This document shows positions 1 through 64,000 of a stretch of DNA of 64,000 nt, piece after piece. A program made the position numbers and the translations under genes. Position 1 is the first letter of the stretch, and every line of letters begins with the position of its first letter. The stretch is from Adineta vaga. Its lineage: Eukaryota; Animalia; Rotifera. Below the pieces are notes generated by a model. It saw only the letters and a list, made by a program, of their open reading frames with translations, was not told the DNA's origin and made no database searches. The stretch lies in assembly GCA_021613535.1 (NCBI GenBank), contig CP075494.1, positions 1,240,001 through 1,304,000 of the forward strand. The letters are read 5' to 3'.

Positions 1-677
1 CAAACTCAAATCCAAACGGTTTGGGTTTGGTGCTTGTCTAATTCACACTCTCACCTACACCCTCATGATTGATCATTTTACATTTGTTCTTTCACAAGTA
101 CATATACATATTACGATCTATTAAGTAATGAATAAAATAGAAGAGAAAATAACTATTACATATATATATATAATAAGAAACAATCAGAAACAGAGAAAAG
201 GACAACATCAATCACTTATTATTGGCTTGCTCTTTCTCTTCCTCATTTTTTTCTTTAAAAGGCTCTGTCAAAAACAAATCGAAATAAGAGTCAAGAGTGA
301 AATTCACAAGCTCTCCTTCTTTCTAATTACACGGCGTGGGAAACAGTTGTCTAGTTATTTCTTCAATTAAAGTCACTGTTGACAGATGTAATAAAGACTT
401 TCCAAAACTATCTTTGTTCTCATAGTTTTGATACAGAAATGTGACTAACGTATAGAGGCCCTAAAATAGTTAAATATAAATTGACACAATATCTCACCGA
501 AACTTTACAGTAGAATCAAAAGGATAATAAACATACCGTTGATTTTCTCCGAAAAAAACTTCCTTCTAATCGACGATAAAACTTTTGTTGACTGATTGAT
601 AAGAGTGTGGTTGATTTTTTATGCCAAGCATATACATTATATAGAGAATAAATTCACTTAAGATAAAAATAATCTTA

Positions 678-1175
678 CGAGGGAACCTTTTCAATTGTCA
701 AATCGCTTTTCATGTGAAATTTACTGGGTTCAAGGTTATCGACCTTGCTAATTCCGAATATGATCATCAGAAGTGCCCTTAGGTTTTGATATGCTGATTT
801 TTCACAAGCACAAATTCTAGAGTAGGTCGAGTTGTTTACAAATCAATACTATTTTTCACTTCATATAGTTTTTTCAATGAAAAATATTCACGTCAGTTAA
901 ATTCGTATATTTAATGCATATGACTAGTATAATATATCACTATAAAAATAGGAAAATTTGAAGATATTTATTCAGCCCTATACTTGCAAAACACAAAAAG
1001 AAACTACGTAGTTATAGACAACTCGACCTGCTCTATAATCTGCGCTTCTGAAAAATCAGCATATAAAAATCTAAGGGCACTTCTCATGGTCATATTCGGA
1101 ATCAGCAAGGTCGATAACCTAGAACCCAATAGGTTTTACATGAAAAGCGATTTGGCAACTGCAAAGGTTCCTTCG
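678..1175. mobile_element. MITE / fold-back non-autonomous DNA transposon with ~165-bp imperfect TIRs
   Basis: 678-~843 (CGAGGGAACCTTT...GTCGAGTTGT) is the imperfect reverse complement of ~1010-1175 (ACAACTCGAC...AAAGGTTCCTTCG). TTA flanks both ends (possible 3-bp TSD). No credible coding capacity. Confidence 0.85.
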
Positions 1176-1254
1176 TTAGTCAATAAACGCCTTCATCACC
1201 AAGATAACAATCTGTTTAATATGCAATCATCGACAATACTTATATTATATATTT

Positions 1255-1306
1255 TAGGATGTGAGTGCTAGATAGATATAAACCCACATCCACACTCACC
1301 CTCAAG
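1255..1306. repeat. Telomere-like inverted hairpin element
   Basis: TAGGATGTGAGTG - spacer - CCCACATCCACACTCACCCTCAAG; intergenic. Confidence 0.6.
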
Positions 1307-1673
1307 ATATAACATAATCTTAAACATATTTTTTTGTAATTTAAATTTTATATCAATATTAGAGAAAAAAAACTTTAATAATAAACAATGACGATACATA
1401 AAAGAGTTTTGTGTTTGTTCGTGATTTTTCTATGTGAAGAAATAAATGTCGATTCTGTCACTAAAAATTTTCTAGAATCAAACATTAGATTGATCGATCT
1501 AATGTAATGATGATATAAGCATTTTTTCTTTAAATCGAATTTCGTCATGTCATTACAAAAACGAAAGAAAGTACATTGTTAATTCTTTTTAATTGATTTA
1601 TAGGATTATTTTATTGATCAATTTTCAGTATAAATATGAGAATATTTGTCATCGTTTTTTGTTCTTATTCATC

Positions 1674-2260
1674 ATGATTTCATTATCAATGTCTTCAACT
1701 ATTTTTATTATTTTAAGGTAACAAACATATCTTTCAAACTTATCTAATATTCAATATTATTTTTTTCAATTTTAGTTTAATTGGTTTGTATTTTACTTTT
1801 CTTTTTAAACTATTTTAATAATAAATCATTTTTAGTATGTTCATCATCAAAAGTAACAACATTTATTCCAACTTATTCAACAACAACAGACTTTCCATCA
1901 ATTTCTGTTTTATCAAATTATTCAAATGAATTAACAAAATTAAGTCCAAAACTACCAGGATCAACAGAATATTATCAAATAATTCATATTAATATGAAAA
2001 CATCAGGTCTTTATACATTTACAAGTCAAAGTCATTTGAATACATTTGCTGCTTTATTTATGAATGGTTTTAATCCATTTAATATTGGTTTATATTTAGT
2101 TTCATCAATTAATATATTTAATGAAAAAAATCAATTTATATTATCACATAATCTTAAAGCAAATAATCAATATATTTTACTTTTAACAACAACTGTACCA
2201 AATCAAACAGGAAATTTTACAATTATTGCATCAGGTCCTGATTATATTGAATTTATTTAA
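1674..2260 (+). CDS. Small putative secreted protein with a beta-sandwich-like domain; 3 exons (1674-1717, 1776-1783, 1836-2260)
   Basis: GT-AG introns of 58 and 52 nt join a hydrophobic N-terminus (MISLSMSSTIFIILSLIVCSS) in frame to ORF 1781-2260 (YYQIIHIN...GLYTFTS...YILLLTT..PNQTGNFTIIASGP). Confidence 0.65.
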
Positions 2261-2442
2261 GAAAATAAGATTTTGGTGAAGGGATAAAAATTTAATAATA
2301 AATCTTCAATTATATTTTCTCTTTCTGAAATGAAATTATCATTGTAAAATCTTTTTTCTTTATATAAAGATTCGACATCTCTATATACGATGATAATTTA
2401 GATTGAATTTCTATTTATAAAAGACAAACAAATTCTTTTAAT

Positions 2443-2501
2443 CTTATGGATGGTTGTGGATGTGAGTAATATTCTTCTCTTCACCCATACCTACCGTCAA
2501 G
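2443..2501. repeat. Telomere-like inverted hairpin element
   Basis: CTTATGGATGGTTGTGGATGTGAGT - spacer - TCACCCATACCTACCGTCAAG; lies between two convergent 3' ends. Confidence 0.6.
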
Positions 2502-2618
2502 ACTATGAGATAACTTTATTTTTGCTGACCAGTCTACTATGCCTCGTTGGGTGCACATAGCCACTTTCATTTTTGAAAGTGCTTCTTTAAATGTTTTTCG
2601 ACAAGCATGGGTTGATAA

Positions 2619-2673
2619 GGGTGTGGGTATGGATGGGTGCAAGTCAGTGTTTCTATTCACCCCCACCCACCCT
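2619..2673. repeat. Telomere-like inverted hairpin element
   Basis: GGGTGTGGGTATGGATGGGTG - spacer - CACCCCCACCCACCC; ~55 nt downstream of the minus-strand stop at 2727. Confidence 0.7.
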
Positions 2674-2726
2674 TCTGTATTTCAATTGATTTTATTGAAA
2701 TAAAATTATAATTGCTAAATTTCCTT

Positions 2727-3611
2727 TTAATGAATAAATTGTTTAATAAACCATCCATATGAAAAATAATTAGCTTTTGGAAGAAGAATCAACTTCGATT
2801 CTGATCCATCTACGTTAACATAGGAAACTCCTTGTACAAACGGTCCAGTTAATTTAATAGATGCATAAAAAATATTTTCCGCAATATCATATGCCGAAAG
2901 TGAAGTAACAACAATATTTGGATCGTCATAAATATTTCCAACATCTTTACTAATTCCACCTTTAGTTCGATCTAAAATTCCAACAGAAGAAACAACATGA
3001 ACACTTGTATTTATATATGTTGTATACATAGTAAATGTTTTATAATCAAATCTCATACTAATCGGTGAGAAATTCATTTTTGTTTTCCAATCAACACCAC
3101 CCGAATTACTTGTATTAATATACCTACATATGTAAAATGTTGATCTTCATTCATCATTAGAAAATATTTTCGACAAATTGGACAATAACTTGATATATGA
3201 GTTGGTTTCGTATTATGAATAGTTCCTAAGATTTGTTTAATATTTCCATTATTTGTATCAATTTCAACGATGGATGTCACATTTTCTTCATCAGTTTCAA
3301 TATGTGTTAATAACACTTAATATTATTTGATTGTTATTATTTGGTGCGGCAATATAAACAACATCAGCATTTGGATCATATGTTAATGGTAAAACAGAGT
3401 ATTTGATGTTTTGAGGATTTCCAACATCGTTTATATCTAATTTACTCGATATATTAAATTGTGATGTATCGAAATTAAGTGTTCCGTAATAAAGGTGAGG
3501 GTGATCAGAATCAGAAAATAAACCATGAAGAATATGCGGTGAATCTTGTTTTGCTAAACAATTTGATTTTATTACAGATATGATGAAGAGAATTAGAAAT
3601 AGTTTCATCAT
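2727..3611 (-). pseudogene. Secreted protein gene broken by two frameshifts (pseudogene or assembly error)
   Basis: Signal peptide MMKLFLILFIISVIKSNCLA. Three overlapping ORFs (3297-3611, 3074-3316, 2727-3077). Removing 2 extra nt near 3120 restores YVGINTSNSGGVDWKTKMNFSP. Confidence 0.65.
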
Positions 3612-4069
3612 TTATAAAATTAACTAAAGTAAAAGAAATGAAATGTGGTATCACGATGATGTCTTATTTGTTTTATATACTGCACAATTCTTATCGTTTA
3701 CTGATAAGAACTATTAAAATGATATTGTCATGATGAAAAGAACAAAAAAAAGTACTAAAATAATAATTTTGTATAGATATTTATTGACCGTTAAGTACTT
3801 CACCTAGGAGTTGTCTTTTTTTGATCAGTACTATTTTATGGTCACCGAATTTGCTCACAGGAATATTACGAAACCGATTGGTTCCGTACTGGATTATTTG
3901 ACATGCAAACAGTTGTTTATTTTCAATAGAAATGTTCGTTAAGAAAGAATAATTTAAAGGTGTGAGTAAAGAGAGACACAATTGTTCGTTTGAATTGAAA
4001 CTTTTTATTATATAATTACAAATTGGAAGCTTTAGTATGCGAAAAATTGTCTTAAATTATAGAGTTATT

Positions 4070-4140
4070 CTTGAGGGTGGGTGTGGGTGTTTTTGAATAC
4101 TGATGCTCTTAGACCAACGCCCTCATCCACATCCACACCC
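4070..4140. repeat. Telomere-like inverted hairpin element
   Basis: CTTGAGGGTGGGTGTGGGTG - spacer - CCCTCATCCACATCCACACCC; overlaps the predicted stop of the YvgO-like gene. Confidence 0.75.
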
Positions 4141-4864
4141 TTTGCAGGATTGAGGGGAAGTCGTGCTCCCCTATCAGGAAATCGCTAGGATTAACCTCCT
4201 CTGGCCCATAAAAGGTAACGTTCCCATCCAGCTGACCATCTTTAAAATTATGTTTCCCCGACATTATCCAATGCTCTTTTCTAAATAGATCTTACACATA
4301 TTAGTATATGAATTTTAAGAATACGATTACATACCCAAGTTCTCCTTTATTCTCAAATGTGCCACGTTTGAAAATCCACACGCCGAATGGAGTACCATCA
4401 ATGTAAACTTTCTCAAAGAATTGTATTCCTTGTAAATGATTCACACGCTTTTGACTCAAGTCGAATATCTGTCAACGGAAATTATAGTGAAAACGTCCTT
4501 TAATCTATTGAATCAAAATAAACGAATGTATCTCCAGTCAACAAATACCAATCATCAATGAGATCTCGGTTTTATTCTTTAGACAAACATTCGTATGAGT
4601 TCTTTTACGGCATGCTGCAGTCATTTAATACTCATCGATTCAATGAAACTTACCAAAAGATTGGAGCCGGTACGAGTCATGGGTTCGGCAACTTTAAATA
4701 CGGCCTCTACCTTGGCTGCACGATCCCCGGAATGCTTAGCTGCACTCTAGAAAGGTATAAAAGAACTAATGAATCGTTGATATTTCGCGAAATTTACCTC
4801 GAGATCCTCTAGTGTAACGACGTCCACACCTACAAGCGTTTCTTGTGTTCCTTGATATCTATGG
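4109..4864 (-). CDS. Spliced gene resembling the Bacillus YvgO stress-protein family; exons 4864-4798, 4746-4654, 4468-4335, 4280-4109; first exon not resolved
   Basis: Missed by the ORF track. Phase-consistent GT-AG introns give ...LESAAKHSGDRAAKVEAVF...NLLIFDLSQKRVNHLQGIQFFEKVYIDGTPFGVWIFKRGTFENKGELGKEHWIMSG, matching the recalled YvgO pattern FNLSQ...GVQFF...DG..FGIWVF..G.F.NKG.GG...W. Confidence 0.6.
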
Positions 4865-5088
4865 CTGTATAAAATAAAAATAAAAAAACGAGGGAATTAA
4901 TTAGAATCATAAGGAAGACATGAATTGCATTGATCTTATGAACTAAGATCGAAATTTCCGAATTGTCGTAGTTTTATTGAACCTCATCCTCAACTGATGA
5001 TGCAACTCTTTAACAAGATGAAAACAGTATATTGTCATGGCAGCTGTTCTCTAGCAATAGGTCGAAACGCATCATGATTGCTATAAAC

Positions 5089-5908
5089 TCACGTCTTATA
5101 ATCTAATTTTGCCAAGACGGGTAAATGATCAGATGGATAATATTTATTATTATGATGATCAGTTAAATGTTGATGTGTCAAGGTTTTAAAATATGTTGGT
5201 GTAATGAAAATATAATCTATTCGACTATCGATATCAAATTCTACATTGAACGTAGACCAAGTACCATTAGGACCCTCATGAGACTCTTCAGACAATTCTT
5301 TTGCATCTCCAAAATCAGAATCATTTATAATAGTACGATATGCACGAGTTAGATTCTGTATTAAAATCACCAGTTAATATTACCGGTGTCGATCCAGCCT
5401 TTTCTTTGATCTTTTTTAAAATAAGATCAGCACTTTTTTCACGAGCTTCACAACTTCTATGATCCAAATGTGTATTAAAATGATATATTTCCTTTTCCGT
5501 TTTTCGATCTTTGAGTTTTACCCAACTGCAAATTCTTGGGCAATCAGCTCCCCATCCTCTCTCACCAATTTCGCCCGTGTCTGATAACCAAAAAGTACCG
5601 TCCTCAAGCCATTCAAATCGATCGCATCGATAGAATACACCACCAAATTCACCACCCTCACGTCCATCATCACGACCAACACCATAAGAATCGTAATCAT
5701 ATAATCCATTTCTTAAATCACTCATTTGTCCTGAAAGAGCTTCTTGAACACCAAATAAATCAGGACTATACCTACGAATAAGGTTAATAACACTATCTTT
5801 ACGATAGTACCACGTATTATTCCTTGACGGAATAAGTGACCAGTCATTCAGAGTATTTACACGAATGTTATATGTCATGACCTTTAATGTAGTAGTATTC
5901 GATGCCAT
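5089..5908 (-). pseudogene. Intronless bacterial-type endonuclease/exonuclease/phosphatase (EEP) gene with one frameshift near 5345
   Basis: Motifs VMTYNIR, PDLFGVQEA, FWLS, FNTHLDH, ILTGDFN in ORF 5321-5908, and RIDYIF, SDHLPV in overlapping ORF 5089-5370. Confidence 0.85.
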
Positions 5909-6745
5909 TGTTATAGATAAAACGACAATAAAATCTAAAAAGAAAAACTAATAATACTTTTTTCAAATATAACTGTTATATCAAATATTAAAATTTTCAG
6001 TGAGAAAAAAACCCACAACCTTACATTCAAATAAAGAAAGACGATAAAAATATGACAGCTCAGTCTCCCGAATCCAGGATATAAAGAGGAAAGAATCTGA
6101 ATATAGTGATTATAGTATATCTATGAATGTATCAAAAATACAACCCCAAGACACGAAGACAATAATAACAAAATGTATGATACACACGTATATGTATATT
6201 CTTTCTCCTACAAAATAAGAGAAAAAGAAGAAATTCTTGCTAATAAAAACTGAAATAACTCAATGATAGGGTATTACTAACATCACTGATTCATTTGTAA
6301 ACAGAATATATTATTGGACAAAAGATAGCAGAGCAATATATTAAGAATCTATCGCCATCTATAAACATACTAAATTCAAAAAGCAATAAGAACGTATTTA
6401 TCAAATATATCAGTTATCCGATGATAGAAATATAAAGTCATTGTATCAAAAGAATTATGCAGATTGAAAATTCTTTATTTTTAAATATCTCAATGATAAA
6501 GTTTATATTTCATATATTGAGAATTTCATATTAATATCTGTGGCACTCATAAGATTCAAGTAACATTTAAATATCCAATTGTATGATAACTCTATACTGA
6601 TCCTCATCGCTACGTTGCGTACTAAAATTTCTATTTTAACGATAGAAGAAAAATGACGTCACATTATTCCAATGATATTTGTTCTTCTTTACTATCAACT
6701 ACTGTCTACTATAGCTTTATTGTCCGACTAACTCGCAGAAAAATC

Positions 6746-6796
6746 GAGGACGTGGGTGTGGATGTTTGAGAAGAAGAGATACTCACATCCACACCC
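6746..6796. repeat. Telomere-like inverted hairpin element
   Basis: GAGGACGTGGGTGTGGATGT - spacer - ACTCACATCCACACCC; ~75 nt downstream of the stop at 6870. Confidence 0.75.
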
Positions 6797-9700
6797 TTTT
6801 TCAAGCTGTAGATATGCATAATATAGTTGCGTATCGTTAGCATTGTCTAAAATAAAGTACCAATAATCTCTACAAGTCTGGTGCGATCCGACGAGCACGA
6901 ATTTTTTCATATAGTTTTATCACAAGTGGCGCAAGAAATCGAAGCACTATGGTCAAACCACCATAAACACCAAATAAAGTGCTAACAATATCAAGAGCAT
7001 TGTTACGTTGAATGGATGAATATTCACACGATAATGGTGCACAAATAGAAAAGTAACTAGAATAGTTACTAGCAGTTTCCCATTCTTCAACGAAAAGTTC
7101 GTCGATCATATCTCCAATCGGTAATGTGATATTGGTAATCGTAGATGAATTAAGAGGAACAATATTGAATTGAGTGCCATTAATGAGCAAATCACTAAGT
7201 AATTGAATAAGACAATCAGTCTTGGAGAAACATTCCAAAGTTGATAATCGCAATCCATCGATAGGGAGGCAACCTCGAAATAAACCAGGATATGATCTAT
7301 TCATAGTAAACACAAATGGTTTCGAGCATGTTGATGAACTGTCACATGAGCATGAAGATGAATTGTTACCAGTAGAGAACGTACGAGGAATTGTATTGAT
7401 TAAATATTGTTCTTCAGCGTTTGATAGTGCAATCTGCCAATTAGACGTAGGCATATTCATGAATTGATTTGCCTTCAAGTTTCCAGTGACAAAAGCAAGT
7501 GTATGATGAAAATCGATGGGTGCTTGTTTAAGAAAAGTGTTAATAAGAGTATTTATGCGAGCATTGAAGACATTTTGTGACATGACTTCGAAGCTGATCA
7601 GTTTATTAGCACTAAATACATCTATGGTATTATCGAGTGTACTTTTGGTTAATTTACACATCGATGAGAGAAGTCTCATGTGACTGATCCGAATCCGTCT
7701 GATTATCAAACACTCTTTCCCACCATTGAGTCGAAACAAATGCACTTGAGCATATGATGTGTTGAATCGGTGAAATTGACAGAAACATATTGTAGGATAT
7801 TGAGTTTTGAGAACAAGGACATTTAAGAGAGAAAAGTGTCGGTTGTTGATATAATGTATTCACAGTGGATGCAGTTGGCGTAGAAACAATCTTAGTATAT
7901 GTCTGTTGACGAAAACTTAAAAGTAGAAAAATACATATAAGACATCCAGTCAAGAACAAAAAGTAGATCCGAGTTGCTGCACGTTGCATTGCAATAGTCA
8001 TAGTTTTTACTTTTGAAAACACATTGATTGACCACAATGTTGACCATATTTTCATAAATTTTCTTCGATAAGGAGTTTCAACAACTAAGATAGAGAAATT
8101 TAGGATCAGCATTGTCAAATCATTATAGTTCTTTACTTACCGACTCCTTGCTCAGATGGTCTAATACAAAAGTATCTGTGGATCAACGTCACGCCAAGTG
8201 GTACTGCGAGGCGCAAACAAAGAGTCAGACCTGTCCAAATACCGAGTAGACTGGCAATAATATGAAGTACATTAAATCCACCATCATCCGTATAAGTACA
8301 TTCACTAGGTGCACATTGTTTGTAATATTCTTCATATTTACTCATTGTAATCCACTCCTCGATGAATAGTTGAGATGCAAGCATATCAATAGTAGTATTA
8401 GGCATAAAACGACTTTTTAGATTTGGATTGAGAGCAGAAATATTTGATGTAGCAAATTCGAGTGGTTTAATAATAATATCAGTAAGGTTGAACGAACGCC
8501 ATGCTATAATTAATGTTAAACATGATTGATTGTAAATACATTCAAGAGACGAAAGAAGTCCAGCTTCGATAGGAAAGCATCCACCAGCAAAACCAGTCAC
8601 TGGTTGTATTATATTGTCACTACCAAATCCCATACCCATTCTCCATATAGGATAAAAGCCGCGTAAACCACCGCATTGACTAGATGTACCGCATGAACAG
8701 TTTTTCTCGTCAATAATTGGTGAGAAATATACAGTTTGGTTGTTTTGCTGAGCGAAGAGAGCACTGTAACTAGTAGCAGAAAAAAGTTGATTGTCATTAA
8801 TCGAAACCTCGAATTAGTTCAAACAACCGCATAAATAAAGCAATTGTTTGAATTTCGAATTGATTGAGAATTGTAGCTGTTTGAACATTGAAATCGGTGT
8901 GTGACAATATATTCATGGTGATTAGATCGGTTGAATTAAAATCGGCTATAGCAATGCTTACAGTTTCATCGGCCATGTCACATAGAACTTGCAGCAAACT
9001 GAAAAAAATTTGTCCGGAAAGTCGAAAATCATTCGGAAACCAAGTTAAAAGGCGAGCGTAAGAGCCTAGATCAAAGTAAGACAACCAAATATCAGTTACA
9101 AATTCACTTAAGCACACTTGATGATAGCGTGGTTGAATATCAATGATCTGATTATAGCTGATAGAAAGACGCGAACAGCCACACACCAGAGTTGATGAAT
9201 ACAACTTTTCCAGGTTTTCATATTGAGCAAAAGATGGTGAACGTATCATGACAGTGTACATGTCAGTTGCCAACGACGTATACGTTGAAAATGTAACTGC
9301 TCCGATAAGCAATAAGCTAATATAGACACGGGTGGAAATTATACCAAGACGAATCTCATCTGATTCGAATAAATCAAATGTCAAAATTTTTTCTTTAGCT
9401 AGATGGAAGATTTGAAGGATACGCATCGATATTTGTAGACGGTTTTCTTCTACTTCTTCTTCTTCTTCTTCTTCTTGATGTTCGTTTTCAGTTCGTACTC
9501 GTGTAAAACGCCGATAGAATTTAATAATTATTGGTGATAACACTCGAAAGATTACAGAAAGACCACCAAAAATGCTGGTTACTGTTGTAAACATATGAAG
9601 CACATCAAATCGTCGTGAATAGAGATAAGTGCACATTGTAGGAGCACATTCCATGAAATAGTTGACATAGCTACTGGCATTGTGTAATGATTCAAGTAAT

Positions 9701-11211
9701 AATTCCGTGAGCAGCACTTCTATGGTTGTATTTGGCAGAAAACGTGATCTTGTTAGTAGAATAGTTTCATTGAAACGTTCACCCAGTGTGCTGACACATG
9801 CTCGATCATAAAAACATTGAAGATTCGACTGTAATATTGAACTACTCGGTATACAACCGGTTAACATACCAGAAACGAGTGAAAGTGGTGGAGGTTGAGG
9901 TAAATACAAACCACCGAGACCATTTCGAGGTTCTTCATTATATATACCAGCAGGAAATGTGCAATCAAATGTCCAGACACATTCACAATAAGGAACCAAT
10001 GTGTTGAATGGATCTGTTTCGTTTGTTGTAAAATCCATCGGATAGATAGTCCAGTAAGTGATGAAATCAGCAGAACCCGGCACCATTGTTGTAAAATAGT
10101 TGGTTCTCAATGCTGACACAATTGAATTTTGTTCCAGCATTTTGAATAATAGTCGGTGTGTGCGCAATAAGGTTGCAGCTGTATTAACTAGAAATTGTTC
10201 AACAATAGCAGATGTCTCTATTTCGAATGCAACATGTGTTGATAATTGTGCAGATATCATTAATGTCGAGCCAAATTCTCCATATAGCGTATCATTGATA
10301 GCACTCGACGCTGTACGACACAGTAGGGCAATAAACTCAAATTGTGATGAAGCGATCAAACGAAAATCAAGAGGATGATAATAACGAGTTCTATTATATG
10401 TTCGAAACAATGATTCTATCCACTCTGGTTGTACCAATGTACTGGAACATACTGGATGATATTCAGGCATAAACGATAAAAATTTATCACGACGAATTGA
10501 TGTCTGTGTGCATGGACAAGAAAGAGTTGTTGGAAATCGACTTTGCAACTGTTCAATAATGGACAGTGGAACAGGGTTTCCATGTATAGTGATTGTATTT
10601 GTCTGTGTGCTAAAGCCCGAGAAAAGGAGAACAACGACTACACCGATGCCGACCAATACGATGTACAATCGAGTACCTAAACGTTGATCAATTACTGGTT
10701 CATCATTCGTTGAAAATAAATTCAAATTTATTAAGGGGACCCCCCCCTCAGAAAATGTCATTTTTTCGAAAAAAATCGAAATTGAGTTTTTAGCATAGGA
10801 AGATGCGCCGTGTTTTCCTCTTTCAGAATATGTATAATTTGTTTAAAAATAATTGGATTTTCATGTACTTTTTGTATAAAACATATTACTTACTACCAGT
10901 ATTTTTTCAAATTTTCGCTATTTTGGAGAATTTTTCAGTTTTGACGAAAACTGCATTACCAATTCTGGCAGTATTCAATAGTATCTTTTTGGAAAGATTA
11001 CTAAGCTCTTACCGACATCCTGGCTGAGGGCTATATATCGATATGTCATACTCAGCACTAAATAGCTGGAGTGTATTGAACAGGATTCCATTTAGGAAAT
11101 TTAATGTAACTTCGAATGTGAACTGATGCTTTTTCTATGGAAGCTGCTTATTGTTGAACTCAGTTTAATAAATAAACAAACAACATAAAAATAATTTTAA
11201 AAAACGTCAAT

Positions 11212-11974
11212 CTATGTACGAAAAAGTTCGATAAACGCTTGCAAAGTGAAGGTGACGTCTGGTTTTTGTGAATAGATTTTTTCATCGATATCCGATGGAT
11301 ATAAGCAACGAACGATTTGTTTAATTAACGGTGGTAAATCATAAACTTCTTTCTTCGTTGTTTTTCTTTTTTGCTGTCGAATTTCGAATATGAGTTGACG
11401 AAGCTGATTGAAAGTTTCTTGTCGACATTTTCGATCACGTGGTAAATCAAGCGGATTTATGTTTGTTGCTACTGTTGATGACGAGGAAGATAAATTAACT
11501 GAATTTGTGCCTGTTGTGAGTGTTAATGTTGAGAACGATCGAGTGATTGATTTTGATTTACTAGAAAAAAGAAGAGTTTTTATTGACACCTAATACACTT
11601 TAAAAGAAGGATGCAAAGATTTAGTGAATATTTCGTCTGCTACTTTTAGATCCTTTGACTTAGTTTAACGATATATTTAAAGAAAGAACTGATACATACC
11701 TTACAGTATCGACCTTCTTGTTATTCGTAATATTTAATTTGAATGTTTTATTCAAATCGATTTTGCTGGACTCATCTGATTCATCTGAACTGTTTGATTC
11801 ATTGTTTGTTGTAGCATCTGATTCAGAATCGATGGCTGCTGTGTTTAGAAGATTGATACATAAATCAACAGCATCATCAGGTTTCAGGATTTTCACTAGA
11901 GTGTCAGGTATAATAACGTTTTCCTTGTTAAACGCAGCACATAAGGCATTGTAACATATCTCGAAGTTGTTCAT
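11212..11974 (-). CDS. Transposon accessory ORF (KolX-like), probably spliced; 5' end uncertain
   Basis: ORFs 11660-11974 and 11212-11589 downstream of the transposase. C-terminal RKCRQETFNQLRQLIF...LPPLIKQIVRCLYPS resembles the KolX/P2X7-ballast-type motif. Confidence 0.5.
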
Positions 11975-12204
11975 TGTGTCTTGAAATTCTAAAATGAAGA
12001 GAACGTATCAAAAGTACATTATTGATGTAATATGTAATCTGAAGTCATTAAAATTTGACTGTGAAGGAAGAAAAGACATGGTAATGCGTATTTTAATTCT
12101 ATTATAAAAAATAAAAGAGTTTTAAATAAAAGATGTTTATTCATAAATAGATGTATAAACAAGTAGAAAGACACTAAGAAACACTGCGCATCAAAAAAGA
12201 AAAT

Positions 12205-14529
12205 TCAATAAGCTCCAGATACATATGAATCGTCTAACGTATCGTCATCATCAACACCAAGACTCATTCGATCACCATATTGCGAATCGAGTGTTTGGAT
12301 AGTTAACTTTGGTTTTTCGCGTTCTTTTCTTTTCTGTTTGTGCTCATAATATACTCGACGTTCATCAATTCTTCTCATTACAACTCCAGTATAATATCCA
12401 AAACCACCACCTGAAAGAGAGACAATACTTTATTTACACCAAATTTGTAAATATTTTTACCTGTCAGCTCAGCTATAACTGGTAAAAGTGATTGATGACC
12501 CTCGTTATATGATAATACAGCTATTGCTATACATAAATCAATGATTACACCAGTAGCATATTGATTTTTTGGTGCCAAATTCCATAAAACAGAATGAAAG
12601 CTTTCGTTGGCATTTTGAGAACCACCATTGATAACTTTCTGTAGTGTATCACCTGAACAAAAAAACGCTAAGTTGATATTTAACTTTTCAAAGATCTCAC
12701 CATGAGCTAATTCATCGAAGACCGGACGAATAGCTTTCATCACACCTAATGGTAATCGATGTGGATTGTGATCATATTCTTCACCTAGTAATAATATACA
12801 ATACAACACTTAGACGTTTTTATTTCTGATTACCTTTTTCTAGACATTTTAAATATCCACAATATTTTATTGAGCACCATTCATGGTGAGGTTCTTCGTT
12901 CGTCGAAGCCTATAATACGAGATTTCTTCGTTGAAATAAAGTTGCTTATCTCACATACTTTATGTTTCCATATAGCCCAAACTGAACGAATCATTTCGTC
13001 GAGATTTGTTTTGTTTCGAACAATAGCTTGACGATAATAGTATTTGAAATTAATCATCATTTCTAGAGGTAAAGAACAACTAGTTATAGTAGAAGCAGAA
13101 TTTACTAACGCTTTGTCATTCGACCTTTTCCACCTATACCAAGTTTTCCATCAATCTTTGTTTTCTTCAAATCTTCTGCTGCCTTTTGCAAACGGTGGTG
13201 CATCTTTTTCGAAAAATGATTTATGTCTTCCGTTTTTCTAATTGATACATCTTTATACGGAGGACTGTTAATTAATTTTGAAAAGACTTTTGAATCGCCG
13301 TCTCCTATGTAACTATAAATAAACAATATACGAAAAATATAACGATGAAATTCTATTTACTTTGTATATTGGACATTGTAAATTGCTTCAGAGCGTGAAA
13401 ATATCCGATATATTCCTTCCGCTTCCATGGAACCTAAATTAAGTTTCAGTTAAAATAAAAGCTTCTGAATAGAATAATACTTGATGAGCCCGAATGATTT
13501 TTTTCACATTGATGGTTTTTCTTGATTTCACGATACTTTACTGGATCTAAATCTTTCATACTGAGTGCCCCAATACAAACAGAACAAGTTTTGGATAATC
13601 TCTCTAAATCCAACACCTGTAAAAATAAAATGATGACATGAAGATATTTTATCTATTTTTTACCTTTGCATTGGGACCGACAGACATTATATCGACAACT
13701 CCATGGTTACTAGAAAACCACGTTTTGCCATGTTCCGTCACCACTAACTGTGAGTCTACGTTCATTTGATTCACGACATGCATCTGCTACTGCATTTTCA
13801 TGGAATGAAGCTTGTGTGATTCAAATACCGGAAGTATATGTGTAATTATACGAGAGAAATGATCTTCATCAACAGGAGGTGGAACATTCAAAGCACCACA
13901 GAATTTTGCAAGACCTTGATGACCAAATCCAACCAAATTTGCACCTAAGTATTGAATGAATTTGTACGTTATTAAACTATCAAGAATTAACTTACCAATT
14001 GCGCTCCGAATATTAATATCACGTCGAGAAGTTTTTGGACATTGTTTCGATGTATTGATTTTAATTTCATTACGGCAGTCGCATGTAAATATCAAAGAAC
14101 AATATAATCCTAAAATATATATGTAATCATTACGTTTCACACAAGAAAATAGAAAATAAACAGACCTTCTCGTTTGGAAACAGATATATTACCATTCCAT
14201 ATTGATTTACATGAGATGCAAATACTCTGTTTCATTAATTCTAATAAAAACGAATTATGAATTATTTGATAATAATCATTTTCTTTCACATCTTCAACAA
14301 TATCTGCATTTTGTTCAAGGTAACTAGATAATTTCCCAGCTGATGCACCGGCAAACGGACGTTTTTTGTACGTGAAATATTCATTAGTCGATTGATCTTT
14401 ATTTGAGATGAGTTCATTTTGTAACTGACTTGTCTTTTTTGCAACACTGGTAACGTTTTTACATGATGCAGATTTGTTTTCAACGAGCCGAATTTTTCTC
14501 TCCTTTTTTAAAACCGAGTCATGCGGCAT
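12205..14529 (-). pseudogene. Kolobok-type DDE transposase, multi-exon; three 1-nt homopolymer deletions versus copy 2
   Basis: Motifs YIGDGDSK, EDINHFSK, QNANESFH and C-terminal YVSGAY*. Deletions near 13715, 13725 and 13797 scramble the DGTWQKRG segment. Confidence 0.8.
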
Positions 14530-16176
14530 TGTAGACGATAAAATTGACCTGGAATAATCTAAAATCTAGAAAGGAAACATCATAAGTCTTGTTCCTGAGA
14601 AAAAATTATGCTAATTATAGCTTCGTTGTAATCTTGTTCAACTTTTACCAAAAACTGTCAGGTTTTTTAGTTTTTCTAAAGAAATATGTGAGTTATACTT
14701 TTCTAAAATACATGAATCATCCGAAAACAACAAGCCGAACCTATATCAACAGGACAGATGGTGCCAGTCTATGTAGTCCATTACGTGATGTGAAAAAGCG
14801 CGTTAAAATATAGGCGAAATACACGATTTTCAAGTCAATATTTTCTAATCTCGATAAAAAAATCACTTCGAAAACTTATTTTGCGTTTTTCTCAAAACAC
14901 CATTTTGAATAAGAAAAATTGCTATAACTCGGTCAATTTATGAGCTATACCCAATTTGTTTTTTTTGTTCGAAAGGTCTGAACGAGACGAAACTTTTCAT
15001 CAGACACTTTTTTTAAAATCAACTCCTGAGCTGAGAAAAATCAAATTTACTGTGATAAAAACACCGTTTTTTTAGTCCTCTGTACTAAAACAGCAGTAAA
15101 AAACAAATTATACATAATTTCAAAAATACGTTTGATGAAAAGTTGCGCCTTGAGACGGGCTTGAATTTGAGACCACCCCGGCCTCTGTAGCTCACACCGT
15201 GACCAAGTTATAGCAACTTTCCTAGAGGCCAAAAATGACCTATAAATGAGCTGTAAATCCGATTTAGTAAGACCGATCGGGCTCAAATTTTTACCAGAAG
15301 TATATCTCACTAAGATCACTCGTTCCTAAAAATTTCAGCCCGAACGTATCATCCTAAGTGGGGAATCGTTCCTGAGGGGGGGGGTCCCCTTAATTGGCGA
15401 ATTATTTTGGTACCCATGGTAATATTGTTAGGATTAGTCGACATAATAGTTGTAACGAAAGTTTAGCAAGTCTCACATCAATTTCTCTTAATCTGTGTGT
15501 TTTTTCTTAGCAAAAGAATAATTTGTTGTCCTTTAATGTAAAGAAAAATTATATTTATAAAGAAACAGTAAAATAGTAGAAATATTGTAGTTCAATTTCT
15601 TTCCACAAGACTAATTCAAATGAAAACGACTAAAAGTATAAGAAAATAATTAGAAAATTATGTCTTTTTTTCAATCTTTTAGCAGAATATTCTTTTCTTC
15701 TTTAATGTTGTTATAAATAAAATTATTATGAGTTTGTTGAAAAATAATTCCAATTAAAAAGTAAGTGAGAAATCTAATAAAAATACGTCATTTGAAGAAA
15801 ACGACTGATTGGATAAGTTTTAGATATTCTATATAAACATCAAGAAATATATGATTCATTTATATAGATATTTATTTATGCAAAAGCTTATCTCTATCCA
15901 GACAAGAATCGATCCATATTAGATGTATTGATGGATTCTTAACATTGTTTCAGAATCAGTTGATACAATTTCTGGCCTGTTTGATCCAAAGTCATATATA
16001 AAACATATAGCTTCTTCATTTTCCTCTCAAGAATGAACATAGTCTGGCAAAAGATATCACTCGATGAATAAACCAGATTGAAAGGAAAAAAATACAAATT
16101 GCCCTTTCTTTCTTTCTTTCTTTCTTTCTCTTTTCATCTTGCTTGTGTTCTTTCCACAGATACACATAAAACACAG

Positions 16177-17172
16177 ATGTTCTCTGCTGATAAAATTGAT
16201 TCTCGAATCTATCTCGGTAACCTAAAATCAGCACAAAACTTACCTTCAAATATTACTCATGTCTTAACTGTTCTTGATTTTCAACCAACATTTAAAGAAG
16301 ATAATTGTTCAGCCAAGATCAAACGTCTCTATATCAATTCTCATGATGTATCTCATATGGATCTTCTAAGTGAATTTGAACAATGTTATGATTTTATTGT
16401 ACAAGCATTAGAAGAAAATGACATGAATCAGGTGTTGATTCATTGCTATGCAGGGAGAAGTCGTAGTGCTACAATTGCTTTAATGTATTTGATGAAAAAG
16501 TATCAATACACTTATGAAGAAGCTGAGAAACATTTAAAACAAAGACGACCAGATATCGCAGTCAATGAAGGTATTTTTCTGAAGAAAATCTTTCTAAACT
16601 GATGAGTTTTTAATATAAGTATGTTGGATGATAAAAATAGGAGTTCGCATACACATAAGTTCTTTGTTTATCTCTTTTCTATCGCTATCTTTTCACTTAT
16701 TATTCATTATACAGGATTTAAACGTCAACTTCAACTTTTCTTCGAATTTGGATACACTATTGATCGTCAACACAAATGTTATCTGGCACATCAACTTGAA
16801 TGTCTTCGACTGAAGTATATTGAAACCTATGGTTATGAAGCAAAACGTCAAATAAAACAACAATTCTTAGCACTTCTCTCAGCTTCAGTATCGTCTGATG
16901 AAAGCTCTCCACCATACTATGCATGCAGAGAATGTAAAACAAAATTATTTACGGAGAAAGATGTCATTTATAAAGATTTGAATTACATCTATTTAACTTA
17001 TATTTCATTGATAGTTGAACAATTTGGTCCATATGCTCATGGTGATTTAAAGTGTCAAAAATGTGAGAAGAAATTGGACAGTTATCGATTACAAGGGAAA
17101 CTAGTAAATAATATACAACAAAAACCTTGTTTTGAGTTTGATTTAAAACTGCTTGTTGCAATAAATGAATGA
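16177..17172 (+). CDS. Dual-specificity phosphatase, DUSP12/Yvh1-like; exons 16177-16570 and 16715-17172
   Basis: IYLGN, catalytic HCYAGRSRS, N-EG-FKRQL across the intron, C-terminal YACREC...LKCQKC zinc-binding-like region. Confidence 0.85.
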
Positions 17173-17184
17173 GAAATTTGTTTT

Positions 17185-17242
17185 GGGTGTGGGTGTGGGT
17201 GTCGTAGAAAGCAATAAAGATACCTCACATCCACACCCACCC
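17185..17242. repeat. Telomere-like inverted hairpin element
   Basis: GGGTGTGGGTGTGGGTGT - spacer containing AATAAA - CCTCACATCCACACCCACCC; 13 nt after the phosphatase stop. Confidence 0.8.
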
Positions 17243-17431
17243 GAATCGGACACTAAGATATCCTACGTATCGGTTAAACGTTTTCGAAATTTATGCAATG
17301 GATACGTGTCAATATACAGATTCAAAGAAGTTCTTGTAGAAGATGGTTTAATCGATAAAGAAGAACGACTAATTGCTGCAAGAACAAAAAAATATAGCGT
17401 CGATTTTTTTTATTACATTTACTCTGATTTC

Positions 17432-17711
17432 TTTATTCCCGCCCGGGCAGACAAGGCTTATTTTATGCTGTTTCTACGTCGTAAAAAGTGTACATTTTCA
17501 TTCGTAGGAGCTCGTTAAAAGGTATGCTTTTATGCTTTAACGCTACAAAAACGGTTTTTTTTGTGGGGGGAGGGGGGGGGGTAATATGTCTTCCGGTACT
17601 ATCACAGTCGAAATCGATTCTTTCCTAATTAACTTATACGACATACTGGCGCATTTTACGACATAGAAACGCGTTTTTTTACTGATTTTGTCTGCCGATG
17701 GGTGAAATAAA
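17432..17711. mobile_element. Degenerate MITE-like inverted repeat
   Basis: TTTATTCCCGCCCGGGCAGACAA...GTTTCTACGTCGTAAAA pairs imperfectly with TTTTACGACATAGAAAC...TTGTCTGCCGATGGGTGAAATAAA. Confidence 0.5.
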
Positions 17712-17903
17712 AAGCATTGAATTATTTATTTTCGATGAAGCGATTTTTCTCTCTTAAAATTATAGTGTCGTAATGGCAACAGTTTGTTTTTATTCATCAA
17801 GGTAAAGCTATCAAGCGAAACGTTGTTCGCATTCGATTCGATTCTCTGTAAGGGAAAAAGAATGTAAGCATGAGTATTTTTGTAGATTGAAATTCATTTT
17901 CAA

Positions 17904-20900
17904 GTGGCATCGAACAATACCGACTCAATCGAAGAAGTGATTAACATTACACGTGTAATATGTTTGAAATATTTCGAAGAACCACGTATATTACCATGTT
18001 CACATACATATTGTTTGTCATCTATCAAAGAAGTTTCATCGACTACAAAGGGAGTATTTGAATGTCCAACGCGCGATGGAGTGACGATCGATAGTAAACA
18101 AATCGATTTTTTACCTCTGAATCGAATTGCGTCGTACGTATTTGATTGAAAAAACCGGGTTTTTTTTTCTTTGTCTTTTTTTCTTTTTATCTCAACATGA
18201 ATGTTCGAATTGTATGATAGCTACTGCTATCGAATGGTGTAATGATTGTAAAAATCGTTACTGTTCAGATTGCAGCAAAACCATTCATGGTTTACCAGCA
18301 TTTAAAAATCATCACTTAACTCAAGGGTCAATGGGATCATCAACGGTATTCCCATGTGATAAACATCCGGATGAAAAACTTAAATATTGGTGTAAAAACT
18401 CCGATTGTGAAACAGTCACTTGCCGTGATTGTCTATTGTTTGAACATAAAGATCATGAATATGTTCCTATAAATACTGTTGTCCATGATATCAAAGCAAC
18501 AGTAAAAAAGTCAACGAATTTATGAATAGAATTTGATCGATGTGTTATATTTAGATTGAAGGTGATTTACAAGTTATTCAATCTAATTTAAGCGAGAGAC
18601 TTATGGTACCGAATAGTTTGAAAGCTGAAATTGATTATATTATTCAAATGGATTTGAAAAAGTTCAGTGAAGGTATTGAACTTTTACGTCAAATTATCGA
18701 TGAACATGAGAAAGCAGTAATTCAACGAATCGAAGAGGTTGGAACGACAGATAAGAAGAAAATCGGAGATTATGAAAAGTATTTACAAAATGAACAATAA
18801 ACTTTTCATGTACAAAATGCACTCTTTCAAACGCTTACATTAACAGGCAACAATACGAAATTGTTTCAATTAAAACAAAAATTCTATGAATATACGAAAA
18901 AAACATTTGCTGATTTAATTCAACTTCACCCGCCTAATATCATAGACTGTTGTAGTGAAGGATTTGAACAATTGAAAACGTTGAAGAATGGTATTCATGA
19001 ATACGGACGTTATGTAGAAATTCCTCCATCAACAAACACGAAACTCAAAAAAGGTATTTTTTTAAATTCACAACAAACCAAATTTTCTGTCTATCATCAA
19101 ACGTTCGTCGCACAAGATATGAGATTTGTCATCGATGCACTACGAAATAATCCCGTAAGATCTATTTACAACAAACACTGTTTGTATCAATGATATTCTT
19201 TCTTCATAGACTGTGACTTCAATGAGTTTCTATGAAAGTCAGATCGATGAAAATACATTAAAATATATAATTGAAACATTGAAATACAATAAAGTAATCT
19301 CTTTGTTTTACTTTTATTTTCATGATATTTGTCTTTTATTCTATTTAGACATTGGCAACACTTACTCTGATTGCAAATGGTATCGATGCCGATAAAATTA
19401 AATTATTAGCAACTGGATTGCAAGAAAATAAAGTTATTTATCAATCCGATTGACGTGTTTTAGTAAAGGAAACTTTTCTTTTGATAGACTCTTGCAAACT
19501 TGGAATTGTTTAAAAATAATATTGGGGATGATGGTGTGCAGCATTTGGCTAATGCATTGAAACAAAACGCGGTATTGAATTACGTACATTTTGATTCTTT
19601 TATATTCTTTCTTTGAAGACATTGTTCAAACTCAGTCTGCATGAGAATGAATTTCATGTTGATGGAGCAAAATATCTAGCTGATATGTTGCGAGAAAATA
19701 AAGTAATTTGTGAAAATCTTATTGAAAACGAGTCAGACCTTTTATCGCAATATAGATATTGACTATTTTGAATATATCTGGCAATAATATTGGCGATATC
19801 GGAGCGCAAGATCTCGCCATGGCGTTGCAAGCAAATAAAGTAATCAAAAATCTTCTCTCATAAATAATTAGAAGGTAGAGTAGTAGAAGTAAGTCTATAA
19901 ATTAGTGAGGAGAAAACTGCTACGAAGAACATAGTAGGTTTTAACAAAAAATCATTTTATTTATTCAAGCTTTCGATAAGATCTTATCGAAAGGGCGTGG
20001 GTGAAGATTTCGTTGGTCTCTTCAACCGCCATTACACACCCACCCACACCAATACTCTCTGTCCTTGTCTTTCATGAATTTCTTATTGTAGACGCTGACA
20101 ACATTATATTTGATAGATAACAATTTTGGAGATGAAGGTGCAAATCATCTGGCAACTGCTTTACGAATAAATAAAGTAATCTCTTGAAACTCTTCTTCCT
20201 TTGCACATCGATTATCTTTATTCTTTAGACACTTTCTACGTTATTCTTGATGAGAAATTATATTGAAGATAAGGGAGCACAATATTTATCTGAAGTCCTG
20301 CGAAATAATCAGGTAACTCAGTTCATTTCATCTTCTATTGAATTTTCTATTCTACAAAGACACTCACTACATTGATACTCCATAATAATCGTATTTCTGA
20401 TAGTGAAATTAACTATCTGGACGATTCATTACAAGAAAACGAAGTAATTTATCTATTAGAAAACTTCTTGCTTGAAATACATTTATTAAAGACACTCACG
20501 ACGTTAGGTCTCGTTGACAATACGATAAATATTGACGGAGCAAAATATCTAGCTGATATATTACAACAGAACAAAGTAATTCCGTGCTTTGAAATGTTTT
20601 TATATTCTGATAATCTCGTAGACACTCACGACATTTGTTCTCGGTGGAAATAGTTTAGGGGATGAAGGAATAAAACATATAAGCGATGCATTACACTCAA
20701 ATCATGTAATTTAACATTTCGTTATCTCGAAAAGCTTTCTCTTTCCTTTTTCACAGACACTTCGCACACTATGTTTAATAAACGGCAGCTTTCGAGATGA
20801 AGGATTAAAACATCTCGCAGATACATTACGAGAAAATAAAGTCAGTCTTGTCCGTATTTCTCTTTTCATTTTCATCTTCATCTTCCAGACACTCACTACG

Positions 20901-21520
20901 TTAGTTCTGTACGAAAATAATATAAGTAATGATGGTGCACAATATTTCAGTGATGCATTAAAACAAAATCAGGTAAGTTATTGTCTAAGATTTTATATCT
21001 CCACTACTGTCTTAGACATTATCTACATTGGCTTTCATTGGGAATGGAATCAATGAAAACGGTGCAAAATCTATCGCCGATATTCTACAAAATAATCAAG
21101 TCATTTTTTAAATTCAGATCTTTTTTCTCGAATTCTTATTTTCTTCCTTCAGGCACTTTTGATACTAGCTATTCATAATAACGGAATTGGAGATAATGGA
21201 ATTAAATATATAGCTGATGCCTTACAGAACAATAATGTAAAACAAAAATCTAATAATTTTTCTCTCACATTTACTATCTTGTCTTTCAATAGACACTTAC
21301 TACAATAAGTTTATGCAATGCAAGCATCACAGACGATGGAATTATACATCTAGCCACTAAGTTACAACTTAATAATGTGACCTAAAAATGTTGTTTATTT
21401 CTGTTACATTGCTTTTTCATTTTTGTATAGACCTTGAGAAAACTAGATCTGAACGATGGCAGTGTATCATTTGGTGCGAGAGACCATTTGCGTGCTATTA
21501 CACGAAAACGAAAAGTATAA
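17904..21520 (+). pseudogene. RING - two B-boxes - coiled coil - RI-like LRR (TRIM-LRR) gene, apparently inactivated
   Basis: RING remnant (LPCSHTYC...FECP), B-boxes (CxxC...C...H; CDKH...C...CRDC...H..H), then 16 exons of 84 nt each encoding one 28-aa LRR (19210-21514). Lesions: GTG start, RING Cys losses, first acceptor apparently AG>AT near 18190, in-frame TAA at 18798-18800. Confidence 0.85.
19993..20050. repeat. Telomere-like inverted hairpin element inside an LRR intron
   Basis: GGGCGTGGGTG - spacer - CACACCCACCCACACC in the only long intron (19840-20091) of the LRR array. Confidence 0.65.
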
Positions 21521-22091
21521 ATTATTCTCTTATGTATACAATGAATAATATTTCATCCCATAGACACCAATAACGGTATATTACTCTTTTTTTGCATTCA
21601 AGGTCCTGAATGAAGTAGAATTTATAACGCGATTTTCTGCTATTTTTAAGTTTTCTTTTTATATTTAGATAGATACAGATCCACCACCTTATATTCAAGA
21701 AAATCTTTTATGCAATACTGCTCAACACTTTACTGAAATGTTACCAGAAATGCAGGTAATTCATTATTTTACTTCTATCATTTCCTATTTATTTTTCTAA
21801 ACTTATAGATATTTCCGGATTTTACTGAATTTCTCAATAATCTCAATTATTACACAACACGAAAAATGCTGATGCTAATATAGATCCGTTATAACACAAC
21901 CACAGGCATAAAAGAATATTTGTTCAATTTTATTCAAAACGTTGACTTTAACAAAAAAGAGTTTTAATTCGATTTGATATCAAATTTTTGTACTCGATGA
22001 TTATTAGAATCCACAACATAAATATTCCTTTGTTGATCAAATACTAAACTTATAGTACAAGCGAATCGATTCATTTCATACCCTTATCCAT

Positions 22092-22160
22092 TTGAGGATG
22101 GGTGTGGATAAAGATGAGAGTGGTCAAAGGGCGAGCAAAGACACTCACCCTCACCCACAC
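22092..22160. repeat. Telomere-like inverted hairpin element
   Basis: TTGAGGATGGGTGTGGAT - spacer - CACTCACCCTCACCCACAC; downstream of the TRIM-LRR gene. Confidence 0.7.
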
Positions 22161-23121
22161 GCTATAAATGTTGCATCAATTACTAATCTTTTGCAATTGT
22201 GCAAATTTACAAAAACAGATATTAAAAAGACTCAATTCGTAGTTTTTTATGGGCAGAATTTTATAATTATAGACTTGTCCTAGTCTTATTTCTAGTGACT
22301 GTCACAGATATACATTTCCTTAAGTGTTAACAAGAGTTACACACAAGCGAACATAAAAATGTTTTAAATAAAATCTCTTTCGTTTATAGATCATTATCAA
22401 AGAGATAAAAGCGAATTCATCTATTTCAGACAAAATTTGAAAAATGAAGTAGGGCCAATGTATAGTTTAACAGTATTTCATTCATGAAGTCTCACTGTTT
22501 TCTACTCGGGTAACTTTCATAGTGAAATTTTTTAAACTTCATTCTTATCATATGTATTGGAGGTGTGAGCAAAGAAAAAAGACTGTTATTATCTCCATAT
22601 GTTCAAATTCAATCAATTTTTTGAAAATGAATTAACTATTTAAGGGGACCCCCCCCCTCAGAAAATGTCATTTTTTCGAAAAAAATCGAAATTGAGTTTT
22701 TAGCATAGGAAGATGCGCCGTGTTTTCCTCTTTCAGAATATGTATAATTTGTTTAAAAATAATTGGATTTTCATGTACTTTTTGTATAAAACATATTACT
22801 TACTACCAGTATTTTTTCAAATTTTCGCTATTTTGGAGAATTTTTCAGTTTTGACGAAAACTGCATTACCAATTCTGGCAGTATTCAATAGTATCTTTTT
22901 GGAAAGATTACTAAGCTCTTACCGACATCCTGGCTGAGGGCTATATATCGATATGTCATACTCAGCACTAAATAGCTGGAGTGTATTGAACAGGATTCCA
23001 TTTAGGAAATTTAATGTAACTTCGAATGTGAACTGATGCTTTTTCTATGGAAGCTGCTTATTGTTGAACTCAGTTTAATAAATAAACAAACAACATAAAA
23101 ATAATTTTAAAAAACGTCAAT

Positions 23122-23884
23122 CTATGTACGAAAAAGTTCGATAAACGCTTGCAAAGTGAAGGTGACGTCTGGTTTTTGTGAATAGATTTTTTCATCGATA
23201 TCCGATGGATATAAGCAACGAACGATTTGTTTAATTAACGGTGGTAAATCATAAACTTCTTTCTTCGTTGTTTTTCTTTTTTGCTGTCGAATTTCGAATA
23301 TGAGTTGACGAAGCTGATTGAAAGTTTCTTGTCGACATTTTCGATCACGTGGTAAATCAAGCGGATTTATGTTTGTTGCTACTGTTGATGACGAGGAAGA
23401 TAAATTAACTGAATTTGTGCCTGTTGTGAGTGTTAATGTTGAGAACGATCGAGTGATTGATTTTGATTTACTAGAAAAAAGAAGAGTTTTTATTGACACC
23501 TAATACACTTTAAAAGAAGGATGCAAAGATTTAGTGAATATTTCGTCTGCTACTTTTAGATCCTTTGACTTAGTTTAACGATATATTTAAAGAAAGAACT
23601 GATACATACCTTACAGTATCGACCTTCTTGTTATTCGTAATATTTAATTTGAATGTTTTATTCAAATCGATTTTGCTGGACTCATCTGATTCATCTGAAC
23701 TGTTTGATTCATTGTTTGTTGTAGCATCTGATTCAGAATCGATGGCTGCTGTGTTTAGAAGATTGATACATAAATCAACAGCATCATCAGGTTTCAGGAT
23801 TTTCACTAGAGTGTCAGGTATAATAACGTTTTCCTTGTTAAACGCAGCACATAAGGCATTGTAACATATCTCGAAGTTGTTCAT
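23122..23884 (-). CDS. Transposon accessory ORF (KolX-like), copy 2
   Basis: Same translations as 11212-11974. Confidence 0.5.
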
Positions 23885-24114
23885 TGTGTCTTGAAATTCT
23901 AAAATGAAGAGAACGTATCAAAAGTACATTATTGATGTAATATGTAATCTGAAGTCATTAAAATTTGACTGTGAAGGAAGAAAAGACATGGTAATGCGTA
24001 TTTTAATTCTATTATAAAAAATAAAAGAGTTTTAAATAAAAGATGTTTATTCATAAATAGATGTATAAACAAGTAGAAAGACACTAAGAAACACTGCGCA
24101 TCAAAAAAGAAAAT

Positions 24115-26442
24115 TCAATAAGCTCCAGATACATATGAATCGTCTAACGTATCGTCATCATCAACACCAAGACTCATTCGATCACCATATTGCGAATCGA
24201 GTGTTTGGATAGTTAACTTTGGTTTTTCGCGTTCTTTTCTTTTCTGTTTGTGCTCATAATATACTCGACGTTCATCAATTCTTCTCATTACAACTCCAGT
24301 ATAATATCCAAAACCACCACCTGAAAGAGAGACAATACTTTATTTACACCAAATTTGTAAATATTTTTACCTGTCAGCTCAGCTATAACTGGTAAAAGTG
24401 ATTGATGACCCTCGTTATATGATAATACAGCTATTGCTATACATAAATCAATGATTACACCAGTAGCATATTGATTTTTTGGTGCCAAATTCCATAAAAC
24501 AGAATGAAAGCTTTCGTTGGCATTTTGAGAACCACCATTGATAACTTTCTGTAGTGTATCACCTGAACAAAAAAACGCTAAGTTGATATTTAACTTTTCA
24601 AAGATCTCACCATGAGCTAATTCATCGAAGACCGGACGAATAGCTTTCATCACACCTAATGGTAATCGATGTGGATTGTGATCATATTCTTCACCTAGTA
24701 ATAATATACAATACAACACTTAGACGTTTTTATTTCTGATTACCTTTTTCTAGACATTTTAAATATCCACAATATTTTATTGAGCACCATTCATGGTGAG
24801 GTTCTTCGTTCGTCGAAGCCTATAATACGAGATTTCTTCGTTGAAATAAAGTTGCTTATCTCACATACTTTATGTTTCCATATAGCCCAAACTGAACGAA
24901 TCATTTCGTCGAGATTTGTTTTGTTTCGAACAATAGCTTGACGATAATAGTATTTGAAATTAATCATCATTTCTAGAGGTAAAGAACAACTAGTTATAGT
25001 AGAAGCAGAATTTACTAACGCTTTGTCATTCGACCTTTTCCACCTATACCAAGTTTTCCATCAATCTTTGTTTTCTTCAAATCTTCTGCTGCCTTTTGCA
25101 AACGGTGGTGCATCTTTTTCGAAAAATGATTTATGTCTTCCGTTTTTCTAATTGATACATCTTTATACGGAGGACTGTTAATTAATTTTGAAAAGACTTT
25201 TGAATCGCCGTCTCCTATGTAACTATAAATAAACAATATACGAAAAATATAACGATGAAATTCTATTTACTTTGTATATTGGACATTGTAAATTGCTTCA
25301 GAGCGTGAAAATATCCGATATATTCCTTCCGCTTCCATGGAACCTAAATTAAGTTTCAGTTAAAATAAAAGCTTCTGAATAGAATAATACTTGATGAGCC
25401 CGAATGATTTTTTTCACATTGATGGTTTTTCTTGATTTCACGATACTTTACTGGATCTAAATCTTTCATACTGAGTGCCCCAATACAAACAGAACAAGTT
25501 TTGGATAATCTCTCTAAATCCAACACCTGTAAAAATAAAATGATGACATGAAGATATTTTATCTATTTTTTACCTTTGCATTGGGACCGACAGACATTAT
25601 ATCGACAACTCCATGGTTACTAGAAAAACCACGTTTTTGCCATGTTCCGTCACCACTAACTGTGAGTCTACGTTCATTTGATTCACGACATGCATCTGCT
25701 ACTGCATTTTTCATGGAATGAAGCTTGTGTGATTCAAATACCGGAAGTATATGTGTAATTATACGAGAGAAATGATCTTCATCAACAGGAGGTGGAACAT
25801 TCAAAGCACCACAGAATTTTGCAAGACCTTGATGACCAAATCCAACCAAATTTGCACCTAAGTATTGAATGAATTTGTACGTTATTAAACTATCAAGAAT
25901 TAACTTACCAATTGCGCTCCGAATATTAATATCACGTCGAGAAGTTTTTGGACATTGTTTCGATGTATTGATTTTAATTTCATTACGGCAGTCGCATGTA
26001 AATATCAAAGAACAATATAATCCTAAAATATATATGTAATCATTACGTTTCACACAAGAAAATAGAAAATAAACAGACCTTCTCGTTTGGAAACAGATAT
26101 ATTACCATTCCATATTGATTTACATGAGATGCAAATACTCTGTTTCATTAATTCTAATAAAAACGAATTATGAATTATTTGATAATAATCATTTTCTTTC
26201 ACATCTTCAACAATATCTGCATTTTGTTCAAGGTAACTAGATAATTTCCCAGCTGATGCACCGGCAAACGGACGTTTTTTGTACGTGAAATATTCATTAG
26301 TCGATTGATCTTTATTTGAGATGAGTTCATTTTGTAACTGACTTGTCTTTTTTGCAACACTGGTAACGTTTTTACATGATGCAGATTTGTTTTCAACGAG
26401 CCGAATTTTTCTCTCCTTTTTTAAAACCGAGTCATGCGGCAT
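24115..26442 (-). CDS. Kolobok-type DDE transposase, multi-exon
   Basis: N-terminal CxxC...CxC; VSGDGTWQKRGFSSNHG, YIGDGDSK, QNANESFHSVLW and YVSGAY*; many short GT-AG introns. Confidence 0.85.
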
Positions 26443-27449
26443 TGTAGACGATAAAATTGACCTGGAATAATCTAAAATCTAGAAAGGAAACATCATAAGT
26501 CTTGTTCCTGAGAAAAAATTATGCTAATTATAGCTTCGTTGTAATCTTGTTCAACTTTTACCAAAAACTGTCAGGTTTTTTAGTTTTTCTAAAGAAATAT
26601 GTGAGTTATACTTTTCTAAAATACATGAATCATCCGAAAACAACAAGCCGAACCTATATCAACAGGACAGATGGTGCCAGTCTATGTAGTCCATTACGTG
26701 ATGTGAAAAAGCGCGTTAAAATATAGGCGAAATACACGATTTTCAAGTCAATATTTTCTAATCTCGATAAAAAAATCACTTCGAAAACTTATTTTGCGTT
26801 TTTCTCAAAACACCATTTTGAATAAGAAAAATTGCTATAACTCGGTCAATTTATGAGCTATACCCAATTTGTTTTTTTTGTTCGAAAGGTCTGAACGAGA
26901 CGAAACTTTTCATCAGACACTTTTTTTAAAATCAACTCCTGAGCTGAGAAAAATCAAATTTACTGTGATAAAAACACCGTTTTTTTAGTCCTCTGTACTA
27001 AAACAGCAGTAAAAAACAAATTATACATAATTTCAAAAATACGTTTGATGAAAAGTTGCGCCTTGAGACGGGCTTGAATTTGAGACCACCCCGGCCTCTG
27101 TAGCTCACACCGTGACCAAGTTATAGCAACTTTCCTAGAGGCCAAAAATGACCTATAAATGAGCTGTAAATCCGATTTAGTAAGACCGATCGGGCTCAAA
27201 TTTTTACCAGAAGTATATCTCACTAAGATCACTCGTTCCTAAAAATTTCAGCCCGAACGTATCATCCTAAGTGGGGAATCGTTCCTGAGGGGGGGGGTCC
27301 CCTTAAGAATATTCTTCTTACACTATAGCAAATCAATTATTTTAAATTTCTACTTCAATGTTTATTTCTTGATTAAATAATGTAAAATATAAGAAAAATC
27401 ACACACACACACGTATACAATGGAATGAGTCTCAATTAAATTTTTCGAA

Positions 27450-30400
27450 TCACATAAATTCACTGGCAATAATTGTGTTCACTTGTTGCATGACCTCTTT
27501 CAATAACGATGATGTATCTGCTTGGTTCAGTTTTACTCTTTTTACTTGATTTTCCTTTTTATCCTTTTTAAAGATTGTTTCAATATTTCGCAACATCGCT
27601 TGAACATTTGCAGTAAAATCAGATAGTAATAAAAAGAATCCGCGAGTTTTTATTTCTTCTACAAGATTTTCCATTAATGGTACATCTGGTAATCCACCCG
27701 GATAACTATCACCAGCTGTACCGCCACTGCAAAACGGCATATGTCCAGGTGCATCTCCAACCCAAACCAATATTTGTGCAGCTCGTGAACTTTTATCTTT
27801 TGTCCAATTTAATCTCAATGCTTTATTCAAGCCACCTTGAACATCTTCACATTCATCAGCACCCCCACTCGCTTGTTGACTTGCAATTTTTGCTTCAACT
27901 GGTCCAAGATTAGGTGTTTGATGAAAATCGATTACATCAAAACGATTCGAATCTGTATAATCACGATAAGCAACAAATGCCATACGTAGAACACTATCTT
28001 TATCATATTTTTCTTTCATTTCTTTTTGTATTCCATCGGCAATAGCTTTAATATGCTGTTTACATGCTGCAATCCAACTTCCCATTGAACCAGTACAATC
28101 CATAACGAAACAAATTTCAACTGTCAATGGCGAACTATGAACATTACTAGAAAATGTTAAATCAATCGTACGTTTTGCATTTTGTGTAATCGCATCGAAA
28201 TGTGTTTTCATTTCTTGGTTCCAAACTTCATCTGTTGTTGAATATTCTTTCCCATCTTCTCCTGTAAATTTTGTTGTTTTATCTGCATGAAATGAATCAT
28301 ACGGTTTGCTTCCATCACTCTGTTCATTCGACCAATTAACAAGTGCATCACAGAGTAAGCGTGGATTTTGTACAATAATCCAATCATTAAATGCTAACGA
28401 AACACCATTTGATTCAAAACCAACACCAATTCCAATTACTGTAATTGAACGTTGTTCAGCGTAAGCAATAATATTTTGCATGAAACTTCCACGTTTGTCA
28501 TAACCATCGGTAAGAGCAAAAATAAACATTGGTCCATGATTATTATTATATGATGATTGTTGTTGTAATAATTCAGTAGCTGCAAATAATGCGTCACTTA
28601 ATAAAGTTGTTTCACCATCAATTTTCAATGAATTTATGAGATGATGTAGAAATAAACGATCATATTTTTGTTTATAACTTTTTATTAATTCGATTTGTTT
28701 ACCAAATGTTAAAACATTAAAATCTTCGATACCGATTTTATTCAATGCTGCACATATGGAAATTAAAATATCAACTGATGCAAAGTACGTCGGTCCAGTC
28801 ATCGAAACAGATTGATCAAGAAGTAATGCAATACGATATTCGGGTTTTTGCGAACCGATTTGATTTAGATAGATTCGATTGTATTGACCTTGTGTACAAA
28901 TAAATTTTACAATACCTGGTATATATAATCGACTGCCTCGAGTATCTGGTAATGATTGTGTTGGTTTATATGCTGGAAGAATATAATCTTCCAAAGCACG
29001 GACTAATTCACTGATATATTCCTCAAGTTGTTGTTCGATTTGTTGAAGAGTTTTATCTGTTTGTGTTAGTATTGTATCATGTATTTCTAGATTTGAATAA
29101 CTTTTTTCAAGTGCATCAAGTGTTTCATCGAAATTTTTTATAAATTCGTCTGAAGCTAATGTAAAATTCGTATTTATCTGTTGTTGAATAGTTTGTTGTT
29201 CGAGTTTTTGTCGAGCATCATTGACATAGAATTGCCCGGTATAACAAATATCCGGATGTTTCCATAATTCGATATCTTTTACATTGGAGAGAATAAATGG
29301 ATTCATTGGATGAAATTTAATTCCATCATTTGTACTTGATACGGTGGATATTTTTGAAGCATCAACGGGTCGATTTGCATGAAGAACAATCGATTGTTCG
29401 ATCATATGGAAAAGATCATCGACAACTGTTTTTGTTAAACTATCTAATTGTCCAGTTTCAATAAGTCGATTTCGATCAGGTGCTATACGTTTTATGAATT
29501 CGTTCGCTTTTCTCTCATGTTCAATAGCAAATTGTTTATATTCATTTGAAAATTTCGCATCATCTTTTTTCGGTACTTCTGGAATAATACAAACCATATA
29601 AAGTTCGGCTTTGGCAGTACTTAACTGATTCGTGTATAATTCAGTTTCATCCTGAGATGAGATACCATCAGTAATCATGATAATGTATCGTTTAACATTT
29701 GGTTTTACTTGAGTGCCATATAAATCCTTATTCGTAGCAATTTGTTTCAATGCTGTTGCTGGTAAGGTTTTTTCGTCGGTTGTGAATGACTCAAGAATGT
29801 ATTGTCCACGTGCGATGACTGATTGTTGAAGACTTTGAGTAGTGTTTGTTGTTGATACTGTACTATACATTGATTCATGTCCTAGCGGTTTAAGTATTTT
29901 TTGTTCAGCACCAAATCGAACAATGCCGAATTTCCATTCAAGACGATGAAATGTTTCTAGTAGAATCACCAATGTATTTAATGCTTCACGGATCTTTTTT
30001 CCGCCCATACTTCCACTATTATCAACACAGAAAATAAATTCGAACTGTAGATCATCATTGGATGTTGTTTGTTGTTTTCCATATTGCTTTTTTAATGCTG
30101 AACGTAGACGTGTTAATAACATTAGTTGAATATTTCGCGTAAGACGAGCAAGTAAAGCATAACGTGGTCTATCTAATGCTGTTTCTGGTAAATGCTCTGG
30201 ATCACAATGTTCAGTAATAGTTCCAATATCATATTTGTTGGCAGATTGTAGAAGAGTGGAGTACATGTCAGCGGATCGCTTTTGAAATTTCTCTAGTTGC
30301 TGTTTGCTGATACTGACCTTCGTACTTTCTTGTTTTGAAGGTTTTTTGTCTGGTGATGGACTTCCATCTACACTTGGACCGAAGTCCACACGGATAACTC

Positions 30401-33400
30401 CAGGTGATTTATTGTCACCTTTGAATGTTGTTGAGTTTTCTGATCCTTCTTTTCTCACTTTTCCGTCATCGTTAATCTCTAGAACTACATCGCGATTAGC
30501 AGTTGTTGGAAGTTCGATAGTCGGTGTAGAGGGATCTTTGTTGTTTTCTGCATCTTTGTTATTTTCATCGAGAGCTTCATTTAAATCATTATCGTAATTT
30601 GCTAAGAGATTATCGAGTCGAATCCCCAACTGATGTAATATCGGATCACCCATTATTTCACCTTGTTCAAATTTCGAGTCTTCAAATCCTTGTAAGAGCT
30701 GTTTGATATTATCCAAGTTTGTTTGTTGTTGCTGACCTTGCCCCTGATAGTTCAATTCCGCGATGTGACTATCTTCAGGTATATCATAATCAACCGCCAA
30801 GTCATTCTTCTTGCTGAGTTTACACAATTTGCGTAAAGGTTCTGAGTCACTTAATTTATCCAAAACTTGCATTAGATCTCTTTGTATTTCAAGACAATTT
30901 CGTCTGATATGACCATTGACGTCACCTGCGCACGAATCAATGAACTCCAGCGATTGATATAATTGTAACGATGTTTGAATAACTTTCGGTAAAGTTTTTT
31001 TAGCCAAATTGTCAATTTCTCTTCTCATATTGTTTGCTGCCATCTGTTGAAGAGCATTCATGGTTGCTTGAATTTTATTATTAATATTGGCAGCCGTTGT
31101 TAAACATGTGATTGTTTCTGGTAACAATAATTCGTCCTGTTTTATTATATTCGATAATTGTGTTTCTGATTCATTATTTAATTTAGCTGCTTCTGATGCG
31201 AGTGTTTCTACTTTGTCTTTTGCTGCTGCTCTTGCCTCCAAACTTATTTCATTTGTTAATAAGGGGCTCACCGGGACGGCGGATTCATTTGATGTTGCCT
31301 CCATAGATTCAATTGTATCACTAGCTGCAAGACGATGCGCACTTTCACTGTGACTATTATCACTACTGCCCTTGCCCATGCCTGTCGTTGCACTACCTCT
31401 AGTGCCCGCGCTGGTACCTGCATCACCAGTGGAACTTGCACTACTACCGCCACCTTTGTCGGAGCTTGTACTTGCACCGCCACTAGAACTTGCATTACTA
31501 GCACCAACCTTGGGTGTTACTGCACTAGCACTAGCTTCATCCGTGCCTGCACTGGTACTAGTAGAACCTGCAGCGCTGCCTTGACCTGCACTACCAGATT
31601 TTCCACCTGCGCTACCGGAAGAACCTCCTCCGCCACTGCCTTGACCTGCACTGCCAGATTTTCCACCTGCAGAACCACCAGAACCTCCTCCGCCACTGCC
31701 TTGGCCTGCACTACCAGATTTTCCACCTGCGCTACCGGAAGAACCTCCTCCGCCACTGCCTTGACCTGCACTGCCAGATTTTCCACCTGCAGAACCACCA
31801 GAACCTCCTCCGCCACTGCCTTGACCATTACCACTGCCATCTGAACCTCCACTGCCGCCTTTGCCTCTACCAAATAGTTTGAACAAGGAGAACGCTAAAC
31901 CAATGGCGGCTAGCACGAGTCCAACAGGATTTGTGGCGGTTAATAATAAAGCAATACCGGTAATTATATCAATAGCTGTTTTGACAGATTCTGGTAAATC
32001 GGGTACAAGTTCAGTGAGCAATGATAATACAGCTGCTGCTATTGAACTAATTTGTGCTGCCTTCGATGCTATTGTTGTTGCTTTCATTAGAGCTGACGTA
32101 GCTTGTTGGATTTGTTGAACATTTTTGTAGATAGTTTTAGTTTTTTGTACAATGTCCACTACTTCTTTGCTCACACCCATAGTAGTCATTGCAGTATCAA
32201 TAAGATCGAGATACTGATCACCTGACAAGCGCTTTCCATTTATTAATGCTGATAATAACGGTTTGGCGCCATTGATTATTTGTTGTCCTTGTCCACCAAT
32301 GTAGGAACCAGTGACATCCATTATATCCTCATAGCTAATCTTTTGATTATTGAGCTTTTTACGTAATATCGGTATAACTGGTTGAATATGATTGTTTATT
32401 TCTGGCGGAAGGAAACTTGCAGCAACACTTAATGATTGATCTAATATTCTTTGTGGATTATCGGAACGAACTGCATCAATTAAATTAACAACGTCATTCA
32501 CTTTCTTGGCATGTTCTGATGGTAAAAATGATGCACCTAATTTCAATGCACATTTTGTTAGTTCTTCTTTTGCCATATTTTTGTGATCAATTACAATTTG
32601 TAGCTCATGCGCCATACTATAAACATTTTGAATTTCCGGTGGTAAATGTGACCTTAATTTGTCATTATTCAACAGACTATCTAATGCTTGCAAAGGATCA
32701 TTTGTTTGTGATAGTATATTAGCGATTGAATTGGTAATTTCCATAGCAGTATCGATTTTTGTAGTATACTCAGGAAAAAATTCACTAGCAATCGAATGAA
32801 CTGCACCTTGCACATTATGATTTTGTACTTGCTCCATAACATTTCGTGCAGTACATAAAACTTTTGCTGTTTTTGAATCAACAATATTCAACGTTGCATC
32901 AAATGCGCAGTTAAGTAAATTTTCTGCTGTTATCTCTTGTTTCGACAGTTTAGTTAATGATTCCACAACATTATGAGCTTGTTCTGAAACACATGGTACA
33001 AGTCGAAGTGCATCTTTAATCGCATCAATTTCTTGATGATTGACCATCTTCACATAAACATTGCCGATTGTTTCAAAAGTTTCAGACATTGTCTTTGGTG
33101 CCATTATAGATGCCAATTCTAATGTTGTTTTAACAACGTCTTGTATATCACATCTCTCTAATTTACTAGTATGATCGAGAGTATCAAAAATTGCTTGTGC
33201 ACGTTCATTTGGTATCAATTCTAATAGATTTCTCAAAGCTTGTAACTTGTCGGTTTTCAATACAGTCAAAGTGTTAAATGCAATTTGTAAAGTATTTGCT
33301 GTCTCTCGATTATATAACTCAGATACTTGTTTAATTATTTGTTCTTGAGAGATTTTGCCCGACGAGAATTGTTCGATACCAATATTAAATCCAAGTCGAA

Positions 33401-36400
33401 GACGATCAGGAAGTAAAGCGGAAATTGATTTTAATGCTTGTGTTGGTGCAGAAATACCTTGATCGATTATTGTTTTTAAACTAATTTCACTGACATTTGA
33501 TAGTTCATCACTAATTAATTGTTGTGCTAAATCCATCACCGATTGTTTGATATTACCATTAAGTATTTCCGGTGCCGTTGAGAAGATACATTTAACATGT
33601 TCAGATAAATGTTGATCTGGAATGATATCAAATAGATCGATAACAGCATCCATGGTGATATGTTCAGTAGTACTCAATCTATTTAACACAGTTGTAATTG
33701 GTCCCAAAAGTTCTTTTGTAGCTTTATCGGAAATACATTCAACAGTTTGTTCAACTAATTTTGCTACATTTGATCGAGTCAATTCACCATTTATCACTGG
33801 TATTAAATTTTGATAAGATTCAAGTAATGTATTCAGATGATCGAGAGTCTTACGTCCATTGACACCATCATTTAAACGACTAGTTAACTGAATACCTAAT
33901 TCTAAAACTTCTAGTTGTGTCATTGTCACTGTATCGATATTCGAAATGATTTGTATAAACATACTGTTTGCTTTTCGTTGGGTATTTTCAGGATGCATTA
34001 AATCGCATAATTCAGAAACATTCTGCATTAGTCCAAGAATACGACCTTTTGTGACATCGGATACAATCATTGTAAGAGTATCGTGCAATTTTCTATGTTC
34101 ATGTAATGCTAATTGTTCTAATAACGAATTTTCTAATGTTGTAACAAAATTAACCAGTGATTGTGGCGAATAAGGTCTTGATCTAAATGTTGTCATTGTA
34201 TCTTTAATCACCTTAATCCAGGTAATTTGTAATCCTTTCAATCGACGACAATTATATGTAATTGATAAGATTGTTTCGAAGAGATCAAATGGATCTTTTT
34301 GTGTGGTTAATGTTTTCAAATCTATTGATAAACTTCGACAACGATCATTACCGAAATTTAACATTACTGAAATGATATTAATGTAATTGTCTTTGTCACA
34401 AACAGATGTTCGATCTATTAATAAGACAATAGTTAGAATTGTTCGTAATGAATTCACAATTGTTCCATCAATATGTAGACTTAATGCTGAACATAAATCT
34501 TCAACGAATTTCGACCAATCACAGCTCGTATCAGCTAATTTTTTAATACCATTAGTTAAATTTGAAATAAGGCGTTGAAAACTGTGAATATTTTCTTTTT
34601 CATCCGTTTGTAAATCTGATGATAATGAAGCCATAACATACGGTAATGTTGTGATATCTTTTACTGATGGTTGATAATCTTGATGTGAAAATTTTTCACT
34701 TAATTTCATCAGTTCAATTGCATTCTTTGTTTCCTCACAATCATCTAAATGTGTTTGAAGAAAATCTAATACTGAGCTAGCTGAAAGTTCATTTTCTGAA
34801 GCAGAAATTGCTTGTGTAACTAGTTCTGTATTATCTAATGGTACATTGGATTCATATAATTTTTGTAAAACAACTTTTTCATTCACTGGTTCTTCATTTG
34901 CTACTAATTGTAAGATTTGATCGAGAAAATTCACTGAATTTCCATTTGTTGTTGTTCTCATTTCGGATAAAAGATTACAGAATGCTTGTTCCGGACGACC
35001 TTTTTCTTCAATATCCTGTATAAGATTAGCAACTTTATCTGTCAACATTTTCTTTTGTTGTTTTTCTTTGCTTTTTAATTGTGTATTTTGGTTTGAAATT
35101 AGTTCCGTTGTATAATCAAGCAGACGCTTTCTGGCTGTCGAGTCATTAGTATTTCTTTCGAAGGAATGTTTTTCGTATTCCAATAAACGTCCAAGGATTT
35201 GTTCATCGCTATTTCGTGATTGTTCTTCGAAAAGAACCGATAGTTTTTTCGCACATTCCAAAGGTAGTAAAAGATTTTCCGCTTCGCTTCTATGTGGCGA
35301 ACCAACAATAGCGGGTGCCAATTGTTCGTTTAAAATAGTATCGATATTTTTATATAAATCACTCCAATGTTTTCGAGAAAATGAATCGAAAGTTTTCTTA
35401 ACACTTTCTTGAATTTTTTCGGTATACGAAGATATTTCATGTTCATCGGGTTCGAGTCCGGAGAGAATTTCATCACATGTTAAATTATCGGGAATATCGG
35501 AAGGTTTAGGTTCACGATGTATTAATTCATCGAGTTGAGTAACAATCGGAGCGATGGCAGTTGCTGCACGTTGTCGATATTCATGAGTATTATCTTCAAG
35601 TAATTCCATCAGTCGTTTTCCACTTGTTGATTGTGAGATTTGTTGAGATGGCGATGGAAGATCAATTACTAAACTGGATACTTTCGATTCGTCTTTTGGT
35701 TTAACACGACCAGTCACTATTAATTTGTATTTCTTTGATAAACCTGTTCCTGATTGAACTGTTAATGGTACATCAATCTTGAAATCTCCTAATGGTGCAG
35801 TCTTTTTAATCTCGACAATACATTTAATTAATCGTGAATCTAGTTTATTTATTGGAACACTTTTAGTATCACTGCTGATTCTCAAAGAAATGACATCATC
35901 ATTCTCATATGATTCACATTCTAATTGTGCACGTTCATGTCCATCATTTTTCATTGTTATTGAGAATGAATGTTTTGCAAGAGGATTTGTTGTACCACAA
36001 TGTAAAACATTTTGATCAAGAGTTATAATTGGTGCTAAACGTTTACAATGAAATGGAATACGTTGAATTGGTTCTTTACAATTTGTTTTTAGTATAAATT
36101 CGCAATCGAATGAAGGTAATTTCTTTTGAACTTTGTAGACAAAGTTATATTCAATCTTTTGACGAGGTACTATCGAACGTGGGTAGGGGGTTGAATCATC
36201 AATTGACACATGTGATGATGTGGAATGGAATTCATCAAGTAACATTTCAACTAAACCTTTATTGAATAAAACAATCTGACCATTTTCTTCACTTTTATCT
36301 TCTTTTACGCTCAAGATTTTTAATGGTTTTAGTAAATCTTGATCTAATTCGGGCCAACCAGCTGATGTTTTCAATATTAACTTAAATGATGATCGTTGAG

Positions 36401-39400
36401 TCGCACCAGGAAAATTCAAATTAACAAGATTTTCAAGATTAGAATGTGGTTTAATCACTTGTAGTTCGATTTTTAAAATAACCGATGCATTTGGGTCTAA
36501 AATAACTTGACTATGCGATAAACTAGTTATCACTGCGTCTGTTGATGTATTTTCCGCCTTTGATTCCATTGTCATTTTAACTTCACCTGTGTTATATATT
36601 ATCAATTCTTCGTAATGCGTTGTATTAGGAAGACAGGATGGTAATTCAGTACGATATTGTTTGTCTGTTAAATGTATTGATTTATGTACTATGTCATAAG
36701 ATATCTTCCGTATTTTTCCTAAGCAGATGATTCGATATTTGAGATCTTTACTAAAATATATTTCATAAATACATTTCGAATCTTGTATAACATCTTGAGT
36801 ATGCCAATCGATAGTTAATTCTTTGGACTCATAAGCAAATAGATAAAAATCCATTTTGTCGATATCGAATTTACCTGTTGCACCTTTTTCTCGGCGTAAT
36901 TTGACTCGAAGATCGAGCGACATGGGATTTTCAATTGTGAATGAACGAGATTTTTGAGAACGAGGACATGCGAGAACTGTACCAAAATCAACTTCATAAG
37001 TTTTAATTTGATTCGAAGATTGTTCATCCGTGATTTTTGTTTCCATTAATGGTAAATCAATTCCAATAAAAAATTGTTTTATTTCACAACAAAGTTTGAC
37101 CACAATTGATAATCGTTTATTTGCCAATTGTAATTGCCATTCTTCTCGATATTTTCCTTCATTGACTTCACTATTTGGAATTATTTTGAGAATATTCGAA
37201 TCATGTGGTTCAATCGTTGACGATGAATGTTGAATAGTAAAAATGGATAACGAACGTTCTTGTAAAACAGATAAGATTTCGAAATCAATTTCATCATCAG
37301 TATTGTTGATAAGTTCGAGTGCTTTAGTTTTCAATTGTGCATAAGACCAATTTTGAATGATTTGTTCGAATTGAATGATTATTGACGATTGAGAAGGAAA
37401 ATATTCTCCATCTTGTTTATTAATTGTAATTTTATTAGTTGATGGTGAACCGGTTGATTTTAAAAGTGATTTAACATTGACGGCTTTACTGATTTCAGTT
37501 AGATCTGTTAGACGTGCTGGTTGTTGAACTATCGAACGAATTTGTTTTTTTCGTTCATGTATTTGATTTATTGTGTCTTGAATAATTCTTCGACATGAAT
37601 CAATTTGTTTCTCACCAATGAATATATGTTGATCTTTTCCGAGCCAATATTCTTTGATTGTTTCGATTTTATGAAGAGCTTGTTCGGAATGTTCTTTTGT
37701 TTCAAGTGAATAGACAATCAATTGAATAAAATTTAATTGAGTTGAAATCAAAAAGCGATAGATAAATATACCAAAAGTGAATTCTTTTTTAGATAACGCA
37801 TTTGCATCGTGAAGTAATATTTTCATTTGATTTGTGTACAGTTTATCGATTGATTCTCTGGATATTGTACCTTCATTTTCAGATAAATGAATAAGAAAAC
37901 TATTTCGTATTAAATTATCGTAGATATTCTTCAATTGTTCTTCGTATTCTTGACCAGATTGAAGAGTTTTTTGTATTTTGATTGACATATTATGGAGATT
38001 CGAAAGAGTAACTATTAATTTATCGAAATGAAAAGTTTCTTTGAACATTTTTATTCCTTGTTTTAAATCATTAGCAGAATCAAATCGTCGAACAATACCA
38101 TCCTGAATTTTATTTAGTTCATCATCATTAATACTACTATTCAAGTTATCTATTGTTTGAGTTATTATTTTATCTAATTGTTCGTGTTTCGATGGAAATT
38201 GAATAATCAGATAATGATGTGTCGGTGGCGTGGAGACGTTTAGTTTTTGAGTATCGACTCTCATTCCAATTACTGGCAGATCTTCTTTTGCTTCGGGAGG
38301 AGGTATCTCTTTGAGAAGAGGCTCTGGTGGTATCTTTAAGTTATACGATGTTTTACGTTCGATTTCTGAACATTTATATCCGAGATCCATTAGCCATTTT
38401 TCTAAGCTCCTTTTTCTTTCAAAACAATTCAGTTCTTGATATTCTAATCTCAAAGCAAGAGAACGATCTTCGCTTATAACTATTTCTGTTCCTTCAGTTA
38501 TAGTATCGGATCCAATTGTCATTTTAAAAACATCTTCGGCAGGTGTTTGAAACATACCGATATTGATATTTGGGGTAAATTGTACTAAAATGGTTCCTCC
38601 GCCATGATTTCCGAATTTGTAAGATTCTGTTTTTTGATCGTAGAATGGAGATTTGAGAACATTCAAATGTTTACGCGTCATTTTTGTCCACTCATTTTTA
38701 CTATCTTTACCGGCCCAGAGTTCTAAATTCCAAGATTCACGTACTTCAGTTGAACTATCATCGTATGATATGGGTATTGAATGGGAAAATAGGTTGTCTA
38801 CAGCTTTTGAGAAAAGTATATGATTCAGTGGTTTCTTTTTACCTTCAATTTCTTTTGTACCATCTGTTTCTGGAACAAGTCGAATTCGACTATCCCAATC
38901 GTCTACCCATGTTCCTCTAGTATGCTCGGGTCTAATACCTCCATAACGTACTTCTTTAACTTCAATTCGAATTGATTCTATACGAATCATATTCATTAAT
39001 TCTTTGCCTTCTTTATCATCATCGAATCGACATTCTTTCGGAATTGTTTGTTGAATTTTAAGTAATCGTCTTATAAGTTGTATTGTATTATCAAGTAGTT
39101 TATCAGCATTATCAATCTCAAATTTATTTGATGCAAATTTTGATTCATATAAAAGTTGTCCAATAAGTTTGATATCATCAAATATTTCACATAAAAGTTG
39201 TTTTGTACGTTGAATTCTTTCGTGAGCTTGTCGACATTCTAAATCATATTCTTGTTTCTTACGTGTATTTTCTTCTTCAATTGTTTGAACTCGAAATCTA
39301 TATCGATCCATCGCTTTTTCTATCCAAGATTCTTTGATTTTTTTTCGTTGTAATAATAAAAGATCAATTTCTTTTTTCCAATCATCAGTAATCAACTGAA

Positions 39401-42400
39401 TCTGCGATGAATTCGGTCGTAAAGTATTTCGAACTGTTTTATTTAATTCAATTTTTAATTCTTTTAAATTAATCGTCGACATTCGTAATAATTCATAACG
39501 AAGTAATTTTGTCAATCGAATTAGATAAACAATGACAGGTTCGTCATTAAGCATTTCTAATCGAGGATATTTTTCTTTTAATTGACCAATTGTTTGTTTG
39601 AGAAATATAAAGATTTGTTGTCCTTCATCATATAATAATTTGAAAACAAATGAATAACGTAAACGTTTTGATGTTGAATCATGATCTCCACTGGATGGTG
39701 CAGCAAATACACGGAGTATTTTTGAAGCTTGTAACCAGCCTTGAATAAGAAACTGTACTAACTGATTGTACCAATCAATTGCTTCGTCAATATTTTCTAC
39801 ATGTCGAAATAGACGAATTAAATTAACTTTAGATAAAGTTTCTAATAAATGAATATCTTCAAAATTAACACGTGTTTTTATAGTTTTATTATATTCTTTT
39901 TGTAAGAAATCAATTTGTTTTTGTTGTTGTTGTTGAATTAATTGAATAAAAAATAAAATAAAGTGATCAACAAAACTTTCTAAAACTGATCGTATATGAC
40001 TCAATGGTTCAATTAATTTCTTTCGTTCATTGAATAAACATTTCATAAATTGAAGGCCTTGTTCTAATAAAAGATCTAAATGATCTTTATGAATATAATC
40101 TAAGAATTCCGCATGCATTATATCTAATGATGATGAACATGATAAATTTATTGCGCGTTTCAAATTTTCCACAAATGGTTTTAAATTTTTCATTGTTTCA
40201 TTTTCTAACATATCCAAAGGATTTTCAAAAATTTTTAATATTAAACATTGAGTATTATTAACAAGTACATTTAGATTATAACTAACTTGTACTAAAGGAT
40301 ATGTTTTTGATGTTGTATCAGTGATACGTCCACTTTCATTCCAATCACCAATTTGTAAAAGATTTTTCATTTTTCGTTCGATATGATCGATCAGAGCTGC
40401 TGGATTGTAACAAATTTCACCAAATGTGTGACTATATCGAAGTTTGAAACTCTTTTGTAACATTGGAAAATCATACGATAAAGATTTATGAAATTCTTTT
40501 AATGAATATTCATCAACAGGTAATGTTGTACCAGGTAAATCTGAATGTTCACGATATCCACTAAGAATTATCAATCGTTTCATATGATCATCCCATTCAT
40601 ATGATTGATCATGAATTTTAATTTGTCTTGTTTTTAATTGACTAAAAATTAATGGATTTGTTTGTTTAGTTTTGAATAATTGAACAAGAAAGATTGCAAT
40701 ACGAGCATAGAAACTTGCACAATATTCTAATAAAATTGAAAGTATTTTCGAAGAATAAACTACACGTGCATTATCAGCAAATTCATCAATGTCAACAGCG
40801 ATTTGACTAAGTTTTTCTACTCTTTCATGAACTGTTTCCATATTTATTTCAATTGATGTTATATGTGAAACATTTATAATCTGTTCGATAATATCTAATG
40901 ATTCAAAATTTAACGTATTTGTTCGATTAATCATTTCTTCCATTTGTTGTAAATATGAATTACGTTGATTAGTCATATCATGTAACCAATTTTGTGTAGA
41001 ATTTAATAATTGAGTATGAATTAATTTAATATACAACGTTGAAAAAACTGATATAATTGATCATTATCATTTAACCATTTTAAAGCTAATTGATAATCTT
41101 TGGAAAATTGTGTTAATTCATCATCTAATTTAGAAATGACTTTTGAAAACGTGATTGAAATTGTTGAAAATTTTTTTGTGAATATCCTCGAACGTTGGAT
41201 TTTAATGAAATAAATATGCATAGAATTCACTTGATGTGTAAACTTGTCGTTTTTCTTGACTTGCAATTTCTTCTCGTTTTTTTTCTTCAATGCTATCAAT
41301 TATTTCTAATGGTAAAGAATTTCCTTTAACTTGTAACTGACGATTGATTTCTAATAATCGACGTATTTGTTCGTGTGCTACATTATTCAATTTAATTTCA
41401 TAATCTTGTTCAATTCTGTCATATTCACGGTTTATCTTTTCAACAGATCTTTCTAATTCATCTTTTCTAGCACTGATCGATGAAAAACCATTCAATTCTT
41501 TTTCGACTGTTACTTTTCGAGATCGACATCGTTGAAGTTCTTGTCCATATTCAGTCATAATCGAATCAGAAAATTTGAAATAATCTGTCGCCTTAATAGT
41601 TCCTGCATTGTTAAATTTATCTTTGAGTTTCGATAGATTATCTTTCATTTCATCGAATAAATTACTCAAGAAAAATTGTATTTCTAATGCAAAAAATGAA
41701 TGATATTCATTACTTTCGAATAATTGATAAAACCAATGTTTACGCAAATCTTCACTATTTGCCACGGTTGTCATTGTTTGAACAATATTCTTTAATGATT
41801 CGATAAGTGTTTGACTGGCTGTTTCGTTATTACTGGAAAGTAGTGTTATCGAATCACCTGTTGTGGTTTGTAACACGAAGCGTTTTTCATACAAATCTTT
41901 AATCGATGTTCGAAATTCATTACTGGACAAATAAGTATCGAAATGATGAACTTTTTCGAAATCAAAATCATCTAATTGAAGTGAATTCATGAAAAGTAGA
42001 GGTAGTTCAGGAAATAAAAGAGCCATACAATCGGATAATCGAAGATATGATAATTGAAGACCTATTGATTGATTATAATGTGATTGATCATGTAAAATTC
42101 GTGTTAAAGTTTTATGTTGTTCATACAATCGAATAAGACGTGGATAAATATGTATTAATTGATATGTTTGATTATCTTGATCATCAAATGAAAGCAAAAG
42201 AAGTTTCGATTTATCACATGGATTTAATTTTTGTAATTGATTTGAGCGTTGTTGAATAGCGTTTTCTAAAGTTTTCGTTCGAAGAAGTTCTAATTTCAAT
42301 GCTGGTAAATGAAATTGTTCAGTTTGATCATGTGCATGTTCTTGACAGAATTGTAATAAATCTTTGCAGATTTCGGCTAATGAAGCTGAATCGAGAAAGA

Positions 42401-45400
42401 TAAAGATCGCCATTAGATTTTTTAAATTATCGATAATCCATTGAACTGAAATGTTTTTTTCTGTTGGAAAACAGAAGTCATAGATTAATTTTTCGACATC
42501 TTTCCACATGGATTCAAATGTTTGTTGATGAAAGTAGTCACTGAGAAATTCTAATACGAAATCTTTTTCGGAACATGTTTCATCCGTTAATGATTTAACT
42601 AAAGTCGAAAGATCTCTTCGATCTTCATCGGAAAAACGATATCCACTTTCACTGGAATGATGAATCACTTTTTCCAACATTTCTGGAGTAATTTCGAATG
42701 ATTTTTCATATTTAACTCGTTTTATATTGAAAATATCCGTTTTCTTATGTTCGATCGATTCACTTGCAATACGACGTTGTAATTGTTTTGGATAATTTCT
42801 CCATTTCAATAAACTAACATCATTCAATACACTTTTATTACGTTTGATTTCATTCAATTCCATCAGTAACATAACAATTGCATATTGAATTCTTGATAGA
42901 CCATTTTGTTTAGCTGATTGTCTTAATTGTTCTAATTCTTTTTCAACTTTTGATAATTCATCATTTTGACGTTCAAGCATCGTTTCTTCGGCATTCTTCT
43001 TAGTCAATTTCGGTGTTGTTTCGTGCATAGTTGTTGCTGTTGTATTGTTATTTTCAGTTGGACTGATGGCAACATGTTGAATCGCATCTTCAAGTTCAGT
43101 TTTAGTAAATAATTTGAAATCCTTTTTATTTTCTATAGTCAATTCTTCTTCGGCCTTGGATTGCACATGTGCAACCTGTTTGAGAATTTCACATTCAAAT
43201 GATTGAATATTTTCATAGAAATGTTCAACTGAAGTTGTCAATCCATACGCATCGATATTATTCATAACAAATTCAATAATTGAAATCAATAATTTCGATA
43301 TTTGATGCGATTTTTTATAAAGATTGATTTCATCCGTATTTGATCGATGTGTCAAAAGAATTTGTAGAAATTTCGCTTGAATCATATGAATACGATCGAT
43401 AAATGTCGAAATACACGCATGAAATTTCGTTTCCGAATCAGAAAGATGTGATTTTAAAAGATTTAAAACTGGATAACGAAATTGTTTTCCTTCAACAATA
43501 GTTAATGTTCGTGCTTTAGCAATTGGTTCTTTCGGTACACATAGAATTAATGTATCATCTAGTTTTTTCTCGAGTTTATCAATAATTGGCAGTGTAAGAG
43601 TTGTTCGTGCTTTGTTTACCGTTTTAACAAGTTCTCGAATGTTAATATCAGTTGATATTAATGTTTGTTTGGCAATATGTTCAGTTTGTTCAATCATATT
43701 TAAGAAAAATGTTATATCTTTCTGTATATCATTTTCAACTTGATTGTCGTAAACTTGTTCAGTTCGAATTGTACCTGCTAATCTTTGTTCTTGGATCCAT
43801 CTTTGAATATCTCGATCTAATTGCTCAATCTGATTGGATTCAATGAGAAAATCTTCCGTTTTTCGATGTTCAACAATCTTTTGGATGAGACATGGTAAAG
43901 CAAATTGAAATATTGTAGGATCAATTTCAACTTGAATTATTTGTCTTTGTGTGTCGATTTCTGTATTTGAAGAACGTTGTTTTACTTCTGTAATAAAACG
44001 ATCAGCAAATTGAATAAAAACATCATCAAGTGGCGTTTTATCACTTCCATAATTGATGGCAAAATGTTGAAGAACAAGTTGTTCATCTAAATGTACAATT
44101 CCAGTTTCATCTGTTGAATATCGATTATATTTTCGTTTATCAACAAGTAAAACATTTGTTAATTGTACATTGATCAAAATATCAATTGTTGTTTCTGTTT
44201 CTAAACATTTGTCTATGATTGATTTTAATGTTTCTTCTTTTAAAATATAAATTAGCATATTTTGTTGGAATAAATTGGGATAAATCAGTTGCATCACAGT
44301 CAAACTTGCACGTCCGTGTGAAGTATTGAGATCATCGAAATTCATTTGATTGAACACGAATTGTCGTAAAACCTCCGCTTTCAATTGTTTTTGTTCTTGA
44401 TCAATTTTATTCGACGATGAATAGGTTTGATTTAAATCATATTCTCTTCTATAAATTCGTGAGATTATTTCAAGTAATTCACTTATTTGATTTTCCTGTC
44501 GACGTCGACCATATTCACGAATAGTTTGGAGCCATCCGTTCGTTTGAAATTTCTTCAAACTTTCTCGTAATGGTAAAAATAAATTGTAAACATTTTCATA
44601 GATTCGTTCAATCGCTTTCAATGTACTCGAATGTCGATTTTTTCTATCGATCAATTTTTCTTCTTCATTTTGAAGATTTGTTAATTCTTCTTCGATACTA
44701 ATTTTTTCATCTCTCGGTTCGAATAATTGCTCTCGTTTCACATGAATCTTTTCAATTTCTAAATCTATCTCGCTGACATTTCCATCTAATTTGTTGCTTT
44801 CGGAATCGTATTGATGACTAATTTTATCGATTTGAACGTGGCAAGACACGACCTCCGCGTAGATTTCACGAAGAATTGTATGAATAAAATACAAACAATT
44901 TAAACTCGCCAGTAAATTCGTTGAATTTAATAACGTTTGTTGTTCATCCATTTTTTCTATAAATTGTGATTTAATCATGAAATTCATCGTTAATTTACAC
45001 GCAACATTTAATTCTAATTTTGACGCAGCTAATAAAATGTATTTATCATCTTCTGACACGGATAAATAATGATATAATTTCGACATAATATCTAAACGTT
45101 GATCAGCAGATGATATTATCGGAATTGATTGAACTTTCTGTAAATGAACATTGATTAATTTCAGAGCCGATTTCGATTCTTGTTGATCATCATCAACATT
45201 TATTTGATTTCGTTGACGAATTGATTCTTGAGTTTGAGAAACAATATGTAAATCATTCTTTGCCATTGGTAGACAAGGAAAAGCAACCCATTTCATATAT
45301 GTTTCAGTTATCAAAAGTGTACTGAGATATTCTTGAATTCGAATACACCATTTCAATGGATTTAATGAATGCGAGATTTTACAAACTATTTGTATCTTTC

Positions 45401-48400
45401 GTGATAGAGATGATAATTGATTGATTGTGTTATTGACTTGTTGTAATTCAGTCAGACGATATTGTGCGTCAAGAAATGAAGTTCCTTGAGCAAATTCAAT
45501 GATTCGTTTGTAACATTCTGCACTGGTTACATCGAGTAAATTTAATGAATCGTCGATTTTATCAAAGGATAGAATGATTTTATTGGAATACAAATATTGA
45601 TGTGTTTTTGAGAACCATTTTTTTAAATTAAAACTAAATTCAAGTGATTGTTGTGCATCATTGGTTATTAATTTTGATCGAATTAATAATGCTTCTGAAT
45701 AAAGTCCCTCATCCGATTCATTTTCTTGTTTAGTTTTAACTAATGGTTGAATATAATCAAGTAAATTCAAACCATAATCAATAAATTCTTGTTTTTTCCA
45801 TATATCTTCATACATATGAGTCGTGATAATTTTCAAATGAAGATCAATGACACATTCTTCGATGGATGCGATCAATTCATGAAGATTTTGTGCTGGAGCG
45901 TACCAAGTCATTTGTTGTTGTTGATCTTCGATGGTTAAAATTGGTAGAGTAGTAAAAGATGCTTTATTCAATTCTTGATGCAATAAATGTCGGGCCAATT
46001 CCTTAAGTAACAAAGTTTTACCATTATTGTTCAATATAGGATCGAGATAACTTCGAAAGATAGCTGGTTTTATAGCGAATACTGGATCATGTTTATTCGA
46101 AACATAAGTTCGTAAAATACGCGTTGAACGTTTGAGATTTTGATAAGATAATTGATAAGATGTAATAAACTGTAATTCTTTTTCAATGGATAATTTTTTA
46201 GCTGATGTATGTGTTCGTAATAAAGTATGTGCTAGTTCCTGTCCACCGTTAATACCTTGTAATTCTCCTTTGACTATATCAGCTAGATCATGTTGATGAA
46301 TATTTTCAAACGTTAATTTATCATCTAATGGTTGCATTCGAATAATTAAACATCGATTTCGCCAAGCACTGGATAATTTATTCGCCATCTTTCGATTATT
46401 ATTAGCAATAGCAAATAAGCGGAAATCTTTATGTATACCTTTTCCACGACTATACTCCTCTGCTTCTGATGATTCATATAAAGTTAATGTTGGATCAGCT
46501 TCTGCTAAGGAATTCAGACGTTCGATAACATCTCCACGTGCACAGTTAATATTATCGAATAGAATCCACTCTCCACGTTCCATGGCTTGGATTAATGGTC
46601 CTTTATTAAAAGTAAATGTTAATCCTTCGCCAAGATTTTTCACTAATTTAAATTCATCTTCAACTTGATCAAGTCTATCTAAATATTTTTCTATTTCTTC
46701 TGCAATCGTTTGTCCATGAACTTCATTCGAGTGTTTCAATTCATGTTCGAAAAATGAACGGCATTGTTGAAAAGCATCCTGAGCTTGATCAGAATTTTCT
46801 ACAAAAGAAAAGACAGGTACATTGAAAAAAGGCTTTGATCGCAATAGAAAACATGAAAAACCTATATTTACCGTGTTCCCATTGATGAATTAAACGTGTA
46901 ATTGTTCGAATGAGTTGTTCAACTTCATAGAATTTCTGTGATAATGGTATGAGAACTGCTAATGCAAAACGAACAATATCATTGAGTAATTGTTGACTAT
47001 TTTGTTTTCGTCGTTTTTCATATGATTGTTTATTAATTACTGTCCATGAGCCAAGCAAATCGGAAGTTGTCGTTTCGTGATTTAAATTTAACACAAGTAA
47101 TCGTCGTCCACATAATCGAGCTAATTCACAAACAAGTGCTGTTTTACCTGAACAATCCCCACCTTCGATTAAAACAGTTGCTTTACTAACTGTTGCTGCT
47201 GCTAATAATTGTAATTTTTCTAATGTTCGTTTACTATGAATTAAAGGTCGATAAACTGATTGATATTCTTTTTTCTCAATATAGACAAATCCAAGACGGA
47301 CATAACCTTGCAAATTTAAATCACTATCAATAAGTTCTGCTTGGTTCTGAACTATTGTACTAATTGGATTTGTATCCAATGCAAATTTTTGTTGAATCAG
47401 ATCACGAACTAAACTTTGATCTTGAATATTTTCGAATCGAGAAGCATAAACAATGTCAAGATAAACTCGTAAACTACGAATGATATTCTGTTCTTCAATT
47501 CGACGTAGATTTTCGTCATCCACCTGATTTGTTGTTGTTATTTCTTCTGAAAGATTCATATGCGCACGATGTGTAAGAGAAAGCGCACCAATTAATTTCG
47601 ATAATTTCTCAATATCACGAAGATTAAAATCATATGGTCCACCAAGTCGTCCAATCTGTCGTAATCGAGCCTTTTCGCTGATTTCGAAATGAAATTCATT
47701 GATTTTTTCCACTAAATTTTCTGTTAAATAACCCGCGATCAAATGATCATACAATAATTTGATGGTAATATGCATTAATTCACGTGCTTCGAATGTTGAT
47801 AATTGAACTTGAATAAAATGTGCTTGAGTCGATCGTGGTAACTTCTCTCGTCCACCACCAATCGATGCTGGATTCATTGCCGCCACAATAATTGATCCGT
47901 CAATCGGAATGGATTTCGCTAATGCTGGGATAAATAATTGACTTTCATTGGCAAACAATGGCATCAATTGATTTAATAATTCTTTACGTGCTAAGTTCAA
48001 TTCATCAAGTAGAATAACCGTATTTCGACGATTTTTCTTCAATGAAGTGCATAATGGACCTTCTTGAAATTCAAATACTCGTTGACCATTAACAACACGT
48101 GGTACAAATGAACCAATAAGATCTTCAAATGTTGTATTACTACTGAAATTAATGCGAACAACTTCGTAACCTAACATTTTAGCTAAAACTTCGATAATTT
48201 TTGTTTTTCCAACACCCGGCGGACCAGCAAGTATTTGTCGATTGGATGAATGTAATGAAAATATAATTCGTGAGATATTATCTAATACTGATTTTGTTAA
48301 AGCAAGAGAAAAACGAAGATTCTCAGGTCGTGACTGTATTTTTGGTGCAAATGGTGCAATTAAATTATTTGATTTCAATCTTAAACCCCAATGTACTCGT

Positions 48401-51400
48401 GATTGTTTTGTTTCGGGATCGATTATTGTCATATCTTCCACTGAACACCATTGACTTAAATCGTCATAAACATTGACTTTTTCAGGATTTCCATCCGTCG
48501 AATCTTTTTCATCCGTCGAAAGAAAATTCTTTTCGCATTTAAATGCGTTCAAGACTTTTTGCCATATTGTATTCGATGAATCAATATTTGAATTCGTGAG
48601 GTTTTTTGGTTCAATAACACTATCAAGAAATAAAAATTTTACACAAATAGCAGCCGCTTGTTTGATGGGCATGTGTTCACCATGTAAACCTAAACATTCA
48701 CCAAATCGAACAAAATGACGTGAATCTAACGAATCAATTTTCATTGTTTGAGCAAGTTGTGACGCAAGATTATCACCTAAAATATCTATAATTTGAGTGA
48801 TTTCATTTTCTTTACATTTGTCTGATGATGTATTCATTGCTGATTTGATTGCTAATTGTTTCAATTCAACGTTATCATAGGATTGAACACGTATTTCTGT
48901 CATTCTTGAACGCGTGGCTGCACTTAATTGTAAACGATTTTCGGTTTTTTCATCAGTATGTACCGTAGCAAATACTTGAAATGTTGGTAAAATCGGAAAT
49001 TTAGCACGTTGTGGATTGATTTTGGTTGTTTTTGATTCTTGAGCAGTAAAATCTTCATAGAGAACAAATGATGGTTCAGTTTCGAATAAACTATTTAAAC
49101 GTTCAATCACAGCTTGAGATGGTTCGTTAATATCTTCTAACACTAAGATTTTACCCTCTTTGACAGCACTTGTAACAGGGCCATCTTGGAATAAGAAGAG
49201 ATTCGATTTACCTTGTTGAATTGCTCGTTCAATCTCAATAATTATACTTTCACAACGAACTTTAATTAGTAAAATACCATTTTCATTCGATCCAATGCGA
49301 CATATATCATCGAGACTAGACTTAATTATATCTAGTCGATTTTGAATTGATTGAAATGCATCAGCAATAGGATTAGTTTGCATTCCTGATGAAGAAGTCA
49401 AAGAATGTGACGTTGATTGACTATCAAATTCTTCTTCACTAAAAAATTCTAAAACTCTTAGATCAGCTAGCAATTGTGATGATTGTTGTGTACTAAATGG
49501 ATCAACTTCTTCCTCTTCTTCGTCTAATTTCGCTGAAATTTTTTCAGGGGCAGTACTGAAAGGATCAATTTCTTCTTCTTGTTCTTCATCGTCATTGACA
49601 GTGTTGTGAGGCATTGAAAATGGATCATCTTCATCTTGATCATTAGCCATCATATCAAAAACTTGTTTCGTATGATAGACTTTTTCAAAATATTCTTCAT
49701 CATTATCATCGCTACTAGTTGGGCGATTCTGTGTACTGCTCAATTGCTCTGCTATTGTTGTGGATTTCGGAGGTAAACTAGGTATTGGTAGAGCTGCGTA
49801 ATCATCCATTTTACTTGATTCGAGATCAACTTTGATATCTTCAGTTAGAACAATTGAGTCAGATGGTTGTTCGGTAAGTTTTGCTGTTGGATGTTGTCGA
49901 ACGGCTCTTTTCCCTGATTGTTTTTTTATTTCAGTAATAAATATATCAACTTCAACCACTAATGCATCACAATTTGTGCGAAATTCAGTAAAATTTCTAA
50001 ACTCTGCTGGAGTAGCACTTTTTGATAGATTCTTTTTCACACGTTCATACAATTGATTCAAACAGTTCAATAATAAACTCAACGCATCAGCATGTGTATA
50101 AGGTCTAAAATAAAAAATAGAGAAAATATCTGCATATTGAACAATTTACTGAATCTACCTGATCGATCCGATAAGATCATTTGTTTCGGTTGATGTTGAA
50201 CAATTAATTACGCAAAGTTCAGATTCTTTTGTCATTAATTTCGACCAGATTTTGATCAATTCAGATTTATAACAAGTTGGTCCTAATAAAAGAATTGGTT
50301 CATGTTGTTCAGCAGCAGCAAAGACGCGCCAAAGACCTAGTAACAAATTTTGTGATGCTGATGCTAATTGTAAATGAATAGCTGCATCGAAATTGGTAAA
50401 TGTATATGACACTGGTAAACGAGGTGGTCGATTCAAGGATATTTGATTTCCTTCGATTTTAACAGAAGATGATGAATCGATTAAATGTGGAAATGAAGTT
50501 TGAAGGCATGTAATAAATACATTATTGAGTTTTTTCGGTACACGTGATTCTAATAACCTCAATGCATGTTCATCCCAATCAACATCAGTTTTTCGTTGTT
50601 TTCGATTGATCCATTTAATGACTTCACGCATTGTTAAACCGAGTTTCGGTGCACCTAAGATTGGCTGTTGTTTCTCATCGATTTGTCGATTTAGATTTGT
50701 AACCGTTGATGCTATTTGTGGTGCAACTTTTTTCAAATCATCATAGAATGTTGCTGATGATTTCGATACAGTTGATGTTGATTTACGTTGAATAATGATA
50801 AATTTCAATTCGTTTTCCGTGAAAGAATGAAATTGTATTTCTAAAAATCTTGAACGTAATGTTTTGGGTAATTGTTTTCGTCCGACATAGCTTGTACCAT
50901 TTTGTGTTGCAAAAAAACGAAATCCATCACGCGCAACTAATGTCTGACCCGTATTTGGTACGGTAAGATATTTTTGTCCTTCTAAAATCGGATACAAAAC
51001 ATTCATTACAGCCGGTTCAGCTAAATCAAATTCATCAGCAACAAACCAATCACCATCAAGCATAGCACGTGATAATGCGCCATTTAAAAATTCACCATTT
51101 GGCATGTACGAACCAAAATAATCTTGAACAGTTGTGCCTTTTGTGTTATTAACTCGATAGAGAACTTTATGATCACATTGTGCTAAATATTCGATTAAAC
51201 TTGTTTTACCCGTGGCAGCAGGACCTTCGAGAAGTACAGGACGTGAACAAATAACAGATGCACATAGACGTTTAGCTGCATCGTAACGTGTTGGTGTTTT
51301 CTCAGGATCAATAATATGTTCACGATGCTTTTCACGTGCTGTTTCGGAAACTGAAAAACTGAAGAAATTAATAGAACCATGTTGGGCTTCTTTTTCTAAA

Positions 51401-54400
51401 TATGATTTAACAGATGATGTTGATGATTTTTTTGAATCATTATTGAACACAAGTTCATAAGCGGAAAGTAAAACTGATGGTAAATCAATTTTTCGTTCGA
51501 GTACAACTTTTGAATGTTGTAATTTAAATGCACAATCAATAAATTGAACTAATTGTCTAGGTGTTAATTGTTCTGAATGAAGTTTTTCACAAATTGAATC
51601 GATAAGTTGTTTTTCATTAGTTGAAAAATACGAGGTAAACATATTTTTATAAACGTTTAATGATGATAAATTCAAACCTTGATAAAAAATAATTAAAAAT
51701 CGATTATATAATGCTGGTGAAAGTTCATGATTAGTTTCAATTGAAGCATTTTGTAATCGACCAGTTGGCGGAGCCATCGTGGCAATAATACGAAAATTTG
51801 GATGAACTGGTACAGGTTGTGTCTCGTTATTTTCTACTTTAACCCATTGAGCTGGTTGTTCAAGAACAGGATTTAAGCGTTCAAGAACAGCAGATGATGC
51901 TTCGGAAAAATTTTCAAGAATCAGCCAATGGCCTTTACTAATCGCCTCACTTACTGCGCCATCGTGCCAACTTGGTAATTTTGGATGTGGTACGAGAGAA
52001 CCGACAAGAGCTGTAGGTTCAGTTTGTGGTGTTAAATATAGATGTTGACATCGAACATTTGTTAGTGTAGCGATAGATTTAACAAGATGACTTTTACCAC
52101 AACCTTCTGGTCCAACAATAAGAATGGGTTGTGAAGGTGATGCAGCTAAAATAAATTGTGCAATACGACTAGCTTCGTCATCAAGATAAAATGATGATTG
52201 AGTAGATGATAGTGACGATTGATATTCTGAAATGGAGGTTTCCGGTTCACCAAATTCTGCTGAAATGTATTTAACAATTTCTTTTCGTTGTTTTTCATTT
52301 CGACATAAACTTGTATAAGTTTCGACAACTATTGCTACTAGAGTCGAACTTTCTCGAGATCGTCGTCCTATCATTGACCAATATAATGTATAAGAACAAT
52401 CGTAAATTTGTGTGAGATGTTCATTATGAAAATATTGAAAAATATAATTATGAATTTTAATCATTTTTGAAAGTTCCGAATTACTTAATTTTATCAAATC
52501 TGATGGCCAATCGTTCAGAACACGATCGAGATGAACTATTGGCATTTGTAATAATAAACGTTGTTGAGATAGAAATGCAACCGCATTATTATTTGGACGA
52601 TATTCAATCGATAATTTTGATGATTGTGTTGTATTGACATGAAAAAGATTTTCAATAATTCGTGCAATTTGTCCTCGACTTTGTTCTTCACGAAATCGTA
52701 AACCATAAATAGCATATGCTTGTTCAGTGAGAATTCCATTGAATATGTTTGAAGGAAGTTTAGTAATTGTTTGTGAACATTTAATTAACATTTTTTCATA
52801 ATCACATAAACTTTGACACCAACGAAAAAGTTCACGTATAGTTATTTCCGAATAATTTCTATTTCGTTCTTTAAAATCAGTTTCTTTAATTATATTCATA
52901 ATTTTTAAATGTAAATCAACCATTTGTGCTGCTTGAGTTACAAAAGGAAATTTCTCGGTTTTTAATTTATTTGTGACAATATCAACTAGTTCATCATCTT
53001 TTGGACCTTCGACAATAAAAATACTAAAACGACTTAATAGAGCTGTTGATTGTGTATCACGTGCGTCCTTATATTTGCCTGCAGACGGATTTTGTGTTGC
53101 AAAAAGACGGAATTCTCGATGGATTTGATAGATACGACAGTTTTGTTTCACTTGATTTTGTTGATCTTTAGCATCATTCTCATCTTCAATATTCGGAATT
53201 GTCAATACACCGGATTCTAGCGCTTGTTCAATTGCTTGGAGAACATTTGGTGGTGCTAAATTCATTTCATCCAATAAAAGCCAATGTCCATGACGGTACG
53301 CCGTAGTAAATGGGCCTTCTTCATATTCTAATTCAATTTCTTGTTGTTGACTATTTCCACTTTTGACTATTTTCAATTTAACTGAACCAAATAATCCACC
53401 AATATCGGTTTTGGATGAAAGATTAAAACGAATCAATGGTTTTTGAAGGTCAGCAGCCACATCAAGTATCAGGCTACTTTTACCAACTCCTGTTTCACCT
53501 TGTAATAACAAATGAATGGGTGTTCGTATACATTCGACAATACGTTGACGATTACTGCGCATTGTATTTGTTTGCACTAACGATGGTAATTGATGACGAT
53601 TTGGTATTAAATGACGAAATTCTTCTGGACATTCACTAATTAAAGTTTTTATTGCATCGAAATCTGCTGTGTTCGTGTTTGAAGCTTCTTCCAAATGTGT
53701 CAATGCTTGCAAATGTTTTGATAATAAAGCAAAATCCGATTGTTTGATTGTACGAAAAGGTATTTGAAATTTCGAACGTTTCTTTTCGCGTTCTAAAAGA
53801 TATACTGGTGTCGTATGCATATGTGCAACTGTTCTTTGTTGATCATTAACTATATTCAACGATGGATCTGCTATTAAATTCACCTGTTCATCAGTTGAAT
53901 CTTGTAAACTTTGTAGAAGTTTTATAAGATCATTTGGTTGCATATTCAATGCTCGACCTACTAAATGTGCAACGGATACACGTATATGAGCATTTTTATG
54001 TAATAAACATTGAATACAAGTAGGCAAACATTGTTCAATATATGTTGAAAGAAAACTGAATGTAGATAATGAGATGAAATTTCTTGCATAATCAAATTTT
54101 TCATGTAAGAATTGAATAATTTCATAAGTATGCATACCAAAAAGTTCCATTAAAGTTGATAGTTTAAAATGAAATGTTGATGATTGTTCATCATTCGATG
54201 GAATATCATTTGTTAATAACGTCAATATTAATAATTGTTCAAACCAATATTTAATTAAAATTTGTTGTTTTGATCGAAGTACAAAATTGAATAATCGTAA
54301 CGTTTGTTTATAATTAACAGAACATATTATCGTTGATTGAATAATTCGTTTTATATCATCAGTATTCATAATGAATGTTTGTATGTTTATTTGATCGATT

Positions 54401-56418
54401 AGGTGAAGAACAATCGATGTTGTAGATACTAAAATATATTGACGAGTTGTGAAATTCCAAAGAAATTTTTCATTTGAAAATACCAAATGAAGAATATTAA
54501 TAATCGGTTGAATTGTTGTTGAAATATTTAACTTTTTCGGATTTAATTGTCCATCAAATACTTTTTCTAAGAGAAAGAGAAGTTCAGAGAGAAGCAATGG
54601 ATGTTCAGTTGTAGTTAATTTGATTACTGAAAGTAAAAGATCGAAAGTTGATATTACTTTCCAATTATTAAACGCATATAAACGAGCATCTTTTAATAAT
54701 TCATGAAGATTTTCTTGTACATGTTTATTTTTCATTTGTTGATCAATGATTTCTAATAAAACTTTAATCCAATCTTTTTTACAATTATTAATTATAAATT
54801 TTAAAACTAGAAATGAGTTTTCTATTGTTGATCGAAATAATCGTGTAAATAATGATGTTGGAATTTGTCGACAAAATTCAATAAAATTTGAATTTGTCTT
54901 TAGTATTGTTGATATCAATTGTTCTCGATTAAAATTCATTAAATTAGCAAAAAATTGTAACCAATGATCTGTTGTTTGCGTTAAGTTCACAGCTAACATT
55001 GTCAATAATGAGCATAAATCATCAATAGACCATTTCGATGATGGTTGCAAACATTCGTCTAATAAATTTTCTTTTATTGAATATTTTTCATGATTAATCA
55101 TTGATTCAAGAATTTTTTCAAGAATTAAACATGATATTAACGGAGGAAGATTTTCATCGATTGACATGGGTAGTTCATTGACAAATGTTGTAAGAAGTTT
55201 GCCACCCGTATTTCGTATTTGTTCATCTTCATTGGTTAACAAATAGATGAAAAAATCCTTTATATCATCATTTGATGTTGAATTCTCCAAATACGTTGTG
55301 AATGTTTGATAAATTGTTTGTAATAATAAACTCCAAAGTTTTTTTGTTTCTGGATCATCATTGTTTTCTTCTTGGTCAAATGCATATCGAAGTAATTTCG
55401 ATATTGGTAATAAAAATGATGGTCGCGGATGGATTGTATTAGTTGAATAGATGAATGTTTTACCATCGGTCCATAGAACTCGACATTCATTTTGAATAAA
55501 TTGAAATTCACCAATGCTTGAACCGGGTAAATAATCAAATTTATTCAACATTTGATTTTTAATTGATGTTAGTTCAGTTTGAGCTTGTACATTACTTGCA
55601 TCTGTTAATCGAATGTCTACGATTCGTTGACGCTGAACAGCAAATGATAACATTGATGATAAACATTGATCTGCATTCAAAAATGCTTGAAGAATTAATT
55701 GACAACGAAATAATTGGTTTAAAATGTTTTCAAGAGCGACTAATTCATCGGCATTGGTGTCTTGATTTTGACTGGCTTTTTCAATAAATAAATCGAATTG
55801 ATTGGTGATATCAATTGGATATTTGGTGTTATCACACAAAACGGCGCAACCTGGTGAGTCGGGAGTGAATGGAAATTGTTTGTCAGATACGAAACGTATT
55901 TTATTTGTTGTTGGATTTTGATTCATTGGTTTTCCAAGCCACATTTCGATGGTCCATTTATCAATTCGAGTAAGAATTGAATTTGCTCGATAAACATTTG
56001 TACGCGAAATAAAGACGGCAATGGAAAATAGAAAATTTTCATTGTTCAACACTGACGAATGTGTTAATATTAATTCGAATAGTTGAAAAAAATGCAATGA
56101 AAATTTAGCATGTACTGAATAGAAACGATAACATGGAATAATTAATGTGGCCGTAATTAAAGAAACGAGCGATTCGCCATCGTCGCTTTCTCTCTCATGA
56201 TGAATTCTATCTTTCAAGTATTTGAATGCCTTGAAAATGTTTTCATCACTCTCGATTGCATCACCCATATATTTTCGTAAGCGATCTAATGATTGCCGAA
56301 TGAGTGAAGGGTTCATATCTGTCAATGATCGAGCGAATGAAGAACTCATTTCGCGAATGACAGCATTTGAAGAAGCACTAGCATTTGTGCTCTTTGCAGA
56401 GCGCGCAGCTTGTGCCAT
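27450..56418 (-). CDS. Giant midasin-related AAA+ ATPase with Ig-like domains, hydrophobic hairpin, Gly/Ser repeats and three vWA domains (~9,550 aa)
   Basis: Four long ORFs joined by GT-AG introns 50158-50105 and 46871-46799 (both frame-restoring) and an ambiguous junction at ~41230-41048. Six Walker A motifs (GETGVGKS, GPEGCGKS, GPAATGKT, GPTCYKS, GPPGVGKT, GGDCSGKT) with matching Walker B segments and FRxFATxN motifs. MIDAS motifs DNSGS, DQSVS, DCTGS. Confidence 0.85.
31576..31826 (-). repeat. Coding 60-bp tandem repeat (~4 units, ABAB pattern) encoding GQGSGGGGSxGSAGGKSGSA
   Basis: Lines 31621 and 31741 are identical; the alternate units share CTACCA...GCTACCGGAA variants. Confidence 0.95.
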
Positions 56419-56954
56419 ATTCGAAACGTCAAAGAACTGTGTATTGGATATTCGATACTAAATATTATAATCTACAAAAAATCTTAGTTATATGATAAAT
56501 CAGCATTAAATCTCGGATTCCTTGTCAGTCTTCCATGGAGTTTAACATCGTGAAATACAGCGTTAAAAATAGATCGTCTAACAAACCTTTCTGAAGTTTT
56601 CCGTGGAAATTTATTAATAGATTTATTCGATTTTCATTATCTTCTTTTTTCGAATAGTGAAATTCGCTACCAGGCAAATCATTTTCTTCAAAAGTTGGGA
56701 GTAAGTGTGAAAGAATAAATGCACACAGAGCTTCCATATATTTCGCAGAGGATAAGTTTCGAGAATAAAAAAATGTAAAGAAGCAAACTGACATCATTAT
56801 CCGTACTTTGAGATTCTCACTTATATATACCCACATCGAATTGAATGTCGCAAAAAAAGAAGGGTTTGTTGGAAGAACATTGGAGGTGTGGTTTTTTTAT
56901 TATATTAATAATTTTTCTATGCTTCGAGAGCGGTATATAAATGCTTACGTAGTT

Positions 56955-57324
56955 CACTGTAAAAAAAAGCGTAGAATTATAAACCCTCGAAAAGGATTGA
57001 TGATCGCGACATGAACCCTTTTTAGGTTTATGAACGTCATGTATCCTGTCATAAACCCTATTTTTCATAAACTTGATAAGGGATTCTTATACGTTGCACT
57101 TTCATAAACCCTTTAGGATAGATGCGCATTGATATACCCTTAAAAGGTTTGTTCATATATCCATTACAAGAACCGTAGAAAGCAAAAGCGGTTTTCGAGG
57201 GTTTATGAAGTTAATAAACCCTTTAAGGGTATATGAAAGTGCAACGTATAACATACCCTCCTTATAAATTATAGGGTTAATAAACCCCTAAAAAGGGTTT
57301 ATTATTCTGCCCTTTTTTACAGTG
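56955..57324. mobile_element. CACT-terminated MITE (CACTA/EnSpm-like non-autonomous element)
   Basis: CACTGTAAAAAA...TTTTTTACAGTG termini, repeated subterminal AAACCC/GGGTTT, internal IR TATACGTTGCACTTTCAT/ATGAAAGTGCAACGTATA; TSD not clean. Confidence 0.75.
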
Positions 57325-57847
57325 TCGTAGGCAGTTCAGTGGGTTTAATTTCTGTTTGTTAGCATTGCTTACGGTTTGCTTTGTAATTTTGGCGCTTATC
57401 AATGCACCAAAGTTAGTACGCACATCTTTCCACGAACTCTGTCAGTTGACGGCTAAGTGTGGGTATTGCAGTAGCGGTTTAGTTCGACTGATTAAAATAA
57501 ATGGAATGAAACTATGCGATTATTATATTACTAAAACCTGCGCACTGAGGTTGTTATGAAACGAGAATATATCTTAATTTGTAATAGAAACGTAATTTTA
57601 TCAAATTTTCTACAAAATTCAGAAAATCGTTGATAAAATCTTCGAAACCTAAAAGGAATTTGAATACCAGTTCAAAAACTTTCTATAGCAAAAAATGTTT
57701 TTTTCGAACATTACAACTAGTCATTAGTACTCCATAGGAAAAACTTTAGCTTTATCTTCACGTTCAAATTTTTAAGAGGAACAATAGTTTTTATATCAAT
57801 GTATTCGGAACCGTTTAAACAACTACCAAATCGTTTTTGAGAAGTAA

Positions 57848-58260
57848 CGAGGGAACATATTTAGATGTTCAAGAAGTTTCGAAGGCATTTTTTGGTGGTA
57901 AGTCGACCTCGATGAGGTATGACAAACGTCAAAAGGGTTCATCCCTTCATGTCTTTATTCTCGAGTTATGATCGTTTTACTCGATTTTTTGGCTTATTGC
58001 AAGGTATTCGAAAAAATTCTAATGACGCATTTTCGAGGTGAAATTTTGCCTATAGGCAGGTCTCATCGGCACTAGATGGTTCTACAAATATCGTCCCGAA
58101 CGAATATCTCCTTCTCCAGATAATTGAGTAAAACGATCATAACTCGGGAACAAAGACATGAGGGGATGAATCCTTTTGATGTTTTTCATACTTCATCGAG
58201 GTCTACTTACCACCAAAAGACGAGATCTAAACTGCTTGAACACCTAAATATGCTCCCTCG
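57848..58260. mobile_element. MITE with ~135-bp TIRs, CGAGGG termini
   Basis: CGAGGGAACATATTTAG...ATGATCGTTTTACTC pairs with GAGTAAAACGATCAT...CTAAATATGCTCCCTCG; flanks TAA/TGA. Confidence 0.85.
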
Positions 58261-59021
58261 TGAGCAGTAAAACTAACTTAGCTCTATCGTCAGAAATGGC
58301 ACACGTTTTTCAACGCTCATTCGTCAAGGTTTTCTGAAATACTACTCGTGAATCATCCATCTTCCAAAACTTTACTAGACAATTTCTGCTAAATATAAGT
58401 GGTCGACGAAATCTTCACTAAATTTAACTCCAACTAAATTATTTATTTCAGTCTTTCTAGATAAAAAACGGTGAAATATGATTCTGTCTCAAGGTTACTC
58501 TTATCCGACTATAATACATAGAGCAAAAGACGACGTATAAGATTACCCTTGAAATGTAAGGAATGACAGTATTGTCGCATCACGACTTTTAAATGATTGA
58601 GCATAAAAATATATTTAAACAAGAGAAAAAGTCGGACGTTATTGTTTCTTTAGATCCTCAAGAGTTCTCTTAAACTAAGATTCGAATGAGCTTGTTTTTT
58701 ACCTCTTTAGTCTTTACTGATTTAATGAGTATAGTTTTTTTAATAATGCATCATTGAATAATTTCATCTAACATAAACTTTTCAGCGATAAAAATAGAAT
58801 TCAGAATGCAACAGGATCCGCTTTTTCCTCTTGCGTTTTAATATATCTAATGTAAACTTCTCTATACATCTCTCGCACATTTTGCTTATTGCTTTTTCTC
58901 TTATCTATTCTTCTACTATTTGATGTTTCCTTCTGGTCTTCGCATTTTCAGCAGTCCTTGCTTTGTCACTCTCTATCATTTTTTTTTCTTTTATTGACGT
59001 TGTCAGGAAGAGATAATTATA

Positions 59022-59463
59022 CACTCTAAAGGAAAAAAAATGTATTACCAAACCCATCGAAAAGGTTTGATAGGCGCCAAATAGTTTGCAAATCCGTCAA
59101 CAGGTTGAAAAAAATGGTTTTTAAAATCTTCCCAAACCTAAAAAGGATCTGTCAGCGAGTACACGCTTCGAACTATCGTCTAGGAAACCTTTTTTTAGTT
59201 TCTTACAGTGACAAAGGATTTCGTATTTTCTGACAAAACTTCAATGCTTTCGTATAAAACCACAGTGCTAAACCTATTTTCGCTGTGCAAAACTTGAAAA
59301 GGTTTCATAGACGATGGTTCGGAGTGTGCACTCGCGCAAAAACCCATTTTAGGTCTGGCAGATTTTCAAAAACCTTTTGTCAGCATGTTGACGGATTTGG
59401 AAGCTATTTGGCACCTACAAAACCTTTTCGATGAGTTTGGTAATACACCTTTTTTCTACAGTG
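59022..59463. mobile_element. CACT-terminated near-palindromic MITE with TA flanks
   Basis: TA|CACT...TGTATTACCAAACCCATCGAAAAGGTTT...AAATCCGTCAACA pairs with TGTTGACGGATTT...AAACCTTTTCGATGAGTTTGGTAATACA...AGTG|TA. Confidence 0.85.
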
Positions 59464-59730
59464 TAGTTTCCATACAAAATGAAAAAGTGGTACTTAAATA
59501 AAAATGGAGATTATCCTTATTTCACTTTTGTATGTTGTTTTATAAATAAAATCTTTATTTATCAGAAGCAAGCTCACTTGTTGATTCGTTCTGGTCGTTA
59601 GAAGAAATACACTCCGTCTCTGTCTTAGTGGCGGAGTGTTGTTATTCTGTTTTCTCTCAGAACAAAAAAAAAAGACGCAAAATAAGGCTTCTTAACGAGA
59701 AAAAAACCCACGCTGTAGAGATTTCACTTT

Positions 59731-59778
59731 TGTGGGTGTTGGTGTGGGTTAGGGTAATACACTCTTCTTCACCCACCC
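59731..59778. repeat. Telomere-like inverted hairpin element
   Basis: TGTGGGTGTTGGTGTGGGTTAGGGT - spacer - CACCCACCC. Confidence 0.65.
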
Positions 59779-60253
59779 GTGCGCAGATAAAATGAAGGAT
59801 TATTATCGTCTTTCTTATAAATTAATATCAGACTTACCCTCGCCCTTATATTAAAGTTTACTTCCATTTTTAGCATATTAAATAATTGGTATCTAAACTA
59901 TAATTTTAACATGTCGTATGGCGCTTTGTATCATTTCATGTATTATTATCACACCTAACCCTGCTCATCCACTTGCCAGCCATATTTTGAAGTAATCACT
60001 AGAAAAATATGCCAGCATGGGTAAAGAAGACATTTACGAACAGAATATAGTAGTTTTATTTTTCTTCATTCTTTGGACAACAAACACAAGATAAGCATTT
60101 TTACGTGTAAAAGCCGCACATTTTTCTTCACGAAAACAATCTCTTTAGACGGGAAATCAACTGAAAGTAATGGCTCATATAAGCTGATCTTTCACGCACG
60201 TAGGATTTTTTTATTGATTTATTTGAACCATTCTTTCGAGTAAGAATGTGCGC

Positions 60254-60333
60254 ATCTTGAGGGTGTGGGTGGGTGGGTATATCTTTTTTCCCACATCCAC
60301 AACCACCCACACTCACACCCACACCCTCAAGAT
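60254..60333. repeat. Telomere-like inverted hairpin element, best-preserved copy
   Basis: Perfect 18-bp inverted repeat ATCTTGAGGGTGTGGGTG / CACCCACACCCTCAAGAT. Confidence 0.9.
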
Positions 60334-60645
60334 TCGACAGAATTTCACTACTCTTTAAATCTTATGAGTGTGAATGCGCGAAGAAATGATATCCACACCT
60401 TCAAGATGAAATTGAAGTATATTCAGTTTAATGTCCTCCTAAATATGTTGTAAGATTGTGAATTTGTGTTGTTTTGAAGAATTTCTTAAAATTCCGTCGA
60501 AATCCACGATTGGTAGTTAATGATATATAAAAACTGGAAGTAAAAAATGTATATGACATGAGATTGACTACTTCTGATGTGATACTTTCAACAGCCTTTT
60601 GATAAGCCGATTTTCTTTGATTTTGTGTAATATTTGAATAGATAA

Positions 60646-60812
60646 TGTCACGGCATCTCGCCGTGATATCTCACGAGTCAAGGCATTCCTTACTCATTTG
60701 TATATGATTCTTGAGTCATGTATACATGACCAAGGATATATATATGCGCTTCGCTTTGCTTTGGAGTGTGTGTTCTCCTTTTGTTTCTTCTGGTCACAAT
60801 ACATACATCACA
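60646..60812 (+). repeat. Putative 5' LTR (~167 bp)
   Basis: Begins TGTCAC and ends CACA one base before the PBS. The 3' LTR is outside the window, so the 5' boundary is unconfirmed. Confidence 0.65.
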
Positions 60813-60813
60813 A

Positions 60814-60828
60814 TGGTGCACTGGCCGG
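60814..60828 (+). promoter_or_regulatory. Primer-binding site, tRNA-Gly type
   Basis: TGGTGCACTGGCCGG is close to the reverse complement of the 3' end of eukaryotic tRNA-Gly(GCC) (TGGTGCATTGGCCGG, recalled). Confidence 0.75.
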
Positions 60829-60884
60829 TCTACTGTAACCACTGAACAGTAGATCATCAACATAACATTGGTTTTCTCCACTAT

Positions 60885-62051
60885 ATGATCCAAGAAGAAA
60901 TACGTCAAGCTCAAGCACGTGCTGCGAAACAAGCTGAACGACGTGATCAACGCTCCAAAACCCGCAAACAAGCAAACCTGCAATCGAATTCAGCTCACTC
61001 AACGTCACCCAAAACGCTCTCGTTACCTTGCGAACTTCATAATCCAACATCACATCCTGTCCCTCCTACCACTGAATCTTCTGTTAATATTCCATGTGCT
61101 AATATCCAGCTGGAGTCTTTAAACACTGCTACAACATCTTCTCTGTCTTATCAAGTCACTCAACAACAACAACCCGAAACTATAAATACTACTTCACCTG
61201 TGGAAACCAAACACGAACTGTTAGATATTACTATGGATCTTCAACAATGCAAAGCAGTGATTGATAGTATCCCGACTTTCTCCGGTAATACACAAGAAAA
61301 CGTTAATGAATGGCTTGATCTTGTCTCACTGAAATTTGATATACTTGCATATGATCATCAACAACGACGTCGTTTTATACCACAATATTTGAATGGCAAT
61401 GCCGTTAAATGGCATCTGATTCATCGCGAAAGTCTTGCTGATTGGAATGACTATACAGCAGCACTTACTGCTGCCTTTCCTCAGACACATATCACCTCGC
61501 GTGATATGAACCTACAAAAGTTATGTAACCGAAAACAACAAGGACCTGAATCATTTGCTGACTACTACACTTCTATTCTTGAACTATGTCGTCAACATGA
61601 TCCGGAGATGCCGAATGTTCAAATTGTGGATTGGTTGAAAGCTGGTATGAAGCTCACTTTATATGAACGTCTTCAAGGCGAAGATTTTACTACACCTCAA
61701 CTTTTATTGGCTCGTGCTCAACGTCTCGAACTGGATCATGCTGTTCTTCAAGCTCGTAAAAATGGTTATGATTATCCCTCATTTACTAATCCCAACAATA
61801 TTTCATCTGATCCAATGTATGCCACTTGGCATGAAAATCCATCATCATACCAATCCCTTCCAAATCAATCTGTCATGCCATCATATCTACCACCCTTGAT
61901 GTCTACTCCTGCTCCATACCATACAAACAATTCTCCTTCTCGCACAACATCATCAGCTCATTCTCGTTCCTCACGTCGTCCTATTACATGCTACACTTGT
62001 AATCAACCTGGTCACATATCACCTCAATGTCCACTACGCCCAAAATACTAA
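60885..62051 (+). CDS. gag: Retrotransposon Gag
   Basis: IPTFSG...WL, QQGPESFADYY capsid-like motifs; CYTCNQPGHISPQC zinc knuckle. Confidence 0.93.
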   Translation: MIQEEIRQAQARAAKQAERRDQRSKTRKQANLQSNSAHSTSPKTLSLPCELHNPTSHPVPPTTESSVNIPCANIQLESLNTATTSSLSYQVTQQQQPETINTTSPVETKHELLDITMDLQQCKAVIDSIPTFSGNTQENVNEWLDLVSLKFDILAYDHQQRRRFIPQYLNGNAVKWHLIHRESLADWNDYTAALTAAFPQTHITSRDMNLQKLCNRKQQGPESFADYYTSILELCRQHDPEMPNVQIVDWLKAGMKLTLYERLQGEDFTTPQLLLARAQRLELDHAVLQARKNGYDYPSFTNPNNISSDPMYATWHENPSSYQSLPNQSVMPSYLPPLMSTPAPYHTNNSPSRTTSSAHSRSSRRPITCYTCNQPGHISPQCPLRPKY

Positions 62052-64000
62052 AGGGGGGCCGCGATGGTCGTACCTCCCTCACCTCAATCAATCCATCACT
62101 GATCATCATCTCTACACAAATCAATGGTAATACTATTCCCGCAATGGTTGATACAGGTGCCACTCATACATTGATCACATATTCACTTCTTAAATCCATT
62201 TCTTCTGCTCGCATAAAAAAATCTTTTACTGCTACTGCTACGCTTGGTGATGCCTCTACTACTATCCAAATTCATGGTCTGGTTCATCTATGTATATATA
62301 TCAATCATATACCTACGCATGTTTCAGCATTTGTTGTCGATTCCTTAGGTGTCAATCTTATTCTTGGACTTGATTGGTGTCGTACATATGATGTCGCAAT
62401 CCATGTTCGCCAACAACAACTTGTCCTCCACCATCCTCGATTTGGCCACACTATAGTCTCATTTGAAGATCACATTTCAATTCCTGTTCGTCTTAAACAA
62501 TCAATTCAGCTGGCTCCTCATCATGAACATGTTGTGACATTAATCACGCCTTTGTCTTCTGCTCTTCAAGTAGCTTACGCACCTATATCAAACTTTTGTA
62601 AACGAAAGAACATTTTTATTCCAGAAGCGATATTAAATATTAAGTCTTTTGAAACTTCTATTATCATTTCTAATCTTGTCCAAACTCCATGTACGTTGCG
62701 CAAAGATACAATTCTCGGGTCTATCACTTTCTTTCCTAGTCTATCTACTTCAGTCAAAGTCAGCGATCTTTCTTCTTCTCACTCTAAAATCTCTTCCGTC
62801 AGTCTCTCATCTGTCATGACTAGCGTAACTAAAGAAGTAGATTCAGTCATTCAGACCTTAGTTTCCTCTATATCTGATCCAATTGAACAAGCTGCTTTCT
62901 CTACCATCCTTCAACGACATCGTCGAGTATTTGATTCATCTAAACATTCCATTGCCAAAACCAAACTTCCACACGTTATCATCACAGGAGATCATTCACC
63001 GATTAGCGTTCGTCCTTACTATCGCAATACTCAACAGCGCAAAGAACTTCAACAAGAAATCGACAAACTTATCCTAGATAACATTGTTCGGGCCTCAACT
63101 TCTCCATGGTCTTCTCCAGCTTTATTAAAAAAGAAACCAGATGGCACGTTCCGTTTTCTCGTCGATTTCCGCCGGCTAAACAAAATCACGAAGAAAGATG
63201 CATATCCACAACCTTCAGCCGAAGAATTAATCTATCGTCTTTCAGGGCACAATTACTTCACTAAACTTGATCTAAAAAGTGGTTATTTCCAAATTCCTAT
63301 CGCCGAAGCGGACAAAGAAAAGACAGCATTCGTAACACCTGATGGTCATTATGAATTTAATGTCCTTCCTCAAGGTCTTATGAATGCTCCCGCCAGTTTT
63401 CAGCGCGTCATGAACAATCTTCTTGCCACTGGTCGTTGGGATTACGTCGTCATCTATCTTGATGACATAGTCGTCTTCTCTCATTCATTGGAAGAACATG
63501 AACGCCACGTCAATGAAGTCCTATCCATTCTAAATAATGCTCACTTTAAAGTTTCTCCATCTAAATGCACAATTGCTGCAAGAAAAATCGAGTTCCTTGG
63601 CCACGTAGTCACTCCGACTACCGTCGAACCGTCACCTGATAAACTACAAGCCATCCTCGATATTTCTCCACCACGCACATTATCACAAGCTAACAGATTC
63701 CTTGGTAAAGTTGGCTACTATCGTAAATTTATAGACGATTTTGCAAATATCGCTGCTCCGCTGCACAAAGTCACCAATAAAACTCGTACCAAGCGACATG
63801 AGTTTTACTGGCATGCAGAACAACAAGCTGCGTTTGAAAAATTTAAGAAAATTCTCACTAGTGCTCCACTATTTCTTCACTTTCCAGATCCTTCTCTTCC
63901 TTTCATTTTATCTACTGATGCTAGTCTTACACGTATCGCTGGTGTGCTCAAACAAAATACTCCTAGTGGTATGAAGATCTGCTATTATAAATCACGACTG
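62039..64000 (+). CDS. pol: Retrotransposon Pol (protease, RT, start of RNase H), -1 frame to gag, open to the window end
   Basis: AMVDTGA protease; DLKSGYFQ, LPQGLMNAP and YLDD (63455) RT; STDAS RNase H. Absent from the ORF track because no stop occurs in the window. Confidence 0.93.

What the first reader, a model, noticed from the sequence alone, without database searches (positions are those of the whole stretch)
27450..56418. ~9,550-aa midasin-derived giant with a non-midasin tail: candidate new AAA+ effector machine
Seen: N-terminal helical region, six AAA modules (long inserts in the 4th and 6th), long helical linker, Ig-like array, helical region, hydrophobic hairpin, Gly/Ser tether and three vWA domains, with only 2-3 introns in 29 kb. 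Known: canonical midasin/Rea1 is ~5,000-5,600 aa with one terminal MIDAS and works in 60S maturation. Inference: a repurposed paralog that grips substrates by vWA and pulls or inserts into membranes, perhaps in defence, by analogy to giant AAA proteins such as RNF213. Intron poverty raises possible HGT.
Basis: partly seen in the sequence, partly recalled or inferred. Interest (0 to 1): 0.85.

Follow-up and report, generated by a model that had tools for sequence, protein, structure and literature searches.

The report
Giant midasin-like AAA+ protein gene
This is one real, about 9,600-residue gene of the rotifer Adineta vaga, belonging to an old, widespread and unstudied eukaryotic family that joins a midasin-type ATPase ring to three metal-dependent binding domains; it was most likely inherited from animal ancestors, not acquired from another organism.

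Summary
Window 27450-56418 (minus strand) is one gene of Adineta vaga: 3 exons, 2 short GT-AG introns, about 9,613 aa.

- **Third "junction".** It is not an intron. Window 41029-41205 carries a stop and frameshifts and resembles a paralog. Contigs of four laid runs do not carry the window's letters there; the one contig that spans the gap holds a different 186 nt of in-frame length, and orthologs are continuous.
- **Layout.** HEAT-like N-terminus; six midasin-type AAA modules (1, 3 and 5 keep Walker A and B; 2, 4 and 6 are degenerate); long helical region; ASH/HYDIN Ig-like array; helical repeats; hydrophobic hairpin; Gly/Ser repeat; three VWA domains. MIDAS residues are invariant in 32 of 32 relatives.
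- **Not the canonical midasin.** A separate intron-rich MDN1 lies on contig 4. Two more giant paralogs lie on contig 3.
- **Distribution.** Relatives of 6,000-7,700 aa occur in a sponge, a cnidarian, another rotifer, choanoflagellates, green algae, a cryptophyte, a chlorarachniophyte and a syndinian.
- **Descent.** The tail groups with sponge and cnidarian proteins, so horizontal transfer is not supported.
- **Function.** Inferred only: a midasin-style grip-and-pull remodeller. Membrane insertion and defence are unproven.

First readers of this scan noted a similar ~8,500-aa gene elsewhere in this genome (s1-505400).

The parts
27450..56418 (-). Whole gene: 3 exons, 2 introns, about 9,613 aa, including the stop at 27450-27452
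50159..56418 (-). Exon 1 (6260 nt). The start ATG is at 56418, the same start as the A. steineri ortholog P0006
50105..50158 (-). Intron 1, 54 nt, GT..AG, lying inside AAA4
   Evidence: The frame is restored, and P0007 starts at this position
46872..50104 (-). Exon 2 (3233 nt)
46799..46871 (-). Intron 2, 73 nt, GT..AG, lying inside AAA6
   Evidence: P0006 and P0007 are continuous across it
27450..46798 (-). Exon 3, about 19.3 kb with no intron
41029..41205 (-). Anomalous 177-nt patch with a TAA stop and frameshifts. It is 89% identical over 229 nt to paralog G000:C3:9309057-9309294, with deletions of 1, 1 and 7 nt. No contig of the four laid runs carries it; the one spanning contig holds 186 other letters, a length that keeps the frame
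53599..56418 (-). N-terminal helical, HEAT-like region of about 940 aa
   Evidence: Weak HEAT_2. The feature search is nearest PSME4/MMS19 solenoids, which is a lead only
52609..53586 (-). AAA1, with Walker A GETGVGKS and Walker B DE intact
51319..52206 (-). AAA2, with Walker A intact and Walker B reading EN
50539..51321 (-). AAA3, with Walker A and B intact. It is the best match to Mdn1 AAA3
48403..50361 (-). AAA4, degenerate (GPTCYKS; ED), split by intron 1 and by an insert of about 290 aa
49393..49785 (-). Acidic insert with three DPF motifs, conserved in orthologs and in paralog C3b
47263..48315 (-). AAA5, with Walker A and B intact. It matches Mdn1 AAA5
45855..47250 (-). AAA6, with Walker A present and Walker B reading DN, an insert and intron 2. 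It matches Rea1 AAA6
37437..45854 (-). Long post-ring region with no detectable similarity to the Rea1 linker.
35697..37379 (-). ASH/HYDIN/Cep192-type Ig-like array: at least 3 units by Pfam, and a beta-rich stretch of about 560 aa
   Evidence: Relatives carry PF22544 and PF22067
32022..35696 (-). Helical region. Its last ~350 aa (window 32022-33089) were modelled and fold as about 20 helices, with repeated 'LPP' motifs
31869..31967 (-). Hydrophobic helix-NP-helix hairpin
31287..31868 (-). Gly/Ser 20-aa repeat x4 followed by a Ser/Ala/Thr-rich tether
29562..30035 (-). VWA1, with a DxSxS MIDAS motif present
28287..28829 (-). VWA2, MIDAS-like. D, S, S, T/S and D are invariant in 32 of 32 relatives. 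It is the VWA that matches the MDN1 MIDAS
27687..28115 (-). VWA3 (VWA_4 type), with DxTGS, GGxDxPED and DAPxH nearly invariant

Best explanation
Shown: one three-exon gene of Adineta vaga encodes a protein of about 9,613 aa from an ancient, uncharacterised eukaryotic family related to midasin. The protein reads, in order: a HEAT-like N-terminus; six AAA_5 modules in one chain, of which at least AAA3-AAA6 correspond position by position to those of MDN1; about 4,700 aa of fast-evolving helical scaffold holding an ASH/HYDIN Ig-like array; a conserved hydrophobic helical hairpin; a disordered Gly/Ser tether; and three VWA domains. The MIDAS residues of VWA2 and VWA3 are invariant across the family. 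The genome has a separate canonical MDN1, so this gene is not the pre-60S factor. Inferred: it works like midasin, as a grip-and-pull remodeller. AAA1, AAA3 and AAA5 keep Walker A and B and would hydrolyse ATP, while AAA2, AAA4 and AAA6 would be regulatory. Ring and linker movement would be passed to ligands held by the MIDAS sites of the tethered triple-VWA 'hand'. All parts are probably cytosolic: there is no signal peptide, the hairpin puts both flanks on the same side, and the positive charges follow it. The substrate is unknown. The DPF motifs in the AAA4 insert, the ASH domains and the hairpin point loosely to membrane-trafficking or ciliary/centrosomal surfaces. The lineage was inherited vertically in animals and duplicated in bdelloids. 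The few remaining introns all lie in the 5' third, which fits loss through reverse-transcribed copies.
For: One gene: GT..AG introns restore the frame. A. steineri P0006 spans ORF1-4 and the 7,456-aa P0007 spans ORF2-4. An in-frame-length 186 nt replaces the window's broken patch in the one spanning contig, and the contig ends read open in the flanking frames. Orthologs are continuous there. Midasin-type ring: the only strong PDB hits are Mdn1/Rea1 (E 4e-102, 1e-71, 4e-38) against 5e-13 for NorQ. Module best hits to the A. vaga MDN1 locus are collinear for AAA3-6. Separate MDN1: the C4 locus has many exons and its linker exon hits the Rea1 linker at 9e-23, whereas our post-ring 1,581 aa gives no PDB hit at E<=1. 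Family and descent: relatives with ring, Ig and VWA tail occur in Monosiga, Salpingoeca, Clytia, Corticium, Brachionus, Bryopsis, Mesostigma, Chlorarachnion, Rhodomonas and Amoebophrya. The Ig, hairpin and VWA landmarks are collinear. In the tail tree this gene sits with sponge and cnidarian proteins. Functional constraint: MIDAS residues are invariant 32/32, the Walker motif pattern is as stated, and the DPF motifs are conserved.
Against: No experiment or expression data bears on function. The laid 'RNA?' runs are only guessed to be RNA, and none crossed an intron. The middle ~5,000 aa has almost no detectable similarity outside rotifers, so force transmission like that of the Rea1 linker is pure analogy. 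The Ig-region model was poor (pLDDT 40). The hairpin is only borderline hydrophobic and is not hydrophobic in the sister paralog. The DPF cluster is confined to one rotifer clade, possibly also Bryopsis. The tree rests on one region, a quick search and a long outgroup branch. Only one canonical MDN1 was available for module comparison, and AAA1-2 were not resolved.
Confidence: 0.6

Rival explanations
1. A membrane-anchored or membrane-inserting effector, possibly in defence. The hairpin enters a bilayer and the ring pulls on VWA-bound targets at a membrane.
For: The hydrophobic helix-NP-helix followed by a Gly-rich stretch is conserved in orthologs and in a distant 7,148-aa relative, P0054. 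Approximate insertion energies for the arms are near zero. Relatives carry an OTU domain and a weak RING, recalling RNF213. A rotifer family member is polymorphic for an LTR insertion (PMC7943196).
Against: The arms are short and only borderline hydrophobic. The homologous segment in paralog C3b and in P0007 carries charges. Fold searches gave no match above the noise level for helical bundles. No immune-type domain was found in this protein. There are no expression data.
Confidence: 0.15
2. A horizontally acquired gene, from a protist, alga or bacterium, as for many intron-poor bdelloid genes.
For: There are only 2 introns in 28.8 kb, and paralog C3a is an 8,272-aa single open frame. The distribution is patchy. 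Metagenome relatives were called as single ORFs. The neighbourhood is rich in transposon remains.
Against: The best non-bdelloid tail matches are a sponge protein and an unnamed one (387 bits each). The clade with Corticium and Clytia has SH-aLRT 90. The composition matches the surrounding genome. Choanoflagellates also carry the family. The remaining introns lie in the 5' third, as expected for cDNA-mediated intron loss.
Confidence: 0.1
3. The window copy is a broken allele or pseudogene, or two genes as annotated (I4U23_022252 begins just after the patch).
For: The window shows a TAA stop and frameshifts at 41029-41205. The public annotation starts a 4,487-aa protein downstream of it.
Against: The 2013 DNA contig X6 (depth 60.9) holds 186 other letters in place of the patch, a length that keeps the frame, and is otherwise identical to the window over 5.7 kb. 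The contig ends of X1-X3 read open in the flanking frames. No laid contig carries the window's patch. Open frames of 1,880 and 4,528 codons flank it. Orthologs are continuous there.
Confidence: 0.07
4. A ubiquitin-system machine of the RNF213 type: the ring positions a ligase or deubiquitinase activity on VWA-bound substrates.
For: P0054 has an OTU domain above the Pfam cut-off, and Monosiga has a weak RING in the middle region.
Against: No OTU, RING or RZ domain was detected in this protein at E<=1. These domains look like lineage-specific insertions. A separate RNF213-like gene lies on contig 6.
Confidence: 0.08

Closest known systems
Midasin (MDN1/Rea1/Mdn1), PDB 6or5, 6hyd, 6i26
   Same: Six AAA_5 modules in one chain, with module order matching for AAA3-6; midasin AAA-lid domains; a C-terminal MIDAS-type VWA with intact metal-site residues.
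   Different: About twice the length. The post-ring region has no detectable similarity to the Rea1 linker. There is no D/E-rich stretch before the MIDAS (the acidic stretch sits inside AAA4). It has three VWA domains instead of one, plus an Ig-like array, a hydrophobic hairpin and a Gly/Ser tether. The genome keeps a separate canonical MDN1.
Unnamed giant 'VWFA domain-containing proteins' (e.g. Monosiga XP_001742639.1, Bryopsis GMH42204.1, Clytia 5,491 aa, Corticium XP_062502325.1), and the 7,479-aa midasin-like gene of Rotaria magnacalcarata mentioned in PMC7943196
   Same: The same family: a ring about 30-36% identical, Ig-like domains and a tail with VWA1 then VWA2-VWA3, all in the same order.
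   Different: The middle region is lineage-specific. Some relatives carry an OTU or RING domain. The DPF cluster and the long Gly/Ser repeat are features of this rotifer clade.
RNF213 (mysterin)
   Same: A giant cytosolic protein with a dynein/midasin-like AAA core and extra effector domains.
   Different: This protein has no RING or RZ finger and RNF213 has no VWA. An RNF213-like gene exists separately at G000:C6.
Bacterial MoxR-VWA pairs (RavA-ViaA, NorQ-NorD, CbbQ-CbbO)
   Same: An AAA_5 ATPase coupled to a MIDAS-containing VWA partner that holds the substrate.
   Different: Those are separate small proteins forming homohexamers. Here six modules and three VWA domains sit in one chain.

Membership tests
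Canonical midasin (MDN1/Rea1) | Six AAA_5 modules in one chain, most similar to midasin | tested here: met
   PDB hits are to Mdn1/Rea1 only at strong E-values. Module best hits are collinear for AAA3-6.
Canonical midasin (MDN1/Rea1) | Rea1-type linker after the ring | tested here: not met
   ORF3 aa 300-1880 gave no PDB hit at E<=1. The C4 MDN1 exon hits Rea1 3068-3497 at about 1e-22.
Canonical midasin (MDN1/Rea1) | D/E-rich region followed by a single terminal MIDAS domain | tested here: not met
   There are three VWA domains. The maximum D+E content in the tail ORF is 0.20, and the acidic stretch lies in AAA4.
Canonical midasin (MDN1/Rea1) | It is the genome's only midasin ortholog | tested here: not met
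   A separate intron-rich MDN1 lies at G000:C4:13.97 Mb.
Giant midasin-like AAA-Ig-triple-VWA family (unnamed) | Ring, HYDIN/ASH Ig and a VWA1 then VWA2-VWA3 tail in the same order, with sequence similarity in ring and tail | tested here: met
Giant midasin-like AAA-Ig-triple-VWA family (unnamed) | Invariant MIDAS residues in VWA2 and VWA3 | tested here: met
   32 of 32 sequences
RNF213 | RING and RZ-type zinc fingers | tested here: not met
   None was found by Pfam. An RZ finger is present in a different gene on contig 6.
VWA8 | About 1,900 aa, an AAA_5 ring and one VWA | not tested
The size and the three VWA domains differ.
Bdelloid horizontally acquired genes | Nearest relatives are non-animal | tested here: not met
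   The nearest named relatives are a sponge and a cnidarian protein.
Integral membrane hairpin proteins | Two hydrophobic arms sufficient for bilayer insertion, conserved across the family | tested here: inconclusive
Fold matches are below noise.

The most novel reading that the evidence does not exclude
This family is a further lineage of single-chain AAA+ ring machines, beside dynein and midasin, old enough to span animals, choanoflagellates, green algae and SAR protists but lost from the standard model organisms. It would work at membranes or ciliary/centrosomal surfaces rather than on ribosomes: held by a helical hairpin, recruited through adaptor-binding DPF motifs and ASH domains, and pulling on partners gripped by three MIDAS sites.
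Probability: 0.25. Interest if true: 0.85.

Novelty: new variant of a known kind. Interest (0 to 1): 0.62.

Why it matters
Midasin is usually treated as a single-copy ribosome-assembly factor. This gene shows that the same six-module ring and MIDAS design was kept in a second, much larger protein family across distant eukaryotes, including early-branching animals. No paper found in the searched library describes that family. It offers a natural test of how a midasin-type ring can be coupled to other substrates. The alternating pattern of intact and degenerate ATP sites, and the triple MIDAS tail, are concrete features to test. Tractable hosts are available (Clytia, choanoflagellates, Brachionus). 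The finding also corrects the public annotation, which splits the gene at a stretch that sequencing contigs do not support.

Tried and rejected
- **Ig-like region model.** AlphaFold on ORF4 aa 1201-2000 with 7 sequences gave pLDDT 40. It was used only for secondary structure.
- **Helical and hairpin model.** The model reached pLDDT 75. Foldseek against the PDB found nothing at E<=0.001. VIA-align's best matches were small three-helix membrane subunits at Z 9, below the stated noise level for helical bundles. I treat both results as no match.
- **ESM Atlas feature searches.** The hairpin region gave nothing usable. The N-terminus gave generic HEAT solenoids, which I treat as a lead only.
- **Profile searches of the middle region.** HMMs of 400-aa blocks against distant relatives were blank except for the Ig and hairpin blocks.
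- **Splicing evidence.** The laid contigs do not cover intron 2, and it is not certain the runs are RNA.
- **C6 locus.** The AAA_lid_7 locus on contig 6 is not a further paralog. It has no tblastn match and looks RNF213-like.
- **Environmental relative.** The contig context was checked for a bacterial or viral origin. The neighbours (ART, kinase-TIR, LRR) do not settle it.
- **Literature.** Searches for the family, its accessions and 'midasin-like' found only a passing mention in PMC7943196.
- **Exon handling.** All database searches were run exon by exon, by reference. In one local script, the halves of AAA4 and AAA6 that straddle introns were placed together for a tblastn against this genome's own MDN1 locus.
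Full report
**Source and gene model**

The window is Adineta vaga, G000:C5:1240001-1304000. A public protein, I4U23_022252, is 99-100% identical to the last ORF. Four long minus-strand ORFs fill 27450-56418. At the local base composition about 7.8% of random codons are stops, so frames of 2,087 and 4,528 codons cannot arise by chance.

- Junction 1 is a 54-nt GT..AG intron at 50158-50105.
- Junction 2 is a 73-nt GT..AG intron at 46871-46799.
- Both restore the downstream frame.
- Exons of 6,260, 3,233 and 19,346 nt give 9,613 codons.

**The third junction is not an intron**

Window 41029-41205 contains a TAA stop and frame shifts, but it still reads as homologous coding sequence in shifted frames. 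I laid contigs of four public runs on 40960-46950.

- A 2013 DNA contig (X6) is identical to the window over 5.7 kb, but holds 186 other letters in place of these 177. That length keeps the frame.
- Three 2024 runs (RNA by guess only) end at both edges with the same kind of different letters. Those letters read open and resemble the orthologs.
- The window's patch is 89% identical over 229 nt to the matching place of the contig-3 paralog, with deletions of 1, 1 and 7 nt. The two genes are otherwise only about 37-47% identical in protein here.

The patch is therefore either an ectopic conversion tract in one allele or an assembly chimera. It explains why the public annotation starts a 4,487-aa protein just downstream.

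Ortholog models confirm continuity. A. steineri P0006 covers ORF1 through the start of ORF4. The 7,456-aa P0007 covers ORF2 to the stop, with about 60 residues where the patch lies.

**Anatomy**

- **AAA modules.** Pfam finds AAA_5 and the midasin AAA lid in ORF1-3.
  - Walker A is canonical in AAA1, 2, 3, 5 and 6.
  - AAA4 reads GPTCYKS.
  - Walker B is DE in AAA1, 3 and 5, but EN, ED and DN in AAA2, 4 and 6. Intact and degenerate sites therefore alternate.
- **Inserts.** AAA4 is split by intron 1 and by an acidic insert of about 290 aa. The insert carries three DPF motifs, conserved in orthologs and in the contig-3 paralog. AAA6 has a shorter insert and intron 2.
- **N-terminus.** The first 940 aa look like a HEAT-type solenoid. 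This rests on weak Pfam and a feature search, and is a lead only.
- **Ig-like array.** After about 2,800 aa with no family match come ASH, HYDIN and Cep192-type Ig-like units. HYDIN passes the Pfam cut-off when the segment is scanned alone. The region is beta-rich over about 560 aa.
- **Helical repeats and hairpin.** About 20 modelled helices (pLDDT 75) close the helical region that follows the Ig array and lead into a helix-NP-helix hydrophobic hairpin at ORF4 aa 3024-3056.
- **Tether.** A 20-aa Gly/Ser unit is repeated four times, followed by a Ser/Ala/Thr-rich stretch.
- **VWA domains.** There are three. VWA1 and VWA2 carry DxSxS. VWA3 carries DxTGS, GGxDxPED and DAPxH. In 32 relatives the metal-site residues of VWA2 and VWA3 are invariant or nearly so.

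**Relation to midasin**

- The only strong PDB matches of ORF1, ORF2 and ORF3 are Mdn1/Rea1 (E 4e-102, 1e-71, 4e-38). NorQ follows at 5e-13, and no dynein chain appears among the matches listed at E<=0.001.
- Against this genome's own MDN1 locus, the modules that lie in order along that gene are best matched by our AAA3, AAA4, AAA5 and AAA6 in turn. AAA1 and AAA2 were not resolved.
- That MDN1 lies at G000:C4:13.97 Mb and has many exons. One exon matches the Rea1 linker at about 1e-22.
- The 1,581 aa after our ring give no PDB match at E<=1.
- VWA2 is the domain that matches the MIDAS region at the end of the C4 MDN1 gene.

The gene is therefore a paralog that shares the ring-plus-MIDAS plan. 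It is not the ribosome-assembly ortholog.

**Paralogs and family**

- Contig 3 holds a full-length collinear paralog (29-69% identity).
- Contig 3 also holds a more distant one: a single open frame of 8,272 codons.
- A full HMMER search with the tail found 98 representatives at E<=1e-30, including proteins of 6,400-7,400 aa.
- Named sources are Monosiga, Salpingoeca, Clytia, Corticium, Brachionus, Bryopsis (two copies), Mesostigma, Chlorarachnion, Rhodomonas and Amoebophrya, plus many metagenome contigs.
- These proteins match our ring at about 30-36% identity and our tail in the same order.
- Profile searches recover the Ig block in Bryopsis and the hairpin block in a 7,148-aa relative, again in order.
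- Several relatives carry HYDIN or Cep192 Ig domains. One has an OTU domain, and Monosiga has a weak RING.

**Descent**

A tree of the VWA2-VWA3 region gives the following (33 rows, 519 columns, quick search).

- This gene groups with Rotaria, next to the contig-3 paralog plus P0007.
- All of these sit inside a group with Corticium and Clytia (SH-aLRT 90).
- The 8,272-codon paralog and Brachionus fall in a second group with algae and protists (SH-aLRT 99).

The best non-bdelloid scores belong to the sponge protein and an unnamed one. This fits vertical descent in animals with an old duplication, and argues against recent transfer.

Intron poverty is real: 2 introns here, against at least a dozen in the shorter MDN1. 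Both introns lie in the 5' third, the pattern expected from intron loss through cDNA copies (inference).

**Function (inferred)**

By analogy with midasin and with MoxR-VWA pairs (PMC7159879, PMC3495828), the ring would drive movement that is passed to partners held at MIDAS sites.

- The lack of a signal peptide and the positive charges after the hairpin favour a wholly cytosolic protein.
- ASH domains and DPF motifs, which I know as belonging to cytosolic proteins, point the same way.
- The hairpin is conserved in orthologs and in one distant relative.
- Fold searches gave nothing above noise.
- DPF motifs are known adaptor-appendage ligands (my own knowledge). Here they are a lead confined to this rotifer clade.
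- Nothing tested bears on defence.

**Literature**

The only mention found is a 7,479-residue gene of 'unknown function with partial similarity to midasin', interrupted by an LTR element in Rotaria magnacalcarata (PMC7943196). Searches for the accessions found nothing.

**Method notes**

- Searches were run exon by exon, by reference.
- One local script placed the intron-split halves of two AAA modules together for comparison with this genome's own MDN1 locus.

Noticed in passing
window 41029-41205 and G000:C3:9309057-9309294: A short tract about 89% identical in DNA is shared by two paralogs that are otherwise only about 40% identical in protein, with three small deletions in the window copy. 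It is either an ectopic gene-conversion tract or an assembly chimera. It splits the public gene model.
   Followed up: partly
G000:C6:6301134-6315346 (L018, L019): A large multi-exon gene with AAA, a midasin-type AAA lid and an RZ-type zinc finger. It looks like an RNF213-like gene and is unrelated to the family studied here.
   Followed up: partly
G000:C3:2805247-2830062 (L010-L013): A single open frame of 8,272 codons encodes a more conservative paralog of the same family. It groups with Brachionus and protist or algal copies rather than with the window gene.
   Followed up: partly
window 25562-26053, 60885-62048 and 5324-5908: Transposon remains flank the gene: a Mutator-like transposase fragment just past its 3' end, a retrotransposon gag with a zinc knuckle upstream, and an endonuclease/exonuclease/phosphatase ORF.
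   Followed up: partly
window 16078-16599: A dual-specificity phosphatase domain ORF, apparently an ordinary host gene.
   Followed up: no
L020 (JGI metagenome contig, 162.9 kb): An environmental family member lies next to genes for an ART-type ADP-ribosyltransferase, a kinase-TIR protein and an LRR protein. The organism is unknown.
   Followed up: no
P0054 aa ~3065-3168; P0150 aa ~5880: An OTU deubiquitinase domain sits in one 7,148-aa relative, and a weak RING finger in the Monosiga protein, both inside the variable middle region.
   Followed up: no
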